Assembly: GCA_024137785.1 (NCBI GenBank)
Contig: JAHRHZ010000020.1
Coordinates: 51,732,234 to 51,796,233, forward strand
Length of the DNA: 64,000 nucleotides
Reading direction: 5' to 3'
Origin: Ginglymostoma cirratum
Taxonomy: Eukaryota
In this document: positions 1-64,000 of the stretch, one piece after another
Layout of the letters: the number at the start of each line of letters is the position of its first letter
Position numbering within the stretch: position 1 is the stretch's first letter
Notes under the pieces: model-generated
Told to the model about the DNA's origin: nothing
Databases searched by the model: none
What the model saw: only the letters and a program-made list of their open reading frames with translations
Made by a program: the position numbers and the translations under genes

Positions 1-149
1 TCACCTTCTGAAATCTCAAGAGGAGGCCTTGGGACAAAAAGAATTGAGCCATAGATCCAGAGTAGATGTAAATAACAGAATTTAGGTCTGAAAACAAACA
101 GGCATTGGAAGGGTGAGTCAAAATGGAAAAGAGTTCACGGTCTGCAATT

Positions 150-265
150 GTTGAAGTAAATGTTGGGGCCAGAAAGCTATAATGTCCTGAAAATTTTGTT
201 GCTCCAACTTGTGCTGGGCTTCACTGGGACACTGTAGAAGGCAGAGGACAGAAATGTGAGCATGT
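150..265 (-). mobile_element. Possible old Penelope-like fragment
   Basis: ttgctccaacttgtgctgggcttcactgggacactgtag resembles the reverse complement of the C-terminal part of the element near 2620-2700; highly diverged. Confidence 0.35.
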
Positions 266-425
266 TTAGACCAGATACCAGAGTAATCAACCACTTAGTG
301 TAATTCAATGCCTCAAGTTATATAGGGTGGAAAATTTGGATGAAATGGCCCAGTTAAACCATGTTGCAATAGTTTGTGCTCTAACAGGAATCAGTACATT
401 CACTTTTCCAGCAAGCGATAGAAAT

Positions 426-511
426 TGAAGGGTTTAGGCCCGAAACGTCAAGTTTTCCTGCTCCTATGATGCTGCTTGCCCTGCTGTGTTCATCCAGCCC
501 CATGCTTGTTA
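426..511 (+). mobile_element. Short Penelope-terminus-derived element, subfamily A, truncated within the hammerhead core
   Basis: tgaagggtttaggcccgaaacgtc...gatgctgcttgccctgctgtgttcatccagccccatgcttgtta. Confidence 0.8.
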
Positions 512-1411
512 GATCAGAAGAGATGATGGGATTAGCCAAAGATCTGGCAAAGTACATTTAGAGGAGGATCTTCAAGAGTTTGGCTGTAGCAAAACAGATT
601 CTGATTGACAGAGGCTGGTGACGGAGTCTTGCTATCCATTGTCCCAAGAGGGACCCAAGTCTATGCCCTAGAATGCCACACCTCATTGCATTCAAGGTTG
701 TTTTGAAAAGACTATCGAACTTCCACTCCCACTTAATTCAGGACATAATTGCTTCTTTTTTCAAAGAACCTCACTCAACCTCTTTGGATCAGGAAAAGCT
801 AGCAATATCCAACCCCCAAGCATGACATGGTCAATCTTCCAAATGACAAATCCAGTATTAATTCAATTAAAAACTCGAAATTATTCTGAATACTTTTCAG
901 AATAGTGCACAACATGACCGGAACTCTCTGCAGACCACAAGTCTCTCTCGGTATTTTGGTTGGCCCTGACAATGCATCTCTAAAGAATACAAGAAGCTTT
1001 CAAATCACTTTCATTTCTACAGAACCGGAAAAAAAAACAAAGATCTTTATAATACAAAAACAATTTTTAAAAAATGCCAAAAGTAGTGCATCACTGCATG
1101 GTTGCATCAACAGAAATGGAGTTGAGATTATTGGTGATAGTTCAGATTTTCTTGTTTGTCACGATGCCTTGGTAATCGATAAGGGGCAAAGATTTAGAGA
1201 CCCAAGCTTCACAATTAGCTGGGATTCAAAGCTTGATCTCGATTGGCTGATCACTACATCACAAGAGTACGTTCCCCACTATGTGTCTCATGATGCACAT
1301 TTGGTTCAAGAGATGCACATGATATCACGCAAATAAGTGCTCATCACTGTACATGCAAAGAATATCTTTTAACATATAACATGCCCCGTTTTACTGCAGT
1401 ATTAATCATTT

Positions 1412-3145
1412 TGCAGGATCCAGTCAACTCCTCTTTACCGTGGACATGCAATCCCTTTACACGTCCATTCCCTACCAGAAGGGTCTGAGGGCTCTCTGCT
1501 CCTTCCTGCAGCAAAGATCTAAACCGTCCCCACCCACCGCCACCCTCCTCCGCCTGGCCAAGCTGATCCTCACTCTGACCAACTTCTCTCTTAACTCCTC
1601 TCATTTACTTCAGGTCAGAGGGGTTGCCACGGGTACCTACAAGGGCCCTAGTTATGTCTGTCTCTTCATGGGGTATGTGGAACATTCCTTGTTCCAGTCC
1701 TATTACGGCCCTGCCCACAATTCTTTCTCTAATACATCATTGATATGATCGGTGCTGTTTCCCTCTATCAACCAGAGATGGAAAGTTCATCAATTTTGCT
1801 TCTGATTTTGCTTCCAATTTCCACCTGGTCTCTCTCCGAATCCTCTCTTCCCTTCCTCGACATCTGCTTCCATTGCTGGGGATAGACTGGCCATCGTTAT
1901 CCACTAAACCCACTGACTCCCACAGACTCCATCCCATCCTCTCGGTTCCACCGTCTCCGTCATATATGTTCAGATTAGGCCAATTTTGACAAGGGAGCCT
2001 CCGTCACGTCCACCTTCTTCCTCAACCAAGGATTCCCCAGCACTGTCGTCGACAGGGCCCTCAACCAGATCTGATCCATCTCCCACTCTTCCACCCTCGC
2101 CCCTTCTCTTCCCTCCCGCAACAATGATAGGGTTTCCCTTGTCCTCACTTGCCATCCACATCCTCATCCAGAAGATCATCAGATGCCATTTCTGCCACCT
2201 CCAGCGAGATGCCACCACCAGACACATTTTCACCTCCCCTCTCCCCCCTTGTCCGCCTTCCACAGGGCCCGTTCTCTCCAGGACATCCTGGTCCACACTT
2301 CCTTCACTCCCAACACACCCCCACAGCCCCGTGGCACCTTTCCCTGTAACAGGCCAAGTTGCAACACCTGTCCATTTACCTCCTCCCTCCCCAGTATCCA
2401 AGGGCCCAAACATACCTTCCATGTGAAGCAACACTTCACCTGCACTTCCCATTCTGCATTCGCTGCTCACATTGTGGTCTCCTCTACATTGGGAAATGGA
2501 GATTAGACTGAGTGACCACTTCGCTGAACATCTACATTCCGGCCACAAAAAGGACCCTAAGCCTCCAGTTGCCTGCCACTTTAACGCACCACCATGTTCC
2601 CTGACTGTGTTCCACCATGTCTGTGTCTGGCTAGCTGCAGTGTAAGAGTGAAGCTTATCGCAAGATGGAAGAACACCAGCTCATTTTCTGCTCAGGGACC
2701 CTGCAGCCCTCCAGATTCAATATTGAGTTCAATAATTTTAGGACCTGAACCCTCCCATGTCCCAGCCCCCTACCTCACACACCAGGCCTTGTTACCACAT
2801 AGTGACTAATAATAGGTTGTGTGTATAGGCAAGCTAACAGTCCCTATTAACAACTATTCACCATCCCAGCTTGATCGTTATCAACTCCTTTGTCTGTCCA
2901 ACTGCTCTTCATTCTCTTTGGACTCTATCCCCACCTGTTGTTTACTCCTTACCCACCCTCCACGCTATGACGACCCTATCTTCTGCATATAAACCAACAT
3001 TTTCCTAGCTACCATCAGTTCTAAGGAAGGGACCTGAAACTTTAACTATGATTTTTCTTCTCAGATGCTGCCAGACTTGCTGAGTTTTTACAGCCATTTC
3101 TGTTTTTGTTCCCGAGTTACGGCATCTGCAGTTCTTTCAGTTTTT
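1412..3145 (+). mobile_element. Decayed, 5'-truncated Penelope-like retroelement (RT, Zn knuckle, GIY-YIG, terminal repeat)
   Basis: RT motifs DMQSLYTSIP...TNFSLN...QVRGVATG...GPSYVCLFMGYVE; linker GTFPCNRPSCNTCPF; GIY-YIG remnant FCIRCSHCGLLYIGK (2452-2496) followed by DHFAEH. Many frameshifts. Ends in the terminal repeat at 3015-3145. Confidence 0.88.
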
Positions 3146-6100
3146 AAAGATTTTCTTCTTTGTTGACCCACTTAAGGGATACGGGCTGGCTGACGATTTA
3201 GGCATAGAAATAGATCTTGGGGAGGATCTTAAAGAAGGAGCAAGAGGTAGAGAAGAAGAGGTTTAATGAGGGAATTCCACTTTAACACTTAGGTACACTC
3301 CTGCCACATGGCGAGACAACAAATATCAGATCACATCAGCAGTTGAACTTATTTAGTCAAAAGTTAGACTCAGAATTAAGCAACTCAAAAATGGCCCCTC
3401 ATCGAGGTTCAAGGATTCTGAACAAGCTTCCTTCAGATTGACTATACCACGGTCTCAACTTCCCAAATGACTCTCACACTGTGAGGCCTCATCCAGCAAT
3501 CTCTGCAGAGGGAGCGGCCCTCTGCCTGTTCATCAGTTGGACGGAAAACCCTCCAAATACAGCAAACCCAACATTGGATGGTGACAGTGTGGGGAAAGAG
3601 GGTCGCCCCAAATTTATTACAAGATCCAGGCACAATTAACAACAGCTCCTTTGGGTGCTGCAGAATGGTCAAGGTGAAGAACGAACAGTGAAGAAATTAT
3701 TTGATGCGGCTTTAACAAAGCCTGGATTGCGTCTGGAAGCTCATAAGATAGAAGCTTCATTTATACAGGCAAAGTGAAGCCTGCTTTCAGTAGATCTCAG
3801 ATGTGACAGCGCAGCACTCCAAGGGCTGAGAAAGAGTACAAACAGACAGAGGAATTCACCCTGCACCTCCTGTTATCTGCTTGGAGTCCTAGATTGACAC
3901 AACTGATTAGCTTTAGAGCAGTACAGAAGGCGGGTCAGACGAGAAGGCAAATAAACGCAAAAGGGTGAAAAAAATGCAGCTTTGTCAAATCTCATCAGCA
4001 CGCCTTCTACAAAACACACTCAAAGAGCTTACAAAAAGGATTAACAAAAGAAATCACTGCGGTGGCCATGGAATTCAGCTGCTGGATGCAGTGAGAAACC
4101 CAAATTCACTGAAAATGCAGCAATGTGGCTCAACAAAATTATCCAGATTACATGATAAAAGTTTAAAATGGACAGCGAGTGGAGGTTGGGTCTATTCAGT
4201 AATAAGTGGCTGTTCCGAGTAGTAAGTTGAGCCCAGGGCCATGGATACTTCTGTAATGAAGGTTCTGGAATATTACATGTTGCATGATGCACAACATCAC
4301 TTGGGGAACAGCAGGTTTGATTTATTGATTCAGTAAGTGCGATGACATGTGAGTGGTTTGACATTTAATGGTTACTTGGCTGTGGTCAATATAGAATTAA
4401 GCAATTGGGGACTGGTATTTCGCAAAACAGTCCTGGCAGAGTGAGTCAACATCAGCTAAGACTGTTGAAGACGCCGAATTCTGTTCATATCACGTAGCAG
4501 TATCTTCTCATCTGTCCAGCTTATGTCGATTCTCGGACTAGATTTCACGTCTGATGTGAAATTCAGTCAACATGCAGCATTCCCATTTCTGAAGCGTCAG
4601 CCCTAGCAACTATCAGCTACTCCCCAAACTGTGCAAGAACATCTGGCATCAGGAATCTAACCAGTTTCACATGCTTTCTGAGAAATGCATGGATCTTTGA
4701 AGTGTGATACATGGCATGTGATTTTTTTTTCATCCCTCCCCAGCCAATAATTCCAACAGTAAAATTCCATCATCTATAAATCACCTCAGTGCCTTCTCGC
4801 TTCAAACCTTCCTTCTCTGGGGAATATCAAGCCTCGGGGTTTCTCAGAGGAAAACAAAATATGCTCATTTGACAAATCACTTGCTCACGGTCAGTGGGGA
4901 CAAATACTGGATGGATGACCTACCATATGGACTGCAACGGCTCAAGATGGTGGCTGACCACACTTTCTGCTGGACAATTAGGGAATAAATGGGAGTAAGT
5001 GTTGGATTAGCCGGCATCGTCCACATAATAGATAGAGACCTGGTCTAAAAATTAGCACAAGGGGCCCTTCACTGGCATAACCAAGACTGAAGTCGAACAA
5101 TCCAAATCGCATTCATGGCTGTTTGACATCAACTCATTGAAGTACATCAGGGTAGTGGTTATGTTACTGGACCAGCAATCCAGGAAATGAGAGTTCAAAT
5201 CCCATGACAGCAGTTCGAGAATTAGGCTCCAGTTTTAAACCAAAAATAACATCGAAAATAACTTTAAAAATGTTGGTATGCTAAACGTCACCACAAAGCC
5301 ATCAATTCTTTTGTGAAAGCTAGCTGGCTTACTGACTTTCACTGAAGAAAATCATTTTATCTCATTAAGGCTACGCGTCGCTGAATTTTATTTCTTTTCT
5401 TCACATGGCCTAGCAGTTGAATAAAGTTTGGACAATGAGAGTAGCCGTTGCTAGTGATGACCACATCCCAAATGAATCTCTTTTTTTCAAACTTGACAAT
5501 AATTCCCAGTTGAAAAAGTTCAGCACTGTACACTGCTGCCAGACCTTGACCACAACAAGTGACTCAAACTGTCCCATTCGCCTTGGAGTTTAAGCAAGTT
5601 CGTCTGAAAAATGATTCTTGGCAGAAGGACGCAACATTCCTCCGGCTGCTCTCTCTGCAGAGATGCTAAGTCATTGAGACAAATGGGCTTACACCCGGAC
5701 AAAAGGAGTGGGCAAGGAATGTCATACAGAGATGTTAAGTGACTGTCCGCTGATAGCAGGGACCGTAGCTGCTGTCATTTGGTATTATGCAAAGTTAGCG
5801 CGGTGATCCTGCAGCAGCTACACAAGACAAGGTAGAACGCAAGCAAAATGTAAACACGAGAGAATTGGATTCGGGGAAGTGGGTGTGGGGAATCACTTCA
5901 TGGAATTGAGAGTTAAAATATTAGTCGAGCAATACAAGGAAGGATCACTGCTGTGCATAGAATTTATATCCAGCTTTACTATTTTAACTCAAATCAAAAC
6001 AGGCACTCAAAATGCTTAAACTGAGCCGATCATATGCACTGTTATCTGCTCAAAATAAAGTGTCAGCAGATGTGGACTACTTCAGAGCGAAGACAGAATT

Positions 6101-7101
6101 TTTCACTCTGCACTCCTTTGGCAAACTTTCCAACTCCGTACATAGTTTCCAGATTCCATGCTCTTTTGACTCTGGCATCTGGGGTGCAGTAATTATTTAC
6201 ACGTACTTGGTTGAAGAACAGAAACCGAAGGGCCTCGAGCAGAGTGCGTGTCGTACAGCAGCCGTGACACTCAGCACAAGAAGTGACGAGCCTTCAGACT
6301 GGCTCTCACCACAACAGCTTCAGAAAGCAAGCCATTAGAGTCGAATCTAGGTCAGGTCATGTTTAACTTGCTTACAAAAAGACATTGACACAAGCCTAGC
6401 ATCCATATTCTCGCTTCAATGAAGAAAATAGCTTGCAGTATTGCCCAGCACCTGGCTCACAATGTAACGTTTCCTGGATTGTAGTACTGATGGTGTCACG
6501 CAATGATCTTACCTTTCACCTTCAGATTACACTGTGCCCTCACAGAAGGCACTTGTATGCAGTTCTTTTGCCCTCAGTTTTAACGGATGCATTAACCCAT
6601 TTAGTTCAAGAGGGTTAGAGCCTCTATTAAAATAGCAGGCAAATGTACCAGGCCTTCATGCACTGATACCGGTTCAGGATAACTTTAACACACTTGTTAC
6701 GTGGTGACATATCTCCAGCATAGTGATGCTGTGTGAATTTGAGAGATAGCTGAAAACCTTTAAAGAAAGAGCAACGCTTGTCAAAGGAATATTCAAGATT
6801 CCAATCTGGCAAGTAACACTTTGTGGAAAGCATTGCCAGAATTGTTAAAGCCACAGGTCAAAAGTCACGTTTTCGGACAACTAAGTATGAATCTGTGAAG
6901 TAGCAAGCTCGAGAGAAGTGGATCACACAAATCAAAGACCATTACTGATCCTACCTTGGAATAAGTCAATGTTGCAGCTTGATTCGCTGCATTCTTGGTA
7001 ATCGCGCTATTGTAGAGGTCTAGCGATAAGTTCTGCCCATTGGTAAACTATAAGTCGAGTCATCCGATGAGAACCAGCTTGATTTTAACACTGCCATAGC
7101 A

Positions 7102-7240
7102 CAGAATGATAGAAACCTTACTGTTTGAAAGCAGGCCATTCGGCCCATTGAGTCCACTCCATCCCTGTAACCCGCCATTTCCCAAGGCTAATTCCCATAG
7201 TCTGCACATCCCTGGACACGATGGGCGATTTAGCACAGCC
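7102..7240 (-). mobile_element. HE1-like V-SINE, 3' fragment
   Basis: aagcaggccattcggcccattgagtccac...ctgcacatccctggacacgatgggcgatttagcacagcca matches the tails of the full copies. Confidence 0.75.
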
Positions 7241-7406
7241 ATGACTGTGGGAGAAATGTGCGTTTCTAGCTCAGTGGGCAAAGTAGGTTTCAGAGGGACT
7301 AGGTAAGAACGGTCCAAGCAAGTGGATGATGGTGAAGGGATTTATGACCTTGTCCCTGGTAAATTTGAGTCGCTCCCTACGTGTCTCATTATTATTTGTG
7401 CTAAAG

Positions 7407-7435
<29 letters not shown>
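7407..7435. repeat. (CA)n microsatellite
   Basis: acacacac... run. Confidence 0.95.
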
Positions 7436-7437
<2 letters not shown>

Positions 7438-7738
7438 ACTTATTCATCTCCAGTGGTGTTGTTTGTGAGAAATGAAAGCTGTTCAGTAAGAAGTGAATCT
7501 CCATTTGGCAAGAAGATTGGATGTTTAGGACATGACAGTTGATGTATAACAAGTCAGTTGTCCAAATCTCCTGCCTTCAACCTCACCATTGGTAATCACA
7601 CTTGGAAATCCCTCAAACTCCTCCCCCTCAACCTTCAAGAAACTCCTCGAGACCCATTTTTGACCCAATTCATCATCAGCTCAGTATATTTCCACTTCAG
7701 AGCCCTATGGACATATTTTCATACGATAGGCAGAGTAT

Positions 7739-8099
7739 AGAATTATAGAATCCCTATTGTGTGGAAGCAGGCCATTCAACCCACTGAGTCCACACCGTCC
7801 CTCCAAAGAACATTCCACCGAGACCCGCCCCCTATCCTATTCCTGTAACCCTGCATTTCCCATAGCTAACCAAGCTAACCTACACATCCTTGGATGCAAT
7901 GGGCAATTTAGCACGGCCAATCCACCTAACTGGCACATCTTTGGACTGTGGGAGGAAATCCGAAGTACCCGGAGGAAACCCACGCAGACACGGGGAGAAT
8001 GTGCAAACTCCACACAGACGGTCGCCCGAGGCTGGAATCAAATCCAAGGTTCTGGCAATGTGAGGCAGCAATGCTCACCAATGAGTCACTATGCCACCC
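7739..8099 (-). mobile_element. HE1-like tRNA-derived V-SINE, full length
   Basis: Reverse complement has a tRNA-like head, the V-domain (tctgtgtggagtttgcacattctccccgtgtctgcgtgggtttcctcc) and a CR1-type tail. Confidence 0.9.
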
Positions 8100-8763
8100 A
8101 TGGTGGATATACAAACACACACAATGCAGTGATCGGGGTTTCACGAATTGTATCAAATGGTCAGTCGTTTGGGGAGGACAACAGTTAAAATTTGGAGAGT
8201 GCAGAATATTTGGAGAAAAAGCAAGTGTACCGAAGGGTCAGTATGTGTGACAGTGAAATGAAAGGTTGCGGACAGTCATGCATTTAGGATTTGGGATCAA
8301 GAGTATTTTAGGATGGGGTGGTAGGCATTTGGTTGGGGACTGAGGCAAGCACTCATTTTGGGGTGGGGGGTTGAGAGTGCACTTCTATGGAGGAGGGAGT
8401 CAAATATAATCAAGGTAAGAGGGTAAGCTGTAGCGCAGGGGAATGGGAACAATTGGCACAGGAAAAACGAGAGGTCAAAACACTTGTGATCAAAAAAACT
8501 TGCTTACAAATTGCAGCACTACAACAATACAGCTGCGAATAATTTATTTCTTTTACATTTACTGCTAAGTAAACACAGATAATGGCATCCCAAACTGGAG
8601 AACCTTTTAAAAATTCAAGTTTGTTCATTTTGCAAAATGAATACTTGCTTAACCACAAGGAAGACAAAATTCCTCTGCCTGGCCACTTTTCTGATTTATA
8701 CAGCCGATCCAAACTACAAAATTGAACAGTGGACAACGTGAATATTTACTGAACAGTTCATTA

Positions 8764-9066
8764 GGGGTGGCACAGTGGTTAGCCCTGCTGCCTCACAGCT
8801 GCCAGGGACCCGGGTTCGATTCCAGCCTCGGGCGACTGTCTGTGTGGAGTTTGCACATTCTCCCCATGTCTGCGTGGGTTTCCTCCTGTTTCCTCCCACA
8901 GTCCAAAGATGTGCAGGTGAGGTGGACTGGCCGTGCTAAATTACCCATAGCATTCAGGGAGGTGTAGATTAGGAGGGTTATAGGGGGATGGGCCTGGGTG
9001 GGATGCTCTGAAGTTCGGTGTGGACTTGTTGGGCCAAAGGGCCTGTTTCCACACTGTAGTGATTCT
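8764..9066 (+). mobile_element. HE1-like V-SINE
   Basis: A-box-like tggcacagtgg, B-box ggttcgattcc, V-domain, tail ggcctgtttccacactgtag. Confidence 0.9.
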
Positions 9067-9721
9067 GGGACTTGACTTCACCTGGGTACAGCTCCAAGAG
9101 AAACTCAAAATTCTTTCCACATCACAACCACAATGAGATAAATCGTCCCAATTCTAAGGCAACCCACTTCCACACTGCTGAACAACTGGAAATTTTCACA
9201 GCTTATGCCATTTCACTGAAGCTAATAGCGTGCAGTGTTCTGGGTAAAAATCACCCAGTTTAAGCCCTGGCTTTTGGGTTAAGCTAAGTTCTTCATAAAT
9301 TTAACATTAAAAAGAATGCCCCATACACATGTAAGTAAAATTTATACGATTAAGACTAATTATCCTATCCTAGGAAACTTACTTTTACTCTGTATTCTCC
9401 ATGTTATGAGCATAAAAAGAGCAGAAACAGTAAAAGATTCTAAACACATGTTGAGCTCTTAGTTTGGCTATTTTTACTGATTGATTCTCCAGATCTTGCG
9501 TGAGGATTGATTGCTTTCACAAGTCTTTGGCAGTTATGCATTTGTCAGCTTCTGTTAGTTGGCCGGTTTTTTATTCTTTAAAGTGCAGTAAGAAGGGCAT
9601 GCAAGTCTTTGCTGCGTAAGGAACATGACATTTCAACTCCTGCGGAAGTATAATTCTCAGAATTTCGGACAATATTTGTCATATCTGAGAAGGAATGCAC
9701 ATCATCATACTGCTTTAATAT

Positions 9722-9842
9722 GAGACAGACAGGGAGATCGAGAGACAAAGACAGAGAGCACGAGTGGGAGGGGGAGAGGGAGGGGGAGAGGGAGGGGGAG
9801 AGGGAGGGGGAGAGGGAGGGGGAGACAGAGAGAAAGAGAGAT
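9722..9842. repeat. Purine-rich repeat with ~5 copies of gggagggggaga
   Basis: Direct reading of 9766-9824 plus GA-rich flanks. Confidence 0.9.
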
Positions 9843-12800
9843 GTGACAAAAATATGTTTTTCATGTCCCTCAATAGCTGCTTAACCAGTAGTCAATTTAT
9901 TTTGTTATCCTAGTAAATATAAAATTATTCGAACGACCTTTCTCCCCTGCAACCTCCAGAAGCATCAATTCCTTATTGAAACATGGTTCAAGGTTCATGT
10001 TCCAAATGATGCAAACCAGGTGTGAACCTGGTGACCATTAACAAGCTGTTTCACTGTGGAAGCATCCCATCCGTATCTAAATGTAGCCTTGGCCTGACAT
10101 CCTCACAATTCTCACAGCATCAGCACAAACGTCTGTACAATTATCAGGATTGGCAAGCCTGGGAGAGCTTCAATTCACCCTCCAGGGTCCCCTGCTTCCA
10201 ACCATTTCCGACTCAGGCAAAGGACTGACTCAGTCTGGTTCAGGCTGCTATCATTGGAAAAGGCAGATGCTGAGCCGTGCTGATGAGGTATAGACATGGG
10301 GAGCAGGGCTTGGTGGAAGCTTCTATTGATATCAACCCCACCAGCCCGTAGTGGCAAAAGGTCTCACCAGTCCCGAAAACCAGCGCTGACATTCAACCAT
10401 AAATTACATGGTGAGATCCCTCCAATTTCTTAGACTGACAGAATAATGCCTGCCTTGGAATCAGAACAATCAGAATTCAGTTAAGTGTGGTCCTGAAATA
10501 ACTCCAAGTAGTTAGAGATTCTCAAATACATGTACACATTCTCAGTTTTATTGGAAAGAAATCTGAGGATTTTCCGACATACTGTAATTCATAATGCAAC
10601 TCACATCTGGGGTTAAACAGACTCTGCCAGGAGAATTACAATTAGAATCAAATAAGGAAGAGGTGCACAGTCTTTTCGTATTAGACAGAAAACAGTATCT
10701 TCTGAACCAAATTTAAATTTATCTCCAGTACAATGTTTACAAAGTAAAGTCGATTCTTTTGTTGAAATAACAAACCGTCTATTATTCTAGTTGATATATT
10801 CTGCAACTCTGGCATCAGATATGACACAGTGGGATGAAAATGAAACCCTATACCCTTTGGATTGTGTTCAGCAGTATAGATATTTTGAATCAAATGGTCA
10901 GTTCCTGTGCTGCAAATTCTGTACAGCAATTATTGAAGTAATTTGGCTTTATGTATGTCATGTGGTGCCAATTAAAGCTCTTGCCCTGTTTTTAATGATC
11001 ATGAGTTAACCCTCCCTCTTGACTGTACAAAAGTATAAAAAAGCAGTAGGCCCTTCAACCCCTCAAGCGTGATCTGCTATAGCTGACGTTGACCCTAACT
11101 CAACTCCATATCCCTTAACTCATTCAGGTTGCGAAAATATGCCATTGTTCACACCTCCGATATCTATCCACCTCTGGATAAAAGGAAAATGAGTTGCAGA
11201 GGGATGACAGCACTGTAGGAGAAAGTGATTGGAAGCGTTTGCTTGTACGGATTTGTACAACACTTTGCTTTGTTCCTTTCCCTGAGCCACTGTTGACATG
11301 GACTAATTGGGCTGAGATAGCCTGTTTCCGTGAGCCAATTTCCATGTATTTCTAAGGCATAAAGATGGATAATCCATTCCCAGAGGCAGTGACATATGAA
11401 ACTGGCTAGAAGAAAGTTTGTTCCTTCATTTTCTCCTAAAGGTATAGGCACACCCAAGTGAAGTTACCCCATGAAAGTCTGGGCAAATGCTAGTAATGCC
11501 GAGAACTAGACTCAATCATGCTTTTATTCTACTCGCTGCTCATGGCTCAGTACTGGCCCCTGTAGGGGCTTTAATCATATGGCCATTAGACAGCATGCTT
11601 TAACAGATTTTAAAAATATAGTGACTCACTTTACACCCACCAGCTCCACTGAAACTAACAGAACCAAGGGCTTGACATCAATGATCTGGCACTGAACAAT
11701 CAGCCTACTCCACAGAGATGACCAACGGAAGCTGCACAGATGAGCAATGATTGGGTGAAGTCGAAGGGGATTGAAATTAATAGCAGCTCAACTCCTCAGA
11801 GCAGACATTAGGGGTCACAGCTGGCCAACAGCTGCAAGACTGAAAATTCCACTGACAAAACATGGCAAGCTGGACCCTTTGCCATCTCCAAGGGGGAATT
11901 CCTTCTGGGAATATGGCTGAGCTCCTGCTTCCTGCCAGCTTAAGAACACAACATCCCCTTAAATACAATGCAGAGCACTGATTCTTGTCAAGTATTTGTA
12001 CGGTTTTTGTACAGTTACATTGGAATTCTTTCCCTCCAGAACTTCCGAATACCGTTTCTGATTAGCTGTCTGTGTGCTTCAGGATTCAAGCAGAGGTTTG
12101 TAGGGACGTAGCAATGAGTTTGAAAGAGGTTGCTGTTGGATCAACACTGGGTCAGTGCATTGGCGCCAATCAAAGCAAAATAGGATTCAGATAATTTCCA
12201 GTTCATATTTCATTGCAGGAAGCTCATAATCTAAGCAGAAACTTTTATTTAATCAAGCTTGCGCCACACTACAAACTCCAAAAGGTCACTGAAATAGGGA
12301 ATAAACAGAGTTCTGACTCAGTATCTTAGTGTGAAAGAATTATTTCCATTCTTTAGCTTCTAGCCCCATCTAATATTACTCTTAGTATGTGTTATTACAC
12401 TGGCATCCAAGATGAATATTGGCAGAAAAACATAGATATATTGATAGTTTGAGTAAAAGGACAGCAACAATGTGGGAGCCAACTCTGTTCTAACGTACAT
12501 GCAATTCCGAACAAGGTTTTGGTTAGTCTGCCGATGTCAAAAAATGGAAATGGAACACAGTATCCGACTCATCTCACATTCAAACAAGTCAAACTTAAGA
12601 CAGAAAACAACAGCTACAGCTTCTCCCACCTCACCACCTCCACTTACTCTGGCATGCAGTAGATTTATCACAAGGGTAACATCCAGAACTAATCCAAACA
12701 GCGCAACCTTTCATGTCAGTAGCCTAGCAACAACAGATGGATGACATCATTAATTTAGTGGTGGTGAATGGCCAACGGTGACATCACGTCAATTAATCAC

Positions 12801-14683
12801 AAGAATTATAAGTCATGGCAAATTCAGAAAAGGCAGCCATTCACATCAATGGCTCAGCAACTTGGAATGGCTTCTTAGGATCGTGTCAGCTAAGCAAGAA
12901 GTCTCATCATGGTCTGCTGCTTGTCCACCCAGTCAATTTCCGCCATCCTGCACCCCTTCCCCACATCATCCATCTTCTTCTCGATCTCCCAATCAGGAAC
13001 ATTACATCTTTTCTAAAACAATAAAATGTACCGTATCAGCAGGTGTGCAAAGGCCCCAATGTACGTACGTTAGCCATTGCCAAGGTTCAAAAAAAAAGAG
13101 AACTTGTACGTAATTCCTCTTAAAACTAAGTTTTTGTTTTGCTTTGTCTCTAAGAGGCACGAGGAGAGAGGAACTATTTCCAAAAAGTGAAAATGTTTGG
13201 AAACTTCTTCAAACTTCAAGAGTGCATATTCTCTTCCAGAAGTATATCCACAAAGGCTACACTCAATGAAAGCAAGGATGATGGCGCATTAACAGTGATA
13301 TCTTAGAAATACACCGTTACAAATCCCAATGAACAGTACTATGTTAATGTAACAGCATATCGAGGTCACAGAAATAAACCGTCAAAGACGGTATAACTTA
13401 AATTTGACATTTCAACAATGAGCTTAATATTGTGCACATTCGCAACTGGAAATAATCAGCAGGACGTCAGTCACAAAAACTAATTGATGAAACAAGCTGA
13501 ATAAACGGGTAGATTGTGGCAATAACAGTTACATAAAGTGAGAAACAAAGTAGAACTTTTCTTTCTGTGGTTAATAGCTGCTTTAGTATTGCGAACATAC
13601 CAACACGGCGCTGGTGGCAAACTGATCATCTCAACAAAAGAAAATGTGTGATCTTTACCCTTGCTTTATAGAGACAGAGTTCTGCACAACTCATGTCATC
13701 ATAAGCCATCACCGTATATAATCTGATGAGACAAAATCAGTAACCGAACTCGGACATCGGCAACACAAGATTTCCCCCAGAAACGTACAGTGTGCCTTCT
13801 TCACTCAGTACCAAAGTTACACCATCCTCAGAAATTTAAAGCTGCTCGACATGTCTACAGTTATGAGCAAAGAGAAGGCAAAAATAATATTTCACACGTT
13901 GGCTAAAATGCATGCCAACTCAATGCAAGTATTTGAACATTTCCTTCAGCAAATGGAACAATGATGGTGAGGAAAAGTCAAGTGGGGATGATGTAACAGT
14001 GCATTACTACAGAAACCATATGCGGAGCAAAATGCTGAGCTGGGAGTACAATTTGACACAAAACATCCCAGAGGCAATCAAAATGCTTTTGAGGAATAAC
14101 AAATTGCCGACCGCAACAAAACACTTAGTCTCACTATGACAAGATTGCTCAAACAAAAATAGAAAGAAATTGGTTTGGACTGGTTTATCTTTGGGCCACC
14201 AGATGCACATTTAGAAACCAGTCTCAGTTCAACCAAAAGGACTGGTACTATTGATGCCTGGCTCTCGCCTAGCAATCCATGGGCGCTCACACGTGGCAGT
14301 TTGCAATGGCAATTGGCAACATGAAAAGCAATTAGCTCCTGATGTTGCCACAACCACTGTGCAGCTTCCGCCCATCCACAAAACTAGGAGCAATGATGCC
14401 AATGGCAGAAATCCTACGTGAAATTAAGTAACTGGGCAGAGGGCAGGCAACAAAGCTGGAGTCTCTCTTGGTCTGTGTGACCATCATTCACCGGAATCAA
14501 TGGCAATTAGACCCTGAGACAAAATCTCAATGAACAAACCAATATTACTGCTTCACTCAAATGCCACACTGTTTTTGTACATTCAGCTCAAGAGGGATGC
14601 CTTTCAAGAGAAAACTGAACGCATTCATCCAACAAAGTGAAACAGCAGAGATGAATTCATGTAGTCACACCTCCTTGTCTTAC

Positions 14684-14791
14684 CTCAATGATCCTGTCAT
14701 GAACTTCCAGCCCGTCTGCTCTGTCAGCAGGCCCTTTCTCCATAACTTTGGAAACATAAATTCCTTCACTTGGAGAATCCTCCTCACTTTC
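14684..14791 (-). CDS. PDZRN4: PDZRN4-like coding exon 3 (PDZ1 continued); not in the ORF track
   Basis: Manual translation gives [36 protein letters not shown] (108 nt). Acceptor tttttctgtctttgcttcatag|GAA, donor GAG|GTAAGA, phase 0/0. [10 protein letters not shown] matches PDZRN4. Confidence 0.92.
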
Positions 14792-15111
14792 CTATGAAGC
14801 AAAGACAGAAAAAGTATTCAGCGTGGGTTTGGGAACAAGGCAACTCCTAGCAGAGTGAACCACATTCTTAGTATCTGGGTTAGAAAGGGAAGTGGGGAGG
14901 TGTCTCAGTTAAAAACTTTAGAATTCAAAGGCAACATTGAATCCTGCAGAGCCAGCTTCAGTCTCGATTCTTAACATGAAAATTCCCCTACAGGATTATT
15001 TTAGACTGGTGGCTGCAATTCAGCAGGAGTCACACCCAGAGCCACAGGTCAGGAGATCAACATTTGTGGGATCTTGCAGCGTCCACGATGATTACCATTT
15101 TCTACAATTCA

Positions 15112-15272
15112 GAAAGACAGACAGACAACAGAGAGAGAGGAGAAAAAGAGAGAGAGAGAGAGAGAGAGAGACAGAGGCAGATAGACAGAGAGGCAACAGA
15201 GAGAGCAAGCGAGAGAGAAAGAGAGAGAGAGAGGCGGTGGGGTGGCGAAGAGAGTAAGGAGACAGATAGAGC
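15112..15272. repeat. (GA)n compound microsatellite
   Basis: agagagagag... interleaved with gaca units. Confidence 0.9.
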
Positions 15273-15519
15273 GTAATTCAACAGTAGTTCACTTGCTGGA
15301 AGGAGCTTTGGGATATCCTGAGATTATGGAATGTGCTTCCTAAATAGATTTTCTATTTCTAGACACCTGACTTTCTAAAATTCTAAATACCGTGACAATA
15401 AAGAACCTGAGAATAGATATGGAGTGGTCAGCTATGGCTTCTTGAATTCAAGTCCCAATCCAGACACTTGGCAGCAGAAATTGAGGCTGATATTCCAATG
15501 CAGGACGTAAATTACTTTC

Positions 15520-15725
15520 TCTCCCCACGTCCTGACCAACACTATTCCTCAAATAATAATCACGAAACACAGATTAACCAGTCATATTATCGTATCGCTG
15601 TTTGTGGGAGAAAGTTGCTGTGCATCCTGCATCACAACAATTACTGCATGACAAAAGGATTTAACTGGCAGTGTGTTAGGGGCATTCTGTTGATGCTCTA
15701 GGTACTGTACCAAAGCAAGTCTTTT
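15520..15725 (+). mobile_element. Old Deu-domain SINE (SacSINE1/AmnSINE-like)
   Basis: acagattaaccagtcatattatcgtatcgctgtttgtgggagaaagttgctgtgc...aagcaagtctttt. Confidence 0.6.
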
Positions 15726-16971
15726 GTACCTGGAGATTGTCAAAATCTACAAAATTATTGTTGAAAATATATGCGTAATTTTTAAGGATCTATCAAGGAT
15801 ATTAAAGATATTTTAAGGCTCTGCGGCATACTCAACCAATAAAATCAATTTGCTAACAGCATTTACTTGTTTCTCCCACATATAATTACTTCTAAGTAGT
15901 AGCTAGGTCAGAACATTAGAGCCCAGTTAATATGTACCAATTACTTTTCAGTCCTTTTTTTTGATGCGTGGTGCATCCAAGTTGCTACCAGAACTACAAA
16001 ACATCTCATGCGACAACCACGATGCAAAAATAGCAGTTGAAAATAGCAAATTCCCGAAATACACACCCAGCGACTAAAAAGAGAGCTCGAAGTGAGTAAA
16101 ATGTGTCTTTCTTTTCAGTCATGTAGCATTCCAGATGTGCGCTTCTCAGATTCCTGCTTTTCAATACAAGTGCTAAGACAGGTCCATTCCAGAACCCAGA
16201 TCACGAATAAAACAAATTGCAACATTAAAGAATTAAATACTTCACAGCTCACCTCACCGATCAATTCAAACTGAACACAATCAGGTTAAAGCTAAACAGA
16301 ATCAATTCTGAAGATCCTGAGGAACCTAAGCAAGGTGATCACTCTGGTTTTATGTCCACAATTTGCCATCAGGAAAAAAGATAATACATCTTAGTCACGC
16401 TCACATTTAATTCCCCATGTAGCCAAGACACAACTTAGGATGAAGACATTTCAGGGGAATGCTGTCAGATACAGGTCAATAATTTTTCAAATTAAACCCA
16501 TTTCCAAACTGGTTGCGTATCTAAACTTCCACTTGAGTATTTCTTAACGGTCAGCAATTCACCCCCTAACCCCCAGCCCCTTTGCGACTTTTGTGGGGAG
16601 CTCAGGTAATTAGAGAAAGCATGCCAAGGCTCCTGTCCCCTTCTCAGGTAGCCATGCCCATTGCCAAGTCTACAGTGCAGTAGCTGAGCCTTAATGCACC
16701 CTGTTGAGATTTTAGCTTTCTCAATATACCAAAAAGCAATGATCCCCATTCTATGGAGAATGGTTTTCTCTGTCTTAAGTTAGGAGTGGGTTTTGGAGAG
16801 GATCCTTATCATTTACTTGGCTCAGGGAAAATGTATTTATTTAACCACCCATTCACTTGACGTGACCACCATGGTTAAGAGCAACGTTTAGTACCCATCC
16901 CTAATAGCCTTGAGGAAGTGAAGGTGAGCTACCATACAGCCTACGAGCTAAGTGTATACCCACAGTGCTGT

Positions 16972-18910
16972 TATGAGACTAAACTTGCAGGGAACAAAAA
17001 AATTGACGGCAAAAGCTTCTATAAATATGTGAAGAGAAACAGATTAGGAAAGACAAATGCAAAAATCACAGAATCTCTACAGTGTGGAAGCAGGCCATTC
17101 AGCCTATCGAGTCCACATCACCCTCCAAAGTGCACCTCACCCAGACCCAGACCCATCCCCCTACTCTATCCCCGTAACCGCATATTTCCCATGGCTAATC
17201 CACCTAGCTTGCACATCACTGTCATTATGGGTAATTTAGTGTGGCCAATTCACCTAACCCACACACATTTTTTGGACCGTGGAAGGAAACTGGAGCAGAT
17301 GGAGAAAACCCACGCAGACATGGGGAGAATGTGCAAACTCCACACAGACAGTCACCACGGGCTGGAATCGAATCCAAGTCCCTGGTGCTGAGGCAATGGC
17401 GTTAACCACTGAGCCACCGTGTCACCCAGATAGTCAGAAGCCAGGGAAATTATATTGGGGAACACAGAAATGGCAGAAGAATTTGATACTGTTTTCACAG
17501 AAGAGGACAGAAATACTCTCCCAGAAATAGGAGGGAACCAAGCATCTTGTGAGGAGGTGGAATTAAAGGGAATATTTATTAGTCAGAAAATGGTGCTCAG
17601 GAAATGCATGAGGTTACAGACTAACACATCACCAGGGCCTAACAATCCACAATGTACAGTACTAAAGGAAGCTGCCCTGAAAGTATTGGATACATTTCCA
17701 AACTTGGATAGACTCTAGAGCAGTTCTTACAAATTGGAGGGTGGGAAATGTACTCCACTGTTTCAGAAGGGAGGGAAAAGAAAATAACAGAATTCCAGAC
17801 CGGTTAGCCGAACACCAGTCATGAGGAAAATACTCATCTATTATAAAAGATGTGACATCAGAACATTTGGAAAGCATTAACAGGATTAGACAAAGCTACC
17901 ATGGGTTTATGAAAGGCAAATCATTCTTAATGAACCTTTTGCAGTTTTTGGAGGATGTAACTTGTAGAATATTTAAGGGAGCATCAGTGGACGTGGTATA
18001 TTTGGATTTTCAGAAGGCTTTTGATAAGGTCCCTCTTAGGAAGTTAGCGGGCACAATGAAAGCACATGGGATAGGGGATAATCTTCATTGCACATTGGTT
18101 GACAGACAGGAAACAGAGGGAGCGAGAATGAATGGGTGTTTGAAGTCATACATTTTGGCATTGAAAAGCAGAAAGGAAGGAGATTATTTAACGGGGATAT
18201 TTTGGGGAGCATGGATGATGTATAAGAGATCCGGGCGTCCTCGTACACCAGTCAATGGAAGGTAGGTGCGGGAAGCAATTAGGAAGGCAAATGGTATATT
18301 GGCCTTCATTGCAAAAAAACTGGAGTTCAGAAGTCAGGATGTCTTACTCCAGTGAAGTAGAATAGAGGTGAGACCACCCCTGTTGTGCCATGTGCAGTTT
18401 TCATCTTCCTATCCGAGAGAGAATATACTTGCCACAGACGGAGTGCAGCAGAAGCTCTTTACCTGATTACAGGGCCGCGGTGTGAGGAGGGATCGGCTTG
18501 GTTGGGCCTGTATACACTAGAAGTTAGAAGAATGAGGGGGGATCTGATTGGAACTCAGAGAATTGTAACAGGGCTGGACAGACTGGATAAGGAGAACAGG
18601 TTTTGCCTGGTTAGAGATCCAGAACTAGGAAACGCCATTTCAGATTACAGGATACACAATTTAGGACTGAGGTAAGGAAATATTTTTTCACTCAAAAGGT
18701 AACGAACCTCAGGATTTCTCTACCACAGAAGACTGTGGAAGCCAAGTCACTGAATACATTCGAGACAGAGAAGTTTTTAGATATTAAATTCATCAAGAGG
18801 TGTAGGGAGAAAGCAGGAATTTGGCATTGAGACAGAGGGCCAGTCAGACATTATGAATGACAGAGCAAGTTCAGAAGGGCCAAATGGCTTCCCTTCTTGT
18901 TTCTAGTTTC
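16972..18910 (+). mobile_element. Decayed CR1-clade LINE (ORF2 RT and 3' end)
   Basis: HGFMKGKSFLMNLLQFLEDVT...VDVVYLDFQKAFDKVP; LGLYTLEVRRMRGDLI; CR1 tail gggccaaatggcttcc. Frameshifts and deletions. Confidence 0.9.
17064..17427 (-). mobile_element. HE1-like V-SINE nested in a CR1 LINE
   Basis: Same structure as the other copies; interrupts CR1 ORF2 between KSFYKYVKRNRLGKTN and MGNTEMAEEF. Confidence 0.88.
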
Positions 18911-18949
18911 TCTTCAGGTAAGGAGCTCTACACTTTTGACCTGATAATG

Positions 18950-19700
18950 GTTAAGGAATGCTGATATAGTTCCAAGGCAGAACAGTGCCGGGCTCGGAAG
19001 GGCACTTGCAAATAGCGATGTTCCCAATTTTTTTGCTCCCCTTATCCCTGGAGCTAGCGGGAGTCACAGACTCAGTCTGTGCTATCAAAGTCACCCTGGA
19101 GTCACTGCGTGCCAATGGTGGAGGAAGTGAATGTTTATGGTTGTGTATCCAGTGCCAATAAAGCGGTTGCTTTAATCTGTATAATATTAAATTCCAAGAG
19201 TTGTTGGAGCTGCTCACATCCAAGAAAGAAGAGAATTCTGTCGCACTCCTGACTTGTGCCTCAAAAAGACTCTCAAGCATGCATTTTAGACCTGGTGTGA
19301 ATAAGGCTAGTATTCTGCTTCCAGACATTACACAAATTGTCCACGGCCTTTGGGAAGCTCCAGGGAGGACATGTATTTTTGGTTGTTTATTTAATTTGAT
19401 CTCTTTTTCTCCTGTAGCAAACATCACTGACAAAGATGGGCTTGTGACAGTCGCCAAACCAAAACTTCATGATGCAGCCAACTGTAAACTGAAGCAGTAC
19501 GAGATCTGGACACTGACTCTCGGCATCCATTTGATACCGACCCAGAGTAACAGATTACCACATTATACCCAACCGTTATCTGCAGACACGGGCTCAATTT
19601 CTGTATTTACCAATGATGACACCCAGCTTTATCAGTCCACTTCAACCTTTCTTTGTCCATCTCCGCTTGATCGCACTGCCGAGTTACGGGGTCAGAGATG
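18950..19700 (-). mobile_element. Degenerate LINE 3' portion (same family as 46820-47665)
   Basis: atatagttccaaggcagaacagtgccgggctcggaagggcacttgca is reverse-complement similar to ~47420-47470. Confidence 0.5.
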
Positions 19701-19992
19701 TGAACACCCTTCGCTCCAACTCGTCCAAGCCAACCAGCTGTCCTAAATTCACCTAGTCCCATTTGCCAGCATTTGGCCCATTTCCCTCGAAACCTTTCCA
19801 AATCATATACCTGTCCGAATGCCTTTTAAATGTTCTAATTGTACCAGCCTCCACCACTTCCTCTGGCAGCTCGTTCCATACACGCACCACCCTCTGCATG
19901 AAAAGGTTGCCCCTCAGATCACTCTCAAATCTTTCCCCTTTCGTCTTAAACCTAAACCCTCACAGTTTTGGCCTCTCCTACCCTCGGGAAGG
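19700..19992 (-). mobile_element. CR1 3' fragment
   Basis: cctagtcccatttgccagcatttggccca...ccagcctccaccacttcctctggcagctcgttccata. Confidence 0.8.
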
Positions 19993-21061
19993 GATCTTGG
20001 TTATTTCTCCACTTAGAAGAAATCAGTCCATCTCATTCCGCTGTCCTGAAAGGCACTGTAATTTTCACGCTGAGTATCATATTCTCTTTGGCAGCTCACT
20101 CGGATAGAGCCAAAACTAAAAACACAAAGAAGCCGAGTTTTCATAGTCGATCCCTCACCAAGCCCACCCTCCCTTGTATGCCACCACACCTCTGCAAAAA
20201 CCCTCACCTCAGAGGAACATCGGGCTTTGGAGCAGAAGAAAGCCTTTTAGCACTTAGTGTCTGTTCTGCCATTTACGGCTGTTCTATTTACAGTCTTAAC
20301 TACACTTTCTCTTCTGACCTACCCATAACTTTTGACTCCCTTGTCTATCAAGATCTTACTCAGGCTCATATTTTAGCAACTCAACTGGGCCAAAGTTGTT
20401 CCCTTCAGCTCCCCCAAATCCCTCCTTCACAAACAACTGGCCCTTGTCAAGGGCTGCTCACCGAACATTTCCATCCTCTCGAAATCGCACTACAACCTTC
20501 CCCTGCTCTGATGGTCCGACTCAGTCTTTTGACGTACTGACTCGCAAATTCTTCTCTCGCTCCTGACTGTTTTCAGATGCATTTGAACATAAAAATGAAT
20601 AGCAATTTTATGTGCAAGCTGCCTTCTTCCCAACTGTAGCTAGGACCTTGCGGTACTAGCAATGTCCAGGAACCTGGATAGCAGAAGTAATCTTTGACCC
20701 ATACACTAATTTAACCACATATATGGCCACACTGATTTACTTAGGGCTATTTGATTTGATCAGGTTATTTCTGAAAGAGAGAGATTTTGCTATCGTCAGA
20801 AAATTGGGGTCAAGACTCCACTTAAAGCTGTGCTATGCCTCTTCCAAGCAAATCTATTTGTAAAGTTAAACTCAATTACCCTTTTCCCCAGTAATCACAG
20901 AATCAGCAAACTGCTGTAATGTCAGTCTGCCAGAGCTGGTTTAGGAGCTTTCACTGTGTGGAATCAAATTATTGCTGTCACCTGAAAGTGAATTTTGCTT
21001 TTTAAAAAAGTCTAGCAATCCAAACTTTGATTGAGCGTCCACACCTTTGTGAAAACAACAG

Positions 21062-21762
21062 AATCACAAATATTTTGGCGCAGAATGAGGCCGCTCGGCT
21101 TTGAAAATGAGCATCGTTGTCTTTTCCTCATGCCCCTGCACCTTATTTCTGCTTAAATGATCATCCAATACCCTTTCGAATAAATCATCTGAACCTGCCT
21201 CCACTACATTTCCAGGCAGTACCTTCCAGTCCTGAAACACCCGTGTCAAAATGACTTTTCTTACCACGCACTCGCTTGTCTTGTAAACCACTTGAAATCT
21301 GTGCCCTCTCAAATTTGATCATTGAGAAACTCCAGCAAGTTATGTTGACCACGGTTTGCCTTGTAGCAAATCAATACTGACTCTCACTGAATCAACCCAG
21401 CCTTTTCTATGTGGCAACTAATTCTATCCTAAAGTCGTTTCTATAAACTTCCTGTAATTTCTGCAATTCTGTAATTTCTGGGATTATCTTCACAAGCTTT
21501 AGTTTGAACTTGGGTTTAATGCTTGCGATTGTTCAGTCTTCTGGAACCTCCCCCCCAGTCAAGGAAAGGTGGAAAAATTACAGCCAGTATTCTGCAACTT
21601 CCTTCAATACCCAGTTTCAGTGCCTTGTCAACTTGAAGTACCAACATTTGCTCCAACAGCCCTTCCCTATCAATTCTGAATCCTTCTCATGATAAAACTT
21701 GCCTCTTCTGTCACCAGGGCTTTGGTAGAATCTGGCTCCACAGTAAAGACAGATACAAAGTA
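21062..21762 (-). mobile_element. CR1 fragments (3' end and RT region)
   Basis: MRGHRFQV...WKVLPGNVVEAGS on the minus strand, followed by ttgaccacggtttgcctt...aaatca RT-type sequence. Confidence 0.65.
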
Positions 21763-21895
21763 TTCAGAAATTCTGAAAAGGGTCCCGAGCCGAAACGTCA
21801 GCTTTCCTGCTCCTCTGATGCTGCCTGGCCTGCTGTGTTCATCCAGCTCCACACTGTGTTATCTCTGACTCCAGCATCTGCAGTTATGCTATCTC
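21763..21895 (+). mobile_element. Short hammerhead-type element, subfamily A
   Basis: ctgaaaagggtcccgagccgaaacgtcagctttcctgctcctctgatgctgcctggcctgctgtgttcatccagc...ccagcatctgcagtt. Confidence 0.8.
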
Positions 21896-22040
21896 TGCAA
21901 AGTCTTTGTTTATTTTTTGGTTGCGCCCTGTCTCTAGATGAGAATACAGAAATAATGCACCACGGTACAGTAGAGATAGGTATCCTCACATATTAATTTT
22001 GAAGCTCGTCCAGTAAGCGGAAGCAAGCTTCGGAAATGTG

Positions 22041-22145
22041 CTCTGAAGATGGGCCGCTGGACATGAAGCATTAATGCTGTTTTCTCTTCACCAGATGCTG
22101 CCAGACCTGCTGAGTTTTTCCAGCAATTTGTGTTTTTGTTTGGTT
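22041..22145 (+). mobile_element. Short hammerhead-type element, subfamily B, degenerate
   Basis: ctgaagatggg...cagatgctgccagacctgctgagtttttccagcaatttgtgtttttgtt. Confidence 0.75.
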
Positions 22146-23659
22146 TTGAAATGGGTTCTGATCAGTAGACATAGATTCCCAGATCACAAATGGTCTTTCT
22201 TCACTATTTATTCATTCCCAGAATTTTAAAAAAATGGTCACGTGGACAGAAAATAGTCAGAAAAGGAACGTGCTGTTCAGCCAACTTCTGAGAGAAAGCT
22301 GTCAATTCCTCATTAGACCCTTCTTCAATGGGGCATCAAGTTGACTTGGTTTGTAGTAATATGGCAGAACAAGAAAGTGGCCTACAAGTAGGGGAGCATC
22401 AGGAAATAGTAATCACAACATAACTCGGCTCACCACAGAAATAGAAAAAAGGAAAAGAAGTCAAAAGCTACATGGAATAGCAAATTATAGTTTTTTTTTT
22501 AAGTCTAGCTGTCTGGCACTAAACTCAGAGAAAGCAGCAAAGAGAATTCTAGACGTCCTTCTGAGGTGAACACCAAAGTCTGCAAGAGAGTTGATTCATT
22601 GAATGCAATGAATACAGTAAAGTCTATGGACACCAAGAACATCTGAGTTATAGCCCGCAAGACGTGTGCTTTAAAACAAACTGCACCTCTCAGCCAAGTT
22701 ATTCCATTAGTAGCAATCGACCCAGCAATGTCGAGAATTATCCACATTATGTCTTCGGTCTCTGAATCGCAGGACAGATTGAATCTAATCAATTGTTACT
22801 CCACCAGTCAGCTCTTAATCAACATAAACATGACGAGTCCTCAACCGTGCTGTCACGCTGCACTTATTCACCAATAACCTGCTCACTGACACTTATTTTG
22901 GATAATGTCGGAGCACAGTAAAACTGTTTCCCAACATTTGGGATGGTGGGGGTGCAAAAAAGACAGCTGAATTTAGATTTGAATGACTGCCCTTGACAGC
23001 AGCATTTGACAACATACGGCTTCAATTCGCCTCAGCAGAATGTAGCAGGAAGACTCTTCAGTGGAGACAGTCACACCGGGCTTGAAGACTGGCGTTCGCT
23101 GATCGTTCAGAGCACTGCTGCAGGAGTTCCTCAGGGAGAGCTGGAACTCCAACTATCTTTGGTTTTCATCAGCGCCCATCCTTGTCCAAGATCAGGCGCC
23201 GAGTAACGACAGCATCACTTTCAGTTCCATTCGCAAATCCTCAGATAATGAGGTAGTCCATGCCTACCCTGCAGCAAAACCCGAACAACTTCCAGGCTTG
23301 GGCTAACCAATGCTAAGTAACTTGCCCCAGTCCTTAAAGATGTCAGTTTTTCTGGACAAACTTCCCACAAATGCAACATTCTAAAGTTCTAAACCTGTGT
23401 GACTTACTTATGGATTCTCTCTTCCTTCAAACAGTTCAAAATATCCACTTGCTGAATTATGCACACCTGGGGTCTCCATTAAAAAAAACACTACAAAACT
23501 TTGCATAATTGTAACAAGGCGAAGTAGCACTGAAGATGTAGCTGTGCTAAAAGTGAATTAAAATTAAGTGAGCAAAAAGTAAATGAATGCTACTGTCAGA
23601 GGATTGTCATGATGGAGTTATGACCATCAGCAGAGAGACAGCAAGTGGATCGGGCAAGG

Positions 23660-24230
23660 ATTCAGCAGATAATCAGGAGGGTAAACGGAATGTTGATCCT
23701 TATTTCATTGGGGTTGGGAATATAAAGGTATGGAAGTCTTACTGCAACTGTACAGGATGCTGATGACAGCACACTGGAGTACTCAGAGCAGTTTTGGCCC
23801 CCTGATTTAAGAAGGGTAACATTTAATTGGAGGCAGTTCAGAGAAGGTTCACTAGGATGACCCCTGGTATGGAGGCATTCTCTTATGAACAAAGGTAAAC
23901 AGCGTAGGCCGCTCCTCACTGGAATTTAGAAGAATGAGAGGTGATCACTTTGAAACCTATGGGATTCTTCAGGGGCTTGAGGGGGTAAATACTGAGAGGG
24001 TGCTTCTCCTCATGGGAAAGTGTAGGGCCAGAGACTTGAGTTTCTTTGAAACTCCTTGCCAAACAAAGTCAAGGAGGCAAATTCCTCATTAGTCGGGGTG
24101 TCTAAGGTTATCGGAAAAGGGCAGTAAAGTGGTTGCTAGAAATGTTGGATGAGCCACGTGCCTATTGAATGACAGAGCAGGCTGGATGGTCCAAAAAGCC
24201 TACTCCTGTTCCTATGTCTTATGGTCTTAT
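23660..24230 (+). mobile_element. CR1 3' fragment
   Basis: cacactggagtactcagagcagttttgg...gaggcagttcagagaaggttcactagg...agaagaatgagaggtgatc...tactcctgttcctatgtcttatggtcttat. Confidence 0.85.
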
Positions 24231-26275
24231 AATGCAAAAATGAGCATTTTGAATCATTATAAAAGCATGGTTACTAAGATCTTAGTCAGACTGAAGTTAT
24301 TGTCGGGGTCAGTTGGCACAAATCTCGTCTCAGTCAAAGAGGTTTTGGGCTCATGAGCTCTCAGGAGGCTTGAACAAACAATGTAGCCTGAGAGCCAAAA
24401 GCAGCATAGACTGCGAACCTCCAGAGCTACTGGACTTTGGATGCTAATCAGAAGCCCCTTTGGCAGTCCCAGGCAAAATTAAAAAGATCCCACTGCATTT
24501 TTTTGAAAAAAGGAGTGTGGGACATTATGAGGTTATGCAACATGCTCTACGAATGGGAAAGTGACTTTTTTTTTTGAGAATAACAGATCTGAAATGCACT
24601 GCCTAAAAAAGGGTGGTGGAGGCACATTTGGTACTCATTTTTCCCAAAAGAGAATTGGATACAGACGTGGAAATTTGAAAAATTGCAGGGATATGATGAA
24701 AGAGGGGCAAGGAAACTAAAGCAAACCACTGTAAATGTTGAAAATTTGAAAAAAAAAAACTGAAAATGCCCAAGAAGGCAAGCAACAATTACGGAGTTAG
24801 AAACAGGATCAACCTTTCAGGTTGATGACCTTTCATCCATTGGAATGCCTCCAAGCTGCCAGTATAGAAATGCCAGGCCAAATGCCTCCATCTGTGCTCT
24901 CTGACTAACTTATAATAATCCCCAAAGATGGGAACAAGGGAATCTGCAAAAGAAACACCAGATGTTTGGGCTGAATTTTTTCAAAACTCCAATAATTAGG
25001 TCAGGGTTATAAAAACTGGCAAGTGCGATCAGAGCTTCTTAAAGTGGAAAACCAGATTATCTGGGAAATATCTGGCCAATCTTTTCTCAATCATTGAGAC
25101 ACAAGTGGTATCCATCGCACAAGGTGAAATTATCGAGAACAGGTAGAAGAATGAATTAATCACGGTCCTTTACCACATGCTGGATCAATCTTCAAAGGAA
25201 TAAGAGGTGCATGTCTTACTGTGTTTTTTCCTGGGCAACACAATGTTCTAAGATGGCTGAAGGTGGAGGTCAAAGGTCACAATCTACAAACAGTGCCAAA
25301 AAGCATCTTGGGATTATTCCCTCCAAATTTTGCCTTCTTTTCCAGTTGACTTTACTCAATCGCTTCGAAGATGTCAGGGTGTCTGACCCTTGGGGAACAT
25401 ATATGCACAAAGGGTGCTCCCTTGTTAGCCAGTAAAGGAGGAGGCTTATTCAAGACATTGATTGCAGTGACAACATTTCAGCAATATTTCTTTTAAACAC
25501 ACACTCGATGGTCTAAATACTATGTACTTCATCATTTAGAAAATAAAATTATCATCAATTATTCTCATCAGATGAATACCGCAGTAGCCAAGTCAAGGAA
25601 TTCAACTAGTCATCGGACTCTCAACCATAGCGTCTAACCATTATATCGCAACAGTGACTTATGTCTATTCAGTCCAAATCCAGACAATAATGAAGACAAA
25701 ATGGGGTTTAAGTCAGGAAATTGAAAAACAATTTCAATGCATTAAAAAGAAACAATTTGAACAACGTGAGATTCTACAACACTGCTGGGTTGAATTCATG
25801 ATTTTGGTGAGCAGTCACTCCTTCCCTAAACTTTCGTTGTAATTGTACTCACCGTCTGATTTGGATGGGTGAGACAGAAAGCAAAGTTTTCACATCTTAA
25901 AGCATGTCTGCCCCCGTTAGATGAAATCACTATGGTCGATTTGCACGGTGTGGATCTTCCCCAGGATTGCTTTGTGTCGTTTGCGTCTAATTTACAAGCC
26001 AAGAATCTGTGGCCTTGTGAATGGCAACAAAATTTGGCCACAGTGATGTCATTGTAACCGCACTGTACCACAAGAAAGACAAGTGTAGTGCCGACACACT
26101 AAAAGACTAAATTCGGTTTCACTGCTGATTTTGGCCCCCATGCTCTTGAGAAAACAGACTCCTGCCTTGATACTGTCTGCCATATCTTGACCGACTGACA
26201 AGTGCTTGTGAACGAATCTAGGCAGTGAAGGCAACTCTAACACTGGGGACTGCTCAACCTTAAGTTCCAGTCCAC

Positions 26276-26641
26276 ACAGAATCAGAATCCCCACAGTGCA
26301 GAAGCAGGCCATTCAGCCCATCGAGCCCAAACCAAACCTCTGAAGGACATCCCACGCAGACCCGTCCCCTCAACCTTATTCTCTGTAACCCTGCATTTCC
26401 TTTGAATCATACACCTAACCTGCACATCCCTGGACACTACGGTTAATTTAGCATGGCCAATCCACCCAACCTGCACATCTTTGGACCGTGGAAGGAAACC
26501 GGAGCACCCGGAGGAAACCCACGCAGACACGGGGAGAATGTGCGAACTCCACACGGACACAGTCGCCCAAGGGTGGAATTGAACCCGGGTCCCTAGCGCT
26601 GCGAGGCAGGAGTGCTAACCCCCAAGCCACCATTCCAGCCC
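26276..26641 (-). mobile_element. HE1-like V-SINE, CpG-retaining
   Basis: ggaaaccggagcacccggaggaaacccacgcagacacggggagaatgtgcgaactccacac. Confidence 0.9.
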
Positions 26642-28699
26642 GCATCTACAACAATCAGGAGCATAAATCCTGACCAGGCCTTCCTCCATAGTTCATGGTC
26701 ACAGTAACAGATCAAGTACCCCTTAGCATCAATGCACCAAACCCAATAAGCTAAATTTTTTCGACAAAACAGGCACGGCAAAATTTGGAAAACATTCAGC
26801 AGAGGTGAAGACAGTTTCAAAATGCATGCATCATCGATCCGGCAATCTTTGATAAGGAGAACGGACCCTTGGAGGTTCTGTCTGGAACACTTAAGTTTTA
26901 TCAAAGCTTTAGGCCTGATTTCGACAAACAAAACACTTGACCTTTTATGAAACATAAGCCTTCTCCAATATTGAGTGATATGAACGACTGAAATTATTCA
27001 ATGTGGGCTTATCCCGTGTTTGTCTCTACTTAACGCACGGCAGGGAGAGTGATCTATTCTATATATAAATACACACTTATTAAAATGTACCTTTTGGAAG
27101 TCAGCCAAATAACACAATAATGAAGAGAGTGGTAGAGACATAACTAAGAGTGCTTTTAAATTTAGACATCATAAACTTCTACACTGAAGTCCTTGCCAGA
27201 GTTATAGACAGTGATTTTCTCCAGAGATGGTAGACATTAAATATGACGGTCACAATGGGATATTGAGCAACAACAGTGGTCGAGCCAGCTTTCACAGCAA
27301 AATGTCAGTTTGACATTAAAGTATGAACAACGAACAGACACCTACAGGATCATTAAGGATTCGATTAATGATTAAACTACCAACTGGTGAGTGTTAAAAG
27401 AGGCACCAGAATATTTTGGTGTCTAGTGCTTCAGCTAATGTCTTGACATAAAGATGACCAGTTGATCAGGTATAAGTCATTGATTGAAGAGTTTGGATGC
27501 TATTTAAAAAGGCACACACAGCTCAAACTATTGACTTGTTGCTAGGGTTTTAAAGACAACTTTTGAGGCACTTTGGGAGACTCTTTGGGCAGTTTGTCAA
27601 GACTGTACCAAGATCACCAACACTTTTACAAGAAATTCACTGAAACCTTCGCCTACTCCACCTCACTAGTCAGTATTCAACTGTAGTAAGCTCGCTACGG
27701 GTCCACTTCCGATGAGGAACGGGAAGGTGAGATAGAGCAGGGCCAGGCAGCATGAAGAGAGGGGGAAGAGGACGGACTGGAGCATGTATGGACTCCGACA
27801 CTCTTCCCTCCGGATCGCCATCATCAGGCCATCTGGTGCTATTTTGAAGTAAGTGCACAACCTCGCCCACTGTCCATGTGCCAATATGAAACATGGCATG
27901 AAGGGTCAGTCAGCATATTCCACCCTTTCAGTGCACGAGGGTGCAAGTGTGGAGACTACATATGCCAGTCCACAAGAATTGATGGAAATCAGTACTTAAC
28001 TGCTGAACCTGCCGGGGTCTTGTTTTAGCACGTCCAAGCCACATTTATATCAGTAAGCAGCAATTAACCCCAAATGGTGTGCTAAAACCGTACTTATTTA
28101 ACACAGAATCCACTTGCTTCAACCTTCCTAAAAAAAAAATCAGAAAATGTCTTGACTTTGTCCATGATTCAAATAAATTGCTGCAAAGGACACAAATCCT
28201 TGGAAGCACAACGAGATAAAAAGTAATTTAAGATTCTATTCTTTTAATATGCATTTATTGTATTGGCAAAATGATTCTATACAGCTTTCATACATCTACT
28301 TTGGGACTTTAGTGAGGTGTAGAGAATTTAGTTGTCAAAACTTAGTTGTTGTAGTTTGTCAAAGGCTGAGCTGATTGGGTGTCAGATCTCATCGATGGGT
28401 GACCTGTTGAGAGGTGGCAGCTAACATATGGGAAGTGCTCAAAGTATTCCAGAGACGGAGAATGCTTTGACCCCAGCTATCTCCATGCCACTATGAAGAT
28501 GACAACCACAGACAGACATGACACGCCATATGGGACAACCGCAGGGCCGTTGCTCACTGCGCATGCAATTTGCGAGCCTTGCTCGGTCTCGTCAATTCTG
28601 CAGACTGGGGGCTCAGACAACATTAATGTTACCAAACCAAAACTCAAAGTAAACCTGGTCGGGGTAAAAATCCCACACTCGGTCAATGTTGAAGGAGAT

Positions 28700-28930
28700 A
28701 CACTGGATTATGCTACACAGTGAAGGATGGTAATAAAGGAAACAGAGCAACCGGTTTGCACACAGCAAAGTCCCAGGAATGTGGCAATGACCAGGCATAT
28801 TGTTTTTGTCATCTTGGTTGAAGAATAAATACTTTCCATCACATCGATGTCGATTCCTCCAATTTAAATCAAAGAAGCATCATAAAACCTTTACCTCCAC
28901 CTCGATTAAACATCTCTACCTCCGAGTCAG
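28700..28930 (-). mobile_element. Old Deu-domain SINE
   Basis: tttgcacacagcaaagtcccagg...aatgaccagg...tggttgaagaataaata. Confidence 0.5.
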
Positions 28931-29339
28931 AAAATTGTACAGTTAAGTGTTGCCAATAGAGATATGGTTGATATTGGTATTAGCGCTCGCATTAGGAGAG
29001 ATTTTAAGATGTGGTAAACCACAATTTTGAAAAAAAAAAACTTAAAGGCATTTGATCAATTTAATTATTCCTACCAACACAAATCATATTCTTTCCCCTT
29101 TCACCCAGTTAATTAAACAGATTTCCTACAGGGTTATTGATGGTAAGTCATGCATTAACGCAAAATAGCAGGCAGTAACAGGACAAGCACTAATCTGCTT
29201 CAAGCTGTGTTTAATATGGGCTAGCTTCTGAAATGAGTTAGACTTGGGCATATATCTTACAAACCAAATTGAGCAGCTGCAGACAGATTCCAGCAACTCA
29301 AACCTTTGGGGCGAGACAATTAACTATTGCGTTGTCTGC

Positions 29340-29550
29340 CCATGGAACTATTCTGAGGCAAAGGAGTTGGCCTCAGTCTCCTGATATTTTGTCCGTCAGC
29401 TAACATCAAAATTCAGCTCACTGCCCATTGTGGGAGCTTCCTGTGCACACACTTTCCTGCATTCCACTTTGAAATTACTTCATTGGCTGTAACGCATCTT
29501 GGGATAACCTAAGGTCACCAAAGGTGCTGGGAAAGTTCAAAGCCTTTTTA
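29340..29550 (+). mobile_element. Old Deu-domain SINE
   Basis: tgtgggagcttcctgtgcac...tacttcattggctgtaacgcatcttggga. Confidence 0.55.
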
Positions 29551-29769
29551 TCTGTGGGTAGTGCCACTTTGAGCAGCAAAGGAATGGTTCTAGATATCTT
29601 CTAAGTAAGCATCACCAGACAGACCAGGAGAACTGGTCTGGTCCAACAAGACAAGGGTGACTTCCTGACTTTTTCTAAGGCTCCAAGAACACAAGCAGAA
29701 AAGGAAACAGCGAAATGACAAATAGCCCTTATCACTGGCCTCTCGATTTAATCTAATCAGCTCAGAAAA

Positions 29770-30170
29770 GAAAAACATTATTTATATAGAATTTCTCATG
29801 ACGACCAGACATCTCGCAGCACTTGAAGCTCTACTTGAAGGCTCATCATTGTTAAAATTTAGGATTTATTTAATGCCTTTCACAATTTCAACAAAGCCGA
29901 AAGCAAACCAAATCAACTCTGCCCAACATCGCACGTTTGCGCAAATTACAACGACTGGATAATATTTTTTAATAGTGTTGATTGAGGGAGGGACGTTAGT
30001 TGGAGAATACGGCACCAATTCTGCTTTTTTTTGAACTCTCGTGTTGGATCTCACCCAGTCACCTGAGACAGCAGATGGAATGTCAGTTTAATGTCTTATC
30101 CAAAAGACTGCATGCCTAAGAGCACAGTATTCCCCCTGTACTCTGCTGGAGTAACAGCCTAGATTTTATG
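29770..30170 (-). mobile_element. Old Deu-domain SINE
   Basis: gtgttgattgagggagg...tcacctgagacagcagatgg...gtttaatgtcttatccaaaagac...agcctagatttt. Confidence 0.5.
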
Positions 30171-30324
30171 AGCACGCTCAAGGATCGCACTGGTAAATAA
30201 AAATGAGCTCAAGCAATGCTTGGAGATTGTCTGCATCCTATTTAGAGCTCTTAAATGCGAGGACAATTAATAAATGGCTGACAAAGCCAGACTAGAGGTC
30301 AGCAAAGTTATAGATATTTTAAAC

Positions 30325-30405
30325 CCACCAGAGCAGACATGCCACTGGAGCAGATGGGACTTGAACCCAGAGGTAGGGACAGTAGCATTGTGCCACAAGA
30401 GCCCT
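30325..30405 (-). mobile_element. tRNA-derived SINE head (second family; related copy at ~33275-33358)
   Basis: Minus strand agggctcttgtggcacaatgc...gggttcaagtccca, with A- and B-box-like motifs. Confidence 0.55.
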
Positions 30406-30413
30406 AAAAACAA

Positions 30414-30637
30414 GAGATAACAAGCATGGGGCTGGATGAACACAGCAGGTCAAGCAGCATAACCTGACGTTTCAGGCCTAAACCCTTCATCAGAAATGGA
30501 AAATTAAAATTTCTGATGGAGGGTTTAGGCCCGAAACGTCAGGTTATGCTGCTTGACCTGCTGTGTTCATCCAGCCCCATGCTTGTTATCTCGGATTATC
30601 CAGCATCTGCAGTACCTTTCATCTCTGATACAATTTC
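30414..30637. mobile_element. Palindromic head-to-head hammerhead-type element with 15-bp TSD
   Basis: 84-nt arms at 30414-30497 and 30509-30592 (2 mismatches). Flanking direct repeat agccctaaaaacaag at 30400-30414 and 30638-30652. Confidence 0.9.
30466..30493 (-). ncRNA. Minimal hammerhead ribozyme motif in the left arm of a palindrome
   Basis: Minus strand reads CTGATGA-A-GGGTTTAGGCCT-GAAAC-GTC. The mirror copy at 30513-30540 (+) reads CTGATGG-A-GGGTTTAGGCCC-GAAACGTC. Confidence 0.65.
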
Positions 30638-31064
30638 AGCCCTAAAAACAAGCCAGCTTTCACTTCTAAATGATATTGACTGGGCACTAATCCTGGATAA
30701 TGGTGTTCATAGTGAACAGGTGTCCAGTTATATACAAAAAGGGAGCTTTAATGTTCCCAGTAAAGCTCGAAGCAACAAGTCACCTTCAAAACCATCTATC
30801 TGCATTTCATTAAGTTTGGCACCAAGGCGCTTCGTCTGCGGTACATGACACTGCCAGACCTAGACCATTTCCCTACAGAAAACAATCATTAAAGTCACAA
30901 CCACAGTATAAATATTATGACTTTTACTGAAGGTAACTGAAATGATGAGGGATTTTTAAAAAAAAAAACATAAAATGGGAACTGGTCAAGGTAGCAACTT
31001 CACTGACAGAGTTCACATTTCAGATGCAGCAAGAAAAAGAGAATTAATGTGTCAGAGCTAATGA

Positions 31065-31190
31065 TTAAAGGCCACAGACCCGAAGTACTGATTCTGCTTT
31101 CCTCTGCTCATCAGAGCTGCCGCACCTGCTGACCATTTCCAGCATTTGTTGTTTTTATTCCAGATTTCCAGCAGCCGTAACATTTTGTTT
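31065..31190 (+). mobile_element. Short hammerhead-type element, subfamily B-like, old
   Basis: gacccgaagtactg...gctgccgcacctgctgaccatttccagcatttgttgtttttattccagatttccagca. Confidence 0.6.
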
Positions 31191-33976
31191 CGGTAACAGG
31201 GGAACAGTTGCCTGCCCACAAGAAATTTTGGTGCTGAGCAAGGTGATCTCAGAATCTCAGAAGCACCTCCCCACCTCCTGAGAGCACCACAGGATGAAAC
31301 TGCAGAAGTAAACACAGCATTGTAGGGATGTAGATGCATTCACATGTCCTGACAATCTGTACTAGGCAGGAATCTCCCTCCAGTCGTTTTATGCAACATG
31401 CACTAACTTAACCAGGTCATGCTTTCCTACTGCTGGTGGGTTCCCTTCCAGGATGCATTTGATTTTCTCAACCCAAAAAGAAACCGAAATAATTTCTACA
31501 GTGAGACCAGATAATATTACAGTGTCCAGAGCTTAACACATTTCCTTCTGTCACTGAAGGGCAAGCTAAAAAGCAATGAATTAGGACGCACTCCAATGCT
31601 TCTCCCACTATAGACCAAAAGAAGTCCAAGGTTGATATTAATTAAGTGCTCGCTCTCTGCATTAGATTGTTAAATCATTCCTGTTCCAACATTCTATCAG
31701 GTTGAGTATCACATCTAATAACTCAATTAAACAGCGGGTTGGAGAAAAGTACAGTTTGCTCATTGCAGCTTCTGGTCCATGAACTTGACTACATTGCAAT
31801 GTAATGTGATTCAACTCACCCCAACCTTTCTCCTTTGATTACCGGTGTTTGGTGGATGAATCAAAATTGTTGTTTTAACCCTCCCCCAATACCTATCCCA
31901 CGTGTACTTCTCAACCATTTTCCTATTGTTTATCTTGATTAGCATGCCTTCTAATGTGCAGACATCACTTGGAGACCAGTGTTACCACACCTGGGTTATC
32001 CTCGACTCTCCAAGATGTCGGACTTGATTCCTCATGTGTCCTTTACTGCTGAAGGACAAAGCAAACTCAAACCCATATTCAAGCTTCTTCATGTTGCCAA
32101 GTCCCAAGTAAAGTTAAACAGAAGTAACCTTTCTCCCCCTCCAACTCGTAAATCAGAGAGGGCAGGAAGTTAAGGCAAATTCCTTATTCTCTTCTTCAAA
32201 TTGTGCTCTGGAATCTTTTATGGTGATCTAAGAACGGCAGGTGATATTAACTGTAAATTAATTGTGTTTAGCTGTATGTAGATGGTGGGGATTAACAGGG
32301 AATTCACCTGAGCCCCGATCTATAGAATGCTCAGAATAAAAACGCAATACTTGGGTTAAGAGCCATATGCTCGCAGTGCCTAACTCTAAATAAACGTAGA
32401 AGGGAATAAGTGTTGCCTCTGATGCACTCCATCACCAACTAACTTTCCTGAGGAGGTGGAGGTACAGGAAGGTGGATTAAGGTCACAACCAGACCAGCTA
32501 CGATCTCACCAAACAGCAGAGCAAGCTAGACAGATTGGTTGTCTTGCTCCTGTTTCTCGTGATCTTTTAGTAATACATGGTAGCAGAGAACGACTGCCTG
32601 AAAGATGAAAATTGAAAGTTCAGAAATAAAACTTTTAGACTGGAAACTATTATCTTAACAGTCATTGTGAAAAACGACAGGAAGCAGGTATAAGCTATTG
32701 GCCTATGATGACAGTCCAATGCTCCCAGACTTTCAAACACATGGTCAATGGAAGAACAAAGTGGATTTGTGGACAGGGTTACCAAAAAAAAGTAACACAA
32801 GTTGTGACCTTGGCACTGTTCCTTCCTTTAAGCAGTGAAATCAGAAGGAAAGCATTTCATGAGCTCAATTTCTGTCAGTTGAATAGTGAGGAAGGATTAG
32901 GCTGTCATGCAGAGTTCTTGTGTGAAATTTACAAAGAGGACGTCCAAGAGGCATCTAAGAGGCATGGAAAGACTTCTGCCTGAACTGATATTTTTCAGAA
33001 AGCATAGGAATGTATCCAATTCACCAAGTGGAAAAAGAAGGGCCCATCGCAATAGCAGGCGTTCTAGGTGGCAGAAGGAGACGGGGATGATTTTACAAGG
33101 TGAGACCAGCTATCTGAATTGCCCACAATGTTCCAGAATCTAATTGTGGTTTAAGTGATACCATTGTAATTAGTGACTATGGTACTGGTAAATAGTTGGT
33201 GTTCTGATAAACAATGATTCCAGACAATGTGACAGGTAGCAAATTAGAAAGCAAGGGACTGTCAATATATTTTTTCTGAGTCAACATCCCAGGTGGGACT
33301 TGAACCTATGCCTTCAGGCTCAGATTCAGGGACATCACCATTGTGCCATAAGGGTCCTACGTTGGCTGTAAACTTAGAGTCAAGGTTAAAATACCTATAG
33401 TCAAACTCAGAGCAGTGGTGCTCAATGGGCGTTGGTATTGGGACCACCTATTCACAATTTAACACATAAACAATTTGTAGTGGGGAATTTAAAGCACAAT
33501 TTCCATATTTGCATTTGACAAAATTGGCAGTACAATCAATCCGAAAGAATACTGCAAAAAAATTGCAAAAGCGTATGAACAAACTCACTGAAAGGTCATG
33601 CCACTGGCAAATATAGGTCAGCTTGTTGAGGTGCATTATGATGGAGGGCTGAGCTAATCCTCTTTAGAAAACTAAAAGTCCAAATAGGTTGAGAAGCTGA
33701 GGGATCGAAGAGTATTAGTTTCACAATTCATGAAAAGTAGCATCATGGTTTAATATTAACATTTCAAAATGCAACAAAAATATTAGGCTTCACTTCTGGA
33801 GAAAAAGCACTGAACACCAGAAAAATCTTACAAAAAAAAACCATGATCACTTGATGCTTGTTGGGCCATGAACAATTTTGGTATCCACATTACAGGAAGA
33901 ACGTAGGGGCACTGGAGATCATGAAGAAAGAACAAATACTTGGGTGATACCGGAATTCAGAAGATACAACTCTCAC

Positions 33977-34096
33977 GTAGGTGGGTTAGCCATGGTAAAA
34001 AGCCCATGCAGGGTTACGGGAGCTGGATGTTCTGGGTGGAGGATCAGTGCATGATCGATGAGCCGATGGCCTCTTTCTGCTCTGTATGGATTCTAA
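33977..34096 (+). mobile_element. HE1-like V-SINE 3' fragment
   Basis: gtaggtgggttagccatggtaaa...gatggcctctttctgctctgtatggattcta. Confidence 0.65.
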
Positions 34097-34099
34097 GAA

Positions 34100-34485
34100 C
34101 AGTCCCAGTGGAATACAGACAAGCAAAAGGAGACGAATACAGGTTGGCATCCTGCTGGAGGTAGCGGAAATAGGCAGCTAATGATCCTGTGGAGGGTAAC
34201 AGGGTGATAGGTGAGGACAAGGGGGTCAACTGTTGCTGCTGTGGGAGGGAAGAGAGGGGTGAGAGCCGAAGTGCAGGAACTGGGTTCCTGTCAACCAGGG
34301 TGGTGGGGAATCCTCGGTTGAGAAAGAAGGTGGACATGTTGGTGGCCCCCTTGTCCAAGGTGGCATTGTTAGGACAGATGCAATGGAAGTGGAGGAACTG
34401 GCCAAATGGAAGAGAGTCTTTTTAGGAAGCAGAGTGTAAGGATGTATCATAAGGTAAGTTTGGGAATCGGGAGTAGTCACTAATA
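34100..34485 (-). mobile_element. Penelope-like internal fragment
   Basis: DKGATNMSTFFLNRGFPTTLVDR; the DNA is reverse-complement similar to ~1980-2210. Confidence 0.75.
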
Positions 34486-34647
34486 ACTTGACCAAAGAAG
34501 CAGCAATGAGGAGCCCAGGCCAAACAACAAAGATGAAGAAGTATTTGCATTTATCTTCAGCTATAAATATCGAGAGGATGATCCACCTCAAGCATTGACA
34601 ATCTGCATCTTCAGCCAATTCGAATCGCACCACGTGATATCAAGAAA

Positions 34648-34983
34648 TAGAACACAGAACATAGAACAGTACAGCACAGTACAGGCCCTCGATGTCGTAC
34701 CAAACTTTTACCCTAAACCTAAGGTCTATCTAACCTCCACCCCTACCTTACACTATCATCAATATGCCTATCTAATGGCCGCTTAAATGCCCCTAACGAG
34801 GCCAACTTCACTACCGTCTCCAGCAATGCATTCCACATCCCGACCACTCTGAGTAAAGAACCTACGTCTGACGTCTCCCCTATATCTACCTCCACTCACT
34901 TTAAAACTATGTCCCCTCGTAATAGCTACCTCCACCCTAGGAAAAAGTCTCTGACTGTCCACTCTATCTATACCTCTGATCAT
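34648..34983 (-). mobile_element. Well-preserved CR1/HER1-like 3' end
   Basis: MIRGIDRVDSQRLFPRVEVAITRGHSFKVSGGRYRGDVRRRFFTQ; short-repeat tail agaacacagaacatagaacag. Confidence 0.85.
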
Positions 34984-35505
34984 GGCTGAACAGTGGGCAT
35001 GGTAAAAGGTGTCGCCTCCAGCAACATTACAGAAATAGTACTGAAGATGTGTTCTCCAGAACTAGCTGCATCTTGAGCCAAGATGACCCACTGAAGCTGC
35101 AACGCTGGCATCTGTCCAACAACATGAAAAATCACCCAGCTACGTCCTGTTGACAAAAACCAGGACAAACTCCATCTGGCCAATTACTAACCTACCAACC
35201 ACACTCAACCAGCAGAATGATAGAAGCTGTCTTCAACAATGCAATTATTTCACGCTGACACTGCGATAATCTGCTCACTGATGTTCAGTTTGGCTTTCAC
35301 CAGGATTCATCATTTCCAGGCTTCATTATGGCTTTGGTCAAAACATGGGCTAAGGGGTTGAATTCCAAGATGAAGAGAGAGTGGCTGCTTTAGATGTCAA
35401 GGCAGAAGTTGACTGAGCACGGCATCAAAGAATCCCAGAAAAACGGAGATCTTTGGGAACTGGGTGAAAAAAAAATTTCATTGGTTGGAGTCACGTTCAG
35501 CACAA
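34984..35505 (+). mobile_element. Degenerate LINE RT fragment
   Basis: gtactgaagatgtgttctccagaactagc...cagtttggctttcaccagg...gctttagatgtcaaggcag (QFGF and ALDVKA remnants). Confidence 0.7.
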
Positions 35506-36134
35506 ACTCCACTATTGTGCAATTTCTCTTTGCGTCATTTGCAAACAAATGACCTTTGAAGAACTTAAACTGTGGTGCACTTTCCCAACCGTAGCCTACG
35601 TCCAGCAATGTCCAATCTGAATTATAATAAAATCTAATTTATAACCAAGGCAGCATGAAACTTTTGACATCTAATAAGTATTATAAATACTGACCACTTT
35701 TAAATAAAGGGAGCAACATACAGTATTGGATGGAGTACATTTTGAACAATGAACAATATATTTCAATAAATATTATGAAAAGTAATTTTTTGAAACCAAA
35801 GTGTCTGTTCGGTCAATTCTGCACAAGTTGTTAGATGTAGCCAGCTGCAAGTGAGGTCAGTGTAAATACGGAGGACTGTATATTAGGCCTGCCATTAGAT
35901 ATTTACAATTTAAAATTCCAGGCATGTTAAACTCCTAAAGGATCGGCCAGATCATCTGTTATATCAACTGTACAACATTACTGCAAACATCTGAGAGATT
36001 CCATGTGATTCATCTGAAATATACATGGTGCCAGACAGTTTCTCAGAAATCTTCACATTGTGCAGAAATAATAAATGATGAGTTAAAAGACCAAAGCTAT
36101 AAACAAGGCATACCAAAATCCCTTCCAAACTTAC

Positions 36135-36224
36135 CAGATTGGGTCTGCCGCCAATAATGTTAAATCCAAGAGTGTCATTTTCTCGATGTAGCACTATAGT
36201 TAACGATTTTGTTTCACCTTTTTC
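36135..36224 (-). CDS. PDZRN4: PDZRN4-like coding exon 2 (start of PDZ1)
   Basis: Encodes [30 protein letters not shown] (90 nt) with the GLGF-type loop LGFNIIGG. Acceptor ttttccttccgaaaag|GAA, donor CTG|GTAAGT, phase 0/0. Confidence 0.9.
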
Positions 36225-36439
36225 CTTTTCGGAAGGAAAACAGGAAATTAGAAATGTTGAAAATAAAAACACAAGCTGTAAATATCTCACACTGGTCAAA
36301 AGCATCGTAACAGCGTAAAGTATTTTTGTGGGAGTTAGATCAGGCTGCCTGTCTCATTTCTCCACTTTTGCCAGTGGATTGATTAAAAAAGTGTTTCACC
36401 CTCATTACTGCACTAATAAGCCTTGGTTCAGGGAGCGGT

Positions 36440-36792
36440 GTCTCATCTTTAAGTCAGAAACTGAGAAGTTCAGATACCATTCCCAACAATTTAACATAAC
36501 GTCCAGGTTGCCGGTATTGCTCTGCAGTGTCAGAATGTAGCAATATCAGAAGTGACATTCTTCAGTTGAGACATTAAACCACTATTTTCAACGACAGGGA
36601 AGTTTACTCCGGTGAACCAGTCGATATCCAATATTACTGAAACAGATAATCCCATCTCAATTATTTATTTGATTGATATCTGCATGAATCGTCTGCTGAA
36701 TTTCCTAAATTACAACAGCGGCTATACTTGAAATTGACTAAAATCCTTTGCTATGTCCTAAAGTTGCTACGTGAACGCAGCTCATTTCTTGT
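36440..36792 (+). mobile_element. Old Deu-domain SINE
   Basis: ttcagttgagacattaaacc...aaacagataatc...tttcctaaattacaacagcggctatacttgaa. Confidence 0.5.
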
Positions 36793-38879
36793 CTACGAAA
36801 GAGTTTCGTAGCATTCCAAAAATTGTCATTTACCACCTGCACCCACGAACAGCAGCTTAACTTAAAATAGTTACTGCAAGGATTTTAATGGTGACACACG
36901 ACAAAGGTCAATGTTTCTTCTGGCTCTTTGTAATCAGAGGCCTAACTGAACAAGCATCAGTAGCCTAAAAAGTAATGCTGGCCTCCCAAAAAGACAAGCC
37001 TTGTTTCGGTCTTAAGTCTGTACCTTGTTGCACATAGGGTGATCAGTCCAGCACTGGTACATCAGGCAAAATTGGAAAATTTGGAATCGCATCACTTAAC
37101 CCACAACCAGCATCCACAAGCCTTCTGGGGAAAGGTTATTTCCTGATTTCCAACACCCTCTTTTCCTTTGGATTTTGGGATTGTGGTGTGGGGAGGTGCC
37201 AGCAAGTGGAAATGGATCTACAGCATGAACCACACCCACCTGGCCCTGTCTGAATGTTGCAAGGAAAGTCTTAAAAAACAAATAAATTCAGTATTTGGGT
37301 ACAGTTTTCAGCATCTCATTTTACCCAACTTAATGCCAAAGGCATGTATTAAGTCAATGGAAAGTACAACTCAATGTTATGATAAGAGTTTAACGCCTAT
37401 TAAACCCTGTCATTGTACATTCAGTGCAACTCATTGCAAAATATCATTCAGCTAACAATCTGACCACAGCGTCAGTCGTTAAGAAAACACCATTTAAAAG
37501 AAAGAACGCAGCTCTTGTTGCTTCCCCACCCTACTCTGACTGGGGGACCATTGTCAGTTTGACAAGTGGTTCCAATGGTGGAAATACTGCAGTCAGTTCC
37601 TGCAGATGTTCACAAACCTCCCAGCAGCTTTGCTGTCCTTATTCCTATTTTAACTTTCCTCAAACTGATGATCACCTTCAAAATTAACAGTGACTGAGGA
37701 GAAGAAAAAAAATTGTCATCCAACAGCCTGCAAGCAGAATTGACACTTTCGAAGACTGAAAAAGTTAACAGACTGTTTACGTCCAGCTGAAAGTCAGAAC
37801 GGGTGAGGCGATAGTTACAGCAAGACTGCTTATAATAAGCGCACAAGGAATCCAAACTCTACACCGCAGCACACACTCGTGTTCATCTCTCCGCCTTGTG
37901 AAATGCTAGACCTTTGTGTAATTGTGAGCCCGAAGGGTAAATGAATCGGAAAACATCCCAACCAAATTTGTACTTCTATAAAATACACAACTGTAAATAC
38001 AACTCAAACAAACAATAGTTCAAACATTGCAAACTGCAGCCCAGGGCAGAACTCTCAGCACTAAATGAAAGGTTTGGCAACTACACAATAGATTGTTGAA
38101 GGGTCTCCTTGTAATCCTCGATTCCAAATCTTAAATCACTGCAGGGTTCCCACAAGCAGCTGTATTTAGAATGTGAGTTAAACATGAGGGCACCCCGTTC
38201 CTTCACACACCACAGATAAACTCTGCCTGGGTGAAGAAGAATTTCCAAGATCAGGTGACGGGATTACAGGATATTTTCAACTCATCAAGCAACTGGGCTT
38301 TGCACTTCTTTAAAATTCTGTGTGTTCCAATCATCTCTAATCGGAATGAGTGGAAATGTTACACACAAAATTAGAGACAGACGTTTCTGACACTTTAAAT
38401 GTTAATTTTTGTTTTCATTTACAATTTATATTTTTTAATGGACCCCAGTATTGCTTTTCGTTCAATTTCAAAAAGAAAAGAAAGAATGTCCAAACCAAAG
38501 TTCACAGGCTTTCAATAACTCGTCTTCCCTTCAGTTAATGCTCCAAAGGAAGATAAAACCAAATAGTCAAATCCGAGTCCAACTTCAGTTTTAAAAACAA
38601 ATTACAGATACATGTAATCACCCTCACCCTCCGTCCAGCTTCTTGGAATTTCCAGTTAATTCATTCCTATCATTTTTATCACCCCCATTTCATTCCCAGT
38701 GGACACTGACAAACATTGCTTTCACTAGCACATCTGTAACTGAATGACTGACCAAGTTATCGACTGCAAATGATAGCTGGATACAGTAATGAAATTAGCA
38801 TGCAAGAGGCGATTACTCAGGTAATGGGTAAACACAGACGCAAGAACACAACAAGACAGAGAAGCTGCCAACTCAACTC

Positions 38880-40455
38880 CTCCTCAATCATGAACAATTT
38901 TCTCTTCATCACCTTCTCTCTGCTCAGTCCTCAATCATCTTATCCCCTTGTTCCCATCGTCCCTCCTAAATTCATCATTTCCACCTCCCCCAACCTTACC
39001 CTGCACATCCCACATCCCTTTCCATTCACCAAATTTCCTCCCTCAACACCGCTCTCCATCACCAACAGCACCTCCGTTCAGCAATCTGCACTCAGTCAAC
39101 TCTCCTCCCTGTAACACCTCTTCCCTTTACTCCACATGTCTCTTCCATCCTCCCCTACCCTCCTCCTCCAATCTCCACTCCCCATGCCCTTCTTACTCTA
39201 CCCTCCACCACTTCCCCTCTCTGTCCCATCCCATTTCCCAATGACACCCACTCCAACCTCAACCTCTCCTGGCTATACATCTCTGCTCCCGCCAAAACTT
39301 CCTTGACCTCCAAGTCCTCCTTTTCAAATCCCACGTCAACATCCTTTCTCGCCTCCCCACCAATCCTCCTCTCTCCTCTATGTCCATACTCACCAAAATA
39401 CACCCTCCCATTCCACCCACACCCTCACCTCCCTCTCCTCACCCCAGTCCCACTTCCCACCCCTCCCCTCCTGACCCTCCCATATCCCTACCCCATTACG
39501 TCCCATTTCCCCACTCCTCCCCAACCCGTTTCTACCCTCAATTTCTCCCCTATCCCATTCCAATTCCTCTCCATTTCTCCATTCCACTCCTACCCTTCCC
39601 ATCTTCCCCTCCACTCTTTCCCATTTCCCCTCTCCCTCCACATACCCATCGCCTCCATCACATGCTCTCTCCAACTCTGTCCTCCCATCCCATGCCCCCT
39701 CACTCACTCACCCACCCACCAAACCCCCTCCAAAGCTTAGCCTACCATTCTTAGCCTCTAAACATTCCCACTCCCCTCCTACCCATGCCCAGTCATCTCC
39801 AGCTGCCTCCTCATGTTCCCAGCCCCTCATCTCATCCCCTCTCATTACTCACACCAATACCACCTAAAGTTTCTGCCCCATGCTTCCAGTTACCCCTCCA
39901 ATTGCCCCACTTCTCCCCCATGCTCCTTCAGGTGGTCACTATTGTCCCTCCTCAGTTAGTGCCCCATGCTCCCCCATTTGCCCCCCGAGTACCACCCTAT
40001 ATCCCCAGTGCTTCCCCATAACTTGTTTGCCCCCTGTTCAGTACCATTCCCTGCCCCAAGTTCCCCCCATGCCCCCCTCATTTGCCCTGTCAGTTCTTTC
40101 CTCACTGCCCCCTCATTTGTCCTCTCCTCAGTTACTCCCCACGCCCCCTCAGTTGCCCCCCCAGCCCTCACCCAGTTGCCCCCTCCTCAGTTACTGTCCC
40201 ATGGCCCCTCACTTGCCTCTTCTTCAGATTCTCCTCCATGTCCCCCAGCCACTGCCCAGGTGCCCCCTCTTCAGCTTGTGCCCCCTCCGTTGACCCTAGC
40301 CCCCATCCAGTTGCCCCCTCCTCAATTACTGTCCCATGCCCACTCAGTTGCCCCCTCTTCAGATTGTGCCCACTCAGTTGCCCCTAGCCCTCACCCAGGT
40401 GCCCCCCCCCCCTCAGTTACTGTCCCATGTTTCCACCCCCCAATTGCCCCCCCAG
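38880..40455. repeat. C-rich low-complexity tract with a degenerate minisatellite in intron 1
   Basis: The plus strand has almost no G from ~38900 to 39800. From ~40060 to 40450 the units cagttgcccc and cagttactgtcccatg recur. Confidence 0.85.
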
Positions 40456-40460
40456 CTCAC

Positions 40461-41180
40461 CTTGCAGCAGGCGGCAATGTTCTTGCTGATGCTGCTGATG
40501 TGAGCCATGTAATGGTTGAACTTCTTCTGGTAGCGGAGGGCGGTGAGCTGCACCTCGCTCTGCAGCGCCGAGACCTGTGCGAGCAGCGCCTGCTCCCGGT
40601 GGCCGGCCCGGACCGCCTGCTTCTTGAGCTCCCGGGCCAAGCCGGCGGCCCGCCGCTGCAGCGAGCCAGCCCGGGCGCGGAGAGCAGCCACACAGCAGTG
40701 AGTGCCTCCGGCCGGCGTCACGTCCCGGTGCAGCAGCACCAGCCCGCAGCCTTGCTCGCAGATCCCCACCGGGCGGCATTCGCAGCTCTCCCTCATGTGG
40801 AAGTCCATGTCCTTCAGGCTGAGAACCTCCTGGCAGCCCTGGTGCCGGCACCGAGCCGGGCTGTAGTCACACATCTCCACATGCTCGGCCAGCTTCTGTA
40901 AGCTCACCACCTTCCCGCAGCCCCGGGACCGGTAATCACACTTAATGTCCAGCTTGGAGATGAGGTTACGCAGAGCCAGGACGTGGTTCAGTTCCTTGGT
41001 GGACATCCTCTGGCACTGGACAGGGCACATGCCTTTCTGCACGACCCAAGGCAGCACACAGCCCGCACAGAAGACATGACCGCACGGTGTGGTCAAGGGA
41101 TCCTCCAGGACCTTGTTGCACAGGTTGCACTTCAGGTCAGGGTCCACCTCCTCGTTAAAACGATCCAACTCGAACCCCAT
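40461..41180 (-). CDS. PDZRN4: PDZ domain-containing RING finger protein (PDZRN4-like), coding exon 1: RING, TRAF-type Zn finger, coiled coil
   Basis: [48 protein letters not shown]...[29 protein letters not shown] is the PDZRN3/4 N-terminus. Kozak context gagATGG. Donor AAG|GTGAGC at 40461/40460 gives 720 nt (240 codons), phase 0. Family call is secure; PDZRN4 over PDZRN3 rests on recalled diagnostic residues. Confidence 0.9.
40480..41000. promoter_or_regulatory. CpG-island-like segment over coding exon 1
   Basis: Dense CpG and high GC (e.g. gccggcggcccgccgctgcagcgagccagcccgggcgcgg) against a CpG-poor background. Confidence 0.7.
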
Positions 41181-41470
41181 CTCTGTGTGTGTGTGTTTGT
41201 CTCTCTCTCAAATCTAGTCTAGAGGAGAGTTAAGTCCTCTCATTGGCAGCCAGTGCGCTCTGAGAAGTTGCGGGGGGGTGGGTGGAAATAAAGTGACTGC
41301 GAGTGGAGTTGCAGAACTCCAGTCTGGAGTCTCCCAGTCCGGCTGGTCTGTTTGTGTGCGCTGCCAGTGTCAGCAAGAACAGCTGTAATCCACAAGTCCT
41401 CCCGCCGTATTCCACCTAAAACTGCCCTCCCCCGAAATCAGGTCCGGCTCCGGAATCTGAAAGACAGGGA
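41181..41470 (-). promoter_or_regulatory. Putative 5' UTR and proximal promoter of the PDZRN4-like gene
   Basis: Unique, moderately CpG-containing sequence directly upstream of the ATG, with CCAAT at 41246-41242 (minus). The TSS cannot be placed from sequence. Confidence 0.45.
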
Positions 41471-41841
41471 AAGAGAGAAAGAAAGAGATCGATCACTCAC
41501 TGTTCCGTTTAGTACAGAATTCACACTTAACAGCAGCCACCAACAGCTTTAAAAAAGAACGACAACTCGCTCCACACACACACATTGGAGAAACTCCAAA
41601 CTCCCAGCCCACACTTAATTTCCCTTTCTCCACACCCCCACCCTTACAAGTCCAATATCACCCTTTCTCTCTTTCCCCACCCTCATACATTTCTGACCTC
41701 TTCCCTCTCACCCAACAAGTACAGAGCTCTGCTCACCTCAAGGGCCAGTTCTACGTCTGCATTTGTAAAATGGTGCCTCTCTCTCCTTTTTCTTGGCCTG
41801 CCCTGTATTTTGTGGTTTAACTGAATCCACACAGCACTCAA

Positions 41842-41932
41842 GAGATAAGGGTCTAGGCCCGAAATGTCAGGCTTTCCTGCTCCTATGATGCTGCTTGGCC
41901 TGCTGTGTTCATCCAGCTCTACACCTTGCTAT
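41842..41932 (+). mobile_element. Short hammerhead-type element, subfamily A, with 16-bp TSD
   Basis: aagggtctaggcccgaaatgtcagg...; tccacacagcactcaa at 41826-41841 and 41933-41948. Confidence 0.88.
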
Positions 41933-42214
41933 TCCACACAGCACTCAATTGGCATCAGATGACCAAAGATCATGGAGTTCCCTGACAGCCGAGTGAGTTG
42001 GTCACTGCTGAGTAAAACCCACTCGATACCCCCGTGAACAGATTAGTCGGTGTAATTGATGTCAGTGCCCCCCGGGCCAGAGAAAGGCAACCTGACCATT
42101 GTTCCTGTTCCAGATTCTCACCTAATTCCCCTGTTGGAAGTTGCCAACAGTTGAGTGATATCACTAGCAGTTGAACCAGCAGACAAGCTCACTGGCAGCT
42201 CAACACAGAGAACA

Positions 42215-42345
42215 GAGATGAAGATTCATCTCGAATTGAAACATTTTAGCTTGCTCTCTCTCCATGGATACTGCCTGACCTGCTGTGATCTCCAGCATTT
42301 GTTGTTTGCAGTACAGATTCTGGCTTCTGCAGTAATTTGCTCCCA
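42215..42345 (+). mobile_element. Divergent short hammerhead-type element
   Basis: gatgaagattcatctcgaattgaaacatt...gatactgcctgacctgctgtgatctccagcatttgttgttt...tctgcagt. Confidence 0.6.
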
Positions 42346-42734
42346 CCTTTAATAGTAGCATTATGTGCCATCTACGAAATGCACCGCAGGAACACTTCAC
42401 AGCTCCTTTGATGTCACCTCTTAGATCTGCAATATCTATCACCGGGAAAGTGAAGGGCACCACCGCCATAATGGCGGTCCAAAACATTTACATTCCTGTC
42501 ATGGAATTATACCACCATTCCTTCACTCAGTCGCTGAATCAGTATCCAGGAACTCCCTCTCAAAGAGCACTGGGAATGTCAATACTACACCACAAAGACA
42601 GGAGCAGTCCAGTAAGGTGGTTCACCATCACCTTCAGTCTGGACAATAAATGTTGGGCTACCCAACATCATGGAAATTTTTTAAAAGGCACCAGATGCAA
42701 TGTGAAAGTTATTGGTCACAAAATGAAAAGGACA

Positions 42735-43190
42735 GTGTCACCAAGGATTCTGAGTGATAGGGAACTGGGACTGGGTCAATGAATGTTTTTCAGGTTGGAG
42801 AAAGTATTGCAGTGGCATTCCCAGGGATCAGTATTGGGACCCTTGATGGTTTTGGTACAAAACGAACGGCCCAGAGCCAAGTGTACAGTACACGATTTCG
42901 CGTTTTGCAGATGATACAAAAATTGAAACTGTTGTGAGCTTTGAGGATGAATACCGCACAGCTTCAAAATGACAGACAGGATAGCACAACGGGCACGAGA
43001 TGAAATATAATGAAAAGAAGCATGAAGTGATTCAGAGACAGTGAGGACTGCAGATGCTGGAAGCCAGAGCCAAGAGGTGTGAAGCTGGAAAAGCACAGCA
43101 GGTCAGACAGCATCCGAGGAGCAGGAAATTAAAGGGTTCAGTTCTGAAATGAATGCAAAAGCAGAGGTACTGGGTTATGTATTTACATAA
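42735..43190 (+). mobile_element. CR1 RT fragment
   Basis: agtggcattcccagggatcagtattgggaccc (SGIPQGSVLGP) and tttgcagatgatacaaaa (FADDTK). Confidence 0.75.
43032..43128 (-). mobile_element. Short element of the same family inserted in a CR1 fragment
   Basis: actgcagatgctggaag...gctggaaaagcacagcaggtcagacagcatccgaggagcaggaaa; hammerhead core absent. Confidence 0.75.
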
Positions 43191-43456
43191 TCGAGCTGAG
43201 TTAGTAGCTTCTCTAAAGGTCTCATGAAGAGACATTAACTAAAGAAAATGGCTTTGCCTAAGTGCAGAAATTTGCCAAAAAGAAGTTGATTAAAGTTGAA
43301 CAAGGAGCTTTAGTGTAGAAATAGGGGGTGATGCTTCACTCAGGGTTGAGTATCTGTAAGGTTATTGTTGGAGTAAAAGTTTGAATGTCAGTCATTTATA
43401 ATAAGGCTGTTTCAAATAGCTCTTTCATAGTTTGTGCACAATACACTTTTAAATTC

Positions 43457-43596
43457 CAACTGAGGAAGGGATGTTTTTCATCCTTTCATTCACCCTTCTG
43501 AGGAAGGGTCACCGGACCCGAAACGTTAACTCCGTTTTCTCCTCCGCGGATGCTGCCAGACCTGCTGAGCTTTTCCAGCAACTTTGTTTTTGGTCC
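43457..43596 (+). mobile_element. Short hammerhead-type element, subfamily B, with 14-bp TSD
   Basis: Intact core. acacttttaaattc at 43443-43456 and 43597-43610. ctgaggaaggg is duplicated at 43460 and 43498. Confidence 0.9.
43498..43527 (+). ncRNA. Minimal hammerhead ribozyme motif, best-preserved core
   Basis: CTGAGGA (43498-43504), extra A, stem II GGGTC-ACCG-GACCC (perfect 5 bp plus tetraloop), GAAAC, GTT. Activity not shown. Confidence 0.7.
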
Positions 43597-43779
43597 ACAC
43601 TTTTAAATTCTTTTCTTGTCGGCACATCAGCAGCCATTTCTGAATATGCTCAGTGACTGATCACCTTATGAAACAAAAGGCAAAAATAAAACTTAAGGTT
43701 TATCAAACCAGGTTTCACTCTGGGATCTGACTTGTTCAGTATTACCTGTCAGTTGGGCCTACAACAAGAGGCAAAAGGA

Positions 43780-44295
43780 TTGTGATCTGAAAAGGAACAG
43801 TCACTAGGGTTGTACGGTAAGGACCCAGGAACGGCATTAGAATTGCTCATTTGGAGAGTGGGTACAAACATGACGGGCTGAAAGTCCTCATTCTGTTCTG
43901 CAACAATTCCACACACAGGATCCTGGGCTTTATAAATGGGACCAAAAACACAAAAGTAAGGAAGTTAACATTAAATCTGTACAAATACAGATTAAATTGC
44001 AGGGTGCTGGAGAAACTCAGCAGGTCTGGCAGGATCGAGAGAGAAACAGGGTTAAAGTTTTGAGTCTAGCACGACTTTTTTTCGACATAACAAAATAGCG
44101 TTTGGCTCCAGCTGGAGTATTACACTTAGTCCTGCACACCAGACTTAGGAAGGGGCATAAAGATTTTCGGCAGGGAGCAGAAAAGATTTCAAAACTGGTT
44201 CCGGCGTTGAGGAACTTCAATCAAATGAACAGATTTGAGAAGCTGGGACTGATATTCCAGAAGAGAAGATGGAGAAGAGATATGATAGAAACAGA
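43780..44295 (+). mobile_element. CR1 3' fragments
   Basis: RFEKLGLIFQKRRWRRDMIE remnant; cagctggagtatt. Confidence 0.6.
43993..44085 (-). mobile_element. Short element, subfamily B-like, inserted in a CR1 fragment
   Basis: tgctggagaaactcagcaggtctggcag...gagaaacagggttaaagttt. Confidence 0.7.
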
Positions 44296-46269
44296 AGAGG
44301 TCGAAAAAGAGACTTTAAAAATGTTTATTTCCCAAATTGCTTCAAGTGGTTTAAGATTTGTAATGTATGTACACTTGTTGAGGAACCGATAACAGAAATT
44401 TGACTTAGCTTGGCGTCTTTTAAGAACTCGTCTATGCAAAACAAAGCAGATCTTCACGCACATCTGTAAGGCAGTGATTGATGCCATTAAGTACTGTTTT
44501 CTTTAACTTTTCTAATGCCAACAAAGCAGTCCTCACTGGAATGACAACCGAGCTATGATGAGCTATGATGGCTGGGAAAGTGCTTGATAATGAAACTCGA
44601 TGGATACACAGTGCCACATTGACTTGAAGGCAGTCAGACTCCAACATCAGCTGTAAAAACACCACATGAAAATAATCTGGACTTTCCAAACAGAGGGCGC
44701 ATATGGAGATATAGATATTAAAATTATGAGGAGATAAAATATTTTGGATATGCTGTAACTGGGTTACCAAGAGTATAGTGCTGCTGCTGCTACAGTTCAC
44801 CATGGTCACAGCTGTAATTCTAACTGAAGCACCTTTTTAAACACAAGACTCTGGAATGTCAATAGACTAGAGTAAACGAGTTTGAAACCCCTCAAAAATC
44901 ATTCGGCATTACGATCTATTATAGAGAGCCACAGAATGTGAAAAATCTGCTTAAGCACTTCATGTGTATATTTTAACCATCTCAGAGAAACCGTTTATCA
45001 AAACATGCTCACTTCGACATTGACACAGTGTACAATGAAGAGATAAGCGACAGAATTTGGGACAAAGTAGTGGCTCCACTCTGATGTGAAGTGATATCTG
45101 TGTACTGAGGCGGAAGAGGAAACTTTGTTGCTGAAGTTCTGATCTACTTATAAGCCCACCCTGGGATTTGTGTCTATAGTAATTAGGGGATTATGGAAAA
45201 ACCCTACTGCATTGTTAACACAATAACCTATAATGCACAGCTAATTATTGTCAAGGGACTGAAAATTCCTAGTCCTGTCCTTTTGGAAACATAACGGGAC
45301 AGTTACGTCCATACTTAGCTTTAACTGCTGTAGCTCCATTTATTTACTTTTGAAATTTGGCACGCACTGCCTGCTATATTCCTTCCACTTCCCTGGATTC
45401 TTGCCTGTGCAAGTCTGGCAGACTGATCTTTGGAAAGGTTTTAATGATTAAATAAATGAATTATCAGCAAAAAAAAAGTTCCAATGGAAATCTTATGCTC
45501 TTATGCAGACATTTTGACTTAGGATTTGGTCGTACAGGAAATTTTTCTGTATCTCAGACAACTTGTATACATTATTCAAAATATGCATTTTGAAAACTGT
45601 CACAATGCCAGAAACTATAAATGAGAAAAACAGCCACTTGAATAATTTCTGGACTTAAAATCGTTATTGACAAACTTGTTTGTGCATAGTAAGTCATATG
45701 GACTCAAAAGCGTGTAGTGCTCTTACTGTAGTCTGCACCTGCTGTACTACAGTAACCTCAGTGCAATTTGAAGAAGGAAGATCCTGCAAATGGAACGTCA
45801 TCCAGGCTTTCCTCTCATTGTTGCTAAGTGAAGCCTGCTGGGAAGTGCGGGTACAGTAATGCTGAGATTGAATTTGCCCGGATAGTCTCCACTCTCAAAT
45901 GTTCTGCCAGAAGTCATGGAAGCTCGCACTAAAAGTTGCACGTGGTGCAGGAGAACTGCCAGCACCCATCTATCCCGTCGCTTTTAGGAGAGAAGGTGAG
46001 GGTGGAAATTTATGCAAGGCACAAACTTATTAAATGTGTCAACATTGGCTGAGTTGGAAGTAGCTCCCTTCTCCCAGAAGTCCTAAGGGTAAGGGTTCAG
46101 TGCTGTTTCAGAGGCACCTTGCTGCAGAGTGGTGTTAGGCATACTGAAGCCATAAACAGCCCATTTGATCAATTTTGTTGCTGTTTGAGAGATTTATATG
46201 GCGTTCACCTTTTCCCCTCACGTGACAATAGAGATTAAATTTCAAAAGAAGCATTTTGTCAAAATGGTG

Positions 46270-46820
46270 AGAGATCGCAGAGCTCTGCGACTCAATAGAT
46301 CTGGGCTGCCGTTGTGCATGAATCATAAAAGATTAGTCTGCCGGCACAGCAAGTAATTTGGAAAGATAATAGATCGTGCATCATAGGGGAACTGAACACA
46401 AAGTAGGAAGGTTGTCCTTAAGTTACACAGGGAATTGGCGAGATCTCCTCTGGTATAACTGCATACGGTATTGATCACCCCCTTTAAGGAAAGGTGTCAA
46501 TGCATTGAAAGCAATTCAAAAAGGATTTACCAGATGAAAACTTATAGATTCATACAGCACAGAAAAGGCCCATCAAGTCTGCACCAACATAACTACCACT
46601 AAAGGTGTGCGAATCCCAATTTCCTGCACTTGCCCCAGATCCTAGGAGTTGGTATGGCGGGTTGTCTTCGGAGGATAAGTTGCAACGGCTAAGCCAATAT
46701 GCATTGGAATTTAGAAAAAATAAGAGATGGCTTGACTGAAACATATAAAATCCTGGACAGCCTTGGCAGAGTAAGTGTGGAGAGTATGTTTCCTCTTTTG
46801 AGAAAATCCAGAACAAGAGT
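46270..46820 (+). mobile_element. CR1 3' fragment(s)
   Basis: LEKIRDGLTETYKILDSLGRVSVESMFPL remnant. 46545-46645 looks like an inverted CR1 tail piece. Confidence 0.65.
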
Positions 46821-47665
46821 GACAGATACTGAAGCAGTCCATGTTCAAAAGCAACAAGATCTGGACAATTTCCAGGCCTGGACTGACAAGTGGCAAGTGA
46901 CATTCGTGCCACACAAATGCCAGGCTATGACCATCACCAATAAGAGACAAGCTAACCATTGTCCCTTTACCATCACTAAACCTCCCACTATCAACGTCCT
47001 AGGGGTTATCATTGACCAGAGACTCAACTGGACTCACCACATAAACACAGTGGCTACAAGATCAGGCCACAAGCTAGGTATACTGTGGCGAGTAACTCAC
47101 CTCCTGACTGCTCAAAGCCTGTCCGCCATCTACAAGGGACAAGTCAGGAGTGTGATGCAATGCTCCCCACTTGTCTGGGGGAGCGCAGCCCCAACAACAC
47201 TCAAGAAGCTTGACACCATCCAGGATAAAGCAGCCCGCTTGATTGGCACTACATCCACAAGCATCCACTCCCTCCATCATCAACCCTCAGTAGCAGCAGT
47301 GTGTACTATCTACAAGATGTGCTGCAGAAATTCACTTAACATCCTCAGACAGGACCTTCCAAACCCACGACCACTTCCATCGAGAAGGACAAGGGCAGCA
47401 GACATATGGGAGCACCACCACTTTCAAGTTCCCCTCCAAGTCGCTCACAATCCTGACTTGGAAACACATTGCCGTTCCTTCACTGTCGCTGGGTCAAAAT
47501 CCCGGAAATCCCTCCCTAATAGCATTGTGGGTCAACCCACAGCAGGAGGACTGCAGCGGTTTAAGAAGGCAGCTCACCACCACCTTCTCAGGGCAACTAG
47601 GGATGGGCAAGAAATGCTGGCCCAGCCAGCGACACCCACATCCCACAAATGAATAGAGAAAAAAA
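46820..47665 (+). mobile_element. CR1/L2-group LINE, 5'-truncated, open C-terminal ORF2 frame
   Basis: QQDLDNFQAWTDKWQVTFVPHKCQAMTI...VLGVIIDQRLNWTHHINTV...IYKGQVRSVMQCSPLVW...LDTIQDKAARLI; tail aatgaatagagaaaaaaaa. Confidence 0.88.
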
Positions 47666-47729
47666 AATTCTGCTCACAACCGGACCAAGCTGCTTTCCCA
47701 GCCTATTGATTTTCTCTCGAACCACTTGT

Positions 47730-48808
47730 TCATTTCCAAATCTATCATGTATTGCTTTGCTTTTTTGTGCTCTGCCGCCGAAGCAAGGGATACCAGGCTC
47801 AGAGTATTGCCATGCTGTTCAGCACAGACACAAAGCCAGGAACCTTGCCATGGATTGTCAGCAATCCTCAGTGAAGTGAAGGGAGATAGCCTTCGGTGAG
47901 GGGTTTTTGGCACGGTAAATGAAGGGCAGTGTCTGGGTCTACCCAGCTAGGGTAGACCCAGTCAGTCAATCCCTTGGAGGTTGTAAAAGTTAGGATACTC
48001 TCCTTGTGAGGGGTAAGGAGCTGAATGGTGAGCAGCTCACCACCTGCCATGACTCCTTCTGCCCTAGTGTGGGCTGTATTCCTCCTGGAATGAAAGGCAG
48101 GTACCAGAGGAGACAAAAGTGGCTGACCCAGCTGTTACTTTCGGTGCACAACACAGAGGGCACACAGATTAATCGGTGTTGAGGGTTGGGCTGGTGAGTG
48201 ATTGCAGGCAACAGTGAGAGTGGCAGAGCATGAGCCTTGGTGGAAGGTGGGTCCACTAGTCGAGATGGCGAGTGTGAGGCATCAGAAAGAAAATGTTAGT
48301 CTTGCGCTGGCAGAATGGAGAAAATCATTGACCCTCTTCCCAGAGCACTGCGCACTCCAGATGGCTGTGACTGCACTGACCTGGGAAGCAAGCTCAGACG
48401 AGGCTGGCAAGGTCTGGTTTTGTGGCTTCCTCGCCTGCTCCTTAGGGAATAGGATATCCCTCCTCTGCACCACACAATCCACCAGGAACTCCAGGTCTCT
48501 GCCCGTAAGGTGGCGTGCCAAATTTGCCCTGTCTGCCACGTCCAAAGCAAATGTCAGGAACAGTGTGGGGCAACTGTGGACTGACAGAGCCTACCAAAAG
48601 TGGCACCAATGCCCTGGATGCCAATCAATTCTGGGATATCCTAGCACTGGTAAGATTTTCTGGTTAACAGTGATTGGTAGGATAGGGTTGACACTGAACA
48701 GGAGAAATGTCACAAGACAGCGAGAAACCTCTCTCAGCCTTATGGTGCAAAACTCCAAAAAAGTCTCACCAAGGTGGCACTCAGCCAAACAAATTTAAGA
48801 TTCAGCCC
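47730..48808 (-). mobile_element. PIF/Harbinger-type DNA transposon remnant with Myb/SANT-like ORF
   Basis: 48545-48282 encodes ...DLEFLVDCVVQRRDILFP...RKPQNQTLPASSELASQVSAV...QCSGKRVNDFLHSA, a decayed Myb/SANT-like pattern. Terminus-like gggctgaatctt at 48808-48797. Confidence 0.6.
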
Positions 48809-49224
48809 GATATTCCTTGAATATTACGATTAAATACAGTTTGTCTTTTACAGTATTGGATAGCAACATTTGTGTCAAATCAAAGTACTTTGCTCTTCTG
48901 ACATCTCATAATTTTGGATTAATTTTGATCCACTGTTGATAAAGAATCAGAAAACAAACTCTGCCATAAATTCAAGGCTGTTGAGCTTTTCATGGAAATG
49001 TCCTCTGAAGTATGTGATGTTTATACTGCACATAAACCTCCCATCCCCCTTTATGTAATCCTACTAATCCCATTTCTTCCCCTGCGTTTATCTAGCTTCT
49101 CCTTAAATGCATCTATATTTGTTTCTTCACACACAGAAACCCAAGAGCTCTCACACTATCATGCTGAATCTTTGATATTTTTCAGAGAAAATTATACCAA
49201 TAAAAGGACATTGTTAACTTAAGA

Positions 49225-49640
49225 ATATAAAAAGTGCATTTATGTGGAACATTTTCCAAACTCTAGGCAGCTTACTCTCAACTGAGCGTTCGCCACGTGT
49301 AGTTACCACAGTAATCTAGGAAATTCAGCATCAATTTTATAAACAAGATCTCAATAAACAGTTATAGGATATCGGTTAGATAAGCTGTTTGTGTAGAGTT
49401 AATTGGTTGAGGGATACATATTGGCCATGACACTGGGAGAACTGCCTATTGTCACAAAAACAAATAATGTCACAAGTTCTTGACAGGCAATCAGAGTCCA
49501 TGCCTTAACATTTCACCTGAAAGAGAATCACCTCCAACAGTGATCCAACTCCCTTAGCACTGCACTGAAATATCAATGTCGATGATGCGTTGACTCTATA
49601 ACCTTGATTCTGAGAGGTTGAAACCTTGCCACTGAGTTGC
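49225..49640 (-). mobile_element. Old Deu-domain SINE
   Basis: ttggttgagggatacatattggccatgacactgggagaact...ttaacatttcacctgaaaga...cccttagcactgcactgaa. Confidence 0.55.
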
Positions 49641-50739
49641 AGCTGACAAGACGATATTTATATTAATCACTTTGAATGATATACTTTGCAGGATGATATT
49701 GATGAAAGGCATAATTGTTATATAACTTTTAGAAGGTTTGAAATGAAGATGCTTCTTTTTTGTCAGTAATGTTCTCTTTTCCGTTCCTTTCTGCTGTTCA
49801 ATGGACCCTGAAGGTTTTCCACAATGGTTATTTTAAATAGTGGTTACCACTTTTAAAATAGTAAAAGAACAGGTGAAAGCAACTTACAGCAGAAGAGACA
49901 TGATTCTTGACAAGTCACATGTATTGCAAATAGACGGCTGCTGAAGGACGCGCTGTTTCTTGTTGATGTGGCCTCCTCATAGATATTCACAGAAACGTTC
50001 ACTGAATAATGATCAAAAGGAATCCCCTTCCCCACTCAGAAACAACCTACAGTGTATAGTAATTTTAACAGAGTAAAATAGTTCAAGATGCTTCAGTTAG
50101 ATAATATCCTGCTTTGAAAATGTTTGTATTTATTTTCAAATTGACTCACCAGCAGTCCCCATCTCCGCACCCGCCCCCCCCCTTTGTTGCTGTAATCTCT
50201 TCCAGCCCCACCACAATCCAAGATATCAGTATCATGTAAAGCTGGTCTCTCAAACATCCTAGATTTAATCACTTCAACATTCAAGACTGTTCTTCAGCCA
50301 CACGGTTCCTAAGCTGTGGAACTGTCTCCCGAAGCTTCTCTGCACCTCTGAACCTTTCATGATATTCGTTAAGGCCGCCTCTTCGAATAGACATTTGGCC
50401 ATCTCCCGTACAACCTCTCTATGTGGCTTGGCATTTTATTTTGCTTTAGAATGCTCCCGGAAAGCACCTTTCTGTTAAAGACGCTATATAAAATATAAAT
50501 TTCTGTGGAAATGACATGAAATTTATTGAACATTGCAATAATACAATTTGGAATTGGAATTTTACCTCCCAGATTGATCAATGAGGTTTGCATTTTAAAA
50601 AAATGAGAGCAACAACGGATCAAAACCTGATGAACTTTACCACAGACACAGCCGCCAAAAAGCTGTAGGTATAAACCTGGTAAGTTTTGATTCATGTAGT
50701 GAAGCGCAGGAAAAAACAAAAGAGAGCGTGTAATGAAGA

Positions 50740-50862
50740 GAAGATAGCAAGAACTGCAGATGCTGGAGTCAGAGACAACACTGTTTGGAGCTGGAGGAAC
50801 ACAGCAGGCCAGGCAGCATCAGAGGAGCACGAAAGCTGACATTTCGGGTAGGGACCCTTGTT
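50740..50862 (-). mobile_element. Short hammerhead-type element, subfamily A
   Basis: gaactgcagatgctggagtcagaga...cagcaggccaggcagcatcagaggagcacgaaagctgacatttcgggtagggaccctt. Confidence 0.82.
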
Positions 50863-52344
50863 CTGTGTTCCTTTAGCTCCACAATGAAATGAAAAGCAGC
50901 CACTTGGCCCATCAAAACTATATCTTCCATAAACAATGGAGTCCATTCTACGTAAATAATCTCCCAAACATTGTAAAGCAAATTCCAGAGGTTTATCTTC
51001 GATTAGGAACAAGCCTTTAATCCACTGCCAAGCTATAAACAAAACAAGCTGTTTTAAATACCTCAAATTTTACAAAACCACTGATATTATCTTGTTCGAT
51101 TTAATCACCATAATCAGGCAAATCATTCAGATAAAGGAAATGAGTGAGGAGGTGTCACCACAAAAAGGTGTGTGTGTGTAAATAGACCACTCATGATGCA
51201 GGTTGGAGCACGTCAAACCTGTTCGAGATTATTGGTATATTCACTGGCAAATAAAAAAACTGTGGGACAGTTAAGTTGGAACAAACTTAACCAATACTAG
51301 CCACACACCACACCAGATATCCAAATCCACGTCGAATTCATAACCCAGGAGGAAAACCCAGTAAAACTTGCCAATGCCACTTTCTAATTTGACTTGTTTT
51401 GTATGCCCTGCTCATTTCCAAGTATTGGTGATTGTTTAGAACTGGTTTTCCTCTCTGGAAAATGAGCAATGTGGATCAAACACAGTCATCGGGTTTGTAA
51501 TCTCAAAATTCACTTGCGTGGAATACAGACGTCCACCCTTTGCTTTTTATCTCATCACTTTAGACAGCGCAAATGCATTAGATCATTGAGAGTCCTTGGT
51601 TACCAGATGGTGGCAAAACTACTTCAGTATACACTTGAGATATATTCACCTGCATTGTGAGATTAGCTGGGTGAATTTACCACTGGAATTGTTGAATATG
51701 AGTACACCAGTGTTGCTGGAGCTATGTATGGGATCCAACAAGGAGTTTGCTTGGAAAAGGCTAGCTTAGAAATGATTGCTCGCATAACCTGGCCCTTGGT
51801 GCTATAAAACAGGCCAGCATCCCTTCCCCCATGGCCAAGAGCAAGTCTGTGGCGACACTGAGCCTCTGGTGACCCATGGGGTATTAACAGAGCAGGATCC
51901 ATTCCCCCCCCAATCAACAGCACAAGACATGCTCTCTCGACTGCAGAGTCATCCCAGCCCACAAACCAAATTAAAACACAACAACTATTTGCCTTAAAGT
52001 TTGCTCTACTGTACCTGGGGTGAAATGCTTGACATCTACTTGGCTCAGCACTTTGGAATTCTCTTCCTCCCTGTCTGTGTTTTGTTGTATTCGTATCCAC
52101 ATTAAAGAATCTCCTCACAACTTGATTGTTCTCGACCAGGCCTCGAACCACTACCACAATGTTAGCATTATGACATTGAAAATTTACTCAGATTCAGTGT
52201 TACCTGTCACAAATTTACTTCAGTAATAATCTGGACCATATTCCTTTCATCCCAATATCTAGTTTAAACTATAGGGTGGCACAGGGTTTGTGACTGGGGT
52301 TCCTTATTCTGGACACTGGTTAGGGAATATCACCTCGTAGTACC

Positions 52345-52697
52345 ACAGAATCCCTACAGCATGGGAGCAGGCCTTTTGGCCCATTCAGTCCACACTGATC
52401 CTCCAAAGTGCATCCCACCCAGACCTGTCTCCTACCATATCCCTGTAACCCTGCATTTCCCATAGCTAAGCCAACTAACTATTACATCCCTAGACGCTGT
52501 GGACAATTTAGCATGGTCAATCCACCTAACCTGCTCATCTTTGGACTATGGGAGGAAACCAGGGCACTTGGAGGAAACCCACGCAGACCGAGGAAAACAT
52601 GCAAACTCCACACAGACAGTCGCCCAAGGGTGGAATCGAACCAGTATCCCCAGCGCTATGAGGGAGCAGTGCTAACCACTGAGCCACCTATTCTACC
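52345..52697 (-). mobile_element. HE1-like V-SINE
   Basis: Same head, V-domain and tail as the other copies. Confidence 0.88.
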
Positions 52698-54712
52698 ATA
52701 CAAATTACTTTCTCTGTGTAACGGGCAAAGTGTACAAAACGCTGTATCATAAGGCAGAACTTTAGATTATCATTTAGCTTAATTACAATTTTATTCAACT
52801 GAATAAATGCACTTTTTTTTGCAGCAAGAACAATTAATTTCCCAACAATACTTGATTGTGGAAGATAAAAGGCAACTTAAGAACTGTAAACGTGACCTCA
52901 TCTTCTCCAAGTGAATTTCTAAGCTAAGTTGCTTCAAACCTAAATATAGATAGCTACTTTCCTCTGCTATACAAACACAGACCAGTCTGTAAGTGTGAGT
53001 GAATGAGAGAAGAGAGACAGAGCATGAGTGACAGACTAGCAGACAGAGCGTGAGACACAGAATGACAAATAGAGACATAATGGTTGATGGTTCAGAGGCA
53101 GCACAAGCAAAATTCAAGTTTTCCACAGACACCACCTATAAATTCCCCTGCCCCGCTGCACCCTCAGTCCCCATCTAGAGCGTGATCAGCCCCTTCTGAA
53201 GCACCCTGAGACTTCCCCTAGCTCCAAAAACTTTGCTGCTTTTGACTTGTGTTTGGCGTTATTAATTGGTCGCAGTCGTAAAGATTGAAATCAGGAGCAG
53301 TCTGCGTGCGGTATCCAAGTGCAGGCCTGATTCCATCTGTCTGCAGTGCAGTGTTCTTGAGAATGACCCTCAAGCAAGATGTCGATTTGAAATGTGGCCC
53401 TAAACAAAAAGAAAACAAAGTGAGCAGCGTTGAGTTAAAATAACGCAGAAAGCGTTAATTTATAAATACATTCCTGTAAAATGAATAATAAATCGACTGT
53501 GTTTTATCACCATTTTTATGACATTCCCTGCAGTGTGTGTCTTGGTATCCAAGGCTTCAAGCACATAGGTGAAGATAAACTGCCACAATAGTTTGTAAAT
53601 ATGAGATATTTGTGAGATTCAGATTTCATTGCCTCCCTCTCCCATCTCTCAGGACGAGCAATGCAATTCATTTCACTGCCGTTTTGAACAAATTGTAAAT
53701 AATATTGGCTGAATTAACAATCCTGTGAGCACCCTTCAATATAATTCAATTTGATCTGAATTTGATTTTGAAAGGTTCTCCAGAAAAAGAACTTAAGATT
53801 CGTCACCTCCCGTTGGCAGTATTTGAGCATTAAATGTCTCTTTCTCTGTAAACAAGGGGACCACCACAGACAGCACGGAGGGCGTACAGGTGACATCAGA
53901 AACTGAGAGGTGACCCATGTCGAATGGTCAATCAAGTTTATTTGGAAACCAGGTAAAATCGTTCAGAAGTATCTGCATTATACTTGGCACCTCGTTGCAT
54001 TTCTGAAATGCATCAAAGCTCAATTACTTTGCAGTTAAAAAAGTCTGTGTACTCTCATCAGACCAAAGAGCTGTTCTCTTATTTGAGAGACAGGGCTGGT
54101 GGCAGTTTAAGCTGGGGGTGTCATTCTGCATCCCAAACCAGCCATCCAGCCAACTGAGCTAACTGACACTCACTGGTGTTGCACAAGAAAATAGGGTGGC
54201 CGTTTTGGGCACAGTGAAATCCCACAAGCAGCAGGATTAATGACAAGATAGATTTATCTATGTGTAGAGAGGAAGAATGTTGGCTAGGACCGCAGGATCA
54301 CACCCCTTGCTGTACTTTGAGTCTCTTTTGAGGTGGTGAAAATCTCATTATGAGGACAGCAGCTCTATAATTCAATGCTCCCAAAGTACTGACTGAATTT
54401 GGGTAGCCAATCATGCAATCAGAATGCAAGAGTGCAGTTTGGCATGATGATTTTTAAATATTATGTTTAGGAAAGCTTAGTAAAAGAAAGGAGCTTAGAA
54501 GAGTTCTCAGGTATATTTTGGCTAACCTTGATGAGTGTAGACATTTTAGTAAAGAGTTTGGGAGGGGACTATGCCCTGCTTGTACATATACACCAATATA
54601 CCCACTAGATAGTCAAATGCAATCCAAATCTTCTTCTACTGTTACCCAGTTATGCACGTTAACTGTGACATAAAAGGGGTTTACCCTACAACATGATATC
54701 CATGTATTAGTC

Positions 54713-54848
54713 AGAGATCATAGGAACTGCAGATGCTGGAGAAGCCGAGATAACAAGGTGTGGAGCTGGATGAACACAGCAGGCCAGGCAGCATCCTGCT
54801 CCTATGATGCTGCTTGGCCTGCTGTTTTCATCCAGCTCTACACCTCGT
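54713..54848. mobile_element. Collapsed palindromic subfamily A element with 16-bp TSD
   Basis: A minus-strand copy is joined to a plus-strand copy with both cores missing. tatccatgtattagtc at 54697-54712 and 54849-54864. Confidence 0.88.
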
Positions 54849-55199
54849 TATCCATGTATTAGTCCTTGTGAGATACATACTGTTGTGATTTTTATTTTAG
54901 AAGTTGAAATCCTGCTGATACTGATTCTCATGAATATCAAAATACTGATACTAAAAAACAAAGTGTATGATTCATCCAACTTGTGTAGGATGTATTCATC
55001 AAAGACACAATAGAGCCAAAAGCAATCCATTCTAAAACTCTGTCACCAAAATTCAAACAGGAGAATCAGAGAATGGGAGATACCAATTATATTTAATGGA
55101 GAAAACACTCTCAAAGAAGAGGTAACTTCAGTGTTCTTGCAAAGAATTAAAAATTATGATGCCAAACCAAAAATGTGAGGAAAACTTCCATTGAAGAAG

Positions 55200-55860
55200 A
55201 CAATTTTAAAGAGACGCTAAAAGAGGAAAGGAGAGGGATTTGAAGAGGAGCAGTTTACAGACGCAATTCCAGAATTAGTGACTTCAAACAGTTGCCAATA
55301 GTGAACAAAGGGAAGTGGAATACATCAGAGACTGGAGTCAAATAAAAAAATGAATTTATTGGTTTGGAGATGTTTCAGAAGTGGAAGAGTTGACCGATAT
55401 ATTGGTAAGACCATGAAAAGATTCAAGGTGTGACAATTTTAAATTTGAAATGTTGTCAGAATGGGAACCAGCAAGGACAAGTTCGCAAGTTAGTGGCATT
55501 TAGAGGGTTTGAAGATGCGAGACCCTCATGAAGACACTAGAGTAATTGAATCTGAAAAAGACGAGGTGAGAGTTTTGTTAGCAGATGTCAGGTGAGCCGT
55601 GTTAGCAAGATAAGGAGGGAACTTTGAGATGAAGAGTATGTAGATTTATTTACAAAGTCTGCTGAAAGCTGAACAGAAGAAAATTAAATTAAAGTTGTGA
55701 CTAGCCTGATTCAGACTGAAACAACAACAAGAGGAGGAGTATGGTCACTGGCAATGGTGTGGAGTTTGAAGCAAATATGACAGTCTTAATCTTGCCAATG
55801 ATCAGCTGTGGTATATACAGCTTTAGAAAAGACTGCATGTCAGCCAAGCAGGAGTGAATG
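55200..55860 (-). mobile_element. Highly decayed L2-like LINE fragment
   Basis: Purine-rich ttttaaagagacgctaaaagaggaaagg...aattccaga...aattttaaatttga...agagtaattgaatctg pattern, typical of antisense L2 3' regions. Confidence 0.4.
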
Positions 55861-56364
55861 AGTCAGAGGGGCGGCGGAGATAATGTGGTATATAAAGTAG
55901 GACTGAGTTTCCAGAACTTCACAGGAAGACTGCCAGGTCTCATGGGGGACCATTTGCAAGCATTTAGCTTTTGTGAACCAGCTTTCAATGTGACCTCAGA
56001 GCAAGGTTATGTGCATGTTCAAGTCTCACTGTCATTAATCACTGGGCTCAAACTGCGTGAACACTGCTCACCAAAGTTTTCTGACACGAGAGAGAGAGAG
56101 TAAATTTTAATTATGTCAATCTGGCTTCCATTCAAACTTACATCCTCAAAGTGTGAAAGGCTAGACTATCTACCTATGGGGTCAAAGGGTTATCAGAAAA
56201 CTCAGACCTTCAGTTTTTATTTCATTGGTATATCGTGGCATAAATGGTTATTTCCATCCCACCCCCACCAACATGACGCCATGTCTTAAAGCTGTCAGCC
56301 AGTTATATGGTTTATCTGGATAGCACTTTGGTTCTACTCGGGACTCCTTGCTTGGAGTCATTTA

Positions 56365-56662
56365 TAGAATGACAGAATCCCTGCAATGCGGAAAGACACC
56401 ATTCAGCCCATTGGGTCTGCACCAACCCTCCAAAGAGCATCCTACCCAGACTCAGCTCCTTACCCTATCCTCACAACCCCCACATTTACCATGGCCAATC
56501 CACCTAACCTGCATGTCTTTGGACTGTGGAAAGAAACGGGAGCATCTAGAGAAAACCCACGCAAACTTGGGAAGAATATCGGAGCTGTACGGTCACCCAA
56601 GGCTGGAATTGAATCTGGGTCCATGGTGCTGCAAGGCAGCAGTGCTAACCACTGTGCTGCCA
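56365..56662 (-). mobile_element. HE1-like V-SINE lacking one internal repeat unit
   Basis: Same family; has only one ccacctaacctgca unit. Confidence 0.85.
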
Positions 56663-58042
56663 TCATTTGGTTCACTGCATTTTTTTTCCAGCATAAATGG
56701 ATTACTGTCGTAAGACTTTGTTATTGAAGAGGTTAGGGAAGGGTGGGTGATTGCAGGGTTAACTATATTCCATTTTGTACGTGACTTACACTTTCTGGAT
56801 GGCCTGAAGTCAAAGAACTATGTTCCACTTCTACATGAATATCAACCGAAGCAAGGGAACTTTACTGAGCAAAACCAACTGCTGGTAATGTGAAAATGAT
56901 GTTGAGTTGAATGCTCATTTCAACTGGGAATAAGGCAGCTCCTTTCTTATGTCAGAGTGAATTTATTGCAATGATTGGCTGTACAAATTCAGATCTCCAG
57001 AGCCACTGGGATTGGGGGAGAAAGATACTAGGGTATTTCACGGCGATCAGAAACATTGTTGAGGGGCCAAGTATCTCAAAAGCCAGCTAGAGAACCAGCA
57101 AGACAAATGCTGCTTTTTCCCCAGGGCCAACTGACTGGAATCAGGACTCCCTCCCACAAGTCCTGCTGGCCAATCAGAGGCAAGTAGCTCTTTCTCTCAG
57201 CAGCGCCCCTGAAGCAGCTGTGGCTACAGCCAGAATTGCATTCTCCCAGATCTCAGGATAAAGGGAAGTGAGGCTGTGGTGTGGGCAGCTCAGAATCAAG
57301 GTGAGAAGAATAGTTTCCAACAGGCACCCCCATATTTGATGCCCAGTCTTGTGATTAGAAACTGATTTCCTTCGATTGAGGAACACCCTCCAACCGCACC
57401 ATGATAAGCTGCCCACAAAATGGGACTTGGTAATGTCAAGTTGGTGAAATAGTGAGGGGTACTCAGAAAATGGGTGAAATTGATTGGCTTTGAACAAGCA
57501 TACAAAGGGCACAGCCGGGATACTGGCGGTGAATACTGAGGAAATCTCTAAGACTGCATCCACGTGAATGAATGGTATTTGCCAAGGAAAAGCTCTGTGC
57601 CTTTGGTTCCTCGTTCACCATGAGACCGGGCTGTAGTTAACCTGCAACTGGTTTAATCCAGTGATGGCAAAGTGAGAGTCTCTGTATAAGGCCATCAGTT
57701 GGGAGTGGGGCAGATAATCGGCTTTCCAATACACAGCTTAATTCTGGTGCAACTGGCAGTGTGACCACCCGGTCCAATTGGGTGCCCATCCGGTTGCCAA
57801 GCTTACTAGCTTTGGCAGAAGATTCTACCCATTGGGTCAAATGTGGTAGCGCAGCTGTCTCACCATCAGAAATAAGTAACGGAATGAAGATTAGCAACAG
57901 ACTTCATTATACTTGAAAACAATGTCCTTTCTGTAACATGGAAGGCTACAGAGACATCTGCTTTCCAGCTGCCCTTTTAAATTGGGACATCTCATCAATA
58001 AACAGTGTTAATGTTGAGGAGAGGCAATGTACAGGTTTTGTG

Positions 58043-58157
58043 ATAACAAGGTGTGGAGCTGGATGAACACAGCAGGCCAGGCAGCATCAGAGGAGCAGGA
58101 AAGCTGGCGTTTCAGTTCTGGACACTTCTTCAGAAAGAAATCTCTTGTTGCCCTGCC
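58043..58157 (-). mobile_element. Short hammerhead-type element, subfamily A, with 12-bp TSD
   Basis: Minus strand reads CTGAAGAagtgtccagaactGAAACGC. acaggttttgtg at 58031-58042 and 58158-58169. Confidence 0.82.
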
Positions 58158-58532
58158 ACAGGTTTTGTGGCTGAGCAACAACAGCCAGATAGGTGCCCCT
58201 ACAGAGACCAATCTGATACTTAAACATAAGTTTTCTTCCTGTCCACTGCCTGTAGGATTAAGACTTGTACAAACTCTTATCTACTGAGAAGATCAGTAAC
58301 ATGAAACCAAGTGTGCACCCTCTTCTCTTCATTTATCTCGATCGGTGAAATTCCCATGCTTAAAATTGTGTCAAGATGAAACAAGATCAAGATGATCTGC
58401 TAACCTGCCTCTAAAAATCTAGTCCAACTAATAGCTTTGTCCCCTTCAATGGAAACTTGTCATTAAAGTAGTTAATTGCTGAAAATGAATCCACCTACTT
58501 GATTCAAATTCAAGCCGTTGGTCCCTGGTGCT

Positions 58533-58880
58533 CAGTGGCAACAGTGTGCACCATCTACAAAGGCGCACAACAAAAATTCACAGAGGATCCTCAGACAGCA
58601 CCTTCCAAACCCACGACCACTACCAACTAGAAGGACAAGGGCAGCAGATGCATGGGAACACCACCTCCTGCAAGTTCCCCTCCAAGCCACTCACCATCCT
58701 GACTTGGAAATGTTACCATTCCTTCAGTGTCACTGAGTCAAGATTGTGGAACTCCTTTCCAAATAGGCTGCAACAGGTCAAGAGACAGTTGGCCACTACC
58801 TCCTCAAGGGTACTGAGGGATGGGCAATAAAATGCTGCATCAGGCAATGACACCTGCACTCCCCGCCCCCTGAATAAAAA
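58533..58880 (+). mobile_element. 3' fragment of the same LINE family as 46820-47665
   Basis: ILRQHLPNPRPLPTRRTRAADAWEHH; tail tgaataaaaaa. Confidence 0.85.
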
Positions 58881-59552
58881 AGGTTAGGCATAAGCAAAGC
58901 AGATAATGTGCAGTTCTTGTAGGAAAAATACCTAATAGCTTTGAAAATCATGAGGTCAAGAAATAATCACAGACTGATTCCGACAATCATTGTCAACCAA
59001 TTGACTTTGGACCCAAGCCAGTGTTTGGTCTCAGTGAGATTCTTAATTGAACATGGTGCCTTTTTGGAAAATTGTAGTAAACAACCTATTCAAAATTAAA
59101 TTAAAACATCTCATCACATTGTTACACATCACTGGATCTTTAATGCATGCAGTATGCAAATGAAATATTGAGTTAGACAGTCAAATGGGCACAGTTTTAT
59201 GGGTATTTGATAGAAACACATTCTAAGTCATCGGATCTTGACAATTTTGCTTCTGGATAAAAGTTCTCCAAGGTCTTCTCCATGTGTCAAAAATTTATTT
59301 CAGTGCCCTTTTAATATTAAAGGTTGGATTGCTACAGTAACCGTTAGAAATATATGAAATTATCAGACTGGAGCTAATTGAATGACTTCACATATCATGG
59401 GTAATAAATTTTGGAGTTAATAATTACAAAGTACATACCTAAACTTTAATGTACAAACCTGCAGACTTTCTTCAATATGTTATTGTGACTTTTCTAAGGC
59501 TTGCCATATTATACAGTAACATAAAGATGCCTCAATAGGAACAATCCCTTTA

Positions 59553-59728
59553 GAGTCATCGGGTCAAAATCCTGGAACTCCCTCCCTAACAACATTGCAG
59601 GTATACCTACAGAACGTGGACTGCAATGGTTCAATAAGACAGCTCACCATCACCTTCTCAAGGGCATGTTGGAGTGGGCAATAAATGCTGTCCAGCTTGT
59701 GATGCCCACTTGCACTGAATGCATTAAA
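59553..59728 (+). mobile_element. Short 3' fragment of the same LINE family
   Basis: gggtcaaaatcctggaactccctccctaac...cagctcaccatcaccttctcaaggg. Confidence 0.8.
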
Positions 59729-62700
59729 AGGAGGAGTTGGTTTGATTATGTTTCTGCATTGCAGAGCTCTGATTCAGCACGCTGTTATAGAAAATGTACA
59801 ACCCAAGACAGAATTCCCTGCTCTGGCTGTTAAAATTATGGATTTAAAATTTTGATATTTTTCTAACTACTGATTACTTTGTGATTCCGACAACATCACT
59901 GAAACAAAATTTGACTGTGCGTTCAGCTCGGCAGTGCTTGTGATCTTGCTATGTGGAAACTAGGCTCCTGTATCTGCCAACATGACATTCGGGTAATTCA
60001 CTGACTCAAGTTGTTATGATTTGTACTGCTTTTCAGGTTTACGCTAACAACCAATTTAAGATTGATAGGTACTCGGTCTGTTACGCTTACGCATACTGGA
60101 AGATATATATATTTGAATACACTGAAAATCTGTTCTTTGTAGACAAAAGAATATAAACTTTCCAACTTGGCAAAATAGGTGACAACCATTCTTTGGCTCA
60201 TTTCTCAAGGCAACATCTTGACCAGTCAATCTGTTTGTTTAACTTGAAACAGAGCTTAGCAGTTAACTGTCAGTCAGCATCTACCTGCTGCATTCTCTGG
60301 CAGTACCTCTAGCAATCAGAGTCCACTTTCAACCAACAGCACTCTCTTGCCATAGAATATAAAATAATGCTCCCTTTCAAATTGCTGTTTTTGTGAATAT
60401 CCTGTCAAGTGCAAGATGAAAAGCTTGAACAAAATATGGTCTTTTTCCTTAAATTATTTTGTTGTGTATTACCAAAAAAGAAACTCTTTGTGATAAATGG
60501 CCATCTACTGAGTAACTTTTAAGTCAATGTTTGGAGGGGAGTATCATGTAACACCAGTCGAGGGTGATCCCACCACCCATAATCCCCACACCTACAATCT
60601 CCTCCCTCCCTTTGGAAGGAGATTATCTGCTGCATTTGGAGGAGATCCAAACTCACGGTAGCCAACTTGTTGTATTGTACAGTTTAATTGAGGATTAACA
60701 AAAGTAATTTCCGCATTTAAGATGAGTAAATCTGAAATGGAACAAAACTGAAAGTGTCTTGTCTCAAGCAATTGTGACTTGGTCGAGATGTTTGAATTAA
60801 ATCGTGCCAACCCAGGTGAGATGTGTATGCTTTGGTGAAAATGGGCCTGTGACTTTAAATGTCACTTTAGCCTTTTTTCTACTGAATTCATCGTGGAGAT
60901 TACATCTGTCCAATATTGTTTCCTTAGGAAATTTCTACACAGGACGCAACATGAATAACGTGTCTGACAAGCAATCCCTCCCTTGATTGCCCTTCATAAT
61001 CTTAGCTGCAACCTTTCTTGGACTATTTTACTTCATTTAAGGTCAGCAGTCCTCTGAACTTTCTTCTTTCGTTCCCTCCAGCCTGCAAACGTGACGGTTT
61101 CCATCCAGCCTCTGTTGAAGACTCCAAGTCTACCTCATTGTTCTCAAAAGCTTCAAACTTTTGACAGCCCACAATTTTGTTTTACTCTGACGGACTTCAG
61201 ATTTTGAAAACTTAAATCAAAATCCAAAGTACAACTGATGTCTTCTTGTTAGCATTTTGTCTGATCTTTTTAAAGAAAGAAACAAAATTACAGTGTCGAA
61301 AATTAACAAACAAGAGGTTTAAAACTAAAATGTCAATCCCTGGGCCAAAAGGAAAGTTTGGGTTTGAAGTGCTGCTCAAATCTACACATGAAGAACAATA
61401 TTTGCAGGGTAGAACGATAATTATGATTGTAATCATATTGCATCAAATAAAACATGTACATTCCTCAGTTATAAAGCGGAGGACAGGAAACCACGAGATG
61501 CCTCGTGCCGCTAATTAACAATATGTTACCAGCATGTTAGTATCAGGAGCTAATTTACAGGCAACATTCCTAACAGCTGTTGGTTAAAGGCCAGTCAGCT
61601 TGAGGGCTGTGACTCTGGCATCTGAATTTGGCAGATTCCAGATTGCAGGAAGAAATGTACAAGGGCGAGGGGCTGTTGAAGTGATCCTGTTTCAAAAAGG
61701 GAAGATGTGTAGGGACTTGGAGAGAAGCCAAAAGCAGCAGAGTGCAGATAAACGAGACCCAGAAATTGGCTAAGCTCACCGGTCACTTTCAGCAAAGGCA
61801 GGCAATACTTTTGAGAAGCAAAACCAAGACATTGGCTGAAGGACTGCAAAACGGTCTAGGGAAGAATCGTGGGAAAACAATATTTGGACACAAATTTTAA
61901 AGGAAGCAATCTTTTTACAGGTGAGGATAAGAGAAAATAAATTTAACTTAGCCAGAGACGATTCCAGATTATAGGTAGAATTAGCACCACCATCTGTAAC
62001 TGGTACCTTTCCTGAATCAATTAATTCTGTTAATTATGAGAATTTACTCACCAGCTATTGCAATTATTAATAAATATATTTATGATTATGGAAAATAATG
62101 GAGCAAATATTCCTACATTGAAGCCTTCCACAGATATTTTAAGTTTCGTAAAGAAAATAATGGTAAAACAAAATTTGTATCAATAGGCTGTAGGTGTTTA
62201 CATAAGAACTAAACACAAATTGGGGCCATTGATCTTCGTGCTGGAAAGTTACCTGGCTTACTGAAACTGAGTGATTAAGCTTTTATTTAAATTCCCTCAT
62301 TTGGTGTCTTGTTAATTTTCTATTGATTCTAAGGTTCACTGGTGTAATTGTCTACTCCTCTCCTGAAGCCTTTGAGACCACCGGATCAGACGCTCCACCG
62401 TTATCGGGATCTTGCTTCACATCAGAGTCATAACAGAGTAAGAGAGTAGATCATTCCCTTACAAAGTGAGGCAAAGCTTTAATCTGTCTTTACCAATGTT
62501 CAAGCATGCACCGACAACTCTCATTTACATAGTACCTTTAATGTAATTAAATGTCCCACTTTGATCATTTCAATGCCACTTCACTGACATCAGCCCTTTA
62601 CTCTAAGAAATTAGATCATGAATTAATATTTTCAAGTTGCAGTGGTGGAATTTGAACACTTATTCGCTGGGTTATTATTCTCGTAAGATAGTAACTACAT

Positions 62701-63647
62701 TTGCAACTAATTATGCAGACATACATTATTTGAAAGGTTGTCCAGAACCTTCCAAGCCTAAGCAATATAGATGTAAGCAGCCAGGATCAGGCAAGGAGTT
62801 GAGAGGGGGATGGGTAGTTTGGTCTGGAGGGAACTCAAAAAAAACATGATTTATCTTGTTTTGGGACAGTAATCTCCAGAAGTAAACTCCCATACATGGA
62901 GTACACGACCAGGCGTTGTATTTCCTCAATATAGCCAGCTTCCGTTATCCAGAAAGGTTAAACTGGGGGCTCGCCATTGCAGTGGCCTATTTTGCCTATA
63001 GAGCACAGGCTGACAGAGGGACACCAACATGTTTAGAGTCAGCGGCACTTCCATTGTGAAGCAGCAGCCTGAGACACTAGACTCCCCAACCTTCTGCTGT
63101 AACAAAGCCAACTTGCTGTCCACAGTGAACGGCTGCACTTTACAGAGTTACCAACTTTGTTAAAATGTGTTCTGTAATCCACACAGCTTCTCAAATAGAA
63201 GCAAGCCTTTGTGAGCGCCTCTGCAAAACTATTCCAATAAAGATAACCATGTTTTTAAAACAAAGAGCAGCAAATGAATTGGAGGATGACATGGCTGGAT
63301 GAAAAAAAGCTGATAATTCTCTTGTCTGATTAGCACCAGCATCTTTCCATGCCTGGGTGGTAAGAGATTCAACTAAGGCATGTAAATATTAGCCCTATCT
63401 CCAAACAAGGCACGGGAAGGCAACTGTTCAAAGCTGGAATGTGAAATAGAATAAACTTAAATGCAATGAGAGCAAGGAACAATTATTTCATTTTTTTACA
63501 GCCTTAAAAGGGAGTACCTGAAAAGAAACGAACCACAAACACCCATCATTATTCTGCAATTCAACTGGGTAAGCAAGGACATTTCTGTGCATAGTTTGTA
63601 AGATATTGTGAGATTAACTCCGTGATCTACTGACTGAATATGTGATC

Positions 63648-64000
63648 CATAGAATAGAATGATCGAATCCCTGCAGCATGGAAGCAGGCCATTCAGCCTA
63701 TCGAGTCCACACTGCCCCTCCAAAAAACATCCCACCAAGACCCACCCCATTCCCTGGAACCCTCTTTTACCCATGGCTAATCGAACTAGCCTGCACATCC
63801 CTGAACACTATAGGCAATTTAGCATAGCCAATCCACCTAACCTGCATATCTTTGGACTGTGGAAGGAAACTGGATCACCTGGAGGAAACCCACACAGACA
63901 CAGGGAGAATGTACAAACTCTGCACAGACAGTCGCCCGAGGGTGAATTTGAACCCACTGGCATTGTGAGGCAGCAGCGCTAACCACTGAGCCACCGTGCC
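63648..64000 (-). mobile_element. HE1-like V-SINE running to the window edge
   Basis: Same family; ends ...aaccactgagccaccgtgcc. Confidence 0.88.

Follow-up and report, generated by a model that had tools for sequence, protein, structure and literature searches.

Short Penelope-like element ends with minimal hammerhead motifs and clustered 5' boundaries in a 64-kb window of the Ginglymostoma cirratum genome

Introduction

Since 2014, dispersed minimal hammerheads have been on record for truncated Penelope elements, and the repeats described here are ordinary as objects. In the available part of PMC4209133, the hammerheads of the pseudo-LTRs (pLTRs) of Penelope-like elements (PLEs) are type I motifs without helix III, with a palindromic CG at 15.2/16.2, an extra base before G10.1 and a short helix I; they form many variable families and are mostly dispersed single motifs, "probably related to truncated PLEs". 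Our copies share these traits. In contrast to the schistosome motifs, in which stem II has 7–8 bp, stem II here has 4–5 bp, and the 5' ends are clustered, whereas that part of the paper names no shark and reports no fixed 5' boundary.

The accessible sections of PMC8557442 and PMC3846280 describe insertions of endonuclease-bearing (EN+) PLEs with target-site duplications (TSDs), an optional tail of 30–40 nt at one end (PMC8557442), inverted 5'-truncated copies, head-to-head palindromic junctions, solo pLTRs and, in a rotifer pLTR, a TATA box with an initiator, all of which have counterparts in our window. The TSDs are 8–10 bp in those papers and 12–16 bp here; several rotifer solo pLTRs lack TSDs and were ascribed to recombination, whereas solo ends with TSDs dominate here. 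For PAc, a Poseidon element of green anole, the available text of PMC11167929 reports two internal reverse transcriptase (RT) starts 3' of the hammerhead in vitro, uncleaved RNA as the dominant template, and nicking and extension of both target strands, a picture that our copies resemble. That text leaves the later integration steps unvalidated and does not discuss run-off solo copies, and no obvious mechanism was seen for pseudo-LTR regeneration and inverted ends (PMC2377424).

Metazoan non-LTR retrozymes, as presented in the consulted parts of PMC7229834 and 10.64898/2026.07.22.740005, are similar to our copies in being non-coding and PLE- or pLTR-related, in having a type I hammerhead and long TSDs, and in the occurrence of dispersed monomers; their defining features, namely tandem units, hammerheads that are mostly canonical, and circular RNA, were not seen here. 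PLEs and retrozymes are both reported from a cartilaginous fish; the chondrichthyan retrozyme consensus averages 363 bp (10.64898/2026.07.22.740005), compared with approximately 85–135 nt for the non-coding short copies of this study. Neither this shark family nor solo copies with a fixed boundary were described in the literature that we searched, which did not extend to Repbase, Dfam or most subscription journals; the supplements of 10.64898/2026.07.22.740005 and Fig. S2 of PMC11167929 could already contain either.

Results and discussion

Copy number and sequence types

The window analysed is the whole 64-kb stretch of the G. cirratum contig. A profile built from nine arms detected 17 arms at E<1e-4, corresponding to 15 loci (Table 1); 20 shuffled windows scored at most 8.9 bits. 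The family is real: all of the approximately 14 elements listed in the initial annotation were found at the positions given there, and the total is raised to 15 by one locus at 24725–24837 on the minus strand (17.9 bits), which was not among the profile seeds. A sequence-only covariance model derived from all 17 arms returned the same 17 plus one weak match (E 0.15). The density, one locus per 4.3 kb, agrees with the earlier estimate of about one per 4–5 kb, and the proposal of at least two subfamilies was borne out by more than two sequence types, with an A group, a looser B/C group and three starred branches.

Table 1. Repeat copies, PLE remnants and associated motifs (positions in the window; C3, U7 and G5 are hammerhead core positions)
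Feature	Position	Strand	Remarks
A-type short copy	426..512	+	begins with U7 of the core; 3' end of the short class; TSD absent
Broken, 5'-truncated PLE ORF remnant	1407..2742	+	RT motifs, C-x4-C-xx-C linker, GIY-YIG region (tblastn with relatives); frame shifts near 1710, 1980-2075 and 2450
ORF of the PLE remnant	2075..2506	+	Cys linker visible within it
TATAAA box in PLE 3' UTR	2988..2993	+	29 nt 5' of initiator +1; motif match only
Initiator-like site	3015..3021	+	predicted +1 at 3017, 4 nt 5' of C3; motif match only; doubles as 5' strand of stem I
B-type hammerhead remnant, body and tail (locus 3015)	3017..3145	+	closes the long PLE copy at its 3' end; change at G5, stem II with a 7-nt deletion
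A-type copy with tail	21763..21895	+	7-bp snap-back at 5' end
B-type copy	22042..22140	+	core decayed; short 3' end
Old diverged copy	24725..24837	-	first stem II pair is A-U
Head-to-head A-type arm pair (locus 30414)	30415..30637	.	84 nt, 98% complementary; inside 15-bp TSD; both arms start 4 nt before C3 and have a 19-nt deletion; minus arm with the only complete minimal hammerhead (predicted), ending at the short site; tail on the plus arm
Diverged B/C-type copy with tail	31066..31190	+	
Second PLE ORF scrap	34149..34448	-	without hammerhead end
A-type copy	41842..41932	+	inside 16-bp TSD; starts at stem II; preceding 6-7 nt read as inverted stub of short 3' end
C-type copy with tail	42217..42341	+	two double-sided changes in stem II
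A-related copy with tail (locus 43032)	43034..43150	-	core ambiguous: decayed forward or inverted
B-type copy	43457..43596	+	inside 14-bp TSD; catalytic core intact, stem II 5 bp; 41-nt 5' filler with 11-nt direct copy from C3 and 7-bp snap-back
Decayed C-type copy	43995..44082	-	short 3' end
A-type copy with tail	50741..50884	-	24-nt head-to-head inverted 5' arm; probable 12-bp TSD with 2 mismatches
Head-to-head pair without hammerhead (locus 54713)	54713..54848	.	inside 16-bp TSD; arms match different subfamilies
A-type copy	58043..58157	-	inside 12-bp TSD; begins at -3 of C3; 20-nt 5' filler, unexplained

Relation to Penelope-like elements

At 14 of the 15 loci, no ORF remnant adjoins the repeat. 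The exception is locus 3015, which had been described as a free short element; a repeat copy is indeed present there, but it forms the 3' end of a 1.7-kb truncated PLE, 3' of the RT and EN remnants. The single-frame PLE pieces of the window gave no Pfam match and were detected by homologue search and tblastn; the relative P0003 has a GIY-YIG Pfam match. The CX2-5CxxC linker between RT and EN is common to Neptune and Nematis according to the available part of PMC8557442, which sets the element apart from PAc, a member of a different clade. The long copy showed neither a TSD nor an inverted arm, and the 64-kb window holds no full partial-tandem PLE (pLTR-ORF-pLTR).

The A type was tied to a PLE by XP_059504218.1, a zebra shark RT-EN read-through protein whose last residues best match the A-type arms; these arms took five of the top six places among 127,900 translated windows. 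The proposed Penelope derivation is supported. The anole PAc ORF starts inside the hammerhead (PMC11167929, available text). A reading of the repeat body as an ORF N-terminus found no support in this shark: body translations match no fetched relative in sets of 54 and 200 proteins, and no match to the body was seen in the N-terminus annotated for P0054, a bamboo-shark relative. Taken together, the elements are very probably solo pLTR-end fragments of several subfamilies of an EN-bearing, Neptune-like Penelope element, made by the PLE machinery, and not retrozymes.

The hammerhead motif

By hand alignment, the core corresponds to the known minimal type I PLE hammerhead without stem III. At the family level CUGANGA, the extra base, stem II, GAAA, the palindromic 15.2/16.2 pair, UH and a short stem I are all present. 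The initial annotation had most copies begin with a hammerhead-like core, and this stands for 15 core-bearing arms; locus 54713 has no core, and CUGANGA, GAAA and UH are jointly intact in only two of the 15 arms (43498 and the minus arm 30493), with a 4-bp stem I in addition only in 30493. Stem II is paired in 46 of 52 cells, compared with 2.5 of 4 on average in the background, a value reached in 1 of 100,000 draws, with the copies not being independent of each other. The hand alignment contains four double-sided changes; an automatic register gave eight (2 of 20,000 shuffles), and the count of four is the safer one because three arms were placed in a different register. The MAFFT core alignment, in which B types were mis-registered, was left unused. 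These counts support the minimal hammerhead proposed earlier, as a type I motif with stem II covariation. A 7–8 bp stem between body and tail was 84.5% paired, its covariation did not exceed that of shuffles, and RNAalifold picked another weak helix.

Given the type I hammerhead, TSDs longer than 4 bp and lack of coding capacity, the copies could be regarded as retrozymes, that is, monomers or circles cut by hammerheads from tandem transcripts and reverse transcribed by a PLE RT; pLTR-derived retrozymes with dispersed monomers are reported from one chondrichthyan genome in the available text of 10.64898/2026.07.22.740005. We consider this very improbable. No tandem array of the unit occurs among the 10 TRF rows, and the neighbouring copies 21771 and 22041 are of different types with an unrelated spacer. 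The ribozyme is minimal, and no Rfam hammerhead family matched at E<=10 in three scans (the whole window and two focused scans); the best Rfam matches were miRNA models on the palindromes, below the gathering score. Folding disfavours the active form both as monomer (-1.2 vs -10.6 kcal/mol for the alternative) and as dimer (+0.7 vs -31.4 kcal/mol). None of the 17 arms starts precisely at the cut, and none terminates there; one reading of the ambiguous locus 43032 places its junction 2–5 nt from the cut, and this cleavage-footprint reading is not significant. Moreover, the copies have the core at their 5' end and upstream of the cut, a permutation that a self-cleaved monomer would not show. The label "retrozyme-like" is therefore not supported, and in our model the ribozyme is probably a passenger selected in the parent elements rather than the engine of the short copies.

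Insertion ends and the 5' boundary

Five exact TSDs of 15, 16, 14, 16 and 12 bp abut the ends of the copies (30400/30638, 41826/41933, 43443/43597, 54697/54849 and 58031/58158), confirming the five TSDs of 12–16 bp reported earlier; at random sites, 11 of 300 showed at least 12 matches. A sixth candidate at 50729/50885 has 12 bp with two mismatches. Measured past the body motif, the 3' ends are bimodal, with eight arms at 11–17 nt, eight at 45–62 nt, approximately 34 nt further and thus including the tail, and one old copy at 34. By analogy, the two classes match the 30–40 nt PLE tail and the two in vitro RT starts of PAc. TSDs, tail and inverted arms support the earlier suggestion of mobilisation by a PLE RT/GIY-YIG protein.

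At 12 of the 15 loci the 5' end falls between -4 and +7 of C3, within approximately 12 nt of the hammerhead start, the ends of the nine TSD-free loci having been called by eye. Together with the two 3' classes, this bears out the prediction of non-random end points; a best-case geometric truncation yields P ~3e-11 for the 5' clustering. Both arms of locus 30414 begin at -4, and the 30493 arm may run a few bases past it. Extra 5' sequence is present at 43457 (41 nt) and 58043 (20 nt). Comparison of 300-nt upstream flanks of 13 arms revealed no homology, apart from two pairs in which the flank runs into an adjacent copy or the TSD of that copy.

The boundary at -4 coincides to the base with the predicted +1 at 3017, downstream of the TATAAA at 2988. 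This spacing of TATA box and initiator occurs at 8 of 127,900 positions, and is a motif match in one copy of one subfamily, noticed after the 5' clustering. For the A type, the P-I-Y tripeptide that lies 10 codons upstream in XP_059504218.1 would permit a TATA box but is no more than compatible with one. The internal promoter of D. virilis Penelope lacks a TATA box (PMC2377424).

Ordinary 5' truncation from the 3' pLTR could also produce such copies, if the hammerhead were a hot spot owing to RNA or cDNA structure, a pyrimidine-rich UTR or EN trimming at ATT. PLE copies are highly 5'-truncated, and the available part of PMC4209133 already assigns single minimal hammerheads to truncated PLEs; PAc favours nicking of ATT near the ORF-pLTR junction (PMC11167929, available text), and A-type arms have ATT just 5' of the core as well as a 5' hairpin of -10.6 kcal/mol. 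Snap-backs, which may be counted in its favour, were seen in two of the 15 arms (p=0.012 for each, without correction). A structural stall would nevertheless halt RT at the 3' side of the structure and not past it, B-type arms reach the same end point without ATT or hairpin pairing, and only the 1.7-kb copy enters the UTR, the boundary matching a TATA-spaced initiator. We therefore judge truncation to be an improbable origin of the boundary, and run-off at the 5' end of the RNA to have a somewhat better than even chance of being its cause.

A dedicated, SINE-like family is another explanation, in which a few solo-pLTR masters are amplified in trans by the PLE protein. It would account for the density, fixed ends and TSDs and for the excess of short copies over ORF-bearing pieces in the window (14 vs 2); non-autonomous PLEs exist in Chlamydomonas (PMC8557442), and pLTRs alone mobilise DNA in trans (PMC3846280), as stated in the available parts of these papers. 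Solo copies, in contrast, have neither a TATA box nor a common 5' flank. ARAGORN found 0 genes in the 64-kb window, which is uninformative on a Pol III SINE origin. The abundance asserted in the initial annotation thus holds, but it need not stem from a dedicated non-autonomous family, since identical boundaries recur in several diverged subfamilies, of which two are linked to autonomous-type, ORF-bearing PLE 3' ends; we regard such a family as unlikely.

Head-to-head arms

Head-to-head arms were detected at three of 15 forward arms, with scores of 28–90 against a null maximum of 26 in 1000. A MITE reading of loci 30414 and 54713 was rejected, as they have 15–16 bp TSDs and their arms are the retro-end seen singly elsewhere. 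The two arms of locus 54713 reject a single clade (AU p=0.02), a signal from one locus and two shared diagnostic sites, picked after inspection. The sequence of this TSD-bounded insertion, which appears to join arms of two subfamilies, suggests priming on two templates, in contrast to the self-priming proposed for inversions in the rotifer paper (PMC8557442/PMC3846280, available parts). At locus 30414, the 19-nt deletion of both arms is absent from the relative at 426; a deleted master, as a SINE-like family would have, or snap-back copying fits it better than two templates, and its absence from any second locus argues against such a family.

Proposed mechanism

We prefer, with moderate confidence, to read the short copies as run-off cDNAs whose synthesis began at internal RT start sites of uncleaved PLE RNA. 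They would be inserted by the RT/GIY-YIG protein of the PLE itself, with the GIY-YIG domain nicking both target strands 12–16 nt apart. RT would initiate internally at one of two sites, approximately 65 and 100 nt beyond the ribozyme cut, on a template that may be the 5' copy of the RT start sites or RNA from an orphan 3' end such as that at 3015, and would pass through the uncleaved hammerhead and off the 5' end of the RNA. The short cDNA could be joined with 0–11 nt of trimming, with snap-back filler or to a second cDNA, which, if primed from the other nick, would give the head-to-head pairs. Judging from their sequences, the short copies appear dead on arrival, because they lack a TATA box and most of their cores are decayed.

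A bolder model, to which we give rather less than an even chance, has transcription of shark PLEs start 4 nt upstream of the hammerhead, with the first four transcribed bases forming stem I. RT, starting internally and close to the 5' end of this RNA, would make a strong-stop-like cDNA; its normal course would be to jump and so build the pseudo-LTR, but it would usually be captured alone. A PLE dimer could prime both nicked target strands on different RNAs. If true, the origin of pseudo-LTRs and of head-to-head inversions would be explained, and a shark genome would hold very many dated footprints of every PLE integration step.

The unusually fixed ends hint at the PLE copying mode, and with the fixed 5' ends at a predicted start and the two-subfamily insertion, run-off and two-template priming are testable by copy counts in shark assemblies. 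Such copies risk being mis-annotated as retrozymes, MITEs or miRNA hairpins, and can be absorbed into gene models. Two models from outside the window illustrate the latter and agree at protein level with the geometry seen here: P0055 starts at the core, and P0056 is head-to-head, each arm stopping within the core's 5' half.

Element set and Penelope origin

The short elements are abundant pseudo-LTR (pLTR) end fragments of Penelope-like elements (PLEs) in this shark, not a retrozyme family. All 14 elements of the initial annotation were found, and a nucleotide profile built from nine arms (an arm being one element end) recovered 17 arms at 15 loci at E<1e-4 in the 64-kb window, including one locus absent from that list; the best score over 20 shuffled windows was 8.9 bits. 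The five target-site duplications (TSDs) claimed earlier proved to be exact, 12–16 bp long and abutting the element ends, at 5 of 15 loci, 12 matches being attained by 11 of 300 random sites. A sixth TSD, with two mismatches, surrounds 50741-50884, and TSDs thus bound six loci. The 58043 copy carries 20 additional nt (58138-58157) between its TSD and the 5' end of its arm, possibly filler or a 5' transduction.

The proposed Penelope derivation was upheld by two ties. A broken frame encoding reverse transcriptase (RT), linker and GIY-YIG endonuclease (EN), whose protein relatives contain RVT_1 and GIY-YIG Pfam domains, precedes a 3' UTR, behind which lies element 3015; by this position, 3015 is the 3' terminus of a 5'-truncated PLE. 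The Cys linker of the frame points to Neptune or Nematis. The nearest named relatives of the retroelement protein of the window are bamboo-shark and zebra-shark proteins, which points to a shark origin. The tie of the A subfamily (one of sequence types A, B and C) to an RT-EN element comes from outside the window, via the zebra-shark RT-EN read-through protein XP_059504218.1: against its last 16 residues, A-type arm translations gave five of the six top scores among 127,900 translated windows.

Features of the window
Feature	Position	Strand	Basis
Broken reading frame, RT + linker + GIY-YIG	1407-2742		Homologue searches
Additional element locus	24725-24837	minus	Nucleotide profile
Host-gene exons (RING/TRAF/PDZ)	41180-40413, about 36220-36130, about 14790-14685	minus	
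Second repeat family, about 350 bp, tRNA-like head and short-repeat tail	7094, 7731, 8766, 17063, 26278, 52344, 56363, 63647		
Putative LINE-like RT remnants	17825-18265, 46693-47652, 58489-58830, 59525-59833		

Fixed 5' boundary

The unexpected feature of these copies is their fixed 5' ends. Measured from C3, the reference base of the hammerhead core, the start falls in the range -4 to +7 in 14 of 17 arms (13 if the ambiguous 43032 is left out), representing 12 of 15 loci; a geometric truncation model in its most favourable form still yields P of about 3e-11 for these loci, in line with the non-random end points anticipated earlier. Both 54713 arms start within the body (the sequence 3' of the core) and one copy extends 1.6 kb upstream; both 30414 arms start at -4. 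Comparison of the upstream flanks of the arms revealed nothing in common. Two gene models outside the window have the same boundary at the protein level, one of them head-to-head.

By motif match, the sole copy that keeps its UTR has TATAAA at 2988 and an initiator +1 at 3017, 29 nt apart, with +1 located 4 nt before C3; this pairing, noticed post hoc, occurs at 8 of 127,900 positions. PLE transcripts start in the upstream pLTR (PMC2377424; PMC6765202); a TATA and initiator are noted for a rotifer pLTR in PMC3846280, and Drosophila Penelope is without TATA (PMC2377424). The simplest model is run-off, in which RT would prime at the internal sites closest to the RNA 5' end and run off that end after 85–135 nt, the product being integrated alone; promoter, start site and run-off are all what we infer from these positions. 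Alternatively, the elements might represent a dedicated non-autonomous family or reflect a truncation hot spot, readings that we consider about equally unlikely. Our literature search turned up no account of this shark family or of its fixed 5' boundary; it did not extend to Repbase, to Dfam, to most subscription papers or to the supplements of the retrozyme preprint. The interest of the elements rests on such mechanistic footprints, testable in existing shark assemblies.

Hammerhead motif and the retrozyme question

According to PMC7229834 and preprint 10.64898/2026.07.22.740005, metazoan retrozymes consist of tandem units whose hammerheads are mostly canonical, and cut-to-cut processing turns these units into circles. 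The retrozyme-like identity suggested earlier was rejected, since the window contains no tandem array of element units, the copies have the core at the 5' end followed by the body, and none of the 17 arms begins exactly at the ribozyme cut site or ends there. Uncleaved RNA is the template of the copies, resembling the anole element, for which such use is described in vitro in PMC11167929. Separately, an inverted reading of the 43032 core (43129-43150) is possible, which would place each breakpoint within 2–5 nt of the cut; this reading, not significant, is the sole possible cleavage footprint.

The 5' part of the arms matches the minimal type I hammerhead of the PLE pLTR ribozyme, as outlined in PMC4209133. 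Across 13 arms, 46 of the 52 stem II cells were paired, the background at other GAAA sites being 2.5/4; the p-value is optimistic as the arms are related. The covariation sought was seen in the hand alignment, where three arms show four double-sided changes between them. Three arms (3015 and the two of 30414) retain the 5' strand of stem I, and all have this stem complete. We therefore conclude that the parent elements maintained the motif. In the short copies it is mostly dead: among 15 core-bearing arms, CUGANGA is kept in 4, GAAA in 12 and UH in 12, with all three in two arms, one of which also has stem I. Rfam scans, the check initially recommended, gave no hammerhead match for the elements. 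For the intact arm, predicted folding placed the hammerhead far above the best fold in energy, monomer and dimer alike, in agreement with the low or protein-assisted activity of PLE hammerheads reported in PMC4209133 and PMC11167929. Pairing of the A-type core (30460-30497, minus) with the region around its own cut site is predicted to give an inactive hairpin (-10.6 versus -1.2 kcal/mol), possibly an off state requiring a protein to refold.

Inverted arms and 3' ends

Head-to-head inversions belong to the established anatomy of PLEs. Of the 15 forward arms, three (30414, 50737 and 54713) have a significant head-to-head inverted arm and two have 7-bp snap-backs of marginal significance. The tail (the optional extra 3' end) is present on one arm and absent from the other at both 30414 and 54713. 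The two 54713 arms lie within a single 16-bp TSD (54697/54849). Over 44 nt, no base distinguishes the minus arm from the 58043 copy; the plus arm shares with the 41842 copy two diagnostic bases in that stretch and a third just upstream. Constraining both arms to one clade was rejected (AU p=0.02, for one locus chosen after inspection). The result agrees with priming from each nicked strand on an RNA molecule of its own, rather than with the self-priming by which PMC3846280 explains inversions; by analogy, two-template priming would be allowed by the two-strand nicking and predicted dimer of the anole protein (PMC11167929). Other possible origins of the 54713 arrangement are nested insertion and gene conversion. 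As a general mechanism, two-template priming is countered by 30414: the same private 19-nt deletion is present in both of its arms, which diverge at 2 of 83 sites, fitting one template or a deleted master. The 54713 target (54686-54712 versus 54838-54864) is 85% like the short 3' end of the element over 27 nt, TSD included, hinting at primer-template microhomology.

The 3' ends, placed by eye where a TSD is lacking, fall 11–17 nt past a conserved body motif in eight arms, 45–62 nt in eight and 34 nt in one old copy. These two classes are known PLE tail anatomy, an optional tail of 30–40 nt being described in PMC8557442 and accounted for by the two sites of internal RT initiation in PMC11167929. 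The repeated motif TCCAGC, a candidate RT-positioning signal, precedes the ends of both classes by similar distances. In tailed arms (21819-21882 and others), the body start is complementary to the tail start over 7–8 bp, conserved and without covariation. At the tail, 3100-3135 and other arms have a pyrimidine tract then CAG, resembling a splice acceptor; introns can occur in PLE pLTRs.

Host gene and other repeats

The vertebrate host gene on the minus strand, encoding RING and TRAF/Sina fingers and PDZ-like exons, is one that we take to be PDZRN3/4(-like). Seven loci lie downstream of its exon 1, five antisense, one sense and one palindromic, numbers too small for a bias. The second repeat family presumably resembles the elasmobranch HE1 SINE, and the 17825 LINE-like remnant has an RVT_1 match under the curated cut-off.

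Follow-up and report, generated by a model that had tools for sequence, protein, structure and literature searches.

A head-to-head pair of hammerhead-bearing pLTR copies inside one TSD in an intron of Ginglymostoma cirratum

The palindrome and its host intron

The window, 64,000 nt of contig JAHRHZ010000020.1 (assembly GCA_024137785.1) from which all positions are numbered, carries a minus-strand gene of the RING/TRAF-zinc-finger/PDZ type, which we take to be PDZRN3/PDZRN4-like. Its exons lie near 41180-40488, 36254-36136 and 14791-14681, and these positions bear out the first-pass annotation, which had placed the insert described here in intron 2 of the host. The features of the locus are as follows.

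14792..36135 (approximate bounds), minus strand: intron 2 of the host gene, placed by its flanking exons
30400..30414, no strand: left TSD, 15 bp, a direct repeat whose last base is common with the short arm
30414..30499, minus strand: short (no-tail) arm, in the sense orientation of the host pre-mRNA, covering the pLTR from start site 1 back to its fixed 5' boundary
30463..30497, minus strand: minimal type I hammerhead of the short arm, nominal cut after 30466, assigned by comparing the sequence with features described in PMC4209133
30500..30508, no strand: junction filler between the 5' ends of the arms, with a local AAAATT repeat, locus-specific
30509..30592, plus strand: the portion of the long arm mirrored by the short arm, with the same 14-nt deletion and A>G change
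30509..30543, plus strand: minimal type I hammerhead of the long arm, nominal cut after 30540, assigned from the sequence
30593..30637, plus strand: one-sided tail, the interval between start sites 1 and 2 plus a few bases past the latter, which continues into the ORF start in longer copies
30638..30652, no strand: right TSD, a direct repeat

Sequence comparison confirmed the palindrome. Its arms, 30414-30497 and 30509-30592, are head-to-head, are identical at 82 of 84 positions and are separated by a spacer of 11 nt. A single exact 15-bp direct repeat (30400-30414 = 30638-30652) encloses both. Base 30414 is at once the last of the left TSD and the first of the left arm, and the short arm extends 2 nt further in the 5' direction than the tailed arm. 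The insert is asymmetric, as the one-sided tail at 30593-30637, 45 further bases of the same repeat including bases past start site 2, sits between the right arm and the right TSD. Among 50 sister loci the most frequent TSD length was 14.

The orthologous site was also compared in a related species. Contigs from three studies, with flanks approximately 5.6% different, join 30414 to 30650 with seven letters between them, and this joint exceeds a clean single-TSD empty site by about 10 letters. The relative thus lacks the whole insert. The absence of both arms together indicates that they arrived in one insertion event, after the species split, and with the one TSD around both arms this agrees with the single event proposed from the window sequence.

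Folding of the RNA, which had been suggested as a check on the palindrome, gave a z-score of -22, and none of 200 shuffled sequences folded as well. In a 451-nt context the dominant predicted fold of the host-sense strand is a hairpin, in which the host pre-mRNA would form an 84-bp stem with one G-U pair and one A-C mismatch, the latter at minus-strand A 30487. This supports the earlier suggestion that the minus-strand (host-sense) core is sequestered in a long hairpin. Such stems suit ADAR, and A-C mismatches are its favoured sites; it is plausible that the predicted hairpin is an ADAR or Dicer substrate. As a possible ADAR footprint, 101 young arms contained 21 A>G against 11 T>C changes, all 21 of them at four recurrent sites resembling sub-lineage alleles. 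The contigs of one presumed-RNA run matched the repeat only. Since the insert is absent in the relative and has thousands of equivalents, there is no hint of a selected function. The insertion is likely to be dead now, and the locus itself is an ordinary and probably inert scar. Thousands of such long hairpins, intronic and elsewhere, are a predicted source of dsRNA.

Other repeats occur in the window. An older head-to-head pair of the repeat that forms the insert, with both arms apparently truncated downstream of the ribozyme and a tail on one side, is found at 54711-54836, and at 426-511 the young subfamily is represented by a solo copy with neither tail nor deletion. Decayed frames at 1380-2506 and 46693-47652 resemble, by eye, another Penelope-like element and a LINE reverse transcriptase. 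A different short repeat at 31074-31195 resembles Rfam Hammerhead_II weakly on its minus strand, scoring 20 bits against a cut-off of 37.

Hammerhead motifs and the parent element

The hammerheads were identified by hand against the minimal-motif features published in PMC4209133. Rfam at gathering score gave no hits in the window, so that the hammerheads went uncalled, and an E-value search at the palindrome returned no hammerhead match. A miRNA gene at the palindrome was considered and rejected, the only matches being to generic miRNA hairpins and far below the cut-off.

A hammerhead core on each strand had been proposed, and one is indeed present on each, but both carry a substitution at a conserved position. 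In the plus-strand core A9>G at 30519 breaks CUGANGA. The minus-strand core retains CUGANGA, GAAA and NUH, but its G10.1-C11.1 pair has become G-U (C11.1>U) by a CpG transition at 30474; the pair is intact on the plus arm. The extra base after A9 and the palindromic ACGU helix III are found in both arms. The core is intact in typical copies of the family, and the 29-nt ribozyme core has 32,144 exact copies in the genome.

The minimal dimeric type I hammerheads of metazoan PLEs, as described in passages of PMC4209133, are alike in the extra base between 9 and 10.1, the GGG/CCC stem II and the loopless palindromic ACGU helix III. The two copies here differ from them in being damaged and in lying on opposite strands, which makes a tandem dimer impossible in one transcript. 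The same source reports that a single minimal motif tested in vitro gave no cleavage, and it is therefore unlikely that either core is active now. Ribozyme cleavage was also rejected as the source of the arm 5' ends. The cut site lies some 30 nt downstream of where the arms begin, and the ends of truncated arms show no spike at it, with about 5 of 100 listed truncated arms ending there when scored by eye. Cleavage by the ribozyme probably has no role in insertion.

The repeat unit was identified from its position at other loci. At one sister locus (L028) it lies downstream of a GIY-YIG ORF (PF01541, 25.1 bits, cut-off 22.6) and a 3' UTR. At other loci it lies upstream of an ORF and runs through the tail into the ORF start, about 167 nt after the ribozyme start. 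The unit is thus found at both the 5' and 3' ends of the ORF, at different loci, which identifies it as the pLTR of an endonuclease-bearing Penelope-like element. On these sequence grounds the insert consists of two pLTRs of a GIY-YIG Penelope-like element, each with its hammerhead, placed head to head, and the link to Penelope drawn in the first-pass annotation is borne out. A Cys-x4-Cys-x2-Cys linker was seen by eye before the GIY-YIG domain at L028, and the parent element is probably Neptune-like.

The inverted 5' copy, one-sided tail and TSD, which are the traits of EN+ Penelope-like insertions, are all present. The descriptions of EN+ Penelope insertions in PMC3846280 (Pen2a_Av) and Fig. 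2 of PMC8557442 agree with the locus in the head-to-head pLTRs, the palindromic junction, a one-ended tail of 30-40 bp, the single TSD and the pLTR hammerhead. The insert differs in having no ORF between the arms, and is thus a minimal form; its TSD class, about 14 bp, is longer than the 8-10 bp given for Adineta. The architecture of the palindrome is itself already known. Non-LTR retrozymes, as defined in bioRxiv 10.64898/2026.07.22.740005, are likewise non-coding, hammerhead-bearing and derived from PLE pLTRs, but their units are arrayed in tandem, head to tail, and two or more complete ribozymes lie on the same strand. By that definition a retrozyme is ruled out here, where the units form an inverted pair.

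Arm ends and junctions across the genome

Exact 12-mers on both arms located 4,096 head-to-head centres genome-wide, and the control none. Centres of the young subfamily numbered 1,470, some double-counted where an N run splits the centre, and there were 1,167 centres in which one young arm was truncated. Young palindromes are frequently interrupted by a run of N that has a copy of the centre on each side, which makes counts of the youngest palindromes unreliable. The junctions ranged from an overlap of two bases to fillers, 20 bases long or longer, that had been copied from sequence close by.

Of 206 arms, 157 have their 5' end no more than 5 nt from a single boundary at the 5' edge of ribozyme stem I, although most pairs were chosen by patterns needing a short centre, which favours a fixed 5' boundary. 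The same boundary is found in solo copies and, where a pLTR precedes the ORF start, in 6 of the 10 that were intact (the remaining 20 of the 30 loci lacked an intact core there). It reads CCATTTC, which we take to be an initiator-like motif; on this basis the boundary would be the 5' end of the RNA. A splice acceptor has been reported at this boundary in D. virilis; here no AG is present at it.

The other ends of the arms fall into two classes: untailed arms stop near +94, and tailed arms at +128 to +139. Solo copies used both, with 6 short and 7 tailed ends in the 13 rows that were free of N. In the palindromes the two classes were paired. Patterns with one tail matched 1,752 and 1,817 times (3,569 in total), and the two-tail pattern 113 times compared to about 777 expected under independent choice, figures which are approximate because the three patterns searched across the genome draw on several subfamilies and do not nest strictly within one another. 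The two-tail count is moreover inflated by compound insertions, in which the direct arm continues into the ORF; these made up 5 of the first 15 two-tail matches, and the far end, visible in 3 of the 5, was untailed in all three. Of the first 50 of the 4,096 centres, 48 could be scored, and 47 of these had one tailed and one untailed arm, one had both tailed and none had neither (the script gave 46/1/3; two damaged tails were re-scored by eye and 2 of the 50 loci, with N, were set aside). One short/short palindrome was seen, outside the 48 scored loci.

The tail is called optional or often one-sided in passages of PMC3846280 and PMC8557442 which carry no pairing counts. A quantification of tail/no-tail pairing was not found in the literature searched, which was mostly open-access work. 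What may be new to print here is limited to the figures for how the ends pair, for nesting and for shared templates.

Several loci had other structures. Compound copies (L079:1233-1598; L221-L249) consist of the pLTR start, the tail and a variable piece of the ORF start, followed by a jump to the 3' pLTR; that of L079 lies inside one TSD. They suggest frequent template jumps along one RNA. At the centre of L128 each arm has a tail and the mirror symmetry continues into the flanks, a larger inverted duplication around the element which may be a rearrangement or an assembly error. In the left arm of L163 a copy of the target site interrupts the tail, as if synthesis had jumped between both ends.

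Templates and origin of the inverted pair

The two arms have in common a 14-nt deletion and the A>G change. The deletion had been described as private to them. It is common to both but is not private, as the exact deletion motif occurs four times in the genome, in the two arms here and in single copies at two other loci. Those two copies have A where the present arms have G. The A>G change is itself rare, with 179 exact undeleted copies against the 32,144 of the exact core, and no other copy combines the deletion with G. Six further BLAST matches were inspected for a larger deletion sub-lineage; none had this deletion and one had a different one. The occurrence of both rare features on both arms argues for a common template history, as had been proposed. 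Elsewhere, G was seen on both arms in at least five head-to-head neighbour pairs, by eye, among the first 100 of the listed G copies. A rare variant was common to both arms in 16 of 108 pairs, compared to 1.5 (maximum 6) in 1,000 random pairings, although later gene conversion may create shared variants. For these counts 13 of 132 palindromes were dropped because of N, and 11 of the remaining 119 because of truncated or poorly aligned arms.

The insert is a single insertion, and we consider it likely that it arose when reverse transcription was primed from each of the two ends left by a staggered cut, near the 5' end of the element's RNA, and the cDNAs were joined head to head. The DNA would be cut with a stagger of approximately 14 bp to give two ends, one priming at the tail start site and the other about 36-40 nt upstream, on the 5' pLTR. 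The two cDNAs would extend about 95 and 135 nt to the presumed RNA 5' end, and would then be joined head to head, presumably by end-joining with microhomology and short templated fillers. Both arms may have been read from one RNA molecule or from two transcripts of one source locus. As different indel alleles on the two arms need two templates, one RNA cannot be the whole rule, and templates of both kinds seem to occur.

The first-pass annotation had favoured copying of one arm from the other. In such a fold-back, or self-priming, which is also proposed in a passage of PMC3846280, the cDNA would reach the RNA 5' end, snap back and copy itself into the second arm. This would account for the shared deletion and A>G change at this locus, where the arms are too alike to discriminate, even though the short arm has 2 nt more at its 5' end, so that the proposal is still compatible with the insert. 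The most frequent truncated junction fits a 3-bp snap-back, and equally the joining of two cDNA ends. As a general mechanism the proposal did not stand. A fold-back copy must lie inside its template, but of 103 tail/no-tail pairs (loci from the two-tail search, and five pairs without a tail/no-tail script score, were dropped before this count) 65 had 5' ends within 4 nt, which does not discriminate, 19 were nested and 19 were not, ie half of the 38 asymmetric pairs were non-nested, widely so in some (eg L060, L108), with the caveat that later deletions at the centre may turn nested pairs into non-nested ones. Multi-site indel alleles were discordant between the arms in several pairs (L072, L089, L090, L178; also L013, L020, L029), and in 4 of 17 unbiased young pairs the alleles differed. 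The short end is, moreover, a primary end. Short-ended solo copies are about as frequent as tailed ones, and many short/short palindromes would be predicted, but none was seen at the 48 scored loci and one elsewhere. We regard fold-back as improbable. The same discordant alleles, and several palindromes in which just one arm has the rare A>G or an internal deletion, would be expected if the two ends were always primed on two RNA molecules, the likeness of the arms being due to one active source locus per cell or to later conversion. Strict tail/no-tail pairing would then be unexplained unless the complex were asymmetric anyway, and no productive source was seen, no other copy having both the deletion and G; two RNAs in every case is an unlikely rule.

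The thousands of copies of similar size with TSDs might also be read as a non-autonomous palindrome that propagates itself as a single mobile unit, in the manner of a MITE or a retrozyme. However, the centre junctions and both outer ends vary from copy to copy, the genome holds no second copy of the deleted palindrome, and the units are head to head rather than tandem, all of which make this very improbable. An assembly artefact, or separate insertion of the two arms at the same site, can scarcely be credited. No read or contig of the window's own organism was found to span the palindrome, and runs of a possibly conspecific organism covered the flanks too thinly to bridge either junction, but one TSD brackets both arms, contigs from the three studies of the relative lack them together, the junction is unique, and the arms have two rare changes in common yet differ at two positions.

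Two-ended priming, the reading we prefer, has a biochemical parallel in the Poseidon element PAc of Anolis carolinensis. According to the passages on this element in PMC11167929, the PAc protein cuts and extends both target strands in vitro, starts at two internal sites with the interval between them forming the tail, and is predicted to be a dimer; the template RNA is uncleaved and ribozyme cleavage is unneeded. The insertions described here would be alike in the two internal reverse transcription starts that bound the tail, the extension of both strands and the uncleaved template. In those passages the two target strands show no difference in start site, a point against the reading, and ends are not matched up event by event.

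The origin of inverted pLTRs and one-sided tails is called undefined in the relevant passage of PMC8557442. As a tentative extension of two-ended priming, with something less than an even chance of being correct as a whole, we propose that an asymmetric dimer complex, in which each target end has its own start site and usually one RNA is used, leaves one tailed and one untailed end in almost every two-armed insertion. The inverted pLTR of all EN+ Penelope elements would then be the cDNA of the second end, and the 5' edge of the hammerhead the start of transcription. Occasional pairs with mixed alleles would come from complexes holding two RNAs, possibly paired via the palindromic helix III. 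The present locus is one of thousands of fossil products which constrain how Penelope-like elements form inverted pLTRs and one-sided tails. The counts predict one tailed and one untailed end per event, mostly from the same template, and this is testable in the existing in vitro system.

The two elements are not identical in layout. In PAc, as described in the same passages of PMC11167929, the hammerhead also lies near the pLTR-ORF junction, but the ORF starts inside stem II and not downstream of the ribozyme as it does here, and the Neptune-like cysteine linker before the endonuclease is a further difference of the present element from PAc.
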